Below, one piece after another: positions 1 to 64,000 of a DNA stretch of 64,000 nucleotides. Made by a program: the position numbers and the translations under genes. How positions within the stretch are numbered: position 1 is the stretch's first letter; the number at the start of each line of letters is the position of its first letter. The notes beneath the pieces are model-generated. The model was not told the DNA's origin. It worked only from the letters and a program-made list of their open reading frames with translations, and did not search any database. Where the stretch lies: positions 77,169-141,168 of the IMG/VR virus record IMGVR_UViG_3300037423_001636; one strand, 5' to 3'. Origin of the DNA: a virus. Lineage: Duplodnaviria > Heunggongvirae > Uroviricota > Caudoviricetes.

Positions 1-317
1 CATACGTTATCATGTTGATCGAATCAGATATCAACGATGCATTGGGTTTCAACTTCCTACCTCAATTCGTGCGGCGCTGCCCGAAGCGGTGGAATCCAAA
101 GACTAAAAAAACAGAACAGCGATATGGTGGCGCGATGCCGGATCATGTATTCAAAAATATGAGAGACTTATTGCATAGATATCATAATTTTCAAGCGCTA
201 TTTGTGGCCGGGCGCAAAGAGGCCGCGGCAGCAGTCGTGAAGCTTCTTGCAATGGGCGATGACGTAAAGCGACTTGACCTCCAGTATCAGCATGAAGCTG
301 GGCGACTGACATTCTGA
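1..317 (+). CDS. 5'-truncated ERCC4/XPF-like nuclease-domain protein (C-terminal part)
   Basis: Frame is open from the window edge (YVIMLIESD...). The YVIMLIES and FQALFVAGRKEA segments resemble the C-terminal half of phage ERCC4-domain proteins. Ends 2 nt before the terminase. Confidence 0.5.
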   Translation, partial: YVIMLIESDINDALGFNFLPQFVRRCPKRWNPKTKKTEQRYGGAMPDHVFKNMRDLLHRYHNFQALFVAGRKEAAAAVVKLLAMGDDVKRLDLQYQHEAGRLTF

Positions 318-319
318 CT

Positions 320-2206
320 ATGTGGATCGAAGGTAACAATCCCAAGTCTCGTGTTCCGAAAATTACGGAAGAACTGTTGGCACTCAAAGGAGAGCTGCCC
401 GATGAACAAGCCCGTGCCACGCTTGCCAAGTTCCTTTATGCCAACCCCGCCTTCACGGCGGACCTCATAGCGGGGATTAAGATGTTTCCATTCCAAGAGG
501 TGATGATCAAGGGTTGGATGCAACACGATTACAATATGGCGGTGCTGGGACGCGGACTCTCCAAGTCGTGGTGCTCTGCTCTATTCGCCATGCTATGGGC
601 TATATTCAATCCGAAGAATCGTGTGGTGATAGTCTCTTTCGCCTTCCGTGCCAGCCGCCGCATTCTGGAACAGGTCGAAAAATTCGTCAATGACAGCGAT
701 GCTATATTTCTCAAGAGCGCTATGCCGCCAAACCCCACTGCTTCAGCTGGTTTCCGTCGGTCTACAGACGAATGGAAATGGACGCTTCCCAATGGCTCTA
801 CAATTCAATGTCTTCCGCTTGGAGATGGAACAAAGATTCGTGGTATCCGCGCTGACACTTTGATTGTAGACGAGTTCGCCTATCTGCCCGAAGGCGTTAT
901 CACGGAAATTCTTCAGCCGTTTCTGGTCGCAAATAACAAGATCAAAGAACAGCGGGAAATCCAAGAAGTGGAGGATCGGCTGGTTGCGGCGGGACAGTTA
1001 GCTGAGTCTCAACGCACCATCATAGAAGAAAACATCAAGATAATCTTTCTAAGCTCAGCCTGTTACCAGTTCGAACACATGTTCAAACGGTATAACGAGT
1101 GGATTGAAAATATCAAATCTGACAAAGATAAGGGGGTGTCCTACTTCGTAGCTAGGATGGGTTATGAAGCCGCGCCGCCGGGGCTAGTGAACATGAAGAT
1201 TATCGAGGAGGCAAAACAGACAACCTCAGAAGCGGTGTTTGATAGAGAATATAGGGCGATTTTCACTGACGATTCTGGTGGATACTTCAAGGCTTCCAAA
1301 TTAGAAGCTTGTACGATTCCCGTCAAGGAATTTCCAACCTTAGAGCTGATTGGAGAGCCGAAAGCAAGATACATTATGGCAATCGACGTGGCCACGTCTG
1401 GCGCGGAAGACGCTGACCATTTCGCAATCTGCGTACTGAAGCTTGTCGAAAAGGGTGAAGGAGATGGCAAAAAGACCATTCCCATGGTAGTCCACTCTTA
1501 TGCTGTGGCTGGGGCTAGCTACAAAGATCATATACAATATCTCTACTACATTCTAAAGTCTTTCAACGTAGTATACATAGCCATTGACGCTTCACAGGGA
1601 GATGAGGTAGAGTTTTTGAATGCTGCTATTCAGTCCAAATTGTTCAAAGACGCAAAATTGAATCTCTGCGATATAGACGCTGACTTCAAAGGCTACGACT
1701 TCAAGGGAGTTCCCACGCAAATCAAACGGTCTTACAGTTTGGAAGAAGGTAGAATAATACACAAACAACCGTTCTCATCTGAATGGCAGAGATTTGCCAA
1801 TGAACATATGCAAGGGGTTTTCGACCGTCAAGATATGAGATTTGCAGCTAAAATTTGCCCCAATTCTTCTGCCGCGTCTAGAGCCGCAGGATTCGACATG
1901 TCTTTCATCAGAGATAACACGGATTTCGTGGACATGAGCCCACTGCAATTTGCAGAGGTTCAAGATCGTCTAATCGACATGACGAAACGCGAGTGTTGCA
2001 TGATAAAGCCGTCACTAACCGACATGGGTAGAATGAGATTCCAGCTTCCGCAACATTCGCGAAGGCAAGAGGGGCCAACTCGTGACCGTAAAGACAGCTA
2101 TTCCGCTCTTCTGCTAGGAATATACGCGACTAAGGTATATTTGGAGTCTCAGGAAATAGTGATACAAACAGGACCAAAAGACTTTCCTTATCAGTGGGCA
2201 AGCTAA
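320..2206 (+). CDS. terL: terminase large subunit
   Basis: Walker A-like LGRGLSKS, IRGIRADTLIVDEFA (Walker B), nuclease-domain YIMAIDVA and C-terminal DRKDSYSALLLG; precedes the portal. Confidence 0.93.
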   Translation: MWIEGNNPKSRVPKITEELLALKGELPDEQARATLAKFLYANPAFTADLIAGIKMFPFQEVMIKGWMQHDYNMAVLGRGLSKSWCSALFAMLWAIFNPKNRVVIVSFAFRASRRILEQVEKFVNDSDAIFLKSAMPPNPTASAGFRRSTDEWKWTLPNGSTIQCLPLGDGTKIRGIRADTLIVDEFAYLPEGVITEILQPFLVANNKIKEQREIQEVEDRLVAAGQLAESQRTIIEENIKIIFLSSACYQFEHMFKRYNEWIENIKSDKDKGVSYFVARMGYEAAPPGLVNMKIIEEAKQTTSEAVFDREYRAIFTDDSGGYFKASKLEACTIPVKEFPTLELIGEPKARYIMAIDVATSGAEDADHFAICVLKLVEKGEGDGKKTIPMVVHSYAVAGASYKDHIQYLYYILKSFNVVYIAIDASQGDEVEFLNAAIQSKLFKDAKLNLCDIDADFKGYDFKGVPTQIKRSYSLEEGRIIHKQPFSSEWQRFANEHMQGVFDRQDMRFAAKICPNSSAASRAAGFDMSFIRDNTDFVDMSPLQFAEVQDRLIDMTKRECCMIKPSLTDMGRMRFQLPQHSRRQEGPTRDRKDSYSALLLGIYATKVYLESQEIVIQTGPKDFPYQWAS

Positions 2207-2250
2207 ATTGTGACAATTGTCAGATTTGCGCACAACCAGAGGTGATTTGC

Positions 2251-2259
2251 GTGTAGATT
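2251..2259 (+). promoter_or_regulatory. GTGTA(A/G) putative phage late-promoter motif before portal
   Basis: GTGTAGATT, 9 nt before ATG 2269; same motif recurs before many genes. Confidence 0.55.
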
Positions 2260-2268
2260 CAAAGTAGA

Positions 2269-4254
2269 ATGCCAAGAAAGTACGTTAAATCCAGTCCATA
2301 TTGGTCAATACGAAAAGAGGGTTTCCAGCCCGCGGCGGACTCAAAGCCTCAAATTACCCCACGACCTTTCATCGATATCGGCTACGGTTCTACCCAAGTC
2401 GGAATCGCTGCTGATTCTACCACTCAATCTCGCAGTAGCCAGACCAATAGCGGACTTGCGGACCCCGGTGCATTCAGCAATATTTCTTCTATAGGGTTGC
2501 CTTGGAGTGCTTCCGGTGGCAACAGCTCATATCTTGGCATGAAAAGCGCCATCGATCTCTGCGCCCGTGCGTGGGTGGGCGTGAGTGCGGTACGGAACGC
2601 CATCGAAGTGTCCGTGGAGTTTTCAGATCAGCCCCTTTATATCAAGTGTTCCAACGAAACGGTCAAGAACTTCTTCACCGAATGGTTTAAGGCCATCCAG
2701 CTAGATAGGCTCAAAGAGGAGTTCTTTCGAGAATACTACCGTTCAGGGAATGTGTTCCTATACAAGTTTAACGGCAAATTCGGACCAGCTTATTTCAAAC
2801 ACTATCAGAACACGTTCGCCGCCAAGGAGAACAGGCTGCCGATTCGCTACGTCTTACTGAATCCATCGAATGTATTTGTGCCGACTGGACTGACCTATCC
2901 CCATAGCTACGTCCGCTTGCTATCTACGTATGAGTTGGAACGCCTGCGAAATCCAATGACCGAGCAGGATAAACAGGTCTACGAATCGCTGCCTGCTGAC
3001 GTGAAGTCCCAGATTCGCAGTGCTGGCGCTATGCCATTTGGCATCTATATTCCGATCGAGTCAGAGCGTCTCCGATTCGCCTTTTACAAAAAACAGAGCT
3101 ATGAGCCGCTGGCGGTACCGATGACCTATCCGGTGTTGCCTGATATTGAGTGGAAGCTGACTCTAAAGAAAATGGACAAGGAGCTAGCTAGAAAGATAGA
3201 GCATGCCATTTTGCTTGTAACAACAGGTGAAGCTCCTAACGAATGGAACGGCGGCAATGGGATTAATATCAACAATATAGCCCGACTACAAGCGTTGCTC
3301 AATAATCCAACTCTTGGCCGTGTATTGGTTGGAGACTATACCACAAAGGGAGAATGGCTAATCCCAGATGTGAGCGCCATTCTCGGCCCCGAGAAATACA
3401 GTATCGTCAACGAAGACATTAAAGAGGGGTTGCAGTCTGTGCTGGTCGGCGATGACAAATTCGCCAACGCGCAGATCAAAGCGAAGATATTTATTCAGAG
3501 ACTCGTTCAAGGGCAAGAAGCTTTTCTGAACGAATTCCTGATGCCAGAGATTATTCAGATCTGCGAGAACATGGGATTTCGTACCGTGCCCAAAATAGGG
3601 TTCCGCAAGATCAATCTTCAAGACGAGACGGTGATGGGACGGCTTTACAATCAGCTCGGACAGCTCGGTATACTTACAGCCGACGAAACAGTGGAAGCTT
3701 TGGAAACAGGTATTCTACCAGACAAGGACGAGATGTTAGAACATCAGATGGAATACAAGAAGCTTCGAGACAAAGGTCAATTTTTGCCTTTGGTCGGGGG
3801 GACTCAAGCCGATGATGGTTCTGGCACCTCTGGCGGCGCGGGATCTCCCGGTGGGCGGCCTGCCGGCAGTGGAGTTAAGAAGTCGGTCAAGACGGTCGGT
3901 CCGATCGGCACTTCGCGCGGCGCGGCTTTCTCGACTAAGGAGTATATGTCTTGTTTGAGAGCGTCGTCCAATCTACTAACCGCAATTACGGAACGTCTGG
4001 CCGCGCGATTCAAGGTGAAAGAAATGAACAGCGCACAGATTGGTGTGGCAGAGAGTCTGATGCGGTCGGTTATGGCAACTATGCCTATTGAAAAATGGAC
4101 CGATAAAAGCGTGGTAAGCGCAGCAATCGAGAATCCACCGCTGGTTCCAACAGCTATCGCAACAGAGATTGACGAGATTGCGGAACAATATGGAGTGGAT
4201 CGGTTGGATGCTACAATTCTGCGGCTGTGCAAGACGGCGCTCCCAAAAGCGTGA
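2269..4254 (+). CDS. portal protein
   Basis: 661 aa, between terL and the protease. REYYRSGNVF-type portal motif, Gly-rich linker ending GRPAGSG, C-terminal helical extension. Confidence 0.85.
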   Translation: MPRKYVKSSPYWSIRKEGFQPAADSKPQITPRPFIDIGYGSTQVGIAADSTTQSRSSQTNSGLADPGAFSNISSIGLPWSASGGNSSYLGMKSAIDLCARAWVGVSAVRNAIEVSVEFSDQPLYIKCSNETVKNFFTEWFKAIQLDRLKEEFFREYYRSGNVFLYKFNGKFGPAYFKHYQNTFAAKENRLPIRYVLLNPSNVFVPTGLTYPHSYVRLLSTYELERLRNPMTEQDKQVYESLPADVKSQIRSAGAMPFGIYIPIESERLRFAFYKKQSYEPLAVPMTYPVLPDIEWKLTLKKMDKELARKIEHAILLVTTGEAPNEWNGGNGININNIARLQALLNNPTLGRVLVGDYTTKGEWLIPDVSAILGPEKYSIVNEDIKEGLQSVLVGDDKFANAQIKAKIFIQRLVQGQEAFLNEFLMPEIIQICENMGFRTVPKIGFRKINLQDETVMGRLYNQLGQLGILTADETVEALETGILPDKDEMLEHQMEYKKLRDKGQFLPLVGGTQADDGSGTSGGAGSPGGRPAGSGVKKSVKTVGPIGTSRGAAFSTKEYMSCLRASSNLLTAITERLAARFKVKEMNSAQIGVAESLMRSVMATMPIEKWTDKSVVSAAIENPPLVPTAIATEIDEIAEQYGVDRLDATILRLCKTALPKA

Positions 4255-4277
4255 GCACGCAACTTCGCTTCGTTCTT

Positions 4278-4286
4278 GTGTAAACT
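4278..4286 (+). promoter_or_regulatory. GTGTAA motif before protease/scaffold
   Basis: GTGTAAACT, 7 nt before ATG 4294; no Shine-Dalgarno. Confidence 0.6.
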
Positions 4287-4293
4287 GTCTAGC

Positions 4294-5961
4294 ATGGAAT
4301 CACCCCACACGTATCGTTACAAAGCCACTTTCAGGTCCATCGCCAACATAGTCACTCCTAGCGATCAAGAGCGACAGGTCGCCAAGGCATCTCTGCTCCC
4401 CCTCAAGAGTATCCTTCCGCCAGACGTAAATCCGGAGGAAAATCCCGATCTGCTCTATATCGCGGCGGATGGAGCTGTAGCTGGACTGTGCAATCGTAAT
4501 GGAGACGCAATTGACGCCAAAACGGCGCTGGCGATCCATTCGACCGCCAAGCACAAGTATATCTCTGTGGAACACGATCGAGACCAGATTGTAGGTGTAA
4601 TTCTATACCCCGCTCTTACCCGATTAGATTCCAATCAGCCGCTTTCAGACGATGAGGCCGCTGCTCTAAACGAACCTTTCAATATGGCGTTTGCCGGGGT
4701 GCTATGGAAGGTGGCGAATCCGCTTATAACGAAATATATCAATGGAAGTTCTGACGAACCTCTTTCAATGTCATGGGAGATTGCGTTTGATACGTTCGAC
4801 ATAGGAATCGGAGATCACAATGTATTTCGATCTTCGATTGTGTCGCATGACGATCCGGCATTTGGCACATATGTAAAAATGCTGCGGAGCGAAGGTGGAG
4901 AGGGAAAAGATCACAAGGGGCAGGAAGTCTATCGAATCATCACTGGTAACCCCATCATTTTGGGATATTCGATCGTGGGAAGGCCCGCCGCACATGTGAA
5001 GGGTATTCTAGCAATCACCGCTTCTGATGAAAAAGAAACCTGCAAAACAAACCCGTCTATTTCCGACGTTTTGGCAGAGCTTCCAGAATCACAGCGCGCA
5101 ATATTCACCGAAAGTTCTATCTGCGAATTGTGCGACATCACAATGAGTGACGGCACAAAACACATTCAAGTGCCTGTGCTGGCTGGTCGCTATACACAAA
5201 AAAATATAGATGTTGATAGCATAGTATCAATAAAAATTTCAGCGAAAAGTGAAGAAAAAAACATAACTCACGCTAATGAGCGTGTAAACTCTAAGACACC
5301 AACCACCATGAAGATTGAATCTCTGGAACAACTCGAATCCAACTGGGCTGATATTCGTAAGCTCGAAACCGCCGCCTCAGTTGCTGATTTTGTCAAAGCT
5401 ATCAAGCAAGGTAGCGATGATTATATGAAAAAACTGCAAGACCGTGAGACAGCCGCTCAGCAAGCTGAGGCCGCTCGCGCAGAAATGGAAAAGACGGCGA
5501 AGCAGTTGGAAACCTCCATTGCGGATCTTCAAAAAGAACTGGAAGAAGTTCGCGACAAGGCGGAGTCCGCCGAAGCGATGCAAAAATTCAATGAGCGGAT
5601 GGCATCCTTTGATGAAGAGTTCGATCTGGACGACGAAGATCGAAAGATTGTCGCTTCTGACATCAAGAATCTCGATGACGATGCCTTTGCCGCCTATATG
5701 AGCAAATGCAAGAAGCTAATGTCTGCGAAATCAAAGTCCGCCAAGAAAGACAAGAAAGATGACAAGTCTATGGACAATGATGACAAGAAAGACTCCAAAG
5801 CATCTATCGCCTCCGTCAAGGAAGACAAATCTCAAGCAAATATTCCAAACACAGTAACTGTTGACGAAAATATGCTGGCTGAGATGGCGAAAGCGTTCGG
5901 CGGCTCTCTAAAAATCAACGGAAAAGCAATTAACAGCAAAAATTCTCAAAAAACTGCGTAA
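4294..5961 (+). CDS. prohead protease fused to a coiled-coil scaffolding domain
   Basis: N-half has CNRNGD, ISVEHDRDQIVG and LSMSWEI (herpes/HK97-type protease His/Ser pattern). C-half is a charged coiled coil. Start moved from 4276 to ATG 4294 because the motif overlaps the GTG start. Confidence 0.75.
   Translation: MESPHTYRYKATFRSIANIVTPSDQERQVAKASLLPLKSILPPDVNPEENPDLLYIAADGAVAGLCNRNGDAIDAKTALAIHSTAKHKYISVEHDRDQIVGVILYPALTRLDSNQPLSDDEAAALNEPFNMAFAGVLWKVANPLITKYINGSSDEPLSMSWEIAFDTFDIGIGDHNVFRSSIVSHDDPAFGTYVKMLRSEGGEGKDHKGQEVYRIITGNPIILGYSIVGRPAAHVKGILAITASDEKETCKTNPSISDVLAELPESQRAIFTESSICELCDITMSDGTKHIQVPVLAGRYTQKNIDVDSIVSIKISAKSEEKNITHANERVNSKTPTTMKIESLEQLESNWADIRKLETAASVADFVKAIKQGSDDYMKKLQDRETAAQQAEAARAEMEKTAKQLETSIADLQKELEEVRDKAESAEAMQKFNERMASFDEEFDLDDEDRKIVASDIKNLDDDAFAAYMSKCKKLMSAKSKSAKKDKKDDKSMDNDDKKDSKASIASVKEDKSQANIPNTVTVDENMLAEMAKAFGGSLKINGKAINSKNSQKTA
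5282..5290 (+). promoter_or_regulatory. GTGTAA motif inside the protease gene, upstream of in-frame ATG 5308
   Basis: GTGTAAACT, identical 9-mer to the site at 4278. Confidence 0.5.
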
Positions 5962-5986
5962 ACCCTTTTAAGGAGATATATAACTC

Positions 5987-6667
5987 ATGCCCTCAATCCG
6001 CAATCGTTTCTACCCACTTCACGACTACAGCGAACACAATGTAGTCAATCTCTACTCTCTGCTCACCAACTCTGGTTTGGCTGGTGCTCTGGTAAAGATT
6101 TCCACTGGCACCGCCAATCCGGCTAATGCCGATGGCTGGTCCAATACTACCGTTGGCACAAATATCGCCAGCACCGCTAGCTTCCGTTACGAATCCAAGA
6201 TGAAGGTGCTTCACACCGCGTCTGGCGACACTCGCTTCAATGCTCTTGGCCTGACTCTTTATAGCACGCTTGAGCAAGACGAAAACGGAATTCTTCTAAA
6301 GTACAACACGCCTCGCGCCAAAGAAATCGGCGCTGTGGTTTCGGGCGAAGCGGTTCCGATTGTTACCAAGGGTGTGTTTGGTATCTGGGGCAACTATATC
6401 GATACGTCCAAGGGTTCCGTTCAGCCGGGCAACCTCGTTTGTGTATCTCGCTCAGGTGACGGCCTTCTGGCCGCGGTCGATCCAACCAACTCAACGACTT
6501 TTAATCCGTCTGGCGTATTCGTCGGCGGCGCAGAATGGCGCTATGAGCCAAAGCACGTCGTGGGAAAGTGGCTCACCTCTCTACCGACCTCCAGCACCAC
6601 AGGTGTTGGCGCAGATTTCAGTGCGCAGGGTGGATATGCTCTGTTCCAGTTCAACCCATCCGCCTAA
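5987..6667 (+). CDS. head decoration/cement protein (putative)
   Basis: Between scaffold and MCP; strong AAGGAG SD; PLHDYSEHNVVNLY and GEAVPIVTKG segments typical of this position. Confidence 0.6.
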   Translation: MPSIRNRFYPLHDYSEHNVVNLYSLLTNSGLAGALVKISTGTANPANADGWSNTTVGTNIASTASFRYESKMKVLHTASGDTRFNALGLTLYSTLEQDENGILLKYNTPRAKEIGAVVSGEAVPIVTKGVFGIWGNYIDTSKGSVQPGNLVCVSRSGDGLLAAVDPTNSTTFNPSGVFVGGAEWRYEPKHVVGKWLTSLPTSSTTGVGADFSAQGGYALFQFNPSA

Positions 6668-6691
6668 TCCCACGAAAGGATTTTAATAGAC

Positions 6692-7831
6692 ATGAAAATC
6701 ACCATCGAAAAAACCGAAAACAACGTAAAGCTTCTGAAGCTGATGGCAGATGAGCGCAATCGTACCAAAGCATACGAGGCGCGCGAAGCTTTCGCGGCTT
6801 TCATCACCCAGCCCATTCTCAATGTAATCCAGTCAGAGCCTGTAATCGGCAATCTGTTTACGACATGGACCTATGACTATGGCACTCCGCCCTCGATTCC
6901 GCTCGCGCCACTCTTTGACGTAAAGACCAAAGATTTCGTGCGCGTATGGGCACAATCTCGCCCCGGCGGTCTAGCGACCAGCACGAACGTGGATGTTTCC
7001 GAGCTAATGGTTTCGACCTACGCTCTTGAGGGTGCGGTGGCTTTCCCGCTCAACTTCCTGCGCGCGGCCCGCGTTGATGTGGTTGCCTCTTATCTCCAGC
7101 GCCTTGCTCAAGAGTTCATGTATAAGCAGGAAGTGAACTCCGTGTCCGTTCTTGCCTCTGTGGCGGCCACTTCCACCTATACCCGTAGCGGTGGCAATAC
7201 TGCCTACCAAGTCATTCGCTCGCTCAATCAGGGAACCGTGCTTCCTCAGGATGTTAGCGCGCTCTTCACTTTGATGAGCCGCGTCAACGCTTCGTGGATC
7301 GGTGCAACCCCAGCTGGCGCTGGCCGCTCCATCACGACTCTGGTCGGCTCTCCTGAGTTCCTCCAGCAGATTCGCAACATGGCATTCGAGCCGTTGAACA
7401 ACACCCTACGTTCGACCTATCCGCTTGGTGGCCCCAACAAAATGCGCGAAGACATCTACGAGTCCGTTGGAGATCCTTCCATCTACGGTCTCGAACTGAT
7501 CTGCGTATATGACATGGGCACCCAATCTGGCACTGGCTATCCCTACAATATCATCTTCGGCACCTATGCGGGCTCTAACGCATACGCTGGCTATGGTGGT
7601 GTGGGAACCGCGGCATTCTCTCCGGGTTCTGAACAGGTTGTGTTCGCCTTGGACCGTCGGCAAGACTTCCTTGCTCGACTGGTCGAGAGCAATCCGGACG
7701 ACGGCAGCACGCTCAGCATTCGCGCTGATGACCAGTGGGTAAGCCGAAGTGAGATGGTGGGCTTTACCGGTAAGATCCGAGAGGGTCGAGTGGCATTAGA
7801 TGGCCGTAACTGTGTCGCATTAGTGTTCTAA
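6692..7831 (+). CDS. major capsid protein (HK97 fold inferred)
   Basis: 379 aa, syntenic position, followed by a strong terminator; ends with GFTGKIREGRVALD, an MCP-like terminal strand. Confidence 0.8.
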   Translation: MKITIEKTENNVKLLKLMADERNRTKAYEAREAFAAFITQPILNVIQSEPVIGNLFTTWTYDYGTPPSIPLAPLFDVKTKDFVRVWAQSRPGGLATSTNVDVSELMVSTYALEGAVAFPLNFLRAARVDVVASYLQRLAQEFMYKQEVNSVSVLASVAATSTYTRSGGNTAYQVIRSLNQGTVLPQDVSALFTLMSRVNASWIGATPAGAGRSITTLVGSPEFLQQIRNMAFEPLNNTLRSTYPLGGPNKMREDIYESVGDPSIYGLELICVYDMGTQSGTGYPYNIIFGTYAGSNAYAGYGGVGTAAFSPGSEQVVFALDRRQDFLARLVESNPDDGSTLSIRADDQWVSRSEMVGFTGKIREGRVALDGRNCVALVF

Positions 7832-7861
7832 TATCGCTTAAATCAGAACAACTTACAAAAC

Positions 7862-7890
7862 AAAGCCGCAGCAATGCGGCTTTTTTGTTT
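7862..7890 (+). terminator. Rho-independent terminator after MCP
   Basis: AAAGCCGCA-GCAA-TGCGGCTTT stem with GNRA loop, followed by TTTTTTGTTT. Confidence 0.9.
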
Positions 7891-7951
7891 CTTTCGTTCT
7901 TTTGCTTGATGTGAAATCTTTCATTTTTCCATGCAACTAACCCCAATTTTC

Positions 7952-7960
7952 GTGTAAAGG
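7952..7960 (+). promoter_or_regulatory. GTGTAA motif after the MCP terminator
   Basis: AATTTTCGTGTAAAGG, followed by two hairpins and an AAGGA SD before ATG 8034. Confidence 0.55.
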
Positions 7961-8033
7961 TGGAGAGACAGGCTCTCCACGTGAGAGATGACTCTCAGCT
8001 CCAACAGTCAGTCAAAGGAAAAGGAATATCATT

Positions 8034-8423
8034 ATGGCACGGACACCCAATAAATCAGCTAAATCGGCTCCACTCAATCTATCCACGGCTAAGACTGCCG
8101 ACGGCGCGCTTAAATCTCCGCTTTCAGTCTATGAAATCGTGGGCATTTCGACTAGCCCGTATCGAACCACAAATCTAGCAGAGTACCAAAAGACTCTTGG
8201 CAAGATGGATCTATACGAGCTTCATTCTCACGCCTATGACATCGGCGTTCTACCTTCTCATAGCCGTTCAATCATGTTGGATAGGCTAGAGCGCAAATTC
8301 ATCCAAGAACATTCTCGCATTTCGGCCGCACGCCAAAACGAGATCGACCAAAAAAACTCGGACGGATCTAAGGATGAATCTGCTCGCGAGCAGACGTTAA
8401 AAATTCTGGCAAAGGGGCGATAG
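8034..8423 (+). CDS. hypothetical protein (head module)
   Basis: 129 aa, good SD (AAAGGAAAAGGAA), helical. Confidence 0.65.
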   Translation: MARTPNKSAKSAPLNLSTAKTADGALKSPLSVYEIVGISTSPYRTTNLAEYQKTLGKMDLYELHSHAYDIGVLPSHSRSIMLDRLERKFIQEHSRISAARQNEIDQKNSDGSKDESAREQTLKILAKGR

Positions 8424-8447
8424 GCGGCGCAACCACTCGTGATTCGA

Positions 8448-8456
8448 GTGTAAATT
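8448..8456 (+). promoter_or_regulatory. GTGTAA motif before adaptor gene
   Basis: GTGTAAATT, 13 nt before ATG 8470; overlaps the CACTCG-TGATT-CGAGTG hairpin. Confidence 0.55.
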
Positions 8457-8469
8457 CAAGCTAGCCGCC

Positions 8470-8940
8470 ATGTCCTTCTGCACCACCGACATCCTCCTTC
8501 TATCGTCTGCTATATATCAGACTCTAGGTTCTCCCCCCACCACTTCCATCGGCTACATTTCCGGCTGGATTACCAGCTCGGGTAATCTAGGCGATTTGAC
8601 CAACAAGCTTGACGTGCCGCTCTATCTATCTGGAGACGCTCCATGCGTCGTTGGATTGGATACTCAGGAGGCGGCAGTGTTGCGCTTGGCATTCATGGCA
8701 GAATACTACAACGGGCAAGCGCTTTCCACATTGGCCGGCGTAGGAGTGGGATGGCTCGAACTGAAAGAGGGAGATACAACTATTCGTAGAGAGTCGCGGG
8801 CGACACTAGCCAAAGAATATCGCGGGCTCAGAGATTCGGCATACAAGGAACTGAGGGTTGCGATCTCGGACTACAAACGGGACAAAAGCTCGATCTTGAG
8901 CGTAGACTACTCTGACCTTCCAGCGTGGCCGCAGTCATAG
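8470..8940 (+). CDS. putative head-tail adaptor (gp15-like)
   Basis: 156 aa after MCP; ends with the ELKEGDTTIRRES...AKEY pattern typical of adaptors. Confidence 0.45.
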   Translation: MSFCTTDILLLSSAIYQTLGSPPTTSIGYISGWITSSGNLGDLTNKLDVPLYLSGDAPCVVGLDTQEAAVLRLAFMAEYYNGQALSTLAGVGVGWLELKEGDTTIRRESRATLAKEYRGLRDSAYKELRVAISDYKRDKSSILSVDYSDLPAWPQS

Positions 8941-8961
8941 CGGGGCGCTGATTCCCTGCCC

Positions 8962-10233
8962 ATGTTTTCGTATGGCGTCACTGCACTGTATGTGGGAGGA
9001 AGATCTCCCTACAGTTCTTTTTTTGAGTCATTGGCCACGACTTTCGCCCAAGGGGTCCAGTCGGCCGACGTTTCCCTAGAGTACCCTCGCACTGACGAGT
9101 TCGGCTGGGATGGTGGCGGCAACCGTGAGATAGTCCAGCGACCTCGGGCCATGCTTAATATCAGCTATTTGCCGGTCAGCGGTATCATGGAATCGGCGCT
9201 TGGATTATTCTCCAGCGATACCGTTTCAGCGCTGTCCAATCTAAACTCAGAATATAACGCATATGTCGCTATAAATCTGCAAAATGAGGACATTGTAAGC
9301 ACATCTTCGAATGGCTGGAATAATCGGATCATCGCGCTCGGCAATGGCGTAATGACCCATTATGAGTTTCGGGCGGCGGTGGGGCAGCCAACTACGGCAT
9401 CTGCCACGGTGGAATTTCTCAATGCTCTACTTCAGCCCAGCGGAACAGGACAGCCGTTGCCATCCATTGGCAAACAAAGTGGAAACGCAATAACAGGTCT
9501 GTATACGTTGCCTCAGGCGAGTAATACGATTACGCAGTATGCTGACATAAATCCTGCAAACATAAGCCTTTCATTCGATACGGGCGGCGCATTCGGGGCT
9601 TTGCTTAGCGGACAAAACAGCTGTCCCATTGATTCGTTCGCATTTTCAATCGATGTGCCAAGAACTGAAGTCAAGGACTTGGGATGGGCCTTTCCAAACA
9701 CGAGATCTGTGTTATGGCCCGTAACCGTGGGGATAAGGGCGGAGGGCTACTTAAACACGTTTCAACTTGATAGTCTCAACCGCTATCAATGTGCGGATTC
9801 AGGATATACGTTTGTTGTCCAGTCGCGCGATCCATGCGTCGGTGATGAGCCTTTAAAATTCACGTTTCAGGGCGCTAAATTAGATTCGCAGTCGATTAGC
9901 GCAAAGATTGGAGGCTCTCATCGCGTGAGCTTCAACTGGTCGTTAAAAATCTATGATTTCGCCCGTTCCGGTGGGCCAAACCTATTTATTTCTCCCCGGT
10001 CGCGATTTGTTTACACGTCCGTCATTTTTCCGCAAGTAGACTATGTAAGCGGACTCGCACCACTGACTATCAATCTCGGCACAGGCTGCTATCTTGACAT
10101 CACCAACGGTGCGGCAATTCTTCTTGGAAACTCTGTATACACAACTGACGATCCGGGCAGCACCGCCGTGGTTCGGGCGACTGTTTCAGGATCTTCTGAG
10201 TATCAAGATATTACGATGCTGGTGGGTTCGTAG
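8962..10233 (+). CDS. tail tube-like protein paralog with C-terminal beta (Ig-like) extension
   Basis: Shares ALYVG, GVQSADVS..PRTD, LGNGVMTHYEFRAAVGQPTTASATVEFLN and FSIDVPR motifs with 26545..27672. Confidence 0.7.
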   Translation: MFSYGVTALYVGGRSPYSSFFESLATTFAQGVQSADVSLEYPRTDEFGWDGGGNREIVQRPRAMLNISYLPVSGIMESALGLFSSDTVSALSNLNSEYNAYVAINLQNEDIVSTSSNGWNNRIIALGNGVMTHYEFRAAVGQPTTASATVEFLNALLQPSGTGQPLPSIGKQSGNAITGLYTLPQASNTITQYADINPANISLSFDTGGAFGALLSGQNSCPIDSFAFSIDVPRTEVKDLGWAFPNTRSVLWPVTVGIRAEGYLNTFQLDSLNRYQCADSGYTFVVQSRDPCVGDEPLKFTFQGAKLDSQSISAKIGGSHRVSFNWSLKIYDFARSGGPNLFISPRSRFVYTSVIFPQVDYVSGLAPLTINLGTGCYLDITNGAAILLGNSVYTTDDPGSTAVVRATVSGSSEYQDITMLVGS

Positions 10234-10426
10234 CAGTTAGCTCGGCTTCAATCCTCTGACGGGCTACCCGGATGTAGGATAGTGCTCCACGATATTGTTC
10301 TAGCTCTCGCGTTAGTCGTTCTATTTCCTCTTGTCTCTTGATAAGTCCTTGGGAAAAATCTTCGTGATCGCGAATAAGCTGATCGAGCTGGGTGCGTAGG
10401 GTAGGGTGGTCGAGGGACAGATTCAT
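10211..10426 (-). CDS. small coiled-coil protein downstream of tail tip J
   Basis: 71 aa heptad pattern; starts 3 nt after the J stop; overlaps the convergent gene by 23 nt. Confidence 0.55.
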   Translation of the reverse strand: MNLSLDHPTLRTQLDQLIRDHEDFSQGLIKRQEEIERLTRELEQYRGALSYIRVARQRIEAELTATNPPAS

Positions 10427-10429
10427 AAA

Positions 10430-13400
10430 TTATGGGTTAGGGATTGTTCCTTGTGCAGAGCCATCTACATAAACCTTAACGTTGGAGCCGTTCCATATAA
10501 ACGATATCTTGTTTCCATTATTATAGGAAATGCCGGCATTATTGCCGTTGCCGCCGCCGACCTTAATGGTGTTGCCGCCACAGTCGATAGCGGTAGAAGC
10601 GTTAAAGGTGGCGGTGCCATCGAAGGTGGAAGTGCTGTCTATGTCAAGAATGTCGCAGTTGATGGAATTGTTAGATCCTTGCAGAGTTATTCCTCCATCA
10701 TTTACAGTCACAAGACCATTGTTGTACGCGTCCAAATAAACACGTGAAATCACAGAAGCGTCAGTATAAAGAGTGATGAGACCTGCATAAGTTCCTGCGT
10801 TATTAACCGCTCTTGCTCCTAAGACCTGATTAGTATTTGGTGCGTAAAGATTGAAATCTCCACCGTTGCTAGAAATCTGGGCTCGTTGTCCCGCCAAATT
10901 ACCAACATTCAATCCGCGAGAGTCTATAGAGGCTTTGGCCGTACCAGCGCCACCAGTAAAAGCCCCTCTAACCACGACATTGTTGAACTCAGAATCTCCA
11001 TTTCCCCTAATTCTCCATCCGGCCGACCCGGCGGTAAACGTGTCTGATTGCAGGCTCGCGCTACCAAACGCTATTGTTGCGCTGTCAATATCGTAAGATG
11101 AGTTGGTCGTAGCAACCATGCTGGCGACTCTGCCGTTGGCCTCCAACTTGAATCCGTACACCGCTTTCGCCACCCCGCCGATACCACCAATCGAGCCAGT
11201 GACCATTGCCGAGGCTAAAATTGTCACACTGGCACTTGATCCAGAAGTTACCGCGGAAAGATAGTTCATCCACTGCGCCAATGCACTGCCGGTTGTAGCT
11301 AGTGCTGTGGTCACTGTGGTAACGCTAGCTCTAAGAGATGCACCGGTGGTAGTTAGATTCGCCGACACCACATCTACTCGCTGGCCTAGCGCCACTCCTG
11401 TAGAAGTCAACGCTGTCATTACTGTGCTTACTTGTGCGTTAGTGTAAGCTACGAGCGAGCCGCTGGCACCGGTCGTGGTAGCCTGAACCTGCTGAACACT
11501 CTGTTGAAGGTTGAAATATGCGCCGCTTACACTGCCGTTCGAATCAACGGGGATAGGTCCATAGATCGGGCAGCCTGTGTAGCCAAAATTATCCGTAAGC
11601 GCAAACCACATGTAATAGTGATTGCTCCCAGTTTGATATATCCCATTGGATACCAAACCAGCCATATTATCACTCTCGTAATTGTGGTTGCCGAAAACCG
11701 GCGTGAAACTGCTGCTATTGTTCCACCAGATGTAGATTCCACTAATGTCGTTGCTTGGGAATGGAACAACGTCATAGTATATGCCGCCATTGTATCCGAC
11801 AAAGCCGGAGCTTACTGGGGGTTTGGGCGGCGGATTATTCATCTTCAGCCGTGCGCCCGTAGCATAGCTGCCATACACGTCAAGGGTGTCCACCCAGAAA
11901 TCGAAGCCTCGGCGGGCGTAGCCTCCAAGTCCAGTATAGAGGAAACGATCTGGAAACTCGTATGTTGTATTGGTATTTCCGTCAAGCGTAATCACCGGCG
12001 AAAGGTAATCGCTTGTACCATCAAGCCCACTAATTCTGATTCTATAGCCTGCCACCAAATCGAAGGAGGGTACGTGCTGATCTTCGTTGTCCAGTTGGAA
12101 ATCCCATGTTAGGGTGGGTGTCGTTCCAATGTAGCCGGTATAATTGCCATCCGAATTGAATAGGTAGGAGTCGTAATCTTCCGATATAACCAGTTCTCTC
12201 AGCGGCGGGCTGGTTCCGAACGGATTGGTGGGAGCTACGGTCTCAGTGTCGGATATGAATGTAGAATATATGCCGCCTTCACTGACCGCCGCCACCTTGA
12301 AGTTGTAGGCTCCCACCGGATTTACCGGAAAAACGAATGAAGGGCTGGTGGTATTGTAGCCAGAATAGACGAATCCCGGAGTCTGACCTGATATGCGGTA
12401 ATAGGCAACATTGGTGCTTGGGCTTTCTGTCCACGTAAGTCCAATTGTCTCGAAAAATGCGCCATCCTCCAAAGCCCCAGTGACATAAGTAGAAACGAGG
12501 TTGCTTGGCGGTAGAATCGAAGATACGTCACCATTGTTCGGCGGCTGATCAATGACCGTATACCCAGTTGAAATGACAAAAGTTATTCCCGTGCTGGCTT
12601 GCAGTCCAAGGACTTCAATCTTGCCCGGCTCTGGCTCTGAAGTGGCTAGACATGTGTAGAATGAAGCCTTTCGAAATATACCGGTAGGATCGCCGCTCGA
12701 CGATAAAATCCAAGGACTGCCGACATAGAGCCCGGAGGAAAACTGTCCGGCGACAATCATCGTATCACTCGTGCCGGCCGAATTCGTCACGCGGAAGCTC
12801 TGAATCTGGGGATTCCTGATCTGGGAAATCTGGTCCGAGCCGGTGAGCGAACCAGAACCGTCCAACACGTACTCTGGCACTATACAGGTAAGTGAATAGG
12901 TGAGCCCAGCCTCAAGCGTTACAGGACGATCGAGCTGGACCACGCTGCCGCCGGTCTGCCGGTAGATAATGCGCCCCGCTTGACTGCGGTTGTTGCGGAA
13001 ATTATCGTAAACAGCAAACACGTCACCCGGCCGCAGGTAAAGACCCTCCATGTCAGTCTGGAATGTGACCGTTTCAGTGAGGAGTCTTTCGGTCTCTAGG
13101 GTCCAAGAGCCTAATCGATATGCCTGCCCCTTTGACGTGCAGGCAAAGGCGCTCATATCCTTTTGGACGTATCCATAGCGAATTATGCCGTCGATGTCCT
13201 CGACGTATTCCACGTTCTCGCGATACCCGTTATTCGGGTCGATCCACTTGACCATTGCGACGGTGGAACGCGTGTTTCGGGCCGTGTCAGAGTAATTGAA
13301 CACACCGTCTACTACATTGGCGTTCGTGAACGCGTAGACTGGCACGGACATGTCGTTCGTCGTAACGGGATGAATTGTTCCGTTGGCGTAATACAGCATG

Positions 13401-14806
13401 CCGCGGAACGTAGAGGCTAGGCTAAGCAGTACGTTATAGGCATCTTCCGGTTGTTGGATGGAGACGTTACACGTGAAGCGTGGCTCCAAGCCACCTTTGC
13501 CATCGTCTACCAGCTGATCACAATACTGACCAATCTGGTACAAGGTCCACTTATCTACGGAGCCAGAGTTGATATAGTCCCCCAAACCATGAACGGGGTC
13601 GGTCAGAATATCGTAGAAAATCCATGCGGGGTTATCCGTCCAGACGCCAGCTTGAAAGTCCCCAGTCCAGACCGTGGGATAAACGGCTGGAATTACGTTG
13701 CCAGTAATGCTCTGAGAAGTGAAGGTGAGGGTGGTATTGTTGTTAGTTGCGGTGGGGTCTTTATCCACCGTGAAGAAATAGCCACCTCCGACCACTGATC
13801 CGTCATTGATGCTGACCACACTCGTACCTGCCGGGATGCCTGCTCCAGCCACGGCAGTACCGGCTGTGATTCCAGCCAGTTGCGAAACATCCTGCGTGGT
13901 CATTCCAATGTGCTTGGTCGTAGAGTCAACGTCGCACTGGCGAGTAAACGTGAGTGGGACGTTGTTGCCATACCTCGTGGGCGTGTAGCCGTTGGGAACA
14001 TTGACCAGCATGCCCATGATTTCATAGGCCCGTGAAGGAATGTTAGAGAACTGATTGGCGCTGATGTTCGTGCCTACAATGACACTGTTCGGATACGCAA
14101 AAAGACTGCTTGAAATTACCGACATACTGTCCACAAACAACGCATTTTGCGTGCGGATCGACTGGATGTCAGTGGACACTCGACGGACACGCACTTTCCA
14201 GCTGTAGTAGGTAGAAGCTGGCGCTGTCTTTGGTAGCGTTATCGTATGGTCTCGAAGATAGGGGGTAGTACACTTGCCATTAATCTCATCGTTGACGTAA
14301 GTTACGAATGGATTCTCGTTGACTGATACGTCAATGGAGTATTGGACCACGTACCCATTTGTGTTGCCCTGCTCGTCTTGAGAGAATAACGCCGGAACCC
14401 GGACCGTCACACGGACCGAATCGGCGTCTGGAAACATGTCTGTATTGAATGTGGCTACGACTGTTTTGTACGGACCAGCGCCGGGCAGAGGATTCGATAT
14501 GAGGGTATTACTGCCAAGAGGAATGGCACATTCCACCTTCTGGAATCCCTGAATCCCAGTCTGGGTCGAATTGCCGAGCATGTATGCGAACGTAAACCCA
14601 GCCCCGCTCACATTGTAGTTGTATGATCCGTCGATGTTACGAACGGGAGTATCGTCGTAGTACGTAGCCATCAACGCATCCCCGGTGAAAGGAATGCTCT
14701 TATATGCAAAGCCAGAGATTGGGCCTTCGCATATAAGGTCTACGACACTCATGCTCTGGTTAGAGAGTAGAGTATTCGGGGCTTCAGTATTGGTGACGGT
14801 TGCCAT
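10430..14806 (-). CDS. tail tip/central fiber protein, lambda gpJ-like
   Basis: VVDLICEGPI, WTDNPAWIFYD, EPRFTCNV, GLYLRPGDVFAVYD, FNIII-like repeats, coiled coil and distal beta-rich domain. Confidence 0.9.
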   Translation of the reverse strand: MATVTNTEAPNTLLSNQSMSVVDLICEGPISGFAYKSIPFTGDALMATYYDDTPVRNIDGSYNYNVSGAGFTFAYMLGNSTQTGIQGFQKVECAIPLGSNTLISNPLPGAGPYKTVVATFNTDMFPDADSVRVTVRVPALFSQDEQGNTNGYVVQYSIDVSVNENPFVTYVNDEINGKCTTPYLRDHTITLPKTAPASTYYSWKVRVRRVSTDIQSIRTQNALFVDSMSVISSSLFAYPNSVIVGTNISANQFSNIPSRAYEIMGMLVNVPNGYTPTRYGNNVPLTFTRQCDVDSTTKHIGMTTQDVSQLAGITAGTAVAGAGIPAGTSVVSINDGSVVGGGYFFTVDKDPTATNNNTTLTFTSQSITGNVIPAVYPTVWTGDFQAGVWTDNPAWIFYDILTDPVHGLGDYINSGSVDKWTLYQIGQYCDQLVDDGKGGLEPRFTCNVSIQQPEDAYNVLLSLASTFRGMLYYANGTIHPVTTNDMSVPVYAFTNANVVDGVFNYSDTARNTRSTVAMVKWIDPNNGYRENVEYVEDIDGIIRYGYVQKDMSAFACTSKGQAYRLGSWTLETERLLTETVTFQTDMEGLYLRPGDVFAVYDNFRNNRSQAGRIIYRQTGGSVVQLDRPVTLEAGLTYSLTCIVPEYVLDGSGSLTGSDQISQIRNPQIQSFRVTNSAGTSDTMIVAGQFSSGLYVGSPWILSSSGDPTGIFRKASFYTCLATSEPEPGKIEVLGLQASTGITFVISTGYTVIDQPPNNGDVSSILPPSNLVSTYVTGALEDGAFFETIGLTWTESPSTNVAYYRISGQTPGFVYSGYNTTSPSFVFPVNPVGAYNFKVAAVSEGGIYSTFISDTETVAPTNPFGTSPPLRELVISEDYDSYLFNSDGNYTGYIGTTPTLTWDFQLDNEDQHVPSFDLVAGYRIRISGLDGTSDYLSPVITLDGNTNTTYEFPDRFLYTGLGGYARRGFDFWVDTLDVYGSYATGARLKMNNPPPKPPVSSGFVGYNGGIYYDVVPFPSNDISGIYIWWNNSSSFTPVFGNHNYESDNMAGLVSNGIYQTGSNHYYMWFALTDNFGYTGCPIYGPIPVDSNGSVSGAYFNLQQSVQQVQATTTGASGSLVAYTNAQVSTVMTALTSTGVALGQRVDVVSANLTTTGASLRASVTTVTTALATTGSALAQWMNYLSAVTSGSSASVTILASAMVTGSIGGIGGVAKAVYGFKLEANGRVASMVATTNSSYDIDSATIAFGSASLQSDTFTAGSAGWRIRGNGDSEFNNVVVRGAFTGGAGTAKASIDSRGLNVGNLAGQRAQISSNGGDFNLYAPNTNQVLGARAVNNAGTYAGLITLYTDASVISRVYLDAYNNGLVTVNDGGITLQGSNNSINCDILDIDSTSTFDGTATFNASTAIDCGGNTIKVGGGNGNNAGISYNNGNKISFIWNGSNVKVYVDGSAQGTIPNP

Positions 14807-14809
14807 CGA

Positions 14810-15535
14810 CTATTCTTCGTCTCTTGAAGTGTCTTTTGGTCTCCATTGGTAGCCACCGCCGGGCAGTTCTACTTGTTCGTATTCTGTCGTGTTTACAACC
14901 GTGTCCACCTTGATGTCTTCGTTCCAAAACGAGATTGAGATCGGCATTGGAACAACTAGAGCGCGTCCATAGACGACTCCGACCGATCCGCCTTGGGAAA
15001 CGGCGGTGGAATTCCCATTGAAAATAGTGCTGCCGGTGTCGCGCCCATCGCCAAGAGTATTGTTGTTGAAATTGGGGGTCGGGGTAAGGAGCTGGGTAAT
15101 GCCGCCCAATATCATGGAAGCACCCAAGAGTCCTATGCCAAGTCCTACTGAGCCGGCCGTTAGGCCGCCGCCAATGGCCCCCGCTATCGCCACGTTCACG
15201 CCGGGCACGAAAGCCAATGCAATTATGGCCACGCCCGCAAGAATCTTGCCCAGCCCACCCTTCGCCCCTTTCACAGTCGGCATGATGTATATATCTGATG
15301 CGCCGCTACGATTGGATAATTCGTCCTTAGATAGAAGATCGTTTTTCTTGCCGACCGCGACCTTGTAAAACCCTTTCTTTCCCTGATTGAGGATATAGGC
15401 TCGCAGCTTGCCGCCAACATTCACATCAATAGCGCGGATTGCTTCCGCGGGACTGGAAACACGAAGCTTCCACGTCTTGCCAAACGTAGCGCCGAGCCTG
15501 CCACTGAGATGAATTGTCGTCAGTCCTTCGTCCAT
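14810..15535 (-). CDS. tail assembly protein, lambda gpI-like
   Basis: IHLSGRLGATFGK, SPAEAIRAI, Gly-rich hydrophobic stretch, GVVYGRALV. Confidence 0.85.
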   Translation of the reverse strand: MDEGLTTIHLSGRLGATFGKTWKLRVSSPAEAIRAIDVNVGGKLRAYILNQGKKGFYKVAVGKKNDLLSKDELSNRSGASDIYIMPTVKGAKGGLGKILAGVAIIALAFVPGVNVAIAGAIGGGLTAGSVGLGIGLLGASMILGGITQLLTPTPNFNNNTLGDGRDTGSTIFNGNSTAVSQGGSVGVVYGRALVVPMPISISFWNEDIKVDTVVNTTEYEQVELPGGGYQWRPKDTSRDEE

Positions 15536-15555
15536 ACCGTATAATTAGCCTTTCC

Positions 15556-16311
15556 CTAGTCTCTTTTTACACGAAAATTGGGACGAGTTGTATCGAAATC
15601 GGGCTTGAACACGCAGACTAAACGAGATAGCCAGCGGTCTGTCAGCAGTTCAGTGCGAGAGAGTCCATGCTGGGGGTGATGGAGAAAGAGATTTCCCGAT
15701 CCCATATATACGCCGAAGTGCTGGGGCAACGCCTTATCAGTCTTGAACATCATAACATCATGCATGGCTAGGCTATCCAAAGAGCCTAGTCGAAAGCCCT
15801 CACGCTGAAAGCTGGCCATGATGGTACCGGCTTCTTCGTGAGAGAAAGTCTCGTCTCTATCGTAATCCGACATATAGTGGGAGAAATTCTGGCGGAAATA
15901 GTGACGGACCAATGAATAGCAGTCTTCGATTCCAAGTGCAAATGGGCGTCCCGCAAGCTCAACCTGATAATCCGAGGGGATATATTCGTGCCACTCTTTT
16001 CCGCCGACATCGTAAAGATATTGCGGAAGATAGATGTGGTGAGCGTAGTCCAGATCAGCCTCGGAAAATCCCGACGAGCGGGGCGCTGGATGCGAGTGAT
16101 ATACGGCTAGAGGCTCAAATGGACTAGCGGCTTGCAAGGCAGCAATATGGTCCTCGTCGGAAATATCGAACTCATTTTGAGGGTCCGCCGAAATGTTCTT
16201 GCATTCGAACAGAGCGGGACGACCGACAGCGTTAGAATACACAAATCCGCAAATTTCGTTAAGGGAAGATTCGGCGAGAGAGATGATACGTTGCTTGAGT
16301 ATGGTGTGCAT
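15556..16311 (-). CDS. tail tip assembly protein, lambda gpK-like (JAMM/MPN + NlpC/P60)
   Basis: EICGF...YHSHP...SEAD JAMM motif; DCYSLV and HFGVY...FLHH NlpC/P60 catalytic residues. Confidence 0.9.
   Translation of the reverse strand: MHTILKQRIISLAESSLNEICGFVYSNAVGRPALFECKNISADPQNEFDISDEDHIAALQAASPFEPLAVYHSHPAPRSSGFSEADLDYAHHIYLPQYLYDVGGKEWHEYIPSDYQVELAGRPFALGIEDCYSLVRHYFRQNFSHYMSDYDRDETFSHEEAGTIMASFQREGFRLGSLDSLAMHDVMMFKTDKALPQHFGVYMGSGNLFLHHPQHGLSRTELLTDRWLSRLVCVFKPDFDTTRPNFRVKRD
15564..15572 (-). promoter_or_regulatory. GTGTAA motif before gpI-like gene
   Basis: AATTTTCGTGTAAAAA within the last codons of the gpK-like gene. Confidence 0.4.
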
Positions 16312-16321
16312 TATACAAGGA

Positions 16322-17224
16322 TTACGTCAAAATCCACGGAGCACGGGTCACGCCCGGGTAGAACGCGCCTCTGAGCGGGGTATCCGTAAACCTCAATTTG
16401 CAAGCGGCACACGATTTGCTGCATTGATCTGCTATGAAAGATGAGCTGCCGACCGGGCTGCTTACAACAGTTCCATTGGTGTTACAGACGTAGTAGATTT
16501 TAATGCCAGTAAATTGAGGGAGAGAGGAATAGACGAAACAGGCGTCGCCCTGATTGTAGGTCGTTGAAGCAGAGAAGAGTCCGCGGTCCACAACTGTGTA
16601 TCCATACCCTGCCGCTCCAAACGGGCGGTTTTTCACATCCGCTACGGGTAATCCATCATACCCGCATGTTCTTTGATCTCTATACTTCCATGGGGCCGCA
16701 CAGACATTTGCAATAATCTGTCGGCGGGGCAGTTTGACATTTTGCATGTCGATCGGAGACGATAATTCCCATTGCACAATCTGCGGATTCTCGGTAATCT
16801 TGCGGTTAACGGACCAAATCTGATCGGGATAAGCCGCAGTCGGATCTGGGGTATATGGGGACACGTTTCCCGGCCAATTCACAGCATCGATAAAGCGAGC
16901 GAATACTCTGCGATGAATGATGGTCGCGCCGACCAGCTGACCATACTGAAGAAGCAGATTCGAGGTGAAGCCATTGATGTTTGATGCGGTAAGCTTGGGT
17001 CGGACTTGACCACCTTTCCCATCGTAACCGAAATCCGTCAGCTTGATCGGAAATGGAGCGTACTCCTGACCGTTGAAGGTGAGCGGCTGGAATTGAGTAG
17101 ATGTGCCATCGTAAAAATAAAAGACGGTTGACATCCCTATAGAGGTTCCATCGAGGACGAATAAGTCTAGAAGAGCGGTGGGGTCGAAGCGGGTGGGTTC
17201 CCGCGACATTTGGAAATTACTCAT
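16322..17224 (-). CDS. minor tail protein, lambda gpL-like
   Basis: FNGQEYAPFPI, RPKLTASN, WELSSPIDM, KLPRRQI and four conserved Cys (VC..WKYR..TCGY, CSKSCAAC). Confidence 0.9.
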   Translation of the reverse strand: MSNFQMSREPTRFDPTALLDLFVLDGTSIGMSTVFYFYDGTSTQFQPLTFNGQEYAPFPIKLTDFGYDGKGGQVRPKLTASNINGFTSNLLLQYGQLVGATIIHRRVFARFIDAVNWPGNVSPYTPDPTAAYPDQIWSVNRKITENPQIVQWELSSPIDMQNVKLPRRQIIANVCAAPWKYRDQRTCGYDGLPVADVKNRPFGAAGYGYTVVDRGLFSASTTYNQGDACFVYSSLPQFTGIKIYYVCNTNGTVVSSPVGSSSFIADQCSKSCAACKLRFTDTPLRGAFYPGVTRAPWILT

Positions 17225-17970
17225 GGTTCGAACACCCTCATTATTTTTACGGTAGCCGTATTTAGGTTAAACGAATCGTTTGTATATGAGAGTGAAGAAG
17301 CGATCCATTTCTGCAACGTCTGATTCTCAAGCAGAGAGATGGGAATCATCATTTGGAAGGATTGCGCGCCGGCTTTATCTTGTACGTAATTAATTAGTCC
17401 TCGAATCTCGCGATTGCTGCGGCTCTGAAACACTAGATCGTAAGTCTTATTGAACGTGTTGATTCCAGCTGGCATTCGTTGACTGTAACCATCGCCTAGC
17501 TTGGCCACTAACGTCATGTTGTCTATGTCCGCCTTGGTTGAATAACTCGGCGTCCAGAAAAATCCGGTCGTCCAGCACGGGTTCAGATTACAGTGAATTG
17601 CACCCACCGTGATCGCGGCCCCGTCATCCCATCCGGGATTGACAAAAGATATGCTGCCGCTGCCCGCCGATGAGACCATACCTGTATAGTTTACCGTCGA
17701 ATTGACAGTTATGCCAGTCACAAGTACACAAGAGCCGGGGAAGAACGCTGGCCTGCCGGCGGGATCGTAGTACAATGTCGTAAGGTCATCACGCCTGATA
17801 TAGCTCGTCACCGGTACATCATAGGTGATCGTCGGCGCATTGCCGATATTGTTGTCGCAAGTGGAGTAGTAGTACGTAGTCGTATTCGAACCGCCGTCGC
17901 CATATACAACATCATACTTTTGAAATGTGGTGTTGCCGCCGTAGGGGGGGAAGTAGAATTGAGAAGACAT
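17221..17970 (-). CDS. minor tail protein, lambda gpM/Dit-like with N-terminal accessory domains
   Basis: C-terminal LGDGYSQRMPAGINT...DLVF motif; directly downstream of the tape measure. Confidence 0.85.
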   Translation of the reverse strand: MSSQFYFPPYGGNTTFQKYDVVYGDGGSNTTTYYYSTCDNNIGNAPTITYDVPVTSYIRRDDLTTLYYDPAGRPAFFPGSCVLVTGITVNSTVNYTGMVSSAGSGSISFVNPGWDDGAAITVGAIHCNLNPCWTTGFFWTPSYSTKADIDNMTLVAKLGDGYSQRMPAGINTFNKTYDLVFQSRSNREIRGLINYVQDKAGAQSFQMMIPISLLENQTLQKWIASSLSYTNDSFNLNTATVKIMRVFEP

Positions 17971-17976
17971 GAGAAT

Positions 17977-20900
17977 TTACCTCTGGATGAATCGGCTCTG
18001 CTGAGCAAAGAATCCGCCGGATCTGGATTGATTGACGATTTCATCCTGTACCATTCCGCGCACTTGCTTCTGAAGCTTTTGGGCGAAGTCAGGACTTAGG
18101 CCACCGCCATCAGCGCTTGCGCTGGACGTAATGCCACCGTTGTTATTAATCTCAATCTTCACGTGGACATTGCTGCTGCCGCCAGAATTGGAAGAGCCAA
18201 CTGGCATGGAGGTGTCCACAACGCCACCCTCTGCCCAATGACGAGTTGGCAGCGTATCGGTATAGCCCGGAATGTAGGTGCTTCCTTGCGGGCCGACTTG
18301 GAGAATCGGATAAGGTGCGGGGCGCTGACCGAAAGCGGACGCTTGGGCCGACTCAAGTGCAAGTCGATTCGCGGATATTTGCGCCGCATTCATCGGTACG
18401 AATTTATCCGTATTTGGTCGTGCTAGTGCTGCCGCTCCGCCGAGAAGACCAGCCGCGGCCAGATAGAGACCAATCTTGCTTGCGTTGTTTATAGGCGCTA
18501 CTGCTGCCGCCGCACCCTGAGTCACGCCAGCTCCAGAGATTGCCGGAGCGCCCAGATCACCACCGCCGATGGTTAGCGTCGCTCCAGATCCAGAAGAGCT
18601 GTGGAAGAGACTGCCGGTTTGGCTGTAATTCTGAGCGAGGCCACCACCAATACCGCCGATCAGAGCGCCGGCTATTGCGCCCTTCTTGCCTCCAGTTACG
18701 TAGCCAAGACCGCCACCAAGCAAAGCACCTAGCAGAAGACCGCCAAAGAATCGATGTTGCACACGCCCCTCAGTTAGGGCGGAGAGATAATCTGGACCAA
18801 GCTTCTGGACCGCAGACTTTCTAACGATGAATGAGCCCCGCGGCAGATTTGCCGGCACATCGTCTTTGACTCCCGAGCCGCCACGAACCATTCCACCCTC
18901 GGCATAGCCGTTCAGCTTGTGGAGAACATCGTAACCAATGCGCTTCGCAGCCTTTGGTCCAATGTAGTATTCGCCGCCCATCAGCATCGCTGGCACCGTG
19001 CCGCCGCGGGCCATACCAATAGGACCACCGGCTGCGCTGCCCTTAGCTCCAAATGGGCCGCCGAAACCAAAGACAGACCCTAGAATTCCCTGCACGGCTT
19101 GGCTTGCGAAAGCGCGAGATGCATCATTAAGCACAGAGATAGTGAAATCACGAAACGCATCCTTAGCTGACTTAGCTCCGGTCGCGAAATCACCAAACGC
19201 ATTCCCGAGAGAATCGGATAGAGTGGTGCCGAGTCGGCGGCCAAGGTCGGAGAGATCTTGGAAATCGCGCTTCATCCGATCGAAGGGAGAGCGGAAACCA
19301 CCGATAAAACTGCCCTTAAAATCACCATTCTGGCCGGCGAATTTGGCCTCGCCGAACGTGGCCCCCTCAATATCCGAACCCGATACCGTTCGACTGCCAG
19401 CCCGCGCTGCTGAAATTAGTTCTAGCCGTTGACGACGTTGAAGATCGGCGGAGCCAGCTCTCGCATTGCCGAAGATCAGAGAGTCCGCCTGACTCTGGGT
19501 CATTGTGCCGTTGACTACACCTAGATTAGCGGCGGCTGTGCCTTGAATTGTGGCGAGCTGTTGAAGCACGTCGATTCCCTCGTTACGCGACTTGGCGCGG
19601 TTCAGGTTGTACGTAGCTTTTATAAGTGTGTCTGTATATTCTTCCTCAGCACCCTTCTGTGTCTCAAGAAACGCCATTCGTTCCTTTTGCAGCTTATTCG
19701 TTGTATCATTTGTCCGTAGCGACTCAGCCTCGCTTTGATTGAGCTTGCGCAGGTTAGCAATATACTCTCTCAGTGCGGCGTCGAATTCTCCAGATACGCC
19801 AGTAGGAAGAGCGAGCTTGCCGTTAGGATCAAGCCTCGCCCCTTGCAATCCAACAAGCTGATCCAACGATCCGACACCTCGCACTGCTTCAATTGTAGCG
19901 CGAGAATTCACTCCGCTTTTATCTAAAATCTTAAGCAGGCCAGTGCGCGATGCTCCGAGCGCCCCTTCCCGTTCTCCAGCAAATCTGTCTTGAATATTGG
20001 TACGTCCGAACTGCCCTTGCAAGCTGAGTCGAACCAAATCCGGAAGCTCACGAGAGAGCTGAATGTCTTGAGCCGTCTGAGCGATCTGCTGATTACCGCC
20101 GCTGCGAAGAATACCGGCGTTAGTGTTCAATTCTGAAGCGGAAATGAGTCCCTGTAACGATTGTCGGCTAACAAGCTCTTCACGAATCTTATCAGCTCGA
20201 TTGCCCGGGGTGACGCCACGCTTCATTCTCACGCCTGTCGCTCGGAGCTGAGCGTTCTGAATCAATTCCATCGTAGCTGTGGGAGAAGGTGAACCACCAA
20301 TCAATGGCCCAGCAGCAGAGCGAGCGTATATTTCGTCTCGTATACGCGTATTGAGCACATCATCAATCTCTTTGTCAGAGCTGCCAGAAGCCTTCAATAT
20401 CAGCTTCATAGCCCCAAGTGGATTGGACCGTGCGAGAGCTTGGTATTGCGCGAATTCCTTATCGGACATTCCTGCTACGGTCCCAGTCAGGCCGTCAGCC
20501 AATCTGCCCTCAGCCCCATCTCCATAGCCAAACAGACCGAAGGTTGAGCTGGTTTCGAATGCTCCTTTGAGTGAGCCAAGCGCGCTCTGCTGTTTTTGAT
20601 TCTTGCCCGCCACCCCAGAAAGGATAGCGTTAGACTTCTTTAGCACATCTGGATCGTTGATGTTGTTTCGTAATAGCTTACGCACGTCATCGTTGCCCAC
20701 CAGAGAGATCTGCTCGTCTATTTGACGTTCCTTTGCTTTTATCTCGGCTGGAGCAGCTTTGTCTGCAACCATCTCGCGTAGCTCGCCATAGAGTCGAATC
20801 GCAGTTGTTGCGGCTTCCGCCTCGGACCGTAGCTTAGCATTTACCCTCTCGAAATTGCCTGCCAGTTCTTCAAATGAGATTTCAAGCTTTTTGATCGCGC

Positions 20901-23811
20901 CGAAGATGCCGCCGCCCACGCCGCCGATAATGCCGCCAGCGAGCGCGCCGACACCGCCGCCGAAAGCCAGCCCCGTGCTTGCTCCAAATCCAGCTCCGGT
21001 AAGCAGACTACTTGCCGCCCCACCGGCGATACCTCCGAGGGTTCCGCCACGGCCTTGTGGTATGAGACTTCCTGCTGCTGGTAGCGCGAAAGCCGCTGTG
21101 AGACCAAGGGCATTCGCCTGTCCCGGAGATAGATTCTTTAATCCCGACCAGAAAGGAACGGGACGATTTGCAGCTGCTTGTTGCGCTCTTGTCACAAGCG
21201 CCGCGTTCCCCGCCTCATTCAGCTTTTCTATCTGCGTGTCAGCGTATTGACGAACGAATGCGCGAACAGCCTGCTGAGAAGCGCCGGGCGCGAATACCTT
21301 GGACGCAAGCTCGCGCCCTTTCTCCATGAAAACCTCTTGAACCAGTTTTTGCTGGGCGGGAGTGATTTCTATACCAGACGAAACTCGGCCAATGGCGCGA
21401 TCAAATCCGATGCCACGCTGTCTCTCTGTCGAGGAGGTGAACCAGTCGTTTCGAGCACTGATTTGATTCAATACCTGTGCCTTCAACTGAGGATTAAACC
21501 CGTAGATTGCGTTTTCGTTGAATGCTTCCTGACGGGCGCGACGACCCATCACGCGATCAAACATGGGATCGATATATTGGTTTCTAAACGGTCCGTTCTG
21601 TATGGCCGAGCCAAATCCGCTTAGGGCTAGATTCGCCTGAAAAGCATCTGCGCCACGACCATTAATACCAAAGACCGACTGATTCGCTGCGTCAGCACCA
21701 AATCTTAGCGGAATACGACCGGAAAGAGTCGAATTTGCGATGAGCGCGCTGGCGGCCCTCGTCGTGTCTTCGCTGCGATATAGTGCCTGCGTATACGCAC
21801 GATCCATTTTCTCAAGGACCTTAGAACGAGAAAGCTTGTCAAGGGAGCCAACGGCATCGACAATCTGACTGCTGAACTTTGCGGCCTGAACCTTGCTCGC
21901 GGTGGCAGATAGATTTCTAAACAGGTCATTTAGGATGTCTAGATCGTGACGATTGACAGACAGTCCTAAGCCTGCTGAGCCGTATCTCAGATCTCCCGAA
22001 CCGAATGTCGTGGGTCCCGGAGCTACAGTTCCCGAGTTGTAGAGTCGAGCTACGAGCGTCGCATCTAACGTGGGAAATGTAAATGGCGGTGGCCCAGCTG
22101 GGGGCGGCGGGATAAGGGAATGGCGAGAAAAATATGAAGAAGCAGCGTTCGGCACGTATCCCTGCGCCGCCACAGGCACCGCTCCTCGCGGCAACCCATG
22201 CTTCCTAATCATATCTTGATTGAAGATAGCCGAACCGCCCGCCATATGCGGCACCACCCACTCACTCGTGTTCGCCACAATCCCAGATTGACCACTGCCA
22301 CGATTGAACGTGGGCAAATAGACTGCTCGTGAACCAACCGGAGCCCCGCCAATACCCGCGGCGATAGCCGCCCGCTCGGCGTTCATGGCTGGAATATAGC
22401 CTTCCGCCGCCCGCGGCACGCGAACAGGACTCCTCGCAGTAGGAATGGCTAGCTGGGCGAAATCAGCGCCGACTGTAGATAGTGTACGTGTAGCAACACG
22501 TCCTAGCGCCGTCACCAGCAATGGTCCCAGTCCGTATATAATAGCGGCTCCGAAGCCCTTGATAAAGCTTTCAGCGAACTTACCTCCAGCCGTCTCAGCC
22601 TGTCCGCTGGCATCTTGTAGAGCCGCTGTGATGGGATTCGTAAGTCCGTAACCAAGTAGACCCTTGGCCGCCCCAGAAAATCCAACATTACCGATGTTAG
22701 AGAATATCTGTTGATTAGTCGCAATAACCTGCTCAGCGAGGGCGGAGAAGGACTTGTTCAGCGCTTCATTACGTCGCAACGCTTCATCCGTGGCGCGCGA
22801 AGAGAAGCCTGCCGCCTGATTAGTCACGGAGTTTTGAGCCTTTGCCAAATCTCCCAGTAACGCCTTCAGCTGGTTGATCTGATATACACCACCAACCAGT
22901 TCAGCCGCCTGTTTGCGGGCAGATACCCCAAGCTTGTCATACGTCTGTGCGAAATTCTCCAGTAGCCGCATGGCTGGAAGTACGTAGCCCTCGGTATCCC
23001 TGACGGCCACCCCCAAAGCTTCCATCGCATCAATCGTGTCTTTACGCTCTATACGGGTGAAAATGGACTTTAGGGCGTTGCCGATGATCGCGCCGCCGCG
23101 GGCCGTGGTCTGCTGGGCTGCCGTGATAAGACCGACCAGCTCGTCAAAGTCTACACCAGCATCAGCAGCGGCGGCACCAGCACGGGCCAACCCTTGAGCG
23201 AGATCCTTTGAAGATACGGCGAACGATTGGTCTACAATCGCTAGCTTATTCAAAATCTGAGTTGTGGTCAGCGCATTTTTCTGAAACCCGTTCACAGCTG
23301 CCGTTAGAGTCTCTACAGCTTCTGTAGTTTCCAGACCGGCCAGCCGAGTTAGAATAAGCGCGTCCCGCGTTCTCTTGAGAGTCTCTTGCGCGGACAAGCC
23401 TTGGCGGCTGAACTCCTTCGCAGCTTCGGAAGCGGTCGCAAATGACTGACTCGTATTCCGCGCTACATTGAACAGGTCCTTGGCAAACTTGTCCATATCT
23501 CGGGAGCCGAGCTGGAACACGGAGTTAATGTCCGTCAGAGCCTTCTCGACTGCAATAGTGCTCTGCACGACATCTTTGAATATCTTCGCCGTGGTTCCTA
23601 ACACTGCTAGAGAAGCGCCGAACGCGATAACGCGTTGATTGGCGGCATCCATGGAGCGATTGAATAGGCTGATGTCAGACGAAATTCTGCCTAGCGGCAA
23701 ATTCAGATTCTTCAGGTTACGCTGCATAGCCTCCGCCTGCGCCTGAAGCTTCGATTGAGCTTGGGCGCTGGGCTGGAACTCGTAAGAAAATACGAATGGG
23801 GCGTCGGCCAT
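17977..23811 (-). CDS. tail tape measure protein
   Basis: 1944 aa, Ala/Gly-rich helical. TP901-like TMP core (ALTDINSVF, EFSRQGLS, GNALKSIFTR); upstream of M-L-K-I-J. Confidence 0.93.
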   Translation of the reverse strand: MADAPFVFSYEFQPSAQAQSKLQAQAEAMQRNLKNLNLPLGRISSDISLFNRSMDAANQRVIAFGASLAVLGTTAKIFKDVVQSTIAVEKALTDINSVFQLGSRDMDKFAKDLFNVARNTSQSFATASEAAKEFSRQGLSAQETLKRTRDALILTRLAGLETTEAVETLTAAVNGFQKNALTTTQILNKLAIVDQSFAVSSKDLAQGLARAGAAAADAGVDFDELVGLITAAQQTTARGGAIIGNALKSIFTRIERKDTIDAMEALGVAVRDTEGYVLPAMRLLENFAQTYDKLGVSARKQAAELVGGVYQINQLKALLGDLAKAQNSVTNQAAGFSSRATDEALRRNEALNKSFSALAEQVIATNQQIFSNIGNVGFSGAAKGLLGYGLTNPITAALQDASGQAETAGGKFAESFIKGFGAAIIYGLGPLLVTALGRVATRTLSTVGADFAQLAIPTARSPVRVPRAAEGYIPAMNAERAAIAAGIGGAPVGSRAVYLPTFNRGSGQSGIVANTSEWVVPHMAGGSAIFNQDMIRKHGLPRGAVPVAAQGYVPNAASSYFSRHSLIPPPPAGPPPFTFPTLDATLVARLYNSGTVAPGPTTFGSGDLRYGSAGLGLSVNRHDLDILNDLFRNLSATASKVQAAKFSSQIVDAVGSLDKLSRSKVLEKMDRAYTQALYRSEDTTRAASALIANSTLSGRIPLRFGADAANQSVFGINGRGADAFQANLALSGFGSAIQNGPFRNQYIDPMFDRVMGRRARQEAFNENAIYGFNPQLKAQVLNQISARNDWFTSSTERQRGIGFDRAIGRVSSGIEITPAQQKLVQEVFMEKGRELASKVFAPGASQQAVRAFVRQYADTQIEKLNEAGNAALVTRAQQAAANRPVPFWSGLKNLSPGQANALGLTAAFALPAAGSLIPQGRGGTLGGIAGGAASSLLTGAGFGASTGLAFGGGVGALAGGIIGGVGGGIFGAIKKLEISFEELAGNFERVNAKLRSEAEAATTAIRLYGELREMVADKAAPAEIKAKERQIDEQISLVGNDDVRKLLRNNINDPDVLKKSNAILSGVAGKNQKQQSALGSLKGAFETSSTFGLFGYGDGAEGRLADGLTGTVAGMSDKEFAQYQALARSNPLGAMKLILKASGSSDKEIDDVLNTRIRDEIYARSAAGPLIGGSPSPTATMELIQNAQLRATGVRMKRGVTPGNRADKIREELVSRQSLQGLISASELNTNAGILRSGGNQQIAQTAQDIQLSRELPDLVRLSLQGQFGRTNIQDRFAGEREGALGASRTGLLKILDKSGVNSRATIEAVRGVGSLDQLVGLQGARLDPNGKLALPTGVSGEFDAALREYIANLRKLNQSEAESLRTNDTTNKLQKERMAFLETQKGAEEEYTDTLIKATYNLNRAKSRNEGIDVLQQLATIQGTAAANLGVVNGTMTQSQADSLIFGNARAGSADLQRRQRLELISAARAGSRTVSGSDIEGATFGEAKFAGQNGDFKGSFIGGFRSPFDRMKRDFQDLSDLGRRLGTTLSDSLGNAFGDFATGAKSAKDAFRDFTISVLNDASRAFASQAVQGILGSVFGFGGPFGAKGSAAGGPIGMARGGTVPAMLMGGEYYIGPKAAKRIGYDVLHKLNGYAEGGMVRGGSGVKDDVPANLPRGSFIVRKSAVQKLGPDYLSALTEGRVQHRFFGGLLLGALLGGGLGYVTGGKKGAIAGALIGGIGGGLAQNYSQTGSLFHSSSGSGATLTIGGGDLGAPAISGAGVTQGAAAAVAPINNASKIGLYLAAAGLLGGAAALARPNTDKFVPMNAAQISANRLALESAQASAFGQRPAPYPILQVGPQGSTYIPGYTDTLPTRHWAEGGVVDTSMPVGSSNSGGSSNVHVKIEINNNGGITSSASADGGGLSPDFAQKLQKQVRGMVQDEIVNQSRSGGFFAQQSRFIQR

Positions 23812-23847
23812 GTGGGTTTCCTATCCTTTGGATAATCCTATCGCCTA

Positions 23848-23856
23848 GATTTACAC
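23848..23856 (-). promoter_or_regulatory. GTGTAA motif before tape measure
   Basis: AATCGCGTGTAAATC in the 61-nt intergenic gap. Confidence 0.6.
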
Positions 23857-23872
23857 GCGATTCAGGCCGAGT

Positions 23873-24844
23873 TTAGCCGCGTTTCGATGCCCACTCCACC
23901 AGATTCCCGCCATGCTTCGCTATCTCTGCGCCTAGATTGTTCTGGGTCTTTACCCCCAATGCCTTGGAGTCCTCTTTTTTCATACCTACTACAACCGCCC
24001 CCTGCTCGTTCACCCCCTGTCGAGCCATCTCCTCCTTGCCCCGGCTGGTCGATACGGCGTAATCCAGCATGAGATCTGGGTCTTGTAGCACATTTGGCGG
24101 CCAGTCCTTCGTTTCGTGGGTCTGGTAGATGTGGCGGAATTGTTGGCCATAGGCCAGTAATTTAACCTGAGAGAAGGTCAGCCGGGCAATCGCCCCGCCG
24201 AAAAACGCTTCTAGATGCTCGCCCGCTAGACAAAAATACTCTTGGAAGAATGGCTGCATAGCGAGCCTCTTGATGCTATCTACTGAACACGGTTCGAGGG
24301 TGACGTTGTAATCCTGTATGAGCACGCCCAGCTGCGGATCTGTAAAGTAGTCAAACTCGTCCATGGCGAACAGTGGAACGGTCAGCCCTGCGTCCGAAAA
24401 CAGATTTGTGTAGATATAATAGTCGTTGATCTGTCGATCGGCATAGCTCTCACAGGTGAGCCCCAGCAGCTCAAACTTGGCCGCCAGACTTTTCTCCAGC
24501 TTCTTCTCTTCATCCTTCAATTGGACGTTCAACTTCTGCACCATGGACGGCATCTTAGTGTGCTTCTTAATTCCTTCCCGCAGTCCTTCAACGAATCTTC
24601 GCTGGTCTTCGATCTCCCGTTCTTTTGCGTCAGTCCACTCTCCGCTGGCCCGCAGGTTCTTCAGCTTTTCCTCTACGTTCGGAATACCATTAGATTTGGC
24701 CTCCCGGTAGTATTCGTCGCGCTTGGAGTCGTACTCGATTTGGTCTGTATAGGAGAGGTGCTTCGCAAACCCCTGACGCCCAAGGATCGTACCTCGGCTA
24801 TAGCCCGCGGTGATGTCGGCGAATCCTCGGCGCAAACTGTCCAT
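23873..24844 (-). CDS. tail assembly chaperone-like protein (pre-TMP)
   Basis: 323 aa, charged helical, immediately upstream of TMP. Confidence 0.55.
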   Translation of the reverse strand: MDSLRRGFADITAGYSRGTILGRQGFAKHLSYTDQIEYDSKRDEYYREAKSNGIPNVEEKLKNLRASGEWTDAKEREIEDQRRFVEGLREGIKKHTKMPSMVQKLNVQLKDEEKKLEKSLAAKFELLGLTCESYADRQINDYYIYTNLFSDAGLTVPLFAMDEFDYFTDPQLGVLIQDYNVTLEPCSVDSIKRLAMQPFFQEYFCLAGEHLEAFFGGAIARLTFSQVKLLAYGQQFRHIYQTHETKDWPPNVLQDPDLMLDYAVSTSRGKEEMARQGVNEQGAVVVGMKKEDSKALGVKTQNNLGAEIAKHGGNLVEWASKRG

Positions 24845-25183
24845 TTAACATGCGTGTAGCTTGAAAAACACCGCCGCACCCGTTTGAGGAACTACCAGAT
24901 AGAGCGCATTAGTAGTTTCGTCTATTGCGTAGCGCGAGAACTGATAGACTCCCATACTAATTGGGTGCATCTGCTGGCTCTCAACAGCCGCTCGGAAAAG
25001 TTCTACATCGCCATAGACGGTTTTGAACCTTTCCCACAGAGGAGAGTCGGAGTCGGCTGACGAACGCGAGAAACAATCCCATTTATCGTAGACTTTGAGA
25101 CTGTCCCAGTAACTCCCCCAGTCGGTTCCTGTGGGAAACGTGCCGGTCGGGTTTATGCAATAGCCTCCGGTAATAAAGTTCAT
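24845..25183 (-). CDS. hypothetical protein
   Basis: 112 aa; ATGA overlap upstream and TAAATG abutment downstream. Confidence 0.55.
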   Translation of the reverse strand: MNFITGGYCINPTGTFPTGTDWGSYWDSLKVYDKWDCFSRSSADSDSPLWERFKTVYGDVELFRAAVESQQMHPISMGVYQFSRYAIDETTNALYLVVPQTGAAVFFKLHAC

Positions 25184-25968
25184 TGGCCAGCCGGTTCCGG
25201 AGTGCTCTCTACTGGTTTTTCGCTGTCTTCTTTCTTGCGGGCGTCAAGCTGCTTCTTCATCTCATCCTCAATCGTCTTGAACTGCTCCGTAGTATTCGCG
25301 CCCATGCCGAAGAGAGTGATGTATGTCATGATGCGGTCGGCGGCGGCATTGTAGAATGCATCATTATCCTCCTCCAGTTTCCACATGAACTCCTCCTTTT
25401 TGTCGAAGTCGGCCCCCTCGAAATACGGCACCCAGCCATTACGATCGATCAGCGTAAGGTGGAACGCAAACCACAGGTTGAGCTGTGCCTGCGCCTTGGC
25501 CTCAGCGGTCTGAGAGAATACTGATTCGTTGGCCGCATTGATGTTCGAAATCTCCATGCGTGCCGCCGCCATGTCGGCGCGAATCTTTGCTTTCACCTCT
25601 TCAGGCTCATGGAGACAGCGAACCAGATCGGCCTCAAGCGCCGCCAGTTTCTCCGTCAGTTTCACCGATTCAGTACGCTCCTTTTGACTTAGAATCCCGC
25701 CGGTCAGGTCAAGGTGCTTGTTGATGAGAATAGAGCGGGGCAGGAAGCCCATTGTAACAAAACGGTTAAACTCTTTTCCATAGAATAGCTCAGCCTGTCG
25801 CAGTTCGCGACGGCTAGGGTGCTTCAAAGCCATCCGTGTAACTACGGGTTTCGTGACCTTTCGAGTCACAGTGACCTTTTGACCATCACGGTCCTCGGTT
25901 GTAGTCTCTTCTACCTGTCGGTCGATAGAAACGGTCCATTCGTGTAAAATTCGTGTGATGTCTGCCAT
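25180..25968 (-). CDS. tail assembly chaperone-like protein
   Basis: 262 aa coiled coil; LKHPSRRELRQAELFYG motif; between tube and TMP. Confidence 0.55.
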   Translation of the reverse strand: MADITRILHEWTVSIDRQVEETTTEDRDGQKVTVTRKVTKPVVTRMALKHPSRRELRQAELFYGKEFNRFVTMGFLPRSILINKHLDLTGGILSQKERTESVKLTEKLAALEADLVRCLHEPEEVKAKIRADMAAARMEISNINAANESVFSQTAEAKAQAQLNLWFAFHLTLIDRNGWVPYFEGADFDKKEEFMWKLEEDNDAFYNAAADRIMTYITLFGMGANTTEQFKTIEDEMKKQLDARKKEDSEKPVESTPEPAGQ

Positions 25969-25975
25969 GGTGTGT

Positions 25976-26395
25976 TTATTCCTTTCCTAGGATGCCGCCG
26001 CGTCGTTGTGCCTGATTAATTTCCTCTTGTATACTTGCCCGTAGAGAAGCGCTCAATTTATCAGGATCGAGCGGTGGCGATTCTAAAAGTCTCAAGTTGT
26101 CTACCAACTCGTGCAATTCCCTCAGAGTGTCGTTACCTGTAGACAGAACTTTCTTTCGGTTCGCTTCCACCCGTCCATCACTCAGATAATCGGCCAAATC
26201 CACGTAGCTCTTATATTGTTCTGGCAGAGCCTCCTGAAGTCGATTCATGGCTTCATCGTGGTCCGCAGTGATCTCTTCAAGCAGAAAGAGAAAGCTTTTA
26301 AACAGTCGTTTGATCAACTGGTCCTGCTTGGCCTTCAACAGGGTAACCTTGTCGGGTAAAAGCGCGGCTGGCCGCGGCAACGGTAGTTCGTCCAT
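25976..26395 (-). CDS. hypothetical protein (tail module)
   Basis: Start moved to ATG 26395 (AAGGAAAGGA SD upstream); helical. Confidence 0.6.
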   Translation of the reverse strand: MDELPLPRPAALLPDKVTLLKAKQDQLIKRLFKSFLFLLEEITADHDEAMNRLQEALPEQYKSYVDLADYLSDGRVEANRKKVLSTGNDTLRELHELVDNLRLLESPPLDPDKLSASLRASIQEEINQAQRRGGILGKE

Positions 26396-26439
26396 TCGTG
26401 TATAAATCCTTTCCTTGTGGCGGCATAGCCGCAACGATA

Positions 26440-26448
26440 GGTTTACAC
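26440..26448 (-). promoter_or_regulatory. GTGTAA motif after the tube terminator
   Basis: AATCGCGTGTAAACC. Confidence 0.6.
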
Positions 26449-26481
26449 GCGATTAGCGACGAGTTGTGCGGAAAAATGGAG

Positions 26482-26515
26482 AAAAGAAAAGCCCGCAGTC
26501 TGGGCGGCTGCGGGC
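26482..26515 (-). terminator. Rho-independent terminator after major tail tube gene
   Basis: GCCCGCAG...CTGCGGGC stem then TTTTCTTTT on the minus strand. Confidence 0.85.
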
Positions 26516-26544
26516 GGGCAAACATTAGAACGATTCGATCTACT

Positions 26545-27672
26545 TTAGAAAAACCCAGAGAAAACTACGCCATTTGAACTGTTCGCTCCGGCCAGCTGCG
26601 CAGACCATTCGATACTGACTCTTGAGTCGCCACCGATACTGTGGGAGAATGACTGATTGACCATTGCAGCTTGATTAACATTGATCCTAATCGCGTCTAG
26701 ACCCGTGCCGTTGCAGCTTGGCTGACGCATTAAAATTGACAAATTCGACAGCGCGTCATTGCAGAGCAACGTATCAAAACCGCCTGCTTGCAGGTCTGTC
26801 ATGAGAGCGTCTACGCGCAACGAGACATTTACTGGGAACTGAATTTCGCGACTGAAGCCAAATGGACTGCCAAGCCGGTTAAGATTCTCACGGCCAATTG
26901 GAATTGACAAAGAGAAAGACTGAATGTTAACACCAAAGGTGCCAGTGGTCTGAACTCCCATGGCGGAACCGTTTGGAATGCTGAGCGTAATATCGCCGGG
27001 ACGCAACACCGAAATAGTATTGGAGCCAGTATATGGATCGCCAACTGGCAGCGCGAAGTTCCATGTCGTGATGCGATTGGCACTATACGGATCTACGGCT
27101 GGGATATTCTGTCCAGAAGAACCGGAATAGTAAACTACATTCAATCCGTCCACAGAGACTGACGCGCTAACAGGCTGTCCGATAGACGCATTGAGTGAGT
27201 AGTTGGAGATAAAGCCGTTTCCAATAGAATAAACATCTCGATTCAGAGAAGAGTTATAAGTATCATCATCCACGCCTTGTGGAGAAACGGAGATAAAATA
27301 GTTCTTAGCGTCAGTCACCTTCGTTAAGATGCCAGAAATGAACGAACCCCCTTTGGCATTGAACCCGAGGATGTTTTCGTTCTGTCCGTCGGTCGGAAAA
27401 TACGTGAAGTTAAGCGTGAAGGTGGGCGGCGCTAGAATCTCAGTATCTATGCGGTTCAGTTGACCAAACTCGTTGATATCAGTGCGATTGATGCCTACGG
27501 AAAGATCTGCTGACTGGACGCGACTAATCTGACCAATAAAGTTTAGTCCAGAATTGCCGCTACTGAAGTGCATACCTGTGCAGCCTCCGGCACTCCCTGA
27601 TTGAGCGGCAGGACCGACATACAGATTTAGATTCTGAAAGATTACACGGGTTCTAGGAGATGTGCCGGGCAT
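26545..27672 (-). CDS. major tail tube protein (internally duplicated tube fold)
   Basis: 375 aa with own motif and terminator, upstream of chaperones and TMP. Halves RVQSADLSVGINRTDINEFG and NIQSFSLSIPIGRENLNRLG align. Confidence 0.8.
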   Translation of the reverse strand: MPGTSPRTRVIFQNLNLYVGPAAQSGSAGGCTGMHFSSGNSGLNFIGQISRVQSADLSVGINRTDINEFGQLNRIDTEILAPPTFTLNFTYFPTDGQNENILGFNAKGGSFISGILTKVTDAKNYFISVSPQGVDDDTYNSSLNRDVYSIGNGFISNYSLNASIGQPVSASVSVDGLNVVYYSGSSGQNIPAVDPYSANRITTWNFALPVGDPYTGSNTISVLRPGDITLSIPNGSAMGVQTTGTFGVNIQSFSLSIPIGRENLNRLGSPFGFSREIQFPVNVSLRVDALMTDLQAGGFDTLLCNDALSNLSILMRQPSCNGTGLDAIRINVNQAAMVNQSFSHSIGGDSRVSIEWSAQLAGANSSNGVVFSGFF

Positions 27673-27707
27673 GGTAGTAAAGGTATGGAGCTATGGTTGA
27701 CTCAAAG

Positions 27708-27716
27708 GATTTACAC
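27708..27716 (-). promoter_or_regulatory. GTGTAA motif before major tube gene
   Basis: ACGTGTAAATC in the 72-nt intergenic gap. Confidence 0.6.
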
Positions 27717-27744
27717 GTATTTTGGCGGAATTTGCGTGGAATTT

Positions 27745-28701
27745 TTAGGAAACGATCATTACCGAACCATCTGTCGTCTCGTTTGGATTGACACCCAAAG
27801 GAAGCGAAAACGAAAAAGAAACCGTGGAAAAACTACCAACCGAGCCTTCTATTCCAACGGAATCGACGTAAGCGTTCTTGAACGTATAGGTGGTCGGGGA
27901 AGCGGTCGAACAAGAGGGGTAGAGAGATAGCGCAAAGAGACCTTCTGTCGGGTTTCCGCAGGAGAATTGACAAAGGCCGGTAAGAGAATTGTTGATCCCT
28001 TCGAAGAAGCCCTGAACCTGCACAGTCGCGCTAACATCAGTCAGCGGGCGATCCGCGGGGAAGGGGCTATTGCCCAGTTGCAATACCTGTGTTCGACTAA
28101 ACCCAAGGTTCACGGAAAAGCTTTGGATCGTTAGTCCGGTAACGCCATACCCAGTGAACCCAATTCCAGTAAGAAAAGAGTTCTCTGGCTTCACCAATGC
28201 GGCGTCGTAGTTCAGAGTGTCACGAGCTGACGTATTTACCGATCCCGACATATCTAGGAACTGGAAACCAAGACTGGCTCGGACCGGCTCATTTACACTT
28301 CCTTGAATAGAGTAACTTGTTAGTACTCCGCTTTTTAGATCTATAAGTCCGTTGTAATTGCTAGAATTCGTAGGCGCGAAATATACTTGCATGTTGCGCA
28401 CGGCATAGCTGTTGCCCAGAGCGCGAGCGTCAGTAAGTCCAGATACAATCGTTGAAGAGTTAACGAAACCAAGCATTGTTTCGGGACTGATGTTGCTCTT
28501 TATAAAATCAACCGAAGCTTCCACCTGAGAGTAGTTGACTACCGGCCGCTGGTGCAGTGGCTTGGAACGACCAAGAATATCCACGTTGGTGCGGGGAATA
28601 TTCGATCCAATTCGTACGTTCTGCACGCGCTCCAAAGACTGCATTGAAGTTCCTGCCAGTCCGGACGAAATCTTTACGAGTCCTGCGTTATATTGGGGGA
28701 T
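27745..28701 (-). CDS. tail tube-like paralog (probable ATC start at 28701; first ATG at 28644)
   Basis: ERVQNVRIGSNIPRTNV, SGVLTSYSIQGSVNEPVRAS and IQSFSVNLGFSR align with the tube; AGAGGAA SD lies just upstream of ATC. Confidence 0.7.
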   Translation of the reverse strand: MPQYNAGLVKISSGLAGTSMQSLERVQNVRIGSNIPRTNVDILGRSKPLHQRPVVNYSQVEASVDFIKSNISPETMLGFVNSSTIVSGLTDARALGNSYAVRNMQVYFAPTNSSNYNGLIDLKSGVLTSYSIQGSVNEPVRASLGFQFLDMSGSVNTSARDTLNYDAALVKPENSFLTGIGFTGYGVTGLTIQSFSVNLGFSRTQVLQLGNSPFPADRPLTDVSATVQVQGFFEGINNSLTGLCQFSCGNPTEGLFALSLYPSCSTASPTTYTFKNAYVDSVGIEGSVGSFSTVSFSFSLPLGVNPNETTDGSVMIVS

Positions 28702-28733
28702 GGTCGTTCCTCTTTCTCTTTGGCTTAGAATCT

Positions 28734-28742
28734 ACTTTACAC
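28734..28742 (-). promoter_or_regulatory. GTGTAA motif before tube paralog
   Basis: TTTTTCGTGTAAAGT in the intergenic gap. Confidence 0.6.
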
Positions 28743-28758
28743 GAAAAACAGACATGGT

Positions 28759-29601
28759 TTAGCGAATGGATCTCACTTTCGCGATTTCCATATCTACTAG
28801 CCCAATGAATATAGATTCGTCGATCTTGACGCTGTCGCTCAGCTTACTACCCCTAACATCCGTAATCGTAAAAAGATTGTTGGTTGCACCATATCTGGAA
28901 ACGATATTTTCATAGTTGTACCCGCTCTTGTAGTCTCCGTAGAAATTCAGGGGCCACAGGTCCATCGTGAGTAGAGGGAAAGTGGAGTCTTTTGAATCCA
29001 CCAAGTAGGAAAGCGAGTTTTCTAACTGCGACAGTGATTCCGCCATAACAATAAGACTCATATTCAACTTGGTATTGTATGTGCCTCCGAAGGCAAACGA
29101 ATCGTTGGTGTTGTCGGCCAGTGAGACGAAAATGCATGGCGTAACCATGCTGTATGGTGGAGGAGTGCCCGTGATGGGCCGCGCGAACCGACTGTTCAAA
29201 TAATACTTGTTAGTAAATATGATACGCTCTTGAGTTTGGTTTGCAAAATATAGGTTGAAATCCTTAAATGAATAGGAGCCGCTTACAATAGCGGAAGTGC
29301 CAAAGCTGGATGGTAAAATCACTCTTCCATTGATAAAGTCCACCGCCATGCCGGATTGACCGCGGCTAAGAGAGCCAAACGAGCCGCTGACTGAATTAAG
29401 AATGATTGCTCCGCTTACTCCAGAGTCCCAGACCAAAGACTTAAATGGAGCTGCGTAAGTGACATAGCCGGGAAGTTGGCTGTCGGCAGTATAATAGAAT
29501 TGACTAGATGTGTTTACATACGCTTGGGAATTCTGTAGTAGATAATTATCTAACCACAGGTATGTAGAATTTAGAGCCAAGGACGAAAAAGAAGTGTTCA
29601 T
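28759..29601 (-). CDS. putative tail terminator/completion protein
   Basis: Start moved to ATG 29601, just after the upstream stop; TPCIFVS...FAFGG resembles terminator proteins; position before tube genes. Confidence 0.5.
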   Translation of the reverse strand: MNTSFSSLALNSTYLWLDNYLLQNSQAYVNTSSQFYYTADSQLPGYVTYAAPFKSLVWDSGVSGAIILNSVSGSFGSLSRGQSGMAVDFINGRVILPSSFGTSAIVSGSYSFKDFNLYFANQTQERIIFTNKYYLNSRFARPITGTPPPYSMVTPCIFVSLADNTNDSFAFGGTYNTKLNMSLIVMAESLSQLENSLSYLVDSKDSTFPLLTMDLWPLNFYGDYKSGYNYENIVSRYGATNNLFTITDVRGSKLSDSVKIDESIFIGLVDMEIAKVRSIR

Positions 29602-29608
29602 CGGTCGT

Positions 29609-30274
29609 CTAAGAATTTGTCTTGGTGAAACGACGTTTGAATCCGCTCTTGTTATAAGCACGAATTCTTTCAACGAACCTATTGAACATTTCGGTCAGAT
29701 ATCCATCCTTTGGCCTAACGTAATTCGCCGCACGAAGGGTGGATTTTACCTGCACGCCACCCCCAGAGCGCGATGAGTCGGTATTGGAAAATCTAGCTAG
29801 GAAACGTCCGAAACCGGGAATTGTAGTTTCAATTTTCTTGACCCATGACAGTCCTTTGGCCCACGGCAACGGTGTTGCGCGGTAAATAGATTCCTTAGTC
29901 TCCAAAACGTTTACCTCAAAGGTGAATCTTGCGACCGACGGGTCCTTCCCCACGTACCGTAGCTTAGGCCCGTCAGGATCTGTGGGGTTTAACCGCTTGC
30001 GCACTTCTTCCGTAGGATTATCTCCTTCTGTGAAGCCAATAAATGAGAACAGATTTTCTGGCCCTTCGCCGCCGCGGAGCGTATCACTGATGTTTGCAGA
30101 GCCGATTCCCGCATCAATCTCTTGTGTTACTCTGCTCTCCTCGAAGTCCTTCATCAGGCCCATCGCGGCGTCGTCGAAAACCTCTTTGGCCCGCTGTTCG
30201 GCCGCTGCTTTAAGATCGCCGCTGGCGTCTTTAGCAACCTGCACTTTGATTTGTCCCCAGTTGATCGTTGCCAT
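29609..30274 (-). CDS. putative tail completion protein (HK97 gp10-like position)
   Basis: 221 aa; GNLFSFIGF-like motif; between head closure and terminator. Confidence 0.45.
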   Translation of the reverse strand: MATINWGQIKVQVAKDASGDLKAAAEQRAKEVFDDAAMGLMKDFEESRVTQEIDAGIGSANISDTLRGGEGPENLFSFIGFTEGDNPTEEVRKRLNPTDPDGPKLRYVGKDPSVARFTFEVNVLETKESIYRATPLPWAKGLSWVKKIETTIPGFGRFLARFSNTDSSRSGGGVQVKSTLRAANYVRPKDGYLTEMFNRFVERIRAYNKSGFKRRFTKTNS

Positions 30275-30285
30275 AACTGTTGACC

Positions 30286-30747
30286 CTACATAGATCTCAC
30301 GAAATAGAACGTATACGTTTCGGTCCCGAAAAGTCCGTGTGGACGCGCAATCGACGCCAAATCGAACAGATTTCCATCTATCTGCACCTTCTTTGCGGTT
30401 TGGAGTAGCGCGTAGCCAGAGCCATCAACCTTCAATCGAACCGATCGGCTAGTCTGATCCTTCTCTTTTATCTCTGCCGCGTTCCCCCCTTTGAGTGGAT
30501 TAATGAATGACCACTCCTGATTCTTATCATAAAGGATTCTACCACTTATAGTTGTGTAGTTCGGAACGTTTGTTATGCTGGTGCTGTTCTGATTATAGGC
30601 TTCGAGCGGATTATAGTTGGGATCAGTAATCAGAACTATATGAGCAGCCTCTTGGTATATCGTGAACGGGCGTACAAATGTGTCAATGCCACTCTTAAAG
30701 TCGGCCACAATCGATGCCTTTTCTGCGTCTGTGAGAAGAGATGCCAT
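30286..30747 (-). CDS. putative head closure protein (gp16-like)
   Basis: 153 aa beta-rich; VQIDGNLFD...RPHGLFG..YTFYF motif. Confidence 0.55.
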   Translation of the reverse strand: MASLLTDAEKASIVADFKSGIDTFVRPFTIYQEAAHIVLITDPNYNPLEAYNQNSTSITNVPNYTTISGRILYDKNQEWSFINPLKGGNAAEIKEKDQTSRSVRLKVDGSGYALLQTAKKVQIDGNLFDLASIARPHGLFGTETYTFYFVRSM

Positions 30748-30754
30748 GCATCAG

Positions 30755-30763
30755 TGTTTACAC
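30755..30763 (-). promoter_or_regulatory. GTGTAA motif before head closure gene
   Basis: GTGTAAACA, 7 nt before ATG 30747; abuts the terminator T-tract. Confidence 0.6.
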
Positions 30764-30764
30764 G

Positions 30765-30790
30765 AAAAAAGCCCCGGTTGTAGCCGGGGC
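30765..30790 (-). terminator. Rho-independent terminator after the annealase gene
   Basis: GCCCCGG-CTACAA-CCGGGGC then TTTTTT. Confidence 0.85.
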
Positions 30791-30817
30791 TGAACGCTAA
30801 GAGAATCAAACAGACCG

Positions 30818-31591
30818 CTATTTCTTAAGAAGTGATGAGCGAATAATCTGAACGAGAGAAAGGCAGTCTCTGGCCGGAACGGACTCAAACCCCGTCCACT
30901 TGGCTGGATCGCTTTCCAAGTTCGACTTGTATTTCTTTGCCGCCATTGCTTTAAGCTCATCGAATCCAAGCTTCGCTTCTTCCGCAGATCTCTTCAACAT
31001 GGGAATTGGAAGGTGCGGGACTGACCCAGAGCAGCTGCTTTCGGTTGACTCCACCACGGGAACGTGACCCATCTTGATTTCATCGTTGCCGACAATGTGA
31101 ATGCCAAGAAAATTGCGCACCGCTCGAACAAAGGCGCGATTGGCTGCAATGGTCTCTAGATAGGGGTGGAAGTCGGGTTTTACATTCTCCAGAGAGGCCG
31201 CTCCAACATCTCCGAATGACGTTCCGTGCGTGGCGGTCTCGAAGTTTGGCAACCATTCTATTTGCGTCTGTACCACACACTTTGTGTCGCTCACGTATTT
31301 AACTTCCGGTCTCACTTCAGAATAGCCGCGTAATTGTGCCAACTCTTTAATGCCGGCAAGCAGGATTAGCAGATAACGGTCTTCTACCTCTAGCGGAGAA
31401 ATTTCTTTTAGAGAACGTCCAAAGCGCTTGGTCAGGTCTTCCTCATACTGTCGATTGATGACCAGATGGGCCGGATTCACCATCGCCCTCCAATCAACCA
31501 TGCCATTGGACTTGAACCTGTATTCTACGTCGGCCACTAGCCCACGCTCGTCTCGACTGAACACAACCGGAGTTTCGATAATTTCATTCAT
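30818..31591 (-). CDS. Rad52/Sak/Erf-like single-strand annealing protein
   Basis: LLAGIKELA, DVGAAS and ETIAANRAFVRAVRNFLGI resemble the Rad52-fold helix motifs. Confidence 0.6.
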   Translation of the reverse strand: MNEIIETPVVFSRDERGLVADVEYRFKSNGMVDWRAMVNPAHLVINRQYEEDLTKRFGRSLKEISPLEVEDRYLLILLAGIKELAQLRGYSEVRPEVKYVSDTKCVVQTQIEWLPNFETATHGTSFGDVGAASLENVKPDFHPYLETIAANRAFVRAVRNFLGIHIVGNDEIKMGHVPVVESTESSCSGSVPHLPIPMLKRSAEEAKLGFDELKAMAAKKYKSNLESDPAKWTGFESVPARDCLSLVQIIRSSLLKK

Positions 31592-32835
31592 GACTGAAAA
31601 ATGTAAAAGCTGTTAACATCGCGCCAGAATTCGGCGGAATCGATCACTGCGCCAGTATTCTGATCGGTAGACCTTGCCGATTGACCTGATAGTTGATGCG
31701 CTCTACTCAAGTAGACTTTTCCATCTGAGAGTAGAAACCGATTGGTCTTGAAGAAGAGTGTCGATGGATTGATCGTGAGGTCAAGAGGTTTGTTCAGATA
31801 GCTGGCGGCTCCTTTCTGAAACTCGTCAATTGTTGCATGTTGAATCTGGTCAAAGTAGCAGCCGATCTCGAAGAGCTTTAGCCGAAGGTTCCGCAGCTTG
31901 TCCTCATCACTCTCTTCTGTGACGAATTGAGTTGGTATTCCAAGTCGGCGAAGCGCTCTAATCCAATCGACGCTAAGAGTGTCCACTACAATTCGAAGAG
32001 AGTTGATATTTGGTTTTAGTTGAGCAAGCAGATTTAGATTCACCTCTCGATTGAGGATTATGCAGCATTTTCGCAACCTAACATTGGATAGTAGGATGTT
32101 CTCGTCGAAATAGTAATCCATCCTCACGATCAGTGGGCCGGCTATCTGGACGGATGGATCTATTACAACGTTCGGGATTAGTTCGATTTGCGGCGCGTTG
32201 TAATCGGGACCAATGTAGAGGGAGTGACGCGTAATCGATTCAGACTGACCGAGAAGGAGAAGGGCGGCGTTGGCCACTTGCTCGGGGGGAATGACATTTA
32301 CCGTCTTCGGAAACTCGGCTGATTGGTAGCTGGGGCGCTTGCGACCGAAACGATGGGATTCGATGAGAACTGTCTTGAGAGGGTCTTTCCAGTGTGGGCC
32401 ATGATTCTTGGGGTCCGTCGGACCGTAGAGCGTCACGAGTTCGCGACCAGCTGCCCCGCGAATATGCGCCCATTGGGAATCGTTGCCAATGAGTAGCGCG
32501 CAATTCTTTACGAGATAGTGGCATTGGGCGAATGAAGTCCGACCGCACAGAGATTCTTCTACGCCTTTCAACGTTGGCTCGCCGGGACCTCCAATCTGGT
32601 AAAATCGGTATCCCAAGGGCTCCACAATCGGCTTTAACAGCTCCAAAACCTCGACGAAGTGATCGTACAGCTTGGCCGGCTTAGTGGCCTGATTGTTGTT
32701 TACGTCCCCAGCAAACGCGTGAACCAGAATTGTCTTTTCGACGGGGTGGGCCAGTGGGAAAAACGATTCTTCTGTCATGGGGCGGCTAAGACGCACTCCA
32801 CACTGCTTGGCATAGGTAACCGCGAGAGTACTCAT
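31588..32835 (-). CDS. GT9 C-terminal (nucleotide-sugar-binding) domain plus unknown C-terminal domain
   Basis: QIGGPGE, LCGRTSFAQ, LLIGNDSQWAHIRGA, LYGPTDP. Confidence 0.8.
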   Translation of the reverse strand: MSTLAVTYAKQCGVRLSRPMTEESFFPLAHPVEKTILVHAFAGDVNNNQATKPAKLYDHFVEVLELLKPIVEPLGYRFYQIGGPGEPTLKGVEESLCGRTSFAQCHYLVKNCALLIGNDSQWAHIRGAAGRELVTLYGPTDPKNHGPHWKDPLKTVLIESHRFGRKRPSYQSAEFPKTVNVIPPEQVANAALLLLGQSESITRHSLYIGPDYNAPQIELIPNVVIDPSVQIAGPLIVRMDYYFDENILLSNVRLRKCCIILNREVNLNLLAQLKPNINSLRIVVDTLSVDWIRALRRLGIPTQFVTEESDEDKLRNLRLKLFEIGCYFDQIQHATIDEFQKGAASYLNKPLDLTINPSTLFFKTNRFLLSDGKVYLSRAHQLSGQSARSTDQNTGAVIDSAEFWRDVNSFYIFQS

Positions 32836-34727
32836 GCTTCCAGCTCCAGTCCAATTTTATCGTGAGTTAGGTAATTGAGTTGACGCTGCGTGGCAAGCGC
32901 TGGAAAATAATAGCTATCTACATACTGCATCATCACCATTTCTTGCTCCATTACAGGATGATACGGAAGCACCTTATATACATGATGATTCCCGGCAAGA
33001 ATTTCGAAGTATCGTGGCTCGGTTGCCACATACAAGTCTGCGTCGGGATACAGCTCCTTCAGCTTTGGAAATAAGGCAGTGCACATATATACGTCTCCAC
33101 CACTCTCCTTGATGACGAACAGAATTCGCTTACGACCGTTTGAATCGAAGAGGCTGCCGAATTCTTGCGGCGGTTGTGATTTCGCATTATCTTCTGCCGC
33201 CACCTTACGGAAAAACTGATAGATCTGTTCCCGCGGAACTCCGTGCTCTAACTGGTGCATCCAGTTCTTGAACCCGTCGGGGTCCGGTTCGCAAAGCAAT
33301 ATATTTTTGTATAACGCCTTAATCCACTCGCCGGGATTATCAATCTGCGGCATGGGATAATCGGGGTTCTTAAGCTTTGGAGCTAGCGTAATTGAGGACC
33401 AGTCTTTGGGCGGAAGAGCGTCGAATACTTTTTCCCACTGCGGTCCGATAGCGTCGATGGAGAAGGTTTTGGCTGACCAATCGCGCCCTTGTTCGCCCAG
33501 CCGTGTTCGCTCTTTCTTATCAGCCTTCCAAATCTTCTCCATAAAACCTGTGATAGAATCCACGTCATTAGTGGCCTTCATGAATGAGGTGCTAGCCTCA
33601 AAACGGGGATGCCATTTGATGGGATAGATGAATGGCTGAATGCAGAAATCTTCTCCGGAGGAGTAGTTCGTGGTGGCTAGCGGCAAGCCGCAAAGCAGCG
33701 TGTTAACATTCTCAAACTCTAGACCACCAGAAGTCAACGGGCTAATTGTAGCGTCGCGAATACCATATACCAGCTTCATTTCTTCAGCCGGCACACTGTG
33801 AGCAATAGAAACGGTGATGTTAGATTTCTTGGCTCCGCAGAGTGGACAATCAAGATCTTCGCCACCGTATGGTCGCACGTGCCAGCCGCCGCAAGCCTTG
33901 CAAATATAGGTGCAAAGGATGTCATTATTGTCGATTCCGAGATATTTGATGAGTCGCGGGAAGTCCCAGCCGGCCGCCGTCTCGCTCCACGACGTGTGTA
34001 GATGCAGCTTTACATTGGCTCGCGGGTTAACCTGCTTGAACTTCTGAAAAGCGAGGAGAATGTTCAACGCTTCTTTTCTCAGCTGATTACGGAATGTGTA
34101 GCCGAAAATCGTGGCAGACTGGTCAATTCCAAATCGGCGGCGCAGATCAGTCCGTTCGTTCTCTGATAGAGGAGAGAAGTTCTGTACATTCGTGGCTCCA
34201 TAAATCTGCTTGACGTGACCATACTCCGAACCACGCTTCTTCATTTCCTTCGCGGCAAAAGAAGCCCATGTATAGTAGTTTGGCGTAGAGCGTGCCTGCT
34301 CATACGCCAAGTCTAAAACTGGAACTGAGTCTACCGTGACATGAAGAATGGAATTAATCTGCCTCCACCATGGAGCGCCGATAAAGTCTCCTTGATACGA
34401 CCACACGTCATCGCTGCACCATAGAATGTCAGGCTTTTCCTCTTTGACAATTTTGTCGATGTAGTAAGCTCCGTAGGATACCTGTCGCGCCCGAAACGGG
34501 TCCTGATTGAGCTGGGCGATAATCTGAGGATCTGTCGGCACTGCGCCGAAGCTCTTCCATGGCATACGTGCGTGGTTTGGGTCCCCCGCACTAACCTGCG
34601 AACAGTAGTACACCAAATCATATTTGCCAGTCTTCTGGAGATACTGAGCTAGGAACTTGCCGTTCTCCGACAAGCCCGTTGAAATCCAAGGAGGATTGGT
34701 AGTGAGGACGATCTTACGGCGGGCCAT
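32832..34727 (-). CDS. multidomain glycosyltransferase: GT4-like + CxxC ribbon + DUF4214-like + GT9 N-terminal domain
   Basis: STGLSENG, RNQLRKE, SGGLEFENVNTLLCG; CKAC..CPLC; ALYKNILLCEPDPDGFKNW; ILFVIKESGGDVYMCTALFPKLKELYP. Confidence 0.8.
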   Translation of the reverse strand: MARRKIVLTTNPPWISTGLSENGKFLAQYLQKTGKYDLVYYCSQVSAGDPNHARMPWKSFGAVPTDPQIIAQLNQDPFRARQVSYGAYYIDKIVKEEKPDILWCSDDVWSYQGDFIGAPWWRQINSILHVTVDSVPVLDLAYEQARSTPNYYTWASFAAKEMKKRGSEYGHVKQIYGATNVQNFSPLSENERTDLRRRFGIDQSATIFGYTFRNQLRKEALNILLAFQKFKQVNPRANVKLHLHTSWSETAAGWDFPRLIKYLGIDNNDILCTYICKACGGWHVRPYGGEDLDCPLCGAKKSNITVSIAHSVPAEEMKLVYGIRDATISPLTSGGLEFENVNTLLCGLPLATTNYSSGEDFCIQPFIYPIKWHPRFEASTSFMKATNDVDSITGFMEKIWKADKKERTRLGEQGRDWSAKTFSIDAIGPQWEKVFDALPPKDWSSITLAPKLKNPDYPMPQIDNPGEWIKALYKNILLCEPDPDGFKNWMHQLEHGVPREQIYQFFRKVAAEDNAKSQPPQEFGSLFDSNGRKRILFVIKESGGDVYMCTALFPKLKELYPDADLYVATEPRYFEILAGNHHVYKVLPYHPVMEQEMVMMQYVDSYYFPALATQRQLNYLTHDKIGLELEA

Positions 34728-35398
34728 TAAAATGGGATGGGATCGTCAACGCTCTCAATCTGCTTGGTAGGTATCTTAGATGCGTTAACTGGAGCATCGC
34801 TTTTCTGCGGAGAAGATGGCTTCTCTTCCGTCTTACGACCGGCAATTCCCAGCTTTTCAACCAACGCCTTCAGCTCGTTTTCAAAAAACGAGTCCACATC
34901 ACTGTAATCGTTTTTAATCAAATTTCCCTTTTTATCTGTGATGGCCTCGGATTTTGGCTGGTCGGCCAGCTCAATCTTCCACGCGACGCGATCCCCTTTT
35001 TGGGTAAGGCCAAAAGCTTCGTAACCACCGCGATTTTCGTAGTAGGAAATTGAGATGTCGTCGGTAGATCCAAGGGAGAGAAGCGCATTGAAAAGCCCGC
35101 GAGTGGCCATTCGGTAGCTTAGACTGATATGGTAAGTCTCCTTGGCGATAGGGTCGGATACATAAAGCACCACCTGTTTGCTGGTCGTACCCTTAATCTC
35201 ACGATCCTTAAAGTCAATCTTAACCAGATTTCCGTTAACCCGGGTTGGCCTTTCGTTCGTCTTGGCAATTTTGCCGTCAGCGCCAACCCTAGAGACCTCT
35301 AGATATGGCTCCACTTTATTTCCATCCGCATCTTTGCTGCGCGGAGTAATAAATACCAGAGGGTTGCTATCGAATGTCTTACCGTTTGAGAGTGCCAT
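34727..35398 (-). CDS. putative single-stranded DNA-binding protein
   Basis: Beta-rich N-terminus, low-complexity linker, acidic C-terminal DDPIPF tail. Confidence 0.6.
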   Translation of the reverse strand: MALSNGKTFDSNPLVFITPRSKDADGNKVEPYLEVSRVGADGKIAKTNERPTRVNGNLVKIDFKDREIKGTTSKQVVLYVSDPIAKETYHISLSYRMATRGLFNALLSLGSTDDISISYYENRGGYEAFGLTQKGDRVAWKIELADQPKSEAITDKKGNLIKNDYSDVDSFFENELKALVEKLGIAGRKTEEKPSSPQKSDAPVNASKIPTKQIESVDDPIPF

Positions 35399-35450
35399 AT
35401 GAATGAGTATGTTTGAAGTTCGTATCTAATTTGAGCGCAACGGCCCACAC

Positions 35451-35481
35451 TTTATAATCAATGTCTTTAACGCGGTGTCAA
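35451..35481 (-). promoter_or_regulatory. possible sigma70-type promoter for the SSB/GT operon
   Basis: TTGACA at 35481-35476 and TTATAA/TATAAA 18-19 nt downstream. A TATAAT also lies on the + strand at 35453-35458. Confidence 0.35.
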
Positions 35482-35512
35482 GAGGAAAGAGATAAAACTC
35501 TGCTATAGTCGC

Positions 35513-35521
35513 GTGTAATCT
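35513..35521 (+). promoter_or_regulatory. GTGTAA motif before DUF4032-like gene
   Basis: TCGCGTGTAATCT, 7 nt before ATG 35529. Confidence 0.6.
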
Positions 35522-35528
35522 CTATGCT

Positions 35529-35741
35529 ATGCCAACGGGCGAACCGTTCTCCATCGAATCTTCTGAACTATATCAGTTCAGGCAGGCGGAGCGAGCCGAA
35601 ATCGAGCGAAATAAATGGCTCTTGAGCGAGAAGGCTGGTTGCGACGTTGGCTGGGACTATGCTCAGTGGAATTGGATCTGGTGTCACCGCCAAAAGTGGC
35701 TGGACGGACTTAAGGCCGAGGGAAAATACCCATTGCGCTAA
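35529..35741 (+). CDS. small DUF4032-like protein
   Basis: SELY..RQAERAEIERNKWLLSEKAGCDVGW..A..NW...HR..W resembles small Verrucomicrobia proteins. Confidence 0.65.
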   Translation: MPTGEPFSIESSELYQFRQAERAEIERNKWLLSEKAGCDVGWDYAQWNWIWCHRQKWLDGLKAEGKYPLR

Positions 35742-36143
35742 TCAGTCTTCTATTCTGATTCCACACTCTTTCAATAGCTTTGCCCTAGTCTCGCGCTTAA
35801 TCACATCCTTATGTGGTTTTCCTATATCCTTGGCGTAACGTTCGTAATAACGTTCGCGAACGGGATCGTGACCGCCGTTTTTATCGGCGCGAGCTTGCGA
35901 CATCTCTTTCGAAATCTCCCACATATCAGACACCTTGAGATTCTTCGACTGAGTAATCCTGTTAAAGTCCTCTTTGCTAGCGGAGCCGGGTCGCGTGTCG
36001 TGGGCGGCGGCAGGCGCTGACCAGACCCGCTTGTAGAGTTTTCCATCTACTGTTTGAATTTGGCGCTCAGAAGGAGCGGCATCCAATGGCACATAAACCG
36101 AGATAATGTCGCCGTCAGTTGAAGCGAAATCGTATGATGGCAT
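35742..36143 (-). CDS. FmdB-like N-terminal ribbon protein lacking the Cys ligands
   Basis: MPSYDF start and KRVWSAP, the usual FmdB flanks, but no CxxC. Confidence 0.5.
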   Translation of the reverse strand: MPSYDFASTDGDIISVYVPLDAAPSERQIQTVDGKLYKRVWSAPAAAHDTRPGSASKEDFNRITQSKNLKVSDMWEISKEMSQARADKNGGHDPVRERYYERYAKDIGKPHKDVIKRETRAKLLKECGIRIED

Positions 36144-36149
36144 GATAGG

Positions 36150-36158
36150 GATTTACAC
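36150..36158 (-). promoter_or_regulatory. GTGTAA motif before FmdB-like gene
   Basis: CCGTGTAAATC, 6 nt before ATG 36143. Confidence 0.55.
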
Positions 36159-37244
36159 GGAATCTGCCTCGATTTTCACGAGAATCTGGTCCACCGTGCG
36201 TTTGTATGTCTGTTCTGTAGCGAGGTTGCGTCCAGACTCGTTTGGGATCTTTGCCTTCTTTTCAGCTCGATCGAATGCTTCGACAATACTGTCTATTGTG
36301 AAATCATAAAAATTACCCTGTGAAAAAGGCGCTCCTTTATGGAAAAATATGTTATCTACTGCTGGCACCATCCCAGTGGGCTCAATTAAAATGGAGTTTT
36401 CGGCAGTCGCCCAGTCTTTATGAGCGGTCACGTTGGTGACGACACTCCATTTGCCTAGCGCTGTCGCGGTGTGAGCCGGAATATTAAAACCCTCGGATCG
36501 ACTGATCCCAGAAATGTCTATATCAGCTGAATTATATAGCTGATTCATTTCCGCATTTGTCTTCAAATGAGGGAGAACATTCACGTTGAATGGTTTATTC
36601 CCGTTAAACGCCCTTTGGTAGAGGGCGTTCATATCCTCGGGCCGAAAAAATGGATTATTTACGCAGAGAGTGAGTTGGTGCGCCCGGTTGCCGCCATACT
36701 TCTTGATCCACGCTTGGATCTTGAGTGTGGTCATTTTTCTCATCTCTTCATACTTGCCCACGCAGATCCAGTGTATAGTATCTCGCGTTGGTATGGAAGT
36801 TGGCTTAAAGTCCTCGTCTAGCCCCAACGGGACAAAGCCTACATTTTGCGCTCCGTAGCTCCGAAAGTTGTCTACAGACCAAGATGACGAGAAAAACGTG
36901 AAGTCTTGCTGATTGACGATGTTTACTTCGTGCTCAGTTGGACTGTCGGTCTCGTGAAAGCTGAGGGTGTACTGCTTGTCGCTCAACCTAAACTCACTAC
37001 CATTGATGTGCCAGATATTCAGTGTCGGAACTTTCCGATCCACCTTTTTATACCGATTGTTGACCGATTGTTCCAGCCATCCACCAAATGTTTTGTCAAC
37101 CGTGAACGCCGACAGATCGACGTTTCCCCGGGGGAATATCGCACACTGGACCTTTCGACGATACAGTTCTCGAACAATGTTGAATGAAACTTGTGCAAGA
37201 CTTAAATGGGAAAAGGGAACGCTAAGATTGAGTCTTTGAATCAT
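36153..37244 (-). CDS. GT4-family glycosyltransferase
   Basis: VPLGLD, ICVGKYEEMRK, LYNSAD, SRSEGFNIPAHTA. Confidence 0.85.
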   Translation of the reverse strand: MIQRLNLSVPFSHLSLAQVSFNIVRELYRRKVQCAIFPRGNVDLSAFTVDKTFGGWLEQSVNNRYKKVDRKVPTLNIWHINGSEFRLSDKQYTLSFHETDSPTEHEVNIVNQQDFTFFSSSWSVDNFRSYGAQNVGFVPLGLDEDFKPTSIPTRDTIHWICVGKYEEMRKMTTLKIQAWIKKYGGNRAHQLTLCVNNPFFRPEDMNALYQRAFNGNKPFNVNVLPHLKTNAEMNQLYNSADIDISGISRSEGFNIPAHTATALGKWSVVTNVTAHKDWATAENSILIEPTGMVPAVDNIFFHKGAPFSQGNFYDFTIDSIVEAFDRAEKKAKIPNESGRNLATEQTYKRTVDQILVKIEADSV

Positions 37245-37501
37245 TTAGATAGTTTGTCGTATACAAGGCTTAGAAACATGACCACCACTGGCGCAGCCAG
37301 TATAATGCCGAAACCTGTGGGGGTAATTGCCCACACGCCGAATGTGAGCCAAAAGGACAGGCAGAAGGAACATGAAAACAGCTTCCTTATCCAAGGCGGA
37401 ACAGCGGGGGCCAGTGCAGCACGCACTTTAGCCAAAATCTCAGAATGATTTAGCACATAATATATGGCAAACAATGCGGCGCAATATACCAGAAAGTCCA
37501 T
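37241..37501 (-). CDS. small membrane protein, DUF1360-like
   Basis: Hydrophobic helices; LFSCSFCLSFW motif. Confidence 0.6.
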   Translation of the reverse strand: MDFLVYCAALFAIYYVLNHSEILAKVRAALAPAVPPWIRKLFSCSFCLSFWLTFGVWAITPTGFGIILAAPVVVMFLSLVYDKLSK

Positions 37502-37908
37502 CAGTTGGTTTCTGGTTCAAAGTCGTCGCTGATAATATCATTCACGATACTCAGCAACATAATGATATTGCCTTCGTGAATCCCCAGCGCGTCCGCGGGC
37601 GGCAGATCGAGATCGTTCGCATCAAGAAATGTGTTGATGGTATCGGCAATTTCATTGGCTGTCTGCATGGAAATGTGCAGCTCTTGGCCGCCGCCGTTGA
37701 GCGGACTCGACAGGACCCAAAAATCCGTCCCTGCGTCCACAAGCAACTCGTAAGCAACGAGCTGTTTGGCAGCAGATCGAATAAGATGATCTCGCTTGTC
37801 GGCAAGCTCCTCTGGAACGCGGATAGATTCAAAGTCTTCGGTGCCAAACGTGTCTTTATTGCAGAGCAGTCTAACAATCTGGTTCCGGATGTCTAGGAGA
37901 GTCATCAA
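37501..37908 (-). CDS. hypothetical protein
   Basis: 135 aa acidic; first gene of the minus-strand block; TGATG coupling downstream. Confidence 0.6.
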   Translation of the reverse strand: MMTLLDIRNQIVRLLCNKDTFGTEDFESIRVPEELADKRDHLIRSAAKQLVAYELLVDAGTDFWVLSSPLNGGGQELHISMQTANEIADTINTFLDANDLDLPPADALGIHEGNIIMLLSIVNDIISDDFEPETN

Positions 37909-38051
37909 CCCTCGATTGTTTGGGTCTTGAACGTGATGTCAAGATGATTAGACTCCACTGTAGAATGATCGCTCAGATCCCAATCTCACCCTTAGTTCCG
38001 ATCAAGATTGGAGATCAGAGCGCTTCGCGCATAGGTATTAAGGCTTCGCCC

Positions 38052-38267
38052 TCACTCGCCGAGCCTCGTTCGTGCTTCGCCAATTCTTTAGATCCGCGAC
38101 TGAGGTCGCTTGACTGCCGCGTCGGCTGGAGCCTCCTTGGCTCTTCGCCCCTCAAACGGGCTCAGAACCAATTCTCAATCCACAACAGGAAATCATGCGG
38201 GCTTCGCCCTACTATGAAGACCTCGCTCCCGCTCGGTAACTATCCTTCACTCGCCGAGCCTCGTTCG
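38052..38267 (+). repeat. 21-nt direct repeat TCACTCGCCGAGCCTCGTTCG (38052-38072 and 38247-38267)
   Basis: Exact copies read directly in the 576-nt intergenic region. Confidence 0.9.
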
Positions 38268-38484
38268 GATAGTGTGGTCCTTCGGACCAATGTCAAGCAA
38301 ATTCTGCTATATAGACACAACATTCTTCTCATACTGGAGTGAGCACGTAGTGCGAACGGCTTTCGATCTAAGACATAGAGTATGGGCGGAGTGAGAATGA
38401 GACTCGATCTCAAATAGCCTTTGACTCACATTATCTATTGACACGCCCACCAATCTTACTCTACTAGACTTAGGTCCATATTGA

Positions 38485-39387
38485 ATGAAGATTTGCACTG
38501 CCGACTCCTCTCGCTACCAGCTTAGTCAGATTGATAGGATTGAACAGGGGTTCCGGGACCTTGGTCACGAAATTGTGCAAGATCATGAATCTGCTGATCT
38601 TGTGTACCAGAACAACGGGTGGTACGACTCTATCGTGGCAGCTCGCCCCCGAATTCGGGGCAAGGTCATTCTAAATGTGCTCGACTTGGCCCCGCACGCC
38701 AGTCCTCCGTTCGACGTGTCCCGCCTCCGGGCTCAGCTTACCTCAGCAGATGCCGTTACGGCCATTTCCACATGGGTCCAAAGCGATTTGAGGGTGCGGG
38801 CCGGAGTAGAATCTACGGTGATCTATAATCCCATCAAACCGGTTTCTAATGAGTATGTCCGCCGGGCTCATCAGTGCCGGGCTCTTTTCGTTGGTCGGGT
38901 AAATGATGCCGCAAAACGCACCGCTCCAGCCGCCGCGGCCCTCCAGATTCTCGGATTCGATGCCACGGACGTGATTACCGTGGGCTCAGATTGTCCATTC
39001 TACGGTGGCGCGTGGATGGGGGTGGTGAACGACCAGATTCTGAACAAGCTGTATAATTCGGTGGACTTCGTTATGTTTCCATCAGGCTCGAATGAGGGCT
39101 TAGGATTGCCCGCCACAGAGGCTGTAGCAGCCGGCGCAATTCCCGTCATTTGCCGAGACCTGTCTACGCGCGAGGAGTTCTTCCCATCAGCGATATTCCC
39201 AGAATATGTAGACGTAGAGGCAACCCCAGAGTCGATCGCCCGATTTGTCGGACGCTATATGAACGATGAAGTGGCGCGGGCGGAGCTGAAAGCCCGACTT
39301 TTCAATCATTATCAGAAAAACTGGGCGGCCAAACTCAGCGGGCTCGGCGTGGCGCAGGCGATTTTGGATGTGTATAACCGACTATGA
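38485..39387 (+). CDS. GT4-family glycosyltransferase
   Basis: LFVGRV, LYNSVDFVMFPS..EGLGLPATEAVAAG. Confidence 0.85.
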   Translation: MKICTADSSRYQLSQIDRIEQGFRDLGHEIVQDHESADLVYQNNGWYDSIVAARPRIRGKVILNVLDLAPHASPPFDVSRLRAQLTSADAVTAISTWVQSDLRVRAGVESTVIYNPIKPVSNEYVRRAHQCRALFVGRVNDAAKRTAPAAAALQILGFDATDVITVGSDCPFYGGAWMGVVNDQILNKLYNSVDFVMFPSGSNEGLGLPATEAVAAGAIPVICRDLSTREEFFPSAIFPEYVDVEATPESIARFVGRYMNDEVARAELKARLFNHYQKNWAAKLSGLGVAQAILDVYNRL

Positions 39388-40223
39388 GCCACGACTATTC
39401 CGAACCCCAAGTCTCTTTTGTCGTGCTTGACTTCATGAAGCCTGAGCTGACTGCCGAGTGTCTCAACTCTATTCGACAGCACGTCAAGTTCCCTCACAAG
39501 ATTGTCTATTTGCATAATGGACCAGCTCCTTACGCCTATCGGTTCTACGAGCACGGACTGGTAGATCATTTCGTCCAGACAGCAAATAATGATGGGCTGG
39601 GCATTGGGACTAGGAATGCGATGGCGGCAGTATTCAGTCCCTATACTGTGTACTGGCAAAATGACCAGCTGATGGGCCGAGACTTCACGCAGGACGAGTT
39701 GCGAATACTGATTGGCCACCTAAACAGCCGTCGCGACAGAATTGGAGGCACCGACTCGGGGAGCGAGGTTAAGAGTATCAGCCTAGCTGGGGCGCTCGTT
39801 GGTCATGGAATCTATTCCGAGCGTGCTCATTTTATCGAGACCAAGTTCTACCGAGAGATGGAGCATTCTCTCCCTCTGTCCTATGGCGGGGCCGGACCCT
39901 ATTCTCATGTCATGTGGCGTGAGGAGCAGATTCAGAAATACTACAAGGATAGGGGCTATGTCCATTATACCGATTGGACGCCGATGGCCATCGACAAGGG
40001 CGTTCACACTATTCGGCCTGCTGGCGGGGGGCTGGTCAAGATGAGGACGGATACAAAAGCCGTCTGGTGGATAGAACCTCCGAAAGAGCGATATGTGTTT
40101 CCCGAGCATACGGAAATGGAGTGGGCCATAGCTATGGCCGGCGCGTGGCCCGGAGGGAAGATTCCGCAGATATATCTAGACAGGCGGGAGAGCTTCAACT
40201 GCTGGGGAAGGATAGACGAATGA
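39384..40223 (+). CDS. GT2/GT-A-like glycosyltransferase
   Basis: VSFVVLDF.KPELTAECLNSI, NDGLGIG, YWQNDQ. Confidence 0.7.
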   Translation: MSHDYSEPQVSFVVLDFMKPELTAECLNSIRQHVKFPHKIVYLHNGPAPYAYRFYEHGLVDHFVQTANNDGLGIGTRNAMAAVFSPYTVYWQNDQLMGRDFTQDELRILIGHLNSRRDRIGGTDSGSEVKSISLAGALVGHGIYSERAHFIETKFYREMEHSLPLSYGGAGPYSHVMWREEQIQKYYKDRGYVHYTDWTPMAIDKGVHTIRPAGGGLVKMRTDTKAVWWIEPPKERYVFPEHTEMEWAIAMAGAWPGGKIPQIYLDRRESFNCWGRIDE

Positions 40224-41041
40224 AAGTCGGATTATACAGCTGCGCTTGGTCAATCGAGTCTAAGCGTTTTCAGTGGAAAGATGCTCTTGATAATTGGGCG
40301 ATTTACGCTGACGAGATTTCTGTGGCCATACCACAGTCTGACACTGATGATTCGGCTGGGATCATGTTGGCCTATGCCAAGGATCGCGATTACAATCTAT
40401 CTATCGTTCGCACTCCGTTCGACTTCACTTCTGACCCATTTGCCTACGGGAAGACGGTTAACGCAGCCCTTCAAAACTGTTCGGCTGACCTGTATCTACA
40501 CAACGATCTTGACGAGAGAACCGGCGGTGACAGACGGCGGTTGGAGGAGATGCACGCCATTCTAAAGAACCGTTATGACATTCGAGCTTTTTGGGTGCCC
40601 AACATAGACCTCTATGGAGCCCCTGAGAAGTATCTCGCTCCTGTGAAACGAAAGTGGCATGTGCACGGTGGAGGATTGTTCCGTGGGGCGGTGCCATGGG
40701 GGATCAAGTCTGACGGTCGTCCCGACTACAACAAGACCAGTACAGATGAGCTGCTCGATATAGCGGGAAACCTAGCTCCGGCCGCGGCTTTGTTCAAGGA
40801 TTTGGAGATCGAGACTATACGCGAATATGTCGCGGCTGGCTGGCCCATGGTATACCACGAAGGATATTTGCGGCTAAACGACAGATTGGAGCGTTCGTTA
40901 TGGTGGCGGGATTTTTGGACGAAGGCCACGAATGGCGATCCTAACAAGCATCCCACTTCTATAGAAGAGCTGGCCGCCAAGGAAACGAAAGAACATGGCT
41001 TGCCCCTTTGGCCAACAAAGAATCGTACTCATGCAGGTTAA
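40220..41041 (+). CDS. GT2/GT-A-like glycosyltransferase
   Basis: Start at ATGA overlap 40220; DEISVAI...DDS, YLHNDLDE, VYHEGY. Confidence 0.7.
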   Translation: MKVGLYSCAWSIESKRFQWKDALDNWAIYADEISVAIPQSDTDDSAGIMLAYAKDRDYNLSIVRTPFDFTSDPFAYGKTVNAALQNCSADLYLHNDLDERTGGDRRRLEEMHAILKNRYDIRAFWVPNIDLYGAPEKYLAPVKRKWHVHGGGLFRGAVPWGIKSDGRPDYNKTSTDELLDIAGNLAPAAALFKDLEIETIREYVAAGWPMVYHEGYLRLNDRLERSLWWRDFWTKATNGDPNKHPTSIEELAAKETKEHGLPLWPTKNRTHAG

Positions 41042-41405
41042 ACCCGGTCGAAAAGGCTTTACACTCACCAAAGACGACTTCCGCATTGAGTACTACAGTG
41101 GCTCCGGAGCCGGCGGCCAATATAGGAATAAGCATATGAACTGCTGCCGTGTTATCCACGATGCGAGTGGTTCTGTTGGAACCTCACAAGAACATCGAGA
41201 CCAACCATCCAATCGAGAAACTGCATTCAAACGCTGTGTAAATTCTCCCGTATTCAAAGCGTGGTCCCATCGGAAGCTGGAGGAGATCGAGGCCGGTGGC
41301 AGCGTGGAAGAGTGGGTGGAAGAGCAGTTGAGGCCAGAGAATCTAGCCTTCGAGACTAAGGTCGGCGGCAAGTGGGTAGAATGGGACGGCAAGACTAAGG
41401 AATAA
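41031..41405 (+). CDS. GGQ peptidyl-tRNA hydrolase (release factor domain 3)-like protein
   Basis: DFRIEYYSGSGAGGQYRNK...RVIHDASG...SQEHRDQPSNRETAFKR; single domain, no codon-reading domain. Confidence 0.9.
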   Translation: MQVKPGRKGFTLTKDDFRIEYYSGSGAGGQYRNKHMNCCRVIHDASGSVGTSQEHRDQPSNRETAFKRCVNSPVFKAWSHRKLEEIEAGGSVEEWVEEQLRPENLAFETKVGGKWVEWDGKTKE

Positions 41406-41415
41406 TTTGAACACA

Positions 41416-41670
41416 ATGAAGAACAAGCGAAAACGATCAAATACACCAACGACCGCGACAGAGATTTCAGCCAATACAATTACCAAAACGGTCGGCTCAG
41501 GAATCAACCTCTGTGTTCCAAACACGATTCCAGAGAAAATGGAGGCCATCGTCAATCTGTCTATAGCTGTTGTGGAGCTGAGTAAAGCGCTTGCCAGTGT
41601 CCATCTGAATGCCACGATTTTAAACAATACGATCTGCGGTGCCGACTGCGGCATTTCTATTCAAGGATGA
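41416..41670 (+). CDS. hypothetical protein
   Basis: ATG 41416; ATGA overlap with the next gene. Confidence 0.45.
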   Translation: MKNKRKRSNTPTTATEISANTITKTVGSGINLCVPNTIPEKMEAIVNLSIAVVELSKALASVHLNATILNNTICGADCGISIQG

Positions 41671-41858
41671 GTGATAAACCCACGGCTCCAACCATTTGGC
41701 AGGAAAGATTTATTGCAGGACTCAACAGGGCCATTATGTTTCATGGTACGAATACCAACGACCCGCATGGAATATCCAATGCGGTCATTTGCACTCTCAT
41801 CGAGGTGAAAAACGCATTTGAAGAATCTCAGAAGCGGGAAAGCGGATGGAAATCGTAA
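41667..41858 (+). CDS. hypothetical protein
   Basis: 63 aa, translationally coupled on both sides. Confidence 0.5.
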   Translation: MSDKPTAPTIWQERFIAGLNRAIMFHGTNTNDPHGISNAVICTLIEVKNAFEESQKRESGWKS

Positions 41859-41859
41859 T

Positions 41860-42300
41860 ATGAACACAAATCAGACCATCGAACCTATCGATACGCCGGA
41901 TCACGTCAACTTTCCTATTGCTTCGATAGATCCCAAGGGGTGGGGTGTGGAGCGAGTAATCATCAACTGTTACGACTATTGCGCCAAGATTCTTGAGTTC
42001 AAGGTGGGGCAGGACGGCTCGACTCATTTCCACAGTAAGAAACACGAGACGTGGTACATCCTCGAAGGCGAGCTTCGCTTTGTATGGATCGACACCACAG
42101 ATGCCGAGCAGAACGTTAAGGTCCTCAAGTCAGGCGACATCGTGGACATCCCGCGACTTTGTCCGCACAAGGTGATTGCGCTGACAGACGTGAGAATTAT
42201 GGAGGTGAGCACCCCGCATTATATCGATGATAGCTATCGTGTTTTTCCCGGGGCTTCCCAACGGCGGCCGGCGGTGGCGACGCAGGATGGGGCGAGATGA
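41860..42300 (+). CDS. cupin, sugar isomerase-like
   Basis: KGWG.E, STHFHSKKHETWYILEG, IPRLCPH, EVST...DDSYR. Confidence 0.85.
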   Translation: MNTNQTIEPIDTPDHVNFPIASIDPKGWGVERVIINCYDYCAKILEFKVGQDGSTHFHSKKHETWYILEGELRFVWIDTTDAEQNVKVLKSGDIVDIPRLCPHKVIALTDVRIMEVSTPHYIDDSYRVFPGASQRRPAVATQDGAR

Positions 42301-43139
42301 CTGACTATCGTCTATTCCTTTGTGGCATCACGTCGGCGGGCAAAGAGGCGAACCTCCGCGCCCTAATTGAGCCTATCTCCGAATATATCCACGGCCTTCA
42401 ATGGACATTCCATCATCCGACCGACGCTGGCTACGACTACCTATTCGCCAACTGCCGAGAAGGCAAGATCATCACGGCTGAATTTTGTCAGAGGCATGGA
42501 TATTCGATGACTCACTACCTGTGGCAGGGCACGATGGAGCCGGGCGATTTTTTTCTTCAGGTAGACGATCTGGAGAGATTAGGAGTTCCTTTCGTGCGGG
42601 ACCGTGTGCCGGGGTTGATTCAGCTCATGAAGGACACGAACACAGCCATGATTGCTAACTATGGCAAGGGACTTTTGTTTCGCTATAACGAGCAGCTGGA
42701 ATTCCGCGGGTCCCCACACTGGTACGCCATCAATCTCGATGGGCAGTCCATCAATCTGGAGCTGGATCAGACAGAGTTTTGGAACGTGCGTGGCGAGCAG
42801 CGGGGAAAACACCAGTTCGTGGAGCATTATCTGAAGTACTATCTCTATCCAGCGGGCTCCAATCATTGCCTGCTTGGTCTGGAGAAACATGGTGATCCAC
42901 AGAAGCTCTTTCCTATTCGAGAGAAGCGCCGGCTAGAGTTCCGAGAGGAATTGCGCAAGAGAGGCGTTCCTATGACTGTAGAGGGTGTGAAGCAGCTGAT
43001 GAAGAATGGGCTTGACTCTACTCTCAAAGAGCATTTCAATCAAGAAAAGATCTTGAATGATAGTTGGCGCTACTTCCAGCTCGGACGAACAGACTTCCCG
43101 GACGACCACGATTGGAGCAATGTAGTGCATATAGACTAA
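42297..43139 (+). CDS. GT-A-like glycosyltransferase
   Basis: FFLQVDDLERL, LFRYNEQLEFRGSPHW. Confidence 0.6.
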   Translation: MTDYRLFLCGITSAGKEANLRALIEPISEYIHGLQWTFHHPTDAGYDYLFANCREGKIITAEFCQRHGYSMTHYLWQGTMEPGDFFLQVDDLERLGVPFVRDRVPGLIQLMKDTNTAMIANYGKGLLFRYNEQLEFRGSPHWYAINLDGQSINLELDQTEFWNVRGEQRGKHQFVEHYLKYYLYPAGSNHCLLGLEKHGDPQKLFPIREKRRLEFREELRKRGVPMTVEGVKQLMKNGLDSTLKEHFNQEKILNDSWRYFQLGRTDFPDDHDWSNVVHID

Positions 43140-43738
43140 TGAGGACATCTAAGGCAGACAAGAATCTATTCAGCTGCTCGAACAATACGTACCAGTGGTA
43201 CGCGGGTACAGATCGCGTCCAGTCGGTAGAATATCCACCAACTACCCTTCGATTCGTATTTCCAGATGATGACGCCGATTGGGATTCTCCGTTAAAAATC
43301 TGTGATGGCACTAGGGGTCTGGTCTGGACCACCATTGAGTCGGCGCAAGGGCACGAAAATGCTCTTGATTTGAACAACCGAGTCACAGACTGTTGGCTCG
43401 TCGGCCGCTGGGGTTATTTCGGACGGCAGAAGGGCGATCAGGTTATCACGGTCAAGGGCGGTTGTAGGCGAATCAAGATCTTTGGCGTCATTCATTCCAC
43501 TGGGAATGAAGCTGACGTGTGCGTGGGCAACTGGTCGGACCGATCATTCGACATCTCTGAAGATCTTGATTTTAGCGCGCTAGAACGGGCTGATGGCAAA
43601 CCTGTGACATTCATTCTTGCGCGGTGTCGGAACGTCAAGCTCCCACCCGGGGCAAAAGTACTGAAGCTGAAGAGCCTACTCTATTCGTGTTATTGGTGGG
43701 GTAAGTTCGCTGCCGTGAAAGCGGGGCTGATCCGCTGA
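43139..43738 (+). CDS. hypothetical protein, possibly short beta-helix
   Basis: TAATG coupling; ENALDLNN, QVITVKGGCRRIKI, DVCVGNWSD. Confidence 0.5.
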   Translation: MRTSKADKNLFSCSNNTYQWYAGTDRVQSVEYPPTTLRFVFPDDDADWDSPLKICDGTRGLVWTTIESAQGHENALDLNNRVTDCWLVGRWGYFGRQKGDQVITVKGGCRRIKIFGVIHSTGNEADVCVGNWSDRSFDISEDLDFSALERADGKPVTFILARCRNVKLPPGAKVLKLKSLLYSCYWWGKFAAVKAGLIR

Positions 43739-44475
43739 TGCCCACCATCCCCCTTTCTCTTCTTTTCTTTACAAGCACCAAAGGGCATTTTGGGCATAAA
43801 GATATCTATCTGACTACTCTCGCGGACCTCAACCGACAGATTCCGCTAGATCAGTTCGCCACAAAGGTCGCTCATATTAAGGTGTCCCCGGGCGATGAAA
43901 AGCTTGGCGCGGAGATGATGATCGATCTGTCAGATATGGGATTCAAGGTTTTGGAAACGGTCGCGCATTGGGACCGCGGCCAGAGCCACCAGCTTGGCTA
44001 CATGGCAGATGTGATAAAGGTGTCGAAAGAACGTTGCATACACAAGAATCCTCACGTTCTGTGGCTGGAGGACGACGCAACGATTACTCCGCATCAAGTA
44101 TCTCCCGAGAAGCTGTTGGCAGAGATGGTCTGGATGATTGAGTCTCACCCAGATATATTGACGGCTCGTTTGCTTAGACGGTGCGACCACTCAACAAGCT
44201 CTGTGCTACTACAGCAGCCCAACTACTTTTGGTCGCCACACGTGAATTTCCAGCCTCTTTGCCTGCGTTCCAGCCACTTCTACCTCGCCGCCAAGTTTAT
44301 CGAGGACAATTGGGACAAGGTGCAGAATGTGCAGTGTGAGATGTTGTGGCGACTCGTGCTCGCTCCATTCTCGCGTGACGAACTGAAGCACGTCGTATTT
44401 ATGCCGGATTATGCCGAGACCATTCATTTGGGCGTGAAGGAATATCCCGAGCTGAAAGCTCAGCTCAATCTATGA
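43738..44475 (+). CDS. GT-A-like glycosyltransferase (putative)
   Basis: HVLWLEDD acidic motif; TGATG and ATGA coupling. Confidence 0.5.
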   Translation: MPTIPLSLLFFTSTKGHFGHKDIYLTTLADLNRQIPLDQFATKVAHIKVSPGDEKLGAEMMIDLSDMGFKVLETVAHWDRGQSHQLGYMADVIKVSKERCIHKNPHVLWLEDDATITPHQVSPEKLLAEMVWMIESHPDILTARLLRRCDHSTSSVLLQQPNYFWSPHVNFQPLCLRSSHFYLAAKFIEDNWDKVQNVQCEMLWRLVLAPFSRDELKHVVFMPDYAETIHLGVKEYPELKAQLNL

Positions 44476-45149
44476 AGCCACTTCTTCCTCCAGACTTTGG
44501 AATAGAAACTTGGGGCAACATAGCAAGTCGGCTTACCAGCCTTCGCAATCTCGGATTTACCCCACGAAGTATACTTGATATCGGAGCTTATCACGGCCAC
44601 TTCTCCACTGTTGCCCGTTGGATTTGGAGCGACGCAGAGATTCTGATGATTGAGGCTAATGAAAGCTGTCGTTCTCAATTGGATGGCAAGGGCTTTCCAT
44701 TTGAAATTGCGGTGCTAGATTCCACTGCGGGCGAACGCGACTTCCATCAATGTCAAACCGGCTGCGGTGAAGGTAACGGACTCTACAGAGAGAATAGTAT
44801 TTTCCCATTTGCGACGATCAAACGACAGACTCAGCGACTCGACGATGTGCTTCGTGGAAGATCGTTTGATTTTATCAAGCTCGATTGTCAAGGGGCAGAA
44901 CGCCGTATCATTGAAGGTGGCGAGGAGACTGTGCGCGGCGCACAAGTTATCCAAATCGAGACTCAGGTTCAGGACTACAATGAAGGAGCCCCGCGTATTG
45001 CAGACATGATTCCGGCCTTGGGCTACTATGGATTCCGATTGTTCGACATTACGGATATGCACTACAATTCCCGGGGCATGCTCATTCAGACAGATCTTAT
45101 GTTCGTTAGACAAGATTCTCCACTGTTCAAAATTCGCCCTCTTTCATGA
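44472..45149 (+). CDS. FkbM-family methyltransferase
   Basis: ILDIGAYHG, IEANE, RLDD, FIKLDCQGAE. Confidence 0.9.
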   Translation: MKPLLPPDFGIETWGNIASRLTSLRNLGFTPRSILDIGAYHGHFSTVARWIWSDAEILMIEANESCRSQLDGKGFPFEIAVLDSTAGERDFHQCQTGCGEGNGLYRENSIFPFATIKRQTQRLDDVLRGRSFDFIKLDCQGAERRIIEGGEETVRGAQVIQIETQVQDYNEGAPRIADMIPALGYYGFRLFDITDMHYNSRGMLIQTDLMFVRQDSPLFKIRPLS

Positions 45150-45916
45150 TCGATCTATACTCTTCTTCTTCCAATCTTGGGGATAATCTAGGCTACACTG
45201 CATTGGCCGCCGTTACGCCGGTCCGCGTCCACATGTACGACGATAAAGGCTGCCGCTGCATCTCTCCTATTTTTGACGAGGTATGTGAAGTGGTTCACGA
45301 TAACGGATCTCCTACACTTGGTTCTCCCAAGTCGAATGATCCCACTCATATCAATCTTCCGTTCACCCTTAGGCATCTTTATGCCGCTGGTATCTTTGAT
45401 AAGCCGGCCATTCCCGTGATGAAGCTAAAGGACCACGAGATTGAGAAGGCTCGCGAGTTTCTCAAGCCTTTCAAGAATCCGTGTGTCATCAAGTGCAGTC
45501 CGCAAGTCACGGATGTTCGTACGCCTCCGCAGGAGATTCTGAATCGCATCGTCGCTGCCAATCCCGGCGTAGACTTCCTCAATTTTGGTCTATCCAAGAA
45601 TCATGCGAAATATAATCTCGCCAATCTGACCGTGCCGGGTCTGCACACGTTTCTCGATTTGGACGTGCGCGATCAGGCCGCCATCTATCAGCTCGTGGGA
45701 CGCTATATTGGGCCGGACACCGGCGACTATCACATGATGCTCGCGGTGGGTGGCCAGTGCGATGTGCTTTGTCCGCCATCTTCCCCCGCTTACTCGCACC
45801 AGTTTTTCCACTACAATGCCGCCTGCTGGATGGACCAGCCAGTGCGCGTTCGTTACCACATGTGGACGAATCCGCTTGGCGCGTTTCTCACGGGGCTAAA
45901 AAATGGTCAGGATTGA
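45146..45916 (+). CDS. GT9-like glycosyltransferase
   Basis: NLGDNLGYTAL, YIGPDTGDYHMMLAVG. Confidence 0.7.
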   Translation: MIDLYSSSSNLGDNLGYTALAAVTPVRVHMYDDKGCRCISPIFDEVCEVVHDNGSPTLGSPKSNDPTHINLPFTLRHLYAAGIFDKPAIPVMKLKDHEIEKAREFLKPFKNPCVIKCSPQVTDVRTPPQEILNRIVAANPGVDFLNFGLSKNHAKYNLANLTVPGLHTFLDLDVRDQAAIYQLVGRYIGPDTGDYHMMLAVGGQCDVLCPPSSPAYSHQFFHYNAACWMDQPVRVRYHMWTNPLGAFLTGLKNGQD

Positions 45917-46277
45917 TCTAGATGAGGGATATGCCTACGATCTGCTGTCCATCGCCGCTGTTAAGGTGGCTAAGAAACCAGTCGAGCAGAATCTTCGGAA
46001 CCATCACCGATTGGAAGATCAGCTCGTCTCTCAGGTCGGCGGTCTAGTCCACAGTAGAATCCTCAGCTCTGAGGAATACAACGCTCTGTATCACACCAAT
46101 CTTGCACTTTTTAACCATATCGACGACATGAAAGCCCGCGAGCCGCGGCTGAGCGATGCTCAGCTTGTAGACCAATACAACTATGCCCGCTACACCCACA
46201 AGCGCGCCATTCAGGAGAGATTCTTCGGAACAGCGTTAAACGAGCAGAAGATCGGGTATACGCAGGAGGCCGCATGA
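45903..46277 (+). CDS. helical hypothetical protein (DUF6165-like)
   Basis: DEGYAYDLLSIAAVK, NLALFNHID, NYARY..KRAI. Confidence 0.5.
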   Translation: MVRIDLDEGYAYDLLSIAAVKVAKKPVEQNLRNHHRLEDQLVSQVGGLVHSRILSSEEYNALYHTNLALFNHIDDMKAREPRLSDAQLVDQYNYARYTHKRAIQERFFGTALNEQKIGYTQEAA

Positions 46278-46456
46278 CGAGCGATCCAGAGTTCACAAGC
46301 GAACCCACCAACAGCCCGCAGGGTCTCGTCATTTTGCGGGGTCAGCGGCTCTACCTAGCTGGCAATACCACGGAATATATCCTGTGCGACAGTTCAGTGC
46401 TTATCAGGGAAGCCCCACCAGCGCCAGAATCCAAACGAGGAGGACCGTTGCCATGA
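46274..46456 (+). CDS. hypothetical protein
   Basis: 60 aa; ATGA overlaps on both sides. Confidence 0.45.
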   Translation: MTSDPEFTSEPTNSPQGLVILRGQRLYLAGNTTEYILCDSSVLIREAPPAPESKRGGPLP

Positions 46457-46998
46457 AAGATGGTAAAACAGTCATCTGCGAAGTTGGTGTCGGCCCATTA
46501 GGGATGGCGTATTCTGCTCTCGTGTGGTCGAATCCCAACGTCCATGTACTTGCGTTTGAACCTCATCCCACGTATTACGCTGAGGTTCTTGCCGCTGCGG
46601 CTGGCCGCTCTAATGTAGAACTTCACAACGTGGCCATTGGTGACGAGTCTGGCACTCTAGAACTTTACGATGAAGGCACGTCTTCTGCGCTGGCCGGTGT
46701 AGGGTCTCCCTCGCTTCAGCATCACGGGGTCAAGCCTCGCACAGCGCATAAGGTAGAGGTGAGACGAATCAGTGATTACGATCAGGGGCAGATAGACATA
46801 CTGAGAATCGATACTGAGGGTGCCGAATGGTTCTGCCTCAAACACCTCGTGAGCCGCCCTGAGCAGATTGTTGTGGAGATCTACAATGACCTTGCTACGT
46901 ACATCAATCCTCACCTTTGGGAGATAGCCCAGTGGGCTGTCCAGAACGGCTATAAATTGACCGACATTAACGACGGCGATTTCATTTACGAACGATGA
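46453..46998 (+). CDS. FkbM-family methyltransferase
   Basis: ICEVGVG, AFEPHP, NVAIG, IDILRIDTEGAEW; start set at ATGA overlap 46453. Confidence 0.85.
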   Translation: MKDGKTVICEVGVGPLGMAYSALVWSNPNVHVLAFEPHPTYYAEVLAAAAGRSNVELHNVAIGDESGTLELYDEGTSSALAGVGSPSLQHHGVKPRTAHKVEVRRISDYDQGQIDILRIDTEGAEWFCLKHLVSRPEQIVVEIYNDLATYINPHLWEIAQWAVQNGYKLTDINDGDFIYER

Positions 46999-47336
46999 GT
47001 CCCACCCTTCCCCTCCGTATTCCTACTTTCCAACCGGCCACTCCTGTCGTTCAACCCATCGAGATCTATGAGCGCTGGGTCAAAGGCACAATTATCGCCA
47101 CCTACACTCAGGCTTTTCTCAATAGCATGGAACCCGACGACTTCGTGACCACCCTCCGCCGAATCTTCGAGCGGAAGAGCAAGGTTTTTCGCAATCTGGC
47201 AGCGCACGTCAAGCGTGAAGTGGAGGAGAAAGGGCGTCCGATCCAACAGACTCTACAGAACATATCGTTCTACGCGATTGTAATGAAGGACTATGTTCAA
47301 CGCAATAACAATCAACCGATCTTGGGACATACGTGA
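46995..47336 (+). CDS. hypothetical helical protein, possibly Nmad1/DUF1599-like
   Basis: RIFERKSKVFRNL...IQQTLQNISFYAIVM resembles the R..DK..RL...I.DTL.D.ANYAI pattern. Confidence 0.4.
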   Translation: MSPTLPLRIPTFQPATPVVQPIEIYERWVKGTIIATYTQAFLNSMEPDDFVTTLRRIFERKSKVFRNLAAHVKREVEEKGRPIQQTLQNISFYAIVMKDYVQRNNNQPILGHT

Positions 47337-47932
47337 GCTACGCCCAATTCATACCTAGTCCAGAAGAGTTCCCACATCACCTGTTTGAACAGGTCTCGCG
47401 GGAAATCACAAACGAGGATATTATCTGTGATGTAGGCTGTGGATTTGGCTACAGCACCTGCTATATGACGGAATGTCTGGTAGCCTCAGATAAGCGACCT
47501 AAATTCTACGCGTTCGACCAGTGGGGTATTGGTGATGAAGAGCCGTTCCCAGTATTCACCCAGTGGGGTGAGCCGTTCGATCAGTGGATGAAACGCGTCG
47601 GCGGGCCGGCCGCGCTGCTGGATCAGTTTCTGTTTCATCTGAGGAACAACCCATGTCGGGAAAGGCTTACTGATTGGGCTCAGTTCCCCTCCCATACGAT
47701 CTGTAACAATTTCGCCGATCAGTCAGTCGTTTTCGCGTTTCTACATGCGAGCCGAGATCGCGAGCGCGTGCTGCGGGAGATTCGTGGTTGGTGGCCCAAA
47801 ATATCAAAGAACGGTGGCAAGCTGGCCGTTCTTGGTGTAGCGGAGGACGGGGTGTCGCAGGCCGTGAAGGAATATTGCGCAGACTCTATCGCTATCGACT
47901 TCCGCGATAACACCTACATTCTATTCAAGTGA
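47333..47932 (+). CDS. class I SAM-dependent methyltransferase
   Basis: ICDVGCGFGYS, FYAFDQW, WWPKI..GG. Confidence 0.8.
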   Translation: MSYAQFIPSPEEFPHHLFEQVSREITNEDIICDVGCGFGYSTCYMTECLVASDKRPKFYAFDQWGIGDEEPFPVFTQWGEPFDQWMKRVGGPAALLDQFLFHLRNNPCRERLTDWAQFPSHTICNNFADQSVVFAFLHASRDRERVLREIRGWWPKISKNGGKLAVLGVAEDGVSQAVKEYCADSIAIDFRDNTYILFK

Positions 47933-48618
47933 ATCAAATCGTTTCGCAATTCTACGAGAAGGACTCTTATCAGGAGCCCTACGATCTCCAGCACGGACCT
48001 CGGCTAGACGCTCTCGTCACCCGCTACAACCTTCGGGAAAAGCTGGCGGCCAAGCGCGTCGTGGACGTGGGCGGCGGGCTGGGTTTTCTAGGGAAGCGAC
48101 TGGACCCGAGCACGGACTACTGGGTGATCGATGGAGCTGAGATAACACTGGAACAGCGTCTATGTGCGGGTCGGTGGACCAAGGTTGATCTAGATCATGA
48201 TGTCCTAAGCAATTCATATAGCACGGAAATCGATGGCGCGCTTCCTCATCCCGGAGAGTTTGATGCGGGGTTCTGTCTCGAAACGATTGAACACTGCGGC
48301 AATCCCCATCACGTTCTCGTGGAGCTGAAGAAGCTCGTCAAGATCGGCTGCCCCATCTATCTGAGCATTCCTTCCGAGGATGTTTGGCACAATGTTCCGT
48401 ACCCGGGCCTTATGTGGCCCCGTCAGAATTTCGAACAGTTTCTTGGACAAATGGCGCTCAATATTGTGGATTTTTCTCACTATCAGCCCGCAGGCCGCGG
48501 CTGGCCTGCGTATACGTGGTTGTGTGAGAATCGTCCATGGGCAGAGAAAAAGCTGGCTTTTCCTAAGGGTGAGGAGAAATTCCGAAACTGCACCCCATTA
48601 GAGGCGACAAACTTATGA
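47929..48618 (+). CDS. class I SAM-dependent methyltransferase
   Basis: VVDVGGGLGF, FDAGFCLETIEH, YLSIP. Confidence 0.85.
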   Translation: MNQIVSQFYEKDSYQEPYDLQHGPRLDALVTRYNLREKLAAKRVVDVGGGLGFLGKRLDPSTDYWVIDGAEITLEQRLCAGRWTKVDLDHDVLSNSYSTEIDGALPHPGEFDAGFCLETIEHCGNPHHVLVELKKLVKIGCPIYLSIPSEDVWHNVPYPGLMWPRQNFEQFLGQMALNIVDFSHYQPAGRGWPAYTWLCENRPWAEKKLAFPKGEEKFRNCTPLEATNL

Positions 48619-49430
48619 TCCGCGCAATCGGCTTCATGCAGGGTCTTCGCGGAGACCTTGTAATGTCTACCGTCTGCGCCCGCTCGTTCAAGGAACAATA
48701 TCCTGATGCCCATTTAACCTTAGGCGTTCATAAGCGCTTCAAGGATCTCCTGCCATTATTTCACGATTCCCAGTTCGATTCCACTCACGTATGGGAGACC
48801 TACGACGGCTGGCCGGGACCGCGGGACCTAGAATACATTCAGTCAGCAAAACACGATATAGTTTTTCATGCAATGCCACAGCATCGGGATGAATGGTGGA
48901 AGATACGGCACCAGTATGCAGAGACGGCCTATATGTGCGGGCTACCCATTCCGACAGATATCCGTCCGAAGCTCGCCCGCTGGTTTGGTCTCAACACTAG
49001 CTTCCACAATCGAGTAGTGGCCTTCGCGCCGTTTGGTGGCAACAACGAAGTCAATGACAAAATGCTTAGCGTAGAGCAGGCGCAGGGCATTGTGGACTAC
49101 CTAACCGACCGTGGCTGGTCCGTACTCCATCTTGGCGCTTCCACAGAGCCGGCACTAGAAGGAGCTATATTCTACGATACATCGTATTTCGACTCGGTGC
49201 GGAACATGCTATCGTGCCGAGCCCTCATTCACTGTGACACCGGTATGGGGCACGTAGCAGGCGCATACAACCACCCAAGTCTCGGTATCTATGGCTGGCG
49301 CTATCATGGAGAAGCTGGGCTTAAACATATTCAACCTTTACACGGAAACTTCCTAGCGGTGAATGGACCAAAGGTATGCGAGATTTCACTTGACACTATA
49401 GCCCAGAGCATCGACACTCTGCTAGCATGA
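48615..49430 (+). CDS. GT9-family glycosyltransferase
   Basis: GLRGDLVMST, KEQYPDA, LIHCDTGMGHVAGAY. Confidence 0.85.
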   Translation: MIRAIGFMQGLRGDLVMSTVCARSFKEQYPDAHLTLGVHKRFKDLLPLFHDSQFDSTHVWETYDGWPGPRDLEYIQSAKHDIVFHAMPQHRDEWWKIRHQYAETAYMCGLPIPTDIRPKLARWFGLNTSFHNRVVAFAPFGGNNEVNDKMLSVEQAQGIVDYLTDRGWSVLHLGASTEPALEGAIFYDTSYFDSVRNMLSCRALIHCDTGMGHVAGAYNHPSLGIYGWRYHGEAGLKHIQPLHGNFLAVNGPKVCEISLDTIAQSIDTLLA

Positions 49431-49903
49431 CCCGATTTTTCGCGGCACTATGTTCCGCCTTCCTGCTTCTACTCACTGGCTGCGGCTATCCCAAACACAT
49501 CGATCCGCCTACGCTGACTTATCCATCTCAACAAATGGCTGAAGAGTCAGCGTATCTTCATGCGCGGGATTTACCCAATGGTCCCGGCTTGACCCTTCTA
49601 ATCATTCCACCCACACACTCCATGGCCCCTACAATTGACGTTGGGGATATTATCGTTGTAGACACTCACGCTCCTTACTCGGAGCGAGTTCCGGGTGAAA
49701 TAGTAACGTATTTCGGTGTGGATGGAGAATGGAAAGATCGGCCGAAAGATTCTCCTCCAATCACTCATCGCATCAGCTCGAAGCATTCTGATGGATTCAT
49801 AATGACCGGCGACAATAATCGATATAGTGAGTCTCGGTCTCGGGTTACGGAGACGAACTATGTGGGGCTCGTTGTAGGCATATACAGGGTTTCGACCAAG
49901 TAG
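49427..49903 (+). CDS. lipoprotein with S26 signal peptidase domain (Ser/His type)
   Basis: Lipobox LLLTG-C19; THSMAPTIDVGD; ITHRI; MTGDNN. Confidence 0.8.
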   Translation: MTRFFAALCSAFLLLLTGCGYPKHIDPPTLTYPSQQMAEESAYLHARDLPNGPGLTLLIIPPTHSMAPTIDVGDIIVVDTHAPYSERVPGEIVTYFGVDGEWKDRPKDSPPITHRISSKHSDGFIMTGDNNRYSESRSRVTETNYVGLVVGIYRVSTK

Positions 49904-49924
49904 GTTGTAGGATTTCATCAAATC

Positions 49925-50902
49925 ATGAGCAATCCTTTCAAGTTGATTATGCTTAGCGCATATCATGAGCAAGGTGGCAATGTCCTCCATCGATTCCTCG
50001 ACAGCCATCCTCAGTTGATGGTTTATCCCATGGAATCGACTTGCGCTACACCACTCTCTGCCAATCTCATCGCTGGCCCAAATCACTGGATGCCACAGCG
50101 GTATGCCTACCCGGAGTTCGGAAGCGAGTGGACTGTGGAGCAGTGCTATCACGCAATGGCCGACCATGAGCTGAAGACCTATCTCCGCTCTCCTCACGCG
50201 TCCAAGTTCCGCGACTGCGGGCTCGTGATGGACGAGAAGGCGCGGCTGGATCGCTTCAATGAGTTGATGACTGAGGCGAAATGGGATAACGCGGACGGAA
50301 TGGGAGATTCAGGATTTGCCTCTCGTCGCCAGCATATCGAAGCCTTCTTCCGAGCCACCTTCGATACATGGACCAATTTCGCCCGCACTGGCAAGGAGAC
50401 CCACTACGTCGGCTATATTCCCCCAATTCTGATGGACGCCGACAAGTTCTTCGCAGACTTCCCGAATGGCCACATGGTCCATATCGTCCGCAATCCGTGG
50501 TCGGGCTACGCGGACACTATCAAACGCCCCTTTCCGTTTCCTCTAGAGCGCTACTGCCAGATGTGGAACGTGTGTTCTACTCAAGCGGCGGTCTATGCGG
50601 CCAAGTACGAGGGTAGATTCCATACGCTGAAATATGAACATCTTGTATTAAAGCCCAAATCAATTCTCGACGACCTTCTGTCCGATTTGAGGCTAGATCC
50701 ATTTACGAGCGAGCCGCGCCCTTCGTTCAACCGAAAGTCTCTGGAAACCGTTTTTCCATGGGGCACAATCAAACACGCGACAGAAGAAGCGAATCTAGCT
50801 ACCGCCCGCGAGCTGACCAAAGAGCAGATGGAGGCTATCTATATGGAATGTGGTTTAGCGGTTGAGCAATGGAGTTATGGGCCGTTCTACATGAAGCTGT
50901 GA
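49925..50902 (+). CDS. sulfotransferase-fold protein
   Basis: EQGGNVLHRFLDSHPQL, HIVRNPW, LKYEHLV. Confidence 0.75.
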   Translation: MSNPFKLIMLSAYHEQGGNVLHRFLDSHPQLMVYPMESTCATPLSANLIAGPNHWMPQRYAYPEFGSEWTVEQCYHAMADHELKTYLRSPHASKFRDCGLVMDEKARLDRFNELMTEAKWDNADGMGDSGFASRRQHIEAFFRATFDTWTNFARTGKETHYVGYIPPILMDADKFFADFPNGHMVHIVRNPWSGYADTIKRPFPFPLERYCQMWNVCSTQAAVYAAKYEGRFHTLKYEHLVLKPKSILDDLLSDLRLDPFTSEPRPSFNRKSLETVFPWGTIKHATEEANLATARELTKEQMEAIYMECGLAVEQWSYGPFYMKL

Positions 50903-51798
50903 GCAGCGTTTTTCACACTCCTCGCCGGCTCGCTGAGTATGTCGCCTTGCGCCGCTCCATCTTTCACCTGAAGACCGATCAGCCGCCAAACAAGCTGCGG
51001 CACGATATTGTGATCAAAGGAGATACAATCATCCGACATTCCCAGATGGGGAATCCCGATCTCTCCATGTGGGTGGAGAGAATGGTGGTCGAGAAAGCGG
51101 CGGGCGCTGGAGCGCGGATCATCCATCTCGAAATTGGCAACGATGACAAGAGCACCTACCATGTGATGGCGCGGGCGAAGGGCATTCCCCTAGCCGAAGT
51201 GCCGGCTGGGCGACCGAGGCAGATCGCGTTCTGCGGGCTGGGCATGGAACTGGCGCGACTGCATCAGATACAAGGGAAGGGTGCCGGGTTTGTATACCCA
51301 TCAGACGGTCTGGTGATTGGCGTGCAGGAACGGTGGGCGGACCATTTACTCGCCAAGCTAGGAAACCACATCCAAATTCCCGATCTATTCTACGTTAACC
51401 ATCGAATCTCCACACTGATTTCAACTTTCTGCGATACCGCTCATGTCTATCCCACAGTCCTCCTCCACGCTGATCTAAATCCGCACAATATCTTCGTTAA
51501 CTCATCCAGCGCATTTCCCATCACGGCGATACTCGACTGGGAAGATGCTCTCGTCGGAGACCCAATCTACGATCTGGCGAACTGGGCGACATTTCACGAT
51601 GCCGAGGAAGACGATTGGGACCAGTTGTTTGCGGGCTATTACGCACGGACCGAACGCCCATCGGATTTTGACTGGCGATTCTGGATCTACTATCTTCGCA
51701 TTTCCGTTTCTAAATACGTGCAGCTCCAGAGGTATGGATTTCCCGATCTCACCCGCGCCCGCCGCCGTATCGACCGCGCACTGGAGGCTCTCGAATGA
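50899..51798 (+). CDS. APH/choline-kinase-like phosphotransferase
   Basis: LLHADLNPHNI, ILDWEDALVGDPIYDLA; GTGA overlap start. Confidence 0.88.
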   Translation: MSSVFHTPRRLAEYVALRRSIFHLKTDQPPNKLRHDIVIKGDTIIRHSQMGNPDLSMWVERMVVEKAAGAGARIIHLEIGNDDKSTYHVMARAKGIPLAEVPAGRPRQIAFCGLGMELARLHQIQGKGAGFVYPSDGLVIGVQERWADHLLAKLGNHIQIPDLFYVNHRISTLISTFCDTAHVYPTVLLHADLNPHNIFVNSSSAFPITAILDWEDALVGDPIYDLANWATFHDAEEDDWDQLFAGYYARTERPSDFDWRFWIYYLRISVSKYVQLQRYGFPDLTRARRRIDRALEALE

Positions 51799-52487
51799 AT
51801 CTGGGGCTGCTTACTCACTACCTACCAAATCCGTCCGAAGACTATTCGGAATTGGCCGCAATCACTATCCCTCAGCGTGAAGAGTATTGCCGCCGCCATG
51901 GATACACTCATTTCGTTCACAAGGGACCGTATCACAATGTGTCTTATTACTATGCGGTGCAACGTCTGTTTCTACTCAACGATCTGATGGTGGCTAACCC
52001 GCACATTGACGTATGGTGGGTGTTGAATGTGCAGGCGCTTCTGACGAATCTAACGAAGCCAGTAGAAGATGCGGTGCCCGACGTTCACGATAGACTCCTC
52101 GACGAGGAGGACAAGCACTTCTGGATCTCACACGATTGCCATGGTCTCAACGCTGGCTCGTTTCTTGTCCGAAACAGCGAATGGGGCCGCACATGGATTC
52201 AGCTTGTAGCCGACCAGACTGTCAATCGCAATGGTCCTGCCGACCCGTGGCATGAACAGCGGACCATGATGAATTTGGAGAATCATGTGTTCTTTCGCGA
52301 CCGCATTCAGATTGTTCTTCAGAATACGATCAACTCTTATCTGTATAAATTGTACCCCCCGTGGAACGATTCTACCCCCGGCAACTGGGCTTCGGGAGAT
52401 TTGGTGCTTAGTCTTCCGGGGCTGGACCTCAAGCGTCGGCTGGAGATAGTGCGAAGCGAGGAATGGCAGAGAAGGATTATTACATGA
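51795..52487 (+). CDS. GT34-like (MNN10/GMA12) protein with degenerate DxD
   Basis: EYCRRHGY, LNAGSFLVRNSEW, HEQ, INSY; NVQ at the DxD position. Confidence 0.75.
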   Translation: MNLGLLTHYLPNPSEDYSELAAITIPQREEYCRRHGYTHFVHKGPYHNVSYYYAVQRLFLLNDLMVANPHIDVWWVLNVQALLTNLTKPVEDAVPDVHDRLLDEEDKHFWISHDCHGLNAGSFLVRNSEWGRTWIQLVADQTVNRNGPADPWHEQRTMMNLENHVFFRDRIQIVLQNTINSYLYKLYPPWNDSTPGNWASGDLVLSLPGLDLKRRLEIVRSEEWQRRIIT

Positions 52488-52735
52488 CCAATGAACCAAT
52501 AGACGGGGGTAAACGCTACATTCCACATGTAGGTATTGCCAATGCGCGGCGAGGAGAGTGCATGGAGGTTAGGAGGCCCAAGAAACAGAAGATTCCCAAA
52601 ACAATGACGTTCATTATGGAGCCGGAGATAAAACCGCACCTAGATTATCCCTCTGCTGGCCCCAGTATCTGGCGTGATATGATGAAAGAGATGATTATAA
52701 AAGATGCAACCATCGGCATTTGGGCTTCAAAATGA
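52484..52735 (+). CDS. hypothetical protein
   Basis: ATGA overlaps on both sides fill the gap exactly. Confidence 0.4.
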   Translation: MTNEPIDGGKRYIPHVGIANARRGECMEVRRPKKQKIPKTMTFIMEPEIKPHLDYPSAGPSIWRDMMKEMIIKDATIGIWASK

Positions 52736-53607
52736 CTCCAATCCTTTACGACAACATTCTGTTTCGGACCACCGATCTTCACGCTGCCTTCATGGATAAA
52801 ACAGTCTTCATCGCTGGCCGCGGCTTCTTTGGCCGTTGGTTTCAAGGATTTTTCGAACATCTGAACAAACGGGGTATTAACGTGAGCGTGCAGGCCGCGT
52901 CCAAGTCGGGCGGCTGGGACATTAACGATCCCAGCACGTATTCCGAATTTCAGAAGAGCGCTGACTATATCATCAATGCCTGTGGCTCGGCCTCCGCACA
53001 ACTGCCCGATGAGGAGATCGTTCAACAGCATCTAGCGGGGCCGATCAATCTACGTTCCCATACGAAGCCCGGCGCAGTTATGCTACAGATTTCCAGCGGG
53101 GCCGCGATCAACCCGAAGAATTGTTACGGGTCCTGCAAGCAGGCGGCGGAAAACCATCTTCTCTCGATGGGGGGCAAGACCCAGATTGTAAGAGTCTTCG
53201 CGACCATCGGGCCGGGCATGGATCTGAACACGCATTTCGCCATTCCCACGTTTATTCGAAATACTCTGGCAGGACAACCCATTGCCGCCATTCCCGGCGT
53301 ATCTCGCTCGTTTGCTCATGTGTGCGACGTAATAACTCAGTGTCTTCACGTGATGATAAATGGAGACGGGAAGCCCTATGATGTCGGTTCGGATGATCTG
53401 ATTTCTATAGAAGACGCAGCCAACCTGATTTCAGAAAACGTTATTTGGGCGGGGCGCGATACGTTTCAGAGTAATGCGGCGGTGAACTTGTATGCAGCCA
53501 ACCTTACTAGAATCAAGGATCAGTTCAATTTAGGAATTGACTGGTCCAGCAGAGCCGCGATACTCTCTACATGGCGCGCATTCTCCAATGCCTCTAACAC
53601 GACTTGA
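52732..53607 (+). CDS. NAD-dependent epimerase/dehydratase (extended SDR)
   Basis: FIAGRGFFGRW, ISSGA, YGSCK, RSFAHVCD. Confidence 0.85.
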   Translation: MTPILYDNILFRTTDLHAAFMDKTVFIAGRGFFGRWFQGFFEHLNKRGINVSVQAASKSGGWDINDPSTYSEFQKSADYIINACGSASAQLPDEEIVQQHLAGPINLRSHTKPGAVMLQISSGAAINPKNCYGSCKQAAENHLLSMGGKTQIVRVFATIGPGMDLNTHFAIPTFIRNTLAGQPIAAIPGVSRSFAHVCDVITQCLHVMINGDGKPYDVGSDDLISIEDAANLISENVIWAGRDTFQSNAAVNLYAANLTRIKDQFNLGIDWSSRAAILSTWRAFSNASNTT

Positions 53608-54229
53608 ACGCAGGATTCTAGAACTATCGTATAAACATCGCAGGAGTCATATCGGCAGCTGTTTGGGCGCTGCGCCGATTCTCGATGAGATGTACTCGAA
53701 GCGCCGGCCGGATGAGCCGGTAATTCTGTCATGCGGACACGCGGGCTTAGCTCTGTACTGTGTTTTGGAAAAGTACTATGGACACATCGATGCGGAAGAC
53801 CTGTTGATGCGACATGGTGTCCATCCGACCAAAAACGCTGAAGATGGAATCTGGTGTTCGACAGGATCTTTAGGACAGGGAATCACGGTTGCGACAGGGA
53901 GGGCTCTCGTAGACCGGGGGCGCGACGTATGGTGCTTGATCAGTGATGGAGAATGCGCCGAAGGATCGGTATATGAAGCGCTTAGGCTAGCAGGCGAGAA
54001 GCGGCTCACAAACCTCCGAGTCTATTGCCATTGGAATGGCTACGGAGCATATCGCCAGATCGAAGGCGGCGCGCTAGACACTATGAGATTACTATGCCGC
54101 TGGATGGAGGTGCGTGGAATCCGGCCAGAAGGATTGGGCATTCCGTTTTTGAAGGCGCAGGACGCCCACTACACTCAGATGTCAGAAGAGGATTGGAAAT
54201 GGGTCCAATCACAAGAGATCATTCCATGA
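53588..54229 (+). CDS. transketolase-like, N-terminal TPP-binding subunit
   Basis: SHIGSCL, LSCGHA, HP, STGSLGQG, SDGECAEG. Confidence 0.9.
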   Translation: MPLTRLERRILELSYKHRRSHIGSCLGAAPILDEMYSKRRPDEPVILSCGHAGLALYCVLEKYYGHIDAEDLLMRHGVHPTKNAEDGIWCSTGSLGQGITVATGRALVDRGRDVWCLISDGECAEGSVYEALRLAGEKRLTNLRVYCHWNGYGAYRQIEGGALDTMRLLCRWMEVRGIRPEGLGIPFLKAQDAHYTQMSEEDWKWVQSQEIIP

Positions 54230-54705
54230 GACGCGACTTCCACCCTCTCCTTCACGCCGCCATGAAGCGGGATGATAGAATATGGCTTTTGACGGCCGAC
54301 CTTGGATATAAAATGTGGGACCAAATCTTTACAGACTTCCCAGATCGCGCGGTCAATGTAGGTGCCAGCGAACAACTACTCATCGGGACCGCTGTGGGTC
54401 TGGCTGAAGACGGCAAGATACCCGTGGCCTATTCCATCACCCCATTCCTCCTCTATCGGCCGGCAGAATGGATTCGCAACTTTATACATCGAGAGAATGT
54501 GCCGGTGAAGCTGCTGGGAGGGGGTCGTGACACGGATTATCTCGAAGACGGTTACACCCATTATGCTGGTGACGATGGCGAGTTCCTCAACCTATTCCCG
54601 GGGATAAAGGGATTCTGGCCGCAGGACGTGAAGGAACTGAAGGAACATGCGTTCCAAACGTGGCTGCATTATGATGGGCCGGCGTATTTGAATTTGAGAC
54701 GATGA
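54226..54705 (+). CDS. transketolase-like, pyrimidine-binding subunit (no C-terminal domain)
   Basis: LTADLG, NVGASEQ..IGTAVGLA, GYTH. Confidence 0.88.
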   Translation: MRRDFHPLLHAAMKRDDRIWLLTADLGYKMWDQIFTDFPDRAVNVGASEQLLIGTAVGLAEDGKIPVAYSITPFLLYRPAEWIRNFIHRENVPVKLLGGGRDTDYLEDGYTHYAGDDGEFLNLFPGIKGFWPQDVKELKEHAFQTWLHYDGPAYLNLRR

Positions 54706-56186
54706 GAATCGCGGTGATGTCTCTCTATCACGAGAACTATCAACCTCTCGCTGATATTGTGCTGCCCAACTGGACCGCCTACTGTAAGAGACATGGATAC
54801 GACCTTAAAGTCTTTCGCGGCAAATATGGGGCTGGTGGTATCGGTTACCAGAAAATGCGATTTCTCTACGACGAGATGTTTGTTAAAGGAACCGTAGACT
54901 TGGCTTGGGTCGTCGATCTGGACGTGCTTATCACAAATCATACCAGACGTATTGAAGAGTTTGTGAATAAGCGGGACTCCTACTATCTTACTCTTGAACC
55001 TTGGAGCCGAATCAACCATGGCAGTTTTATCGTGGTGAAATCGGAATGGTCGAAAGGAGTCGTCGAGACTGTCCTGTCCTGTATCGATCGGTGGGGCGAT
55101 GAACAGACGGTTCTTAATAAGGAATATTTCGAGACGGCGAAGTGTGAGGAGAATCGCATCGCTTTTCTCCCGCACCCCTCGATAAACAGTTTCATGTGCA
55201 AGCTCTATCTCAACCCAGCTCTCCACGATAATCTGCCAGCAGCCGAGTGGGCACCGGGACACTTTGCATTGCATTTGATGGGCATTTCCCAAGAACAGCG
55301 CATTAGAATCTTCACTTCTCGATTCATACAGGATAGCATCGTGTATACTGATTCTCAGGCTGCCACCAAAGACGTTAGAGTGGGTGTTTTTACAGTTTAT
55401 CTCCCCAACTACCAGTCTTTGGCCGATATCACCTTGCCGAACTGGAGAGAATACTGCGACAAGCATGGATACAAGCTATTTGCTCATTGTAGCGATAGAA
55501 CGGATGAAGTTGTCGGCTTTCAAAAAATCCGGTATCTTTACTATCTAATGTTCGAGACCAACCAGATCGATTTGGCGCTGGGGGTAGACCTTGACATCCT
55601 CTTCACCAACCTCGCGTTCAAGGTGGAGGATTTTACCGACGAGGATCATACCTACTATCTGACGGTGGATTGGGATGGTATCAATCATGGCAGCTTCATC
55701 GTGAAGAAGTCCGACAAATCAAAGAAGATTCTTGAGCATATCCTAAAGCTGTCCAAATACTATCCGAACGAACAGGACGTGCTTAAACGCAATATCCACA
55801 AGCTCAATTCCGAGCTGTTCGACAACACGATCAAGCTCTTGAATCAGCCTAGCGTCAACAGCTTTCTTTGCGACCGCTATCCAGAACACTACATTCTGCC
55901 TCGCTCGCATCCGCACAACTGGGAGCGTGGCCATTTTATCCTCCACTGTTTGGGGCAGACCTTGGATGATAGGGTGAAAAACTTGCGCGAGAAACTTGGA
56001 GAGGTTGTGTGTGACGATAAATATCGACGCCAATTCATAAAACGCCTGCGTGAGATGCCGCCGCCAAGCGCTGTTGGCGCGAACGGCCATGCCGCGCAAC
56101 AACTTCCGACTTGTCCGATGACTAGAGATAGAATTATCAAGTGGCAGAATCACGCGTTTAGCGAGAGAATGGCTAAGACCTTATGA
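54702..56186 (+). CDS. tandem double GT34-like glycosyltransferase
   Basis: Two copies of NYQ.LADI.LPNW..YC..HGY, VDLD, INHGSFIV.KS, EQ, S.NSF.C and W..GHF.LH. Confidence 0.85.
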   Translation: MRIAVMSLYHENYQPLADIVLPNWTAYCKRHGYDLKVFRGKYGAGGIGYQKMRFLYDEMFVKGTVDLAWVVDLDVLITNHTRRIEEFVNKRDSYYLTLEPWSRINHGSFIVVKSEWSKGVVETVLSCIDRWGDEQTVLNKEYFETAKCEENRIAFLPHPSINSFMCKLYLNPALHDNLPAAEWAPGHFALHLMGISQEQRIRIFTSRFIQDSIVYTDSQAATKDVRVGVFTVYLPNYQSLADITLPNWREYCDKHGYKLFAHCSDRTDEVVGFQKIRYLYYLMFETNQIDLALGVDLDILFTNLAFKVEDFTDEDHTYYLTVDWDGINHGSFIVKKSDKSKKILEHILKLSKYYPNEQDVLKRNIHKLNSELFDNTIKLLNQPSVNSFLCDRYPEHYILPRSHPHNWERGHFILHCLGQTLDDRVKNLREKLGEVVCDDKYRRQFIKRLREMPPPSAVGANGHAAQQLPTCPMTRDRIIKWQNHAFSERMAKTL

Positions 56187-56932
56187 AAATTGGAATCATC
56201 TACTGCGGCTATAACGCCGAGGACTATCTGCCCGGCTCTCTATCCCCATGGATCAAAGCCCGTAAGTCCCAGCTGGGCGGCCACGACTGGATAATCTGCG
56301 CTGTCGCAGTTCCATTCGAGAATTTTGTAGCAACCACGCCCGACCACACTATTGCAATCCTTCGAATCCGGCTGGCATTGGCCGAGATCGACCATCTGAT
56401 TACAAGCGCCGCCCCTCTCAAAGAGACGGTCGCCCGCACGCAAGCGTTGCAATGGCTGGCGGGGCAGAAAGTGGACGTATATTGGATGGTCGATTCAGAC
56501 GAGTTCTACACGACAGATGAGATTGAACGCATCGCCACCTTCGTGACCGAACGTCCTCTTGTGGCATGGTATCGTTTATGCCTTCGCAATTACGTCTTTG
56601 ATGAGCGCACCTATCTAGTCGAACCGTTCACTCCGCCGCGCATCTACCGGGCAGAATATGCGTTCCGCAACGCCGTCGAGTTTTACGACGACAACAACAT
56701 AGCCTATAATACTGTAGACGGAGCATTGGTGCGGGACAATTTGTTTCCCAGTGCGACGGTACCCAAAGCGGTGGGATGGATAGCGCACAAATCGTGGCTG
56801 AACAATTCCAGAAGCAGGGATAAGGTTCGATATCAGGAAGCCAGATCTTGGCGGTGTACATTCGCTTGGGACGAGTCCCGCGGGGGTCTAGTCTGGCGCG
56901 ATACTCCACAGGAGACGGCGCGAGATAGTTAG
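56183..56932 (+). CDS. GT2/GT-A-like glycosyltransferase
   Basis: ETVARTQAL, YWMVDSDEFY, PPRIYR, IAH.SW. Confidence 0.75.
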   Translation: MKIGIIYCGYNAEDYLPGSLSPWIKARKSQLGGHDWIICAVAVPFENFVATTPDHTIAILRIRLALAEIDHLITSAAPLKETVARTQALQWLAGQKVDVYWMVDSDEFYTTDEIERIATFVTERPLVAWYRLCLRNYVFDERTYLVEPFTPPRIYRAEYAFRNAVEFYDDNNIAYNTVDGALVRDNLFPSATVPKAVGWIAHKSWLNNSRSRDKVRYQEARSWRCTFAWDESRGGLVWRDTPQETARDS

Positions 56933-57024
56933 CCAAGAAAATTGACTTGCCTACACTAACAGTCTGCCGAGTTTAAGAAAAGGTGGAGAAGACGAGAGAT
57001 TTTACGCATCGTCTAATCGACGCA

Positions 57025-57033
57025 GTGTAAATC
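57025..57033 (+). promoter_or_regulatory. GTGTAA motif before nrdB
   Basis: GTGTAAATC in the intergenic gap. Confidence 0.5.
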
Positions 57034-57063
57034 TCTATTACTCCCTCAACCAGACTCTATCTC

Positions 57064-58053
57064 ATGATCTTTGACGAACAAATCTCACGCAAGCCAGACA
57101 ACTATCCTTGGACTCAAGGGTTTATAGACGCCATGTGGCAAGGGCACTGGACCCCCAACGAATTCAATTTTCAATCCGACATTCAAGACTTTAAGACCGA
57201 TCTTACAGAACAAGAGCGCACGATTATCACCCGCGCTCTTTCCGCTATTGGTCAGATCGAAATCGCAGTAAAGCGGTTTTGGAGCCGACTTGGCGACAAT
57301 CTGCCGCAGCCATCGCTTGTCGATCTGGGATTGGTAATGGCTGGGGTGGAAGTAATTCACAACAAAGCATATGAGAAGCTTCTTGACACGCTACAGATGC
57401 AAGATGTGTTTGAGGAAAATCTAAAGCTAGATATTATCAAGGGGCGCGTTCAGTATCTGAGAAAATACCTTAGTCGGGCCTACGAGAATGACCGTAAGCA
57501 GTATGTATATGCTCTGATTTTATTCACGTTGTTCGTGGAGAATGTTTCGCTCTTCAGCCAGTTCTACATTATCCTTTGGTTCCGTCGCAATCGGAACGTC
57601 CTGAAAGATACGGCGCAACAGGTCGATTACACGAAAAACGAGGAGACTTTACACGCACAAGCTGGAATCAAAATCGTTCAGACGATTCGAGAGGAGCACC
57701 CGGAGCTGTTTGATGCAGATCTAGAGGCTCGCATTCAGAGTGAATCCATTTCCGCGTTTGAGGCTGAGTCCAAGATTATTGACTGGATGATTGGTATGTA
57801 CGAGAGCGACGGTCTCAACGCAAACGTGTTGAAGGAATATGTAAAGCATCGGATTAACGATTCTCTGATCCAAATCGGATTCGCGGCACCGTTTACGCTA
57901 GACAACGCCCTACTCGCGCAAACCGATTGGATGGACGAGAAGGTATTGGGCAACAGCGCGACGGATTTTTTTCATCAGCGACCTGTTGAATATAGCAAGG
58001 GCCACGCCTCGTTTGACGAGGATTCGCTGTTTGGTGCCCCAGCGCTCGCCTAA
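57064..58053 (+). CDS. nrdB: ribonucleotide reductase class Ia beta subunit
   Basis: QIE, EVIHNKAY (radical Tyr), ENVSLFSQF, EETLH di-iron ligands. Confidence 0.95.
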   Translation: MIFDEQISRKPDNYPWTQGFIDAMWQGHWTPNEFNFQSDIQDFKTDLTEQERTIITRALSAIGQIEIAVKRFWSRLGDNLPQPSLVDLGLVMAGVEVIHNKAYEKLLDTLQMQDVFEENLKLDIIKGRVQYLRKYLSRAYENDRKQYVYALILFTLFVENVSLFSQFYIILWFRRNRNVLKDTAQQVDYTKNEETLHAQAGIKIVQTIREEHPELFDADLEARIQSESISAFEAESKIIDWMIGMYESDGLNANVLKEYVKHRINDSLIQIGFAAPFTLDNALLAQTDWMDEKVLGNSATDFFHQRPVEYSKGHASFDEDSLFGAPALA

Positions 58054-58069
58054 TTAGACTCCAATTCTC

Positions 58070-59722
58070 ATGACCAATTCATCCATTTCTTGGCTGAACA
58101 AGGACTCTCGTACGTTTCTTGAACGAGGCTACCTTCAGCCGGGCCAGACTCCTGAACAACGCATCCGCCAGATTGCCGAAGCCGCAGAGAATATTCTTTC
58201 TATAGCAGGATTTGCTGATAAGCTGGAAACGTATATCCACAAAGGTTGGTTCAGTCTTAGCTCGCCTGTGTGGTCAAATTTTGGTGCTGGCCGCGGGCTT
58301 CCTATTAGCTGTAACGGATCTTTCATAGATGACGACACGGCGGCCATCGCTAGAACGCATGCTGAAATCATTATGATGACAAAGCATGGCGCGGGCACGT
58401 CTGCCTATTTTGGAGCCGTCCGCCCACGAGGGTCGCCGATCAAAAATAACGGCAAGACTGGAGGTCCAGTCTCTTTTATGCCGATGTTCGACACGCTGAT
58501 AACGTCCATCAGTCAGGGCGGTGTGCGTCGTGGCTCCATGGCGGTATATCTCCCCGTTGATCATCCAGACATCGAAGAATTTTTGGGTCTTCGTGAAGAA
58601 GGGCACCCTATTCAACAGCTTTCTCTTGGCGTCTGCATCAAGGACGCATGGATGCAGGCAATGGTGGATGGCGACAAGGACAAGCGCAAGATTTGGTCGA
58701 AGATTATCAAGAAGCGTGTGCAATCCGGTTATCCCTACTTGTTTTTTCACGACGCCGCCAATCGAGGGGCACCGCAAGTCTACAAAGACAAGGGCATGAC
58801 CATTTGGAGTTCCAATCTTTGCGCCGAGATTTCTCTTTCCAGCTCGGCGACCGAATCGTTTGTATGCAATCTCTCGTCGATGAATCTATTCCACTGGAAC
58901 GCGTGGAAGGACACGGATGCTGTAGAGACGATGACATTTTTTCTCGATGCTGTAATGTCGGACTATATCGAGAAAACGCGAAACATTCCATTTATGGAGG
59001 CGGCCAATACGTTTGCCGTCAACCAGCGGGCGCTCGGCGTCGGCGTCCTTGGCTGGCATTCCTACCTCCAGTCGCAGTTGATTCCATTCGAGTCTATGGA
59101 AGCAAAGCTGCTCAATACGCAGATCTTTCGGTTGATTCGTGACAAGACCCATGCGGCGAGTCGCGAACTGGCGACGCGCTATGGCGAGCCCCCTCTACTC
59201 AAGGGCTATGGGATGAGGAACGTAACCACAATGGCAGTCGCACCAACTACGTCATCCTCATTTATTCTCGGCCAAGTCTCCATGGGCATTGAGCCCATAA
59301 AAGACAACCATCACGTCAAGTCGCTCGCAAAAGGGGAGTTCAGTTATAAGAACCCGGAGCTGGAGAAGCTTTTGGAATCGAAGGGGAAAAACACTCGTGA
59401 AGTCTGGCACAGTATTCTTATCAAGGGCGGATCGGTGCAGCATCTAGAATTCCTGAGCGACCACGAGAGAGATGTTTTTAAGACATTTGGAGAAATCAGC
59501 CAGAAGGAGATTGTAATTCAAGCGGCGGCACGGCAGAAATATATCGATCAAGGACAATCGTTGAATCTACTTATCCCTCCGGATGTAGCGCCCAAACAGG
59601 TGAGCGACCTGCATATAGAGGCGTGGCGCATGGGATTAAAGAGCGTATATTATCTTCGCGGAGCTAATCCAAGCCAACTACTTGCCAGATCGCTACTTGA
59701 ATGTAAATCGTGTGAGGCGTAA
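58070..59722 (+). CDS. nrdA: ribonucleotide reductase class Ia alpha subunit, no ATP cone
   Basis: PISC, SNLCAEI, VCNLSS, VAPTTSSS, YYLR, C-terminal CKSC. Confidence 0.95.
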   Translation: MTNSSISWLNKDSRTFLERGYLQPGQTPEQRIRQIAEAAENILSIAGFADKLETYIHKGWFSLSSPVWSNFGAGRGLPISCNGSFIDDDTAAIARTHAEIIMMTKHGAGTSAYFGAVRPRGSPIKNNGKTGGPVSFMPMFDTLITSISQGGVRRGSMAVYLPVDHPDIEEFLGLREEGHPIQQLSLGVCIKDAWMQAMVDGDKDKRKIWSKIIKKRVQSGYPYLFFHDAANRGAPQVYKDKGMTIWSSNLCAEISLSSSATESFVCNLSSMNLFHWNAWKDTDAVETMTFFLDAVMSDYIEKTRNIPFMEAANTFAVNQRALGVGVLGWHSYLQSQLIPFESMEAKLLNTQIFRLIRDKTHAASRELATRYGEPPLLKGYGMRNVTTMAVAPTTSSSFILGQVSMGIEPIKDNHHVKSLAKGEFSYKNPELEKLLESKGKNTREVWHSILIKGGSVQHLEFLSDHERDVFKTFGEISQKEIVIQAAARQKYIDQGQSLNLLIPPDVAPKQVSDLHIEAWRMGLKSVYYLRGANPSQLLARSLLECKSCEA

Positions 59723-59739
59723 AACTCGACACTAATCTC

Positions 59740-59748
59740 GTGTAAATC
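59740..59748 (+). promoter_or_regulatory. GTGTAA motif before membrane protein gene
   Basis: TCTCGTGTAAATC, 17 nt before ATG 59766. Confidence 0.55.
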
Positions 59749-59765
59749 TCTCTATCCTTACTCAC

Positions 59766-60119
59766 ATGACAGACGAGACTAAACCCGAGGACAAAAGCGA
59801 CATCCCGCAAATAGAAATACCTGCTGGCGGCTTTCAAAGTCGCATTCCCACGCACTTGCTGCGCGGCAAGAGTGACGAGGAGCAATTCATCCTTACGGAG
59901 GTTTCCAAGATGGCGGCGTTTATCGAGTGGGCCGCTCCTATCATGTCTGATAGCAATCTTCAAGCCCGTCGTACTAATGGACGTTTGAAAGCTGTTGAGG
60001 CGTGGAAGGCTATGTTTACCTCGTGGTGGGGATTTGTCGGCGCTATCCTGTCCATCGTGGGGGGCATCGCTGGGCTAGTGGCGGTGCTAGACTTTGCGTT
60101 GAAGGCATTGGGAAAATGA
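59766..60119 (+). CDS. membrane protein with C-terminal TM helix (holin-like candidate)
   Basis: RRTNGRLKAVE then a hydrophobic helix WWGFVGAILSIVGGIAGLVAVL. Confidence 0.5.
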   Translation: MTDETKPEDKSDIPQIEIPAGGFQSRIPTHLLRGKSDEEQFILTEVSKMAAFIEWAAPIMSDSNLQARRTNGRLKAVEAWKAMFTSWWGFVGAILSIVGGIAGLVAVLDFALKALGK

Positions 60120-60280
60120 ACTCTCCCGAACAGGAACCCCAAAAGACGGCGGAATCACCGGCCGCGCCCTGCAAGCCACTCCAAGAGCCGGAGCGCAAAC
60201 CGCCGTTTCACGATTTAGAGATCTACAAACACCTCGTTAGCTGCCCGCCATTCGAGCGATTGATGCTGTCATTCCGCTAG
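60116..60280 (+). CDS. hypothetical protein
   Basis: ATGA overlap start, 54 aa. Confidence 0.4.
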   Translation: MNSPEQEPQKTAESPAAPCKPLQEPERKPPFHDLEIYKHLVSCPPFERLMLSFR

Positions 60281-60319
60281 ATTTTCACTTGACACTACCC
60301 ACAGTATACTGACACTGTG

Positions 60320-60865
60320 GTAATGCGAAGGACAGCGCCGGCTAAGCTGGCAATAGAAGATTTTCAATTTCTTGACGATTTGGGTTATACCCTCCCCCAG
60401 CTGATTTTGGCCTATCGGCCGTCAGATAGCTCGTTCAAGGACAATGGTACATTCCAGCCGCCCGCCTTCAAACCCGGTAGAGAGTGGTTGAATATAGCTC
60501 ATTCGACTAGCGCTGGTCAGCGATTCGTTCTAGGCACAATTCTCACGCCACGCAATCGCACTATTGGATCGGCGACGCAGGTGCTGGACCAGAAATGGAG
60601 TGCGCGTCAATTATCCACACTAGACGAGTTAGCGCAATATCGTAAGGATATTGCCAGTCTATTTGGCGTTGACTGCAACCGCTCCCATCGAGAGCTGGCG
60701 GCTGGCTACTATCCTATCGACGTGGGCTATTTATCGTTCGTGGCGGCGGATACTTTCCCAGCTTCCTTGGACGATCTCGCGGAATGGAAATCGGGCGCGG
60801 AACGCGCAGCGTCCGGTGGGCGCTGGTCGCTAGCCATTTTGGGGGAGGTTCGTCATGAGGATTGA
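60320..60865 (+). CDS. hypothetical protein
   Basis: GTG 60317 or ATG 60323 also possible; coupled to the next gene. Confidence 0.55.
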   Translation, partial: VMRRTAPAKLAIEDFQFLDDLGYTLPQLILAYRPSDSSFKDNGTFQPPAFKPGREWLNIAHSTSAGQRFVLGTILTPRNRTIGSATQVLDQKWSARQLSTLDELAQYRKDIASLFGVDCNRSHRELAAGYYPIDVGYLSFVAADTFPASLDDLAEWKSGAERAASGGRWSLAILGEVRHED

Positions 60866-61139
60866 TGTTCTCGAAATGAGATTCTCGTATGATGAGATGA
60901 CTGCCTATTTGCGTGCTTGGGGATATAGAATTGGTGAGAAGAAGATTACATTATCCCGCCCAATCCATCACAATGATGTGGAGTTTTACGATGTAAATGC
61001 AGACATTGTTCTCGTAAAAGGAGTGGACGGATGGTCTGAGGTCACTACGAGTGATTTTATCCTCAGAAATAATGGCGCGGTAAAAGATGTATTTAACCGA
61101 GAGCTTAAACAGAGGCTTTTCAGGAGTTTGACGACATGA
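60855..61139 (+). CDS. hypothetical protein
   Basis: GGAGG SD; ATGA overlap with gmd. Confidence 0.6.
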   Translation: MRIDVLEMRFSYDEMTAYLRAWGYRIGEKKITLSRPIHHNDVEFYDVNADIVLVKGVDGWSEVTTSDFILRNNGAVKDVFNRELKQRLFRSLTT

Positions 61140-62164
61140 GCAAGATCGCAATCGTGACAGGTATAACGGGTATGGACTGTGAGGCACTTGCCTCCATTCT
61201 ACTCTCCAAAGGTTATATTGTCGTTGGAACTTATCGCAAAACAGCCGGGCTCAATCTGGACGATATACGCGTCGAGCATGGTCAGAATCCGCGGCTCCAT
61301 TTGGAGCACTGTGACATCTCCGACGAGCAGTCGATCAGGACCCTCCTCCTAACGGTACTAGGACGATTTGGACGATTGGACGAACTATATCTGTTAGCCG
61401 CACAATCGCATGTCGGATTGTCATTTACGTCTGCTCGCAGTACCGTTCTCACAGATGGTATGGCCGTGTTCGATTTTCTCGAAGGTATTAAAGAGCTGTC
61501 TCCAAAGACGCGTACCTACTTTGCCGCCACAAGCGAGCTACTCGGCGGGCAGTTGGGAGATGCGCCATACGACGAAAACAGTCCTTATATCTGCCGTTCT
61601 CCGTATTCTATTGGGAAGGAACTTGGGACACGCTGGATTCACTACTATCGTCAGCTTGGTCTGTTTGCAACGTACGGAGTGCTTTTCAACCACTCCAACA
61701 CGTCAAGGAATATGTCATTCTTCATTCGTAGAGTGACAAATGGTGCAGCGCGTATTGCCCTTGGAAAGCAGAATGTTCTTGAGCTTGGAAATCTAAACTT
61801 TTATCGCGATGAACATTGGAGCGACTTTGGGTGTGAGATGATGTGGGCCATGCTCCAACAGGAGAAGCCAGAGACATTCGTCATATGCCGTGGAGAGTGC
61901 TTTCATGGAGAACAATTTCTTGACGCGGCATTTGGTCATTTCAACCTACGTTGGCAAGACCACGTGACGCTGGACTCGACGAGGCTTAGGCCGAACGAGG
62001 TTGTCAAGCTTGTGGGAGATCCCACAAGAGCGACGAAGAAGCTTGGCTGGCGGCCAAACCGCATGTCATTTCAAGATCACATTCGTCTTATGTGTGTTCA
62101 CGACTATCTACTGGAGCGCGGTAAGACACCCAAGCGGCCCGACGTGTTTTCTCTGTATCCATGA
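61136..62164 (+). CDS. gmd: GDP-mannose 4,6-dehydratase-like (divergent)
   Basis: IVTGITG.D, LAAQSHV, TSEL, SPYSIGK, LFNH, LELGNL, LRPNEV..LVGDP..A.KKLGW. Confidence 0.88.
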   Translation: MSKIAIVTGITGMDCEALASILLSKGYIVVGTYRKTAGLNLDDIRVEHGQNPRLHLEHCDISDEQSIRTLLLTVLGRFGRLDELYLLAAQSHVGLSFTSARSTVLTDGMAVFDFLEGIKELSPKTRTYFAATSELLGGQLGDAPYDENSPYICRSPYSIGKELGTRWIHYYRQLGLFATYGVLFNHSNTSRNMSFFIRRVTNGAARIALGKQNVLELGNLNFYRDEHWSDFGCEMMWAMLQQEKPETFVICRGECFHGEQFLDAAFGHFNLRWQDHVTLDSTRLRPNEVVKLVGDPTRATKKLGWRPNRMSFQDHIRLMCVHDYLLERGKTPKRPDVFSLYP

Positions 62165-62367
62165 TCCGAGTTAAGCGTTCCAAGTCTGAACTGAAGCGCG
62201 TGGTGCTGGGCGGCTCATTAAATGCCGCGCTGGCCGCCGCCGCGGAGAGCGGCTACGCAGTTAACGTATATACTGTATATACAAAATTAATACCCACTAA
62301 ATCTGAAGGATGTAAGGTTATAAGCGTTCTGGTGTCCGACGCGAACCGCGTAATCCGGGCTATCTGA
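62161..62367 (+). CDS. hypothetical protein
   Basis: 68 aa; ATGA and TGATG coupling at its two ends. Confidence 0.4.
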   Translation: MIRVKRSKSELKRVVLGGSLNAALAAAAESGYAVNVYTVYTKLIPTKSEGCKVISVLVSDANRVIRAI

Positions 62368-62717
62368 TGCTCTCGAATCCTACAAAGCTCTCCATCATCA
62401 AGCGACTCATCAAACCAGAGCGGCTGGCGGAGCCCGGCGCGCTGAAGCGGGAGCTAAGCATCCTCAAACGACTTGCCGCCATGTATGGTGGTACCGAGGA
62501 GTTCTGGCGCTCCTTCAATCCCGGATACAAGGTCAATTGTCTAGGCTGGTTCCTGAAGGGTGGGGCGGCAGACTTGGAGGAGAAGTGGCGCATGTTCCAG
62601 TTCGAACAGCAACAGAAGATTGCTTTTGAATCTGCTAGCAAGATTGAGAAAACGGATGGAATGGATGGTTTAGCGCCGGAGCGGCGGCAGTCTGTATTAG
62701 ACTGGATTGACTCCTAA
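62367..62717 (+). CDS. hypothetical protein
   Basis: 116 aa helical. Confidence 0.55.
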   Translation: MLSNPTKLSIIKRLIKPERLAEPGALKRELSILKRLAAMYGGTEEFWRSFNPGYKVNCLGWFLKGGAADLEEKWRMFQFEQQQKIAFESASKIEKTDGMDGLAPERRQSVLDWIDS

Positions 62718-62728
62718 AGACTTTATTC

Positions 62729-63877
62729 ATGGCTACAAAACAACCCAAAACCGACAAAACAGACAAGACCGAAGAGAAAGACAATCTACCGACCGTGGCG
62801 GAACGAGCCGTGGCCATGATGAAAGCCAAGGGCAACAAGGAAAACGTGCTCAATTTCGAAGAGACGCTATACTACAAAACGCGCAGTTCCAGTCTCACCC
62901 TGACAGCCCGAATGGGCGGCGGCTTGCCCGCTGGAGCAGCGCGTTCGGTTGGAATTACAGCGGGAGGAAAGTCAAGCTGCACGCTAGACTTCATGTATCA
63001 ATTCCTAAAGAGCGGTAAGAATCGATTTGGGTTTTATGTGGACGCTGAGGGGCGATTGTCCCCTGAGGTTCGGGAGCGTTCAGGAATCCGATTCGTGCTT
63101 GATCCTGCGCTGTGGGAAGAGGGGACCTGTCTCATTCTAGAGTCCAACGTCTACGAGACCATCTTCGGAATGATTGGTGATTATGTTCGTAACAATCCAA
63201 CGAAGGCGCAGTTTTTCTTCGTTCTGGATTCCATGGACATGATCTGTCGTCAAGAAGACATAGCCAAACCCCTCACAGAATCCCAGCGCGTAGCCGGCGG
63301 CGCTCTGATCACATCGACATTTCTTAAGCAGACTGCTGCGGCTCTGGCCAAGCGTGGTCATACGTGTGTCTTCATCTCTCAGGTCCGCGAGGAGATTAAG
63401 GGGCAGTACGAAGTCCGGATTCCTCGGCAGGGCAACGCGTCTGGCGGCCACGCTCTAGAACATCAAGGTTCATGGGTTTTTCAATTCTTGCCCCGCAATA
63501 AGGACGACAAGATTTTCGACGGCGACAAGGTGATTGGCCATTATTGCAAGGTCCGTCTGGTGAAGACGACGAACGAGTCTGATGGAGTAGAAGTCCGCTA
63601 TCCCATCCGGTATGGTCGCAAAGGCGGCACGTCAGTCTGGGTAGAGCGCGAGATTGGAGATCTTATGCTGGCGTGGGAATGGGTGGAGAAGAAGGAGAAG
63701 AGTTCGTGGCTCAATTTCCCCCAGAAGATTCGCGACGAAGTGAAAGAGGCGACTGGAATCGATATGCCCGAAAAGGTACAAGGCATGGATGCGGTATATG
63801 CGCTTCTGGAGGGCAGTCCCAAGCTGGTAGAGTATTTTTATGACAAGTGCTGCGCGCTGATAGCGAGCGGGGTATGA
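62729..63877 (+). CDS. recA: RecA/UvsX-like recombinase
   Basis: GGGLPAG, Walker A GITAGGKS, VDAEGRL, Walker B VLDSM, FISQVRE, GGHALEH. Confidence 0.9.
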   Translation: MATKQPKTDKTDKTEEKDNLPTVAERAVAMMKAKGNKENVLNFEETLYYKTRSSSLTLTARMGGGLPAGAARSVGITAGGKSSCTLDFMYQFLKSGKNRFGFYVDAEGRLSPEVRERSGIRFVLDPALWEEGTCLILESNVYETIFGMIGDYVRNNPTKAQFFFVLDSMDMICRQEDIAKPLTESQRVAGGALITSTFLKQTAAALAKRGHTCVFISQVREEIKGQYEVRIPRQGNASGGHALEHQGSWVFQFLPRNKDDKIFDGDKVIGHYCKVRLVKTTNESDGVEVRYPIRYGRKGGTSVWVEREIGDLMLAWEWVEKKEKSSWLNFPQKIRDEVKEATGIDMPEKVQGMDAVYALLEGSPKLVEYFYDKCCALIASGV

Positions 63878-64000
63878 AGTTCAAGAAGCTCAATTCCGCT
63901 CGTGAGGTTAATGTCAATGTTTCGAAGTACCTGATTGACTGGGATCACGCTGTATCCAAGCCACAAAAGGCAGTCAAGGATTTCCTCTACCCCTTCTGGA
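63874..64000 (+). CDS. 3'-truncated putative PD-(D/E)XK endonuclease
   Basis: ATGA overlap with recA; KYLIDWD..SK.Q..VKDFL.PFW resembles the N-terminus of phage endonucleases at this position. Confidence 0.45.
   Translation, partial: MKFKKLNSAREVNVNVSKYLIDWDHAVSKPQKAVKDFLYPFW

Follow-up and report, generated by a model that had tools for sequence, protein, structure and literature searches.

A conserved cluster of soluble glycosyltransferase and glycan-tailoring genes in an uncultivated jumbo phage

Why a phage should carry so many genes for building a glycan, and on what acceptor that glycan would be made, are the questions raised by this locus. It lies in the complete 205-kb genome (DTR) of an uncultivated tailed jumbo phage with a siphovirus-type, lambda-like tail tip. 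No deposited relative of the lineage was found, and the host is probably Gram-negative. About 25 kb of the genome forms a cluster of 13 soluble glycosyltransferase (GT) genes together with enzymes that add methyl, sulfate and phosphate groups. Coordinates refer to the window, the whole 64,000-nucleotide stretch of DNA that was analysed.

Pfam, PHROG, profile and fold evidence confirmed the large glycan gene cluster described in an initial annotation, and supports a large, soluble and self-consistent set of assembly and tailoring enzymes. Twelve of the roughly 13 GT genes counted there are supported by HMM, profile or fold evidence. The thirteenth (56183-56932, plus strand) is a weak GT-A candidate, with PF00535 matching its DxD region at E 0.02 and no PDB profile match. 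Together these genes hold about 15 GT domains: three GT4-like, three GT9-like, four GT-A/GT2-like plus the candidate, and three GT34. The earlier tally of three GT4 and three GT34 domains stood, its approximately five GT2/GT-A domains became four and the candidate, and its four GT9 domains became three GT9-like ones. Pfam recovered all the other glycan enzymes that had been proposed, namely four SAM methyltransferases (two of them FkbM), a sulfotransferase, an APH-family kinase, a cupin, an SDR, a split transketolase-type ThDP enzyme and Gmd. The same span also holds genes unrelated to glycans, including an SSB-like ORF, an RF-1-domain gene, a lipobox lipoprotein, an 86-aa ORF with two TM segments and several of no assigned function.

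Comparison with a complete relative (G002; 34-65% protein identity) addressed the co-conservation check proposed in the initial annotation. G002 keeps 21 of the 28 glycan operon genes and all eight of the minus-strand block, compared with 25 of 27 structural and 17 of 23 replication genes. In the accessory arms, 11 of 147 and 8 of 96 genes are kept, so that about 92% of accessory genes differ. Retained on a par with structural and replication genes, the cluster is, by this sequence comparison, a long-standing and conserved component of this phage and not a recent moron. The first half of the operon is also found on a 201.8-kb NCBI contig, and homologues of operon GT-A genes sit on many contigs of 180-210 kb. 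A split GT4-DUF4214-GT9 core pair is far more widespread, occurring on at least 164 uncultured phage contigs in IMG/VR. A distant complete relative (G004) keeps this pair and has a smaller, different set of sugar genes in place of the operon. The cluster is thus two-tiered, with a widespread core pair and an 18-kb operon specific to a sub-lineage.

The core pair lies on the minus strand. In 61 of 79 relatives it directly follows a DnaE-type DNA polymerase gene and precedes a Rad52-like single-strand annealing protein (SSAP), and is not part of a structural operon there. The SSAP (30818-31591, minus strand), a Rad52/Sak-like protein and not a glycan gene (AF2 pLDDT 86; VIA Z 8.3 for RAD52, 6.4 for 80alpha Sak and 6.3 for Mgm101), adjoins the pair in 68 of 79 relatives. 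Part 1 of the pair (32832-34727; 631 aa) combines a GT4-like GT-B region carrying an inserted Cys4 ribbon, a DUF4214 match and one half, the N-terminal one, of a GT9 domain. Its residues 5-436 match the PHROG glycosyltransferase phrog_2170 (E 4e-11), and at least 164 IMG/VR relatives and 155 protein clusters were found for it. Part 2 (31588-32835; PF01075, 47 bits), with homologues in 73 of 79 relatives, provides the donor-binding half of GT9 in residues ~1-200, followed by a C-terminal domain of ~215 aa of no assigned function. A single GT9 domain is therefore split over two genes, comprising the last ~120 residues of part 1 and the first ~200 of part 2. Three results support this assignment: the family profile of part 2 matches WaaF (1psw) over the donor half (E 4e-7), the N half in part 1 aligns with the N-terminus of 48615-49430 (hhalign 59%), and the two genes are fused into one in G002.

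Upstream in the same block, 34727-35398 is possibly SSB-like, on the basis of an acidic C-terminal tip ending in PF (C-termini judged by eye in the alignment), and gave no HMM or PDB match. Further upstream is a conserved 133-aa protein of no assigned function (35742-36143; homologues in G001, G002, G004 and L095), which has a CGTGTAAA motif 9 nt upstream. A GT4-type glycosyltransferase (36153-37244) matches PF13692 below the cut-off (E 6e-5), and is 64% identical to its G002 homologue and 43% to that of G004. The 86-aa protein (37241-37501; homologues in G001 and G002), whose two TM segments were found by a hydropathy scan, has a stop codon overlapping the start of this GT4 gene by 4 nt.

The plus-strand operon (38485-56932) packs about 30 ORFs into about 18 kb, tightly spaced with 4-nt overlaps. 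Five of its GT genes gave no Pfam match of their own and were classed by homologues, profiles or structures. The operon opens with a GT4-type enzyme (38485-39387; PF00534, 27.2 bits, over the cut-off), which also shows weak GT4-conflict Pfam matches. Next is a GT-A fold enzyme of a family without a Pfam model (39384-40223; 72 homologues; AF2 pLDDT 95), whose model matches TarP, SpsA and WrtF in Foldseek (E ~1e-6) and whose profile matches 3bcv (E 7e-4). A GT2-like enzyme (40220-41041; PF00535 in 3 of the 104 homologues listed) precedes an ArfB-like RF-1-domain protein (40995-41405; PF00472, 47 bits), which is unrelated to glycans and had no match in G002. The cupin (41818-42300; PF07883, 38 bits) is a candidate sugar-nucleotide epimerase or isomerase. 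Two GT-A/GT2-like enzymes were recognized from ESM Atlas structures, 42297-43139 by TM 0.57-0.76 to PF00535 clusters and 43738-44475 by TM 0.64-0.70 to GT2/GNT-I clusters. A compact GT9-like GT-B enzyme (45146-45916; TM 0.79 to a PF01075 cluster, also from an ESM Atlas structure) has three paralogues in G002. On either side of it are the FkbM methyltransferases 44472-45149 (PF05050, 51.5 bits) and 46384-46998 (56.5 bits). The other two SAM methyltransferases are 47333-47932 (PF13578, 26.4 bits) and 47929-48618 (PF08242/PF13489).

In the second half of the operon, a GT9-like enzyme (48615-49430; PF01075, 21 bits, just under the cut-off of 22) aligns with part 2 of the core pair (hhalign 92%). 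The lipobox lipoprotein (49427-49903; 46% homologue in G002) is possibly an S24/S26-type peptidase, judging from PF00717 at E 0.065 and from lipobox and peptidase motifs assessed by eye. The sulfotransferase (49925-50902; PF13469, Sulfotransfer_3, 40 bits), 54% identical to its G002 homologue, is followed by the APH-family kinase (50869-51798; PF01636, 64.5 bits), a GT34-type GT-A enzyme (51795-52487; PF05637, 83 bits) and the SDR epimerase/reductase (52720-53607; PF01370, 37 bits). The split ThDP enzyme (53537-54705) is minimal, consisting of Transketolase_N (53537-54229; PF00456, 37 bits) and Transket_pyr (~54226-54705; PF02779, 50 bits) without the transketolase C-terminal domain. A tandem double GT34 enzyme (54702-56186) matches PF05637 in both halves (73 and 42 bits), which align with each other at hhalign 100%; the GT-A candidate closes the operon. 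Gmd, the GDP-mannose 4,6-dehydratase, lies further along the plus strand (61136-62164; PF16363, 228 bits).

The initial annotation had described the GTs as free of TM helices and the region as lacking export or initiator genes, and both statements were borne out. None of the GTs contains a hydrophobic 19-mer at KD >=1.6, and the complete genome (DTR) contains no PF02397 or PF00953 initiator, no PF00005 ABC transporter, no flippase-like membrane protein and no ligase. Its only multi-pass membrane ORF has no Pfam match and is not conserved in G002. An NTP_transferase was likewise absent from the complete genome. The enzyme families, their solubility, the lack of genes for export or priming, and the conservation of the cluster are established. 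The earlier conclusion that an acceptor must be cytoplasmic because export genes are absent does not follow, since phage TarP and the GT9/GT4 enzymes of the LPS core are likewise soluble and pass their products to host export machinery.

From these features we infer an order of action, donors and an acceptor. The phage would run a conserved, two-tiered glycan-assembly pathway in the host cytoplasm. In the ancient tier, the GT4-like, DUF4214 and GT9 acceptor-half protein (32832-34727) would work with the GT9 donor half (31588-32835), joined in part of the lineage by the GT4 enzyme 36153-37244. In the lineage-specific tier, the translationally coupled operon would extend the glycan through its GT4, GT-A, GT9-like and GT34 enzymes, and the four methyltransferases, the sulfotransferase and the kinase would tailor it. 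Donors would derive from GDP-mannose, reshaped by Gmd, the SDR, the cupin and the ThDP enzyme, while basic nucleotide sugars, PAPS and SAM would come from the host. The acceptor would be one or more phage virion proteins, which would receive the glycan either before the particle assembles or as it does so, as in chloroviruses and mycobacteriophages. If so, the variable tier would give every sub-lineage a surface glycan of its own.

Virion glycosylation is the most likely reading, and we advance it tentatively; the arguments for it in the initial annotation are weak. The putative tube paralogues and J, described as very Ser/Thr-rich, have an S+T content of 19-22%, a mild elevation over the 13.7% (sd 4.4) that the genome averages; S/T tracts are absent from them, and N-x-S/T sequons show no clear enrichment. 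The co-oriented GT genes said to lie upstream of the tail block are interleaved with the Rad52-like recombinase and SSB-like genes, and the core pair follows the polymerase gene in most relatives. The CGTGTAAA motif precedes many structural genes and is absent from the plus-strand operon.

A host envelope lipid is a serious rival acceptor, possible if rather doubtful. Here the GTs, working where the inner membrane faces the cytoplasm, would modify lipid A-core or a host-primed undecaprenyl-linked glycan, and the host's own MsbA/Lpt, Wzx/Wzy or ABC systems would carry the modified product outward. With its surface changed in this way, the cell would resist superinfection, or progeny would be kept off debris. 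The GT9 (WaaF being the best PDB match of the core half), GT4 and kinase classes are those of LPS-core (waa) loci, whose enzymes also lack TM helices. FkbM methyltransferase plus kinase resembles WbdD, which terminates O-antigen chains, and one of the closest folds to 39384-40223 is that of phage TarP, a soluble GT-A enzyme that modifies host teichoic acid. The two-TM ORF translationally coupled to a GT4 gene and conserved in G001 and G002, and the lipoprotein inside the operon, point the same way. A change of the host surface is also the published interpretation of cyanophage clusters (PMC1079782, PMC12801897). However, 13 GTs retained as core genome over deep divergence would be costly for a transient effect on a cell due to lyse. 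With no ligase, flippase or initiator in the genome, all membrane steps would have to fit host machinery. The complete genome also lacks an integrase, which makes a virulent lifestyle probable, whereas the surface-converting phages known to us are temperate.

A soluble product that is never exported is improbable, be it a cytoplasmic methylated polysaccharide, such as mycobacterial MGLP/MMP, or a glycosylated small molecule, serving host-metabolism reprogramming or counter-defence. The uniformly soluble enzymes, the lack of carrier or export genes, the plentiful methyltransferases and the GT4-conflict matches of 38485-39387 would suit it. However, there is no recognisable primer or carrier protein, we know of no phage precedent, and core-module conservation beside virion genes better fits a structural role.

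Nucleic-acid glycosylation, in which the core pair would modify phage DNA or tRNAs against host nucleases and the operon would extend the sugar, is favoured by the position of the pair between polymerase and SSAP genes in most relatives, by the adjoining SSB-like ORF here and by the GT-B fold shared with T4 beta-glucosyltransferase, but it is very unlikely; DNA was the alternative acceptor offered in the initial annotation. Proximity of genes where two modules meet is weak support. The usual bases with a hydroxyl group are not made, as the genome has no thymidylate-synthase-family hydroxymethylase and no C5 cytosine methyltransferase (Tet/JBP gave no match in a search whose positive control gave none either), and sulfo-, methyl- and phosphotransferases with 13 GTs form a set far beyond any DNA glycan known to us.

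How does the cluster compare with known systems? LPS core and O-antigen capping employ the same enzyme classes (WaaC/WaaF GT9, WaaG GT4, WaaP kinase and the WbdD kinase-methyltransferase), peripheral or soluble and with no flippase of their own. In contrast to waa loci, the phage-borne cluster has no WaaL and no detected Kdo or heptose precursor genes, has additional GT-A/GT34 enzymes and a sulfotransferase, and splits a GT9 domain over two genes. The autotransporter heptosyltransferases Aah and TibC, cytoplasmic enzymes that belong to GT9 in Pfam and hyperglycosylate Ser of beta-rich proteins, may by analogy model the modification of tail proteins by a GT9-like enzyme, although in the PDB the core GT9 half matches WaaF best by sequence, and TibC was not among the matches.

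The initial annotation considered this pathway much more elaborate than known systems, but clusters of such size are already published for cyanophages: P-SSM2 has an 'LPS/cell-wall' cluster of 24 genes (PMC1079782), and S-SCSM2R has 13 GTs among 22 genes, with such a cluster also in S-SCSM1 (PMC12801897). Like the present, probably virulent phage, these T4-like cyanophages are large lytic phages with about a dozen GTs plus sugar-nucleotide epimerases/dehydratases, for which a function is proposed from the genes. The present phage differs in lineage and in its tail tip, in its GT9, GT34, sulfotransferase, APH kinase, FkbM and split ThDP enzymes, in having no Kdo genes or visible export component, and in its two-tier layout.

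In giant viruses, capsid protein is glycosylated in the cytoplasm by soluble GTs without signal peptides, whose genes are expressed early; the set includes a viral GMD and a fusion of a methyltransferase with a GT34-like GT-A domain (PMC5408694). Chlorovirus PBCV-1 uses A064R, A111/114R, A075L and GMD for its capsid (PMC5408694, PMC7826918). By enzyme class, the phage shares with it soluble GTs that carry neither a signal peptide nor a TM helix, GT34-like GT-A and multidomain GTs, methyltransferases and GMD, and, as proposed here, cytoplasmic assembly. In PBCV-1, a eukaryotic virus, the genes are scattered and the Vp54 glycan is proven, whereas the phage genes are clustered and add enzymes for sulfation and phosphorylation. 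Virion glycosylation in mycobacteriophages Che8, Corndog and Myrna (Freeman et al. 2023, as cited in PMC12619734 and PMC12801897) likewise involves phage-encoded soluble GTs and, in some, an O-methyltransferase; the corresponding capsid or tail decoration is supposed for the present phage. As those citing papers present them, the actinobacteriophage systems comprise one to four genes in or beside structural operons and were shown by mass spectrometry, whereas the present cluster comprises about 25 enzymes in a phage whose host is probably Gram-negative, and its core pair is tied to the replication module in most relatives.

One GT9 domain in this phage is split over two minus-strand genes (31588-34727) that overlap by ATGA. 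The first encodes a 631-aa GT4-DUF4214-GT9 protein (32832-34727), of which residues 5-436 match a PHROG glycosyltransferase (GT) and the end, read by eye, forms the acceptor half of the GT9. The donor half forms the start of the following 415-aa protein (31588-32835), which Pfam assigns to GT9; its family profile matches WaaF (1psw, E 4e-7) over the donor half only, and hhalign also recovers the split domain. All 60 evaluable relatives encode the two halves as separate ORFs, and a fusion occurs only in G002, a complete relative with direct terminal repeats (DTR). Alg13/Alg14 is a comparable case of a split GT-B enzyme.

The neighbours of this core pair place it at a junction between replication and tail genes. 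The 901-aa ORF of the studied genome, a putative DnaE-type polymerase core, has a homologue that ends just upstream of the pair in 61 of 79 relatives, and homologues of a Toprim-domain (primase-like) gene and a DnaB-type helicase gene (Pfam) lie further upstream. In 10 loci, a J-like gene follows some 7 kb downstream. The modelled product of 30818-31591 (-) (pLDDT 86) contains a beta-beta-beta-alpha domain with best matches to RAD52 (Z 8.3), 80alpha Sak (6.4), and Mgm101 (6.3), and we assign it, with moderate confidence, as probably a Rad52/Sak-type single-strand annealing protein. On the other side of the pair, a 223-aa SSB-like ORF (34727-35398, -) gave no HMM or PDB match. By eye, its C-terminus carries an acidic tip ending in PF and resembles the SSB partner-binding tail, as does that of its homologue in the relative G001. 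In the studied genome, the minus-strand block is co-oriented with the tail genes and adjoins them. The co-orientation with a downstream tail block described in the initial annotation thus holds here, but since the core pair sits at the replication/tail junction, this says little in favour of a role in the virion.

Beyond the core pair, Pfam identified a GT4 at 38485-39387 (+), a GT4 below the cut-off at 36153-37244 (-), a GT9 near the cut-off at 48615-49430 (+), and GT34 domains at 51795-52487 (+) and, in two copies, within 54702-56186 (+). The product of 39384-40223 has 72 homologues, a family for which Pfam offers no model; its AF2 model (pLDDT 95) has a GT-A fold with TarP, SpsA, TarS, and WrtF among the best matches, and the family profile matches GT2 structures. 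PF00535 was found on 3 of the 104 homologues listed for 40220-41041, while ESM Atlas models indicate GT2-like folds for 42297-43139 and 43738-44475 and a GT9-like fold for 45146-45916. We regard 56183-56932 (PF00535, E 0.02) as a candidate GT only; PDB profile searches with this ORF and with a 133-aa ORF gave nothing usable. The resulting 12 supported GT genes and one candidate, with about 15 domains, nearly match the tally of the initial annotation. Its view that the enzymes are soluble also held, as a hydropathy scan found no hydrophobic segment in any GT. An 86-aa ORF with two TM segments (37241-37501, -), conserved in G001 and G002, has a stop that overlaps the start of the minus-strand GT4 gene by 4 nt and could act as a membrane tether for that GT4.

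The accompanying tailoring enzymes, again identified by Pfam, include four SAM methyltransferases (two of them FkbM), Sulfotransfer_3, APH, cupin, and SDR proteins, Transketolase_N and Transket_pyr domains on two short adjacent ORFs, and Gmd (61136-62164, +). The cluster also spans several ORFs without an assigned family, and PHROGs and NCBIfam gave no match for 8 of the 10 Pfam-negative ORFs submitted. Two further plus-strand genes within the operon, like the 86-aa and SSB-like ORFs, do not encode glycan enzymes: an RF-1 domain gene (ArfB-like peptidyl-tRNA hydrolase, 40995-41405), absent from G002, and a gene for a lipobox lipoprotein with signal-peptidase-like motifs (49427-49903; weak PF00717, S24 peptidase, E 0.065), kept in G002 at another position. 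All-versus-all hhalign of the cluster proteins, using two-sequence profiles, recovered only the GT34 trio, the GT9 pair, and the split GT9. A search of 185,579 representative prokaryote genomes with the GT34 profile found no relative, and Rfam found no RNA over 35300-38600, including the 575-nt divergent intergenic region.

The motif CGTGTAAA occurs in 14 copies in the window, where 1.4 would be expected, among them those at 23850, 26442, 27710, 28736, 30757, and 36152 on the minus strand. Most copies precede the start of a structural gene by 8-92 nt. One copy lies 9 nt before 35742-36143, and none is present on the plus strand across the 38.4-57 kb operon. We rejected the motif as a timing mark for the operon, since it is not confined to structural genes.

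The IMG/VR record of the phage comprises 205,168 bp with direct terminal repeats and is rated 100% complete; the window covers its bases 77169-141168. PHROGs identified the large terminase (320-2206) and, on the minus strand, a lambda-like tail tip protein J (10430-14806), the associated I, K, L, and M, and the tape measure (17977-23811). On the basis of the tail tip and the tape measure, the phage is assigned to the siphovirus type, with a genome of roughly 200 kb. It looks virulent, and no integrase was found in the complete genome. A porin-like ORF with a signal peptide suggests a Gram-negative host. Three paralogues of a structural protein of about 300-420 aa (8962-10233, +; 26545-27672, -; 27745-28644, -) belong to a family present on at least 121 IMG/VR contigs. 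This family has no PHROG match, and a PDB profile search with 34 sequences gave nothing usable, so the putative tail tube is named by position only, just as the SSB-like ORF remains a by-eye call.

To assess how these genes are retained, we compared the genome with G002 (190.7 kb), its nearest complete relative, in which the whole region is syntenic at 34-65% protein identity. G002 retains 25 of 27 structural genes, all eight genes of the minus-strand block, 21 of 28 genes of the plus-strand operon (38485-56932), and 17 of 23 nucleotide and replication genes, compared with 11 of 147 and 8 of 96 genes in the two accessory arms. Judged by this retention, the glycan genes behave as core genome rather than as a moron of recent origin. 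A 201.8-kb NCBI contig likewise carries the first half of the operon, and homologues of two operon GT-A genes occur on many contigs of 180-210 kb. An early reading, that G001 lacks the plus-strand operon since a divergent PIF1 helicase gene lies there, was dropped because the 201.8-kb contig carries PIF1 followed by the operon.

Relatives of the 631-aa GT number at least 164 in IMG/VR and form 155 protein clusters in a large collection, with 48-67% identity among the 120 listed and nearly all lengths between 606 and 690 aa. Of 79 loci retrieved, 73 carry the adjacent gene (31588-32835) and 68 the one that follows (30818-31591), whereas the GT4 at 36153-37244 is found in only 12 and the plus-strand operon genes in at most 6. 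In G004, a complete but distant relative of 200 kb, the minus-strand block is retained and adjoins the J-like genes, while the operon is represented only by a weak FkbM-like match; Gmd is present as well. By these locus counts and the gene content of G004, the cluster is a conserved core pair joined to a variable island. On a further relative's contig (JAWVGW010000034.1), an Acb2/Tad1-hairpin (anti-CBASS/Thoeris sponge) gene at 4192-4602 lies among small ORFs that directly follow a minus-strand gene, the likely GT4 homologue, and is well ahead of the DUF4214 GT.

The absence of export and priming machinery noted in the initial annotation extends to the whole phage, as indicated by Pfam and hydropathy checks of the complete genome. 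PF02397 (WbaP/PglC) and PF00953 (WecA) gave no match while their positive controls did, and PF00005 (ABC transporter) likewise had no match. The single multi-pass membrane ORF, a 7-TM protein (genome 10020-11195) far from the cluster and outside the window, has no Pfam match and no G002 homologue. The genome thus lacks the initiator, and the flippase, polymerase, and ligase or the transporter, of a self-contained Und-P-dependent O-antigen or capsule pathway of Wzx/Wzy or ABC type. It also lacks an NTP_transferase, so basic nucleotide sugars must be supplied by the host.

We rank the virion first as acceptor, with somewhat less than even confidence, because the phage seems to be virulent, retention of the cluster matches that of the structural genes, and chloroviruses offer a parallel. 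Protein composition contributes little to this ranking. The putative tube paralogues and J had been described as very Ser/Thr-rich; at 19-22% S+T, their content is only mildly above the genome average (13.7%, sd 4.4), and they contain no S/T tracts. Enrichment of N-x-S/T sequons in structural proteins is marginal, and the largest relevant values in the combined survey (z 2.2 for 26545-27672 and z 2.8 for 17221-17970) are unconvincing after multiple testing.

A serious rival, to which we give somewhat lower confidence, is that the glycan is built on a host envelope lipid. LPS-core GT9 and GT4 enzymes and kinases are soluble and depend on MsbA/Lpt, and the phage-encoded soluble TarP modifies teichoic acid that the host TarGH exports. 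TarP is among the top fold matches for 39384-40223. A soluble product is improbable. Nucleic acid is a very improbable acceptor, because the genome lacks a thymidylate-synthase-family hydroxymethylase (PF00303) and a C5-cytosine methyltransferase (PF00145), both with matching positive controls, and because sulfo-, methyl-, and phosphotransferases suit polysaccharide tailoring; PF12851 (Tet/JBP) had no match in the genome, in a search whose control also matched nowhere.

Taking the virion as acceptor, we tentatively propose a virion coat shared by a large clade, known only from uncultivated members, of siphovirus-like phages of roughly 200 kb. The coat would be a long heteroglycan, methylated and sulfated and/or phosphorylated, whose synthesis takes place wholly in the cytoplasm. 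The universally conserved split GT4-DUF4214-GT9 would prime a virion protein, and the swappable operon (up to about 30 genes) would build a lineage-specific outer glycan. The roughly 15 GT domains suggest a heteroglycan with many distinct linkages. Gmd would generate GDP-4-keto-6-deoxymannose, which the SDR and cupin could convert to 6-deoxyhexoses; a minimal two-subunit ThDP enzyme could attach a two-carbon branch, and the APH-family kinase, the sulfotransferase, and the four methyltransferases may decorate or cap the chain.

If correct, virus particles would here have a serotype system akin to O-antigen, of a size for which giant eukaryotic viruses are the only known precedent. A glycan on the virion would extend chlorovirus-scale, virus-encoded protein glycosylation to bacteriophages and imply variable sugar coats on many of the abundant phages not yet in culture. 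Such coats could influence adsorption, grazing, recognition by immune systems or lectins, and the stability of the particle. Should the glycan instead reside on the host envelope, a virulent jumbo phage would rewrite LPS with only soluble enzymes and host export. In either case, the split pair, with its 164 or more IMG/VR contigs, 155 protein clusters, and no deposited-phage relative, provides a concrete, cloneable entry point. It could address the purpose of large glycan clusters in lytic phages, a question standing since the P-SSM2 'LPS' clusters (2005).

To our knowledge, proven examples of phage virion glycosylation so far involve one to four genes. With LPS-core (waa-type) sets, which act on lipid A-Kdo, the cluster shares a GT9 heptosyltransferase-type domain (PF01075, 47 bits; the WaaF match covers the donor half only). 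Mycobacteriophage cassettes carry GTs in or beside the structural operon, and glycans have been shown there on capsid or tail-tube subunits; here the block adjoins the tail genes, and the core pair adjoins the putative DNA polymerase gene in 61 of 79 relatives. With chloroviruses, the phage shares soluble virus-encoded GTs without signal peptide or TM segments, a GT34-like GT-A, a methyltransferase, and GMD (PMC5408694). Cytoplasmic capsid glycosylation is proven in chloroviruses, whose GT genes are expressed early and lie outside structural operons (PMC5408694). Cyanophage 'LPS' clusters likewise combine about ten or more GTs with NDP-sugar enzymes in large non-temperate phages (PMC12801897, PMC1079782), so the size of the cluster is not unprecedented, contrary to the initial impression of a pathway far more elaborate than known systems. 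Moraphages have four core GT orthogroups (PMC12619734). Searches of 50,697 deposited phage genomes (megablast and tblastn) returned no match to the tape measure, the whole operon, the 631-aa GT, the tube-like protein, or the GT34 protein, and tblastn with the 631-aa GT and the GT34 protein thus revealed no sequence tie to deposited-phage GTs. What appears new, judged from sequence, is a lineage without a deposited relative, the enzyme mix of GT9, GT34, sulfotransferase, kinase, and ThDP enzyme, the status of the glycan genes as core genome, here put in numbers, and their two-tier layout with the split GT4-DUF4214-GT9 pair.
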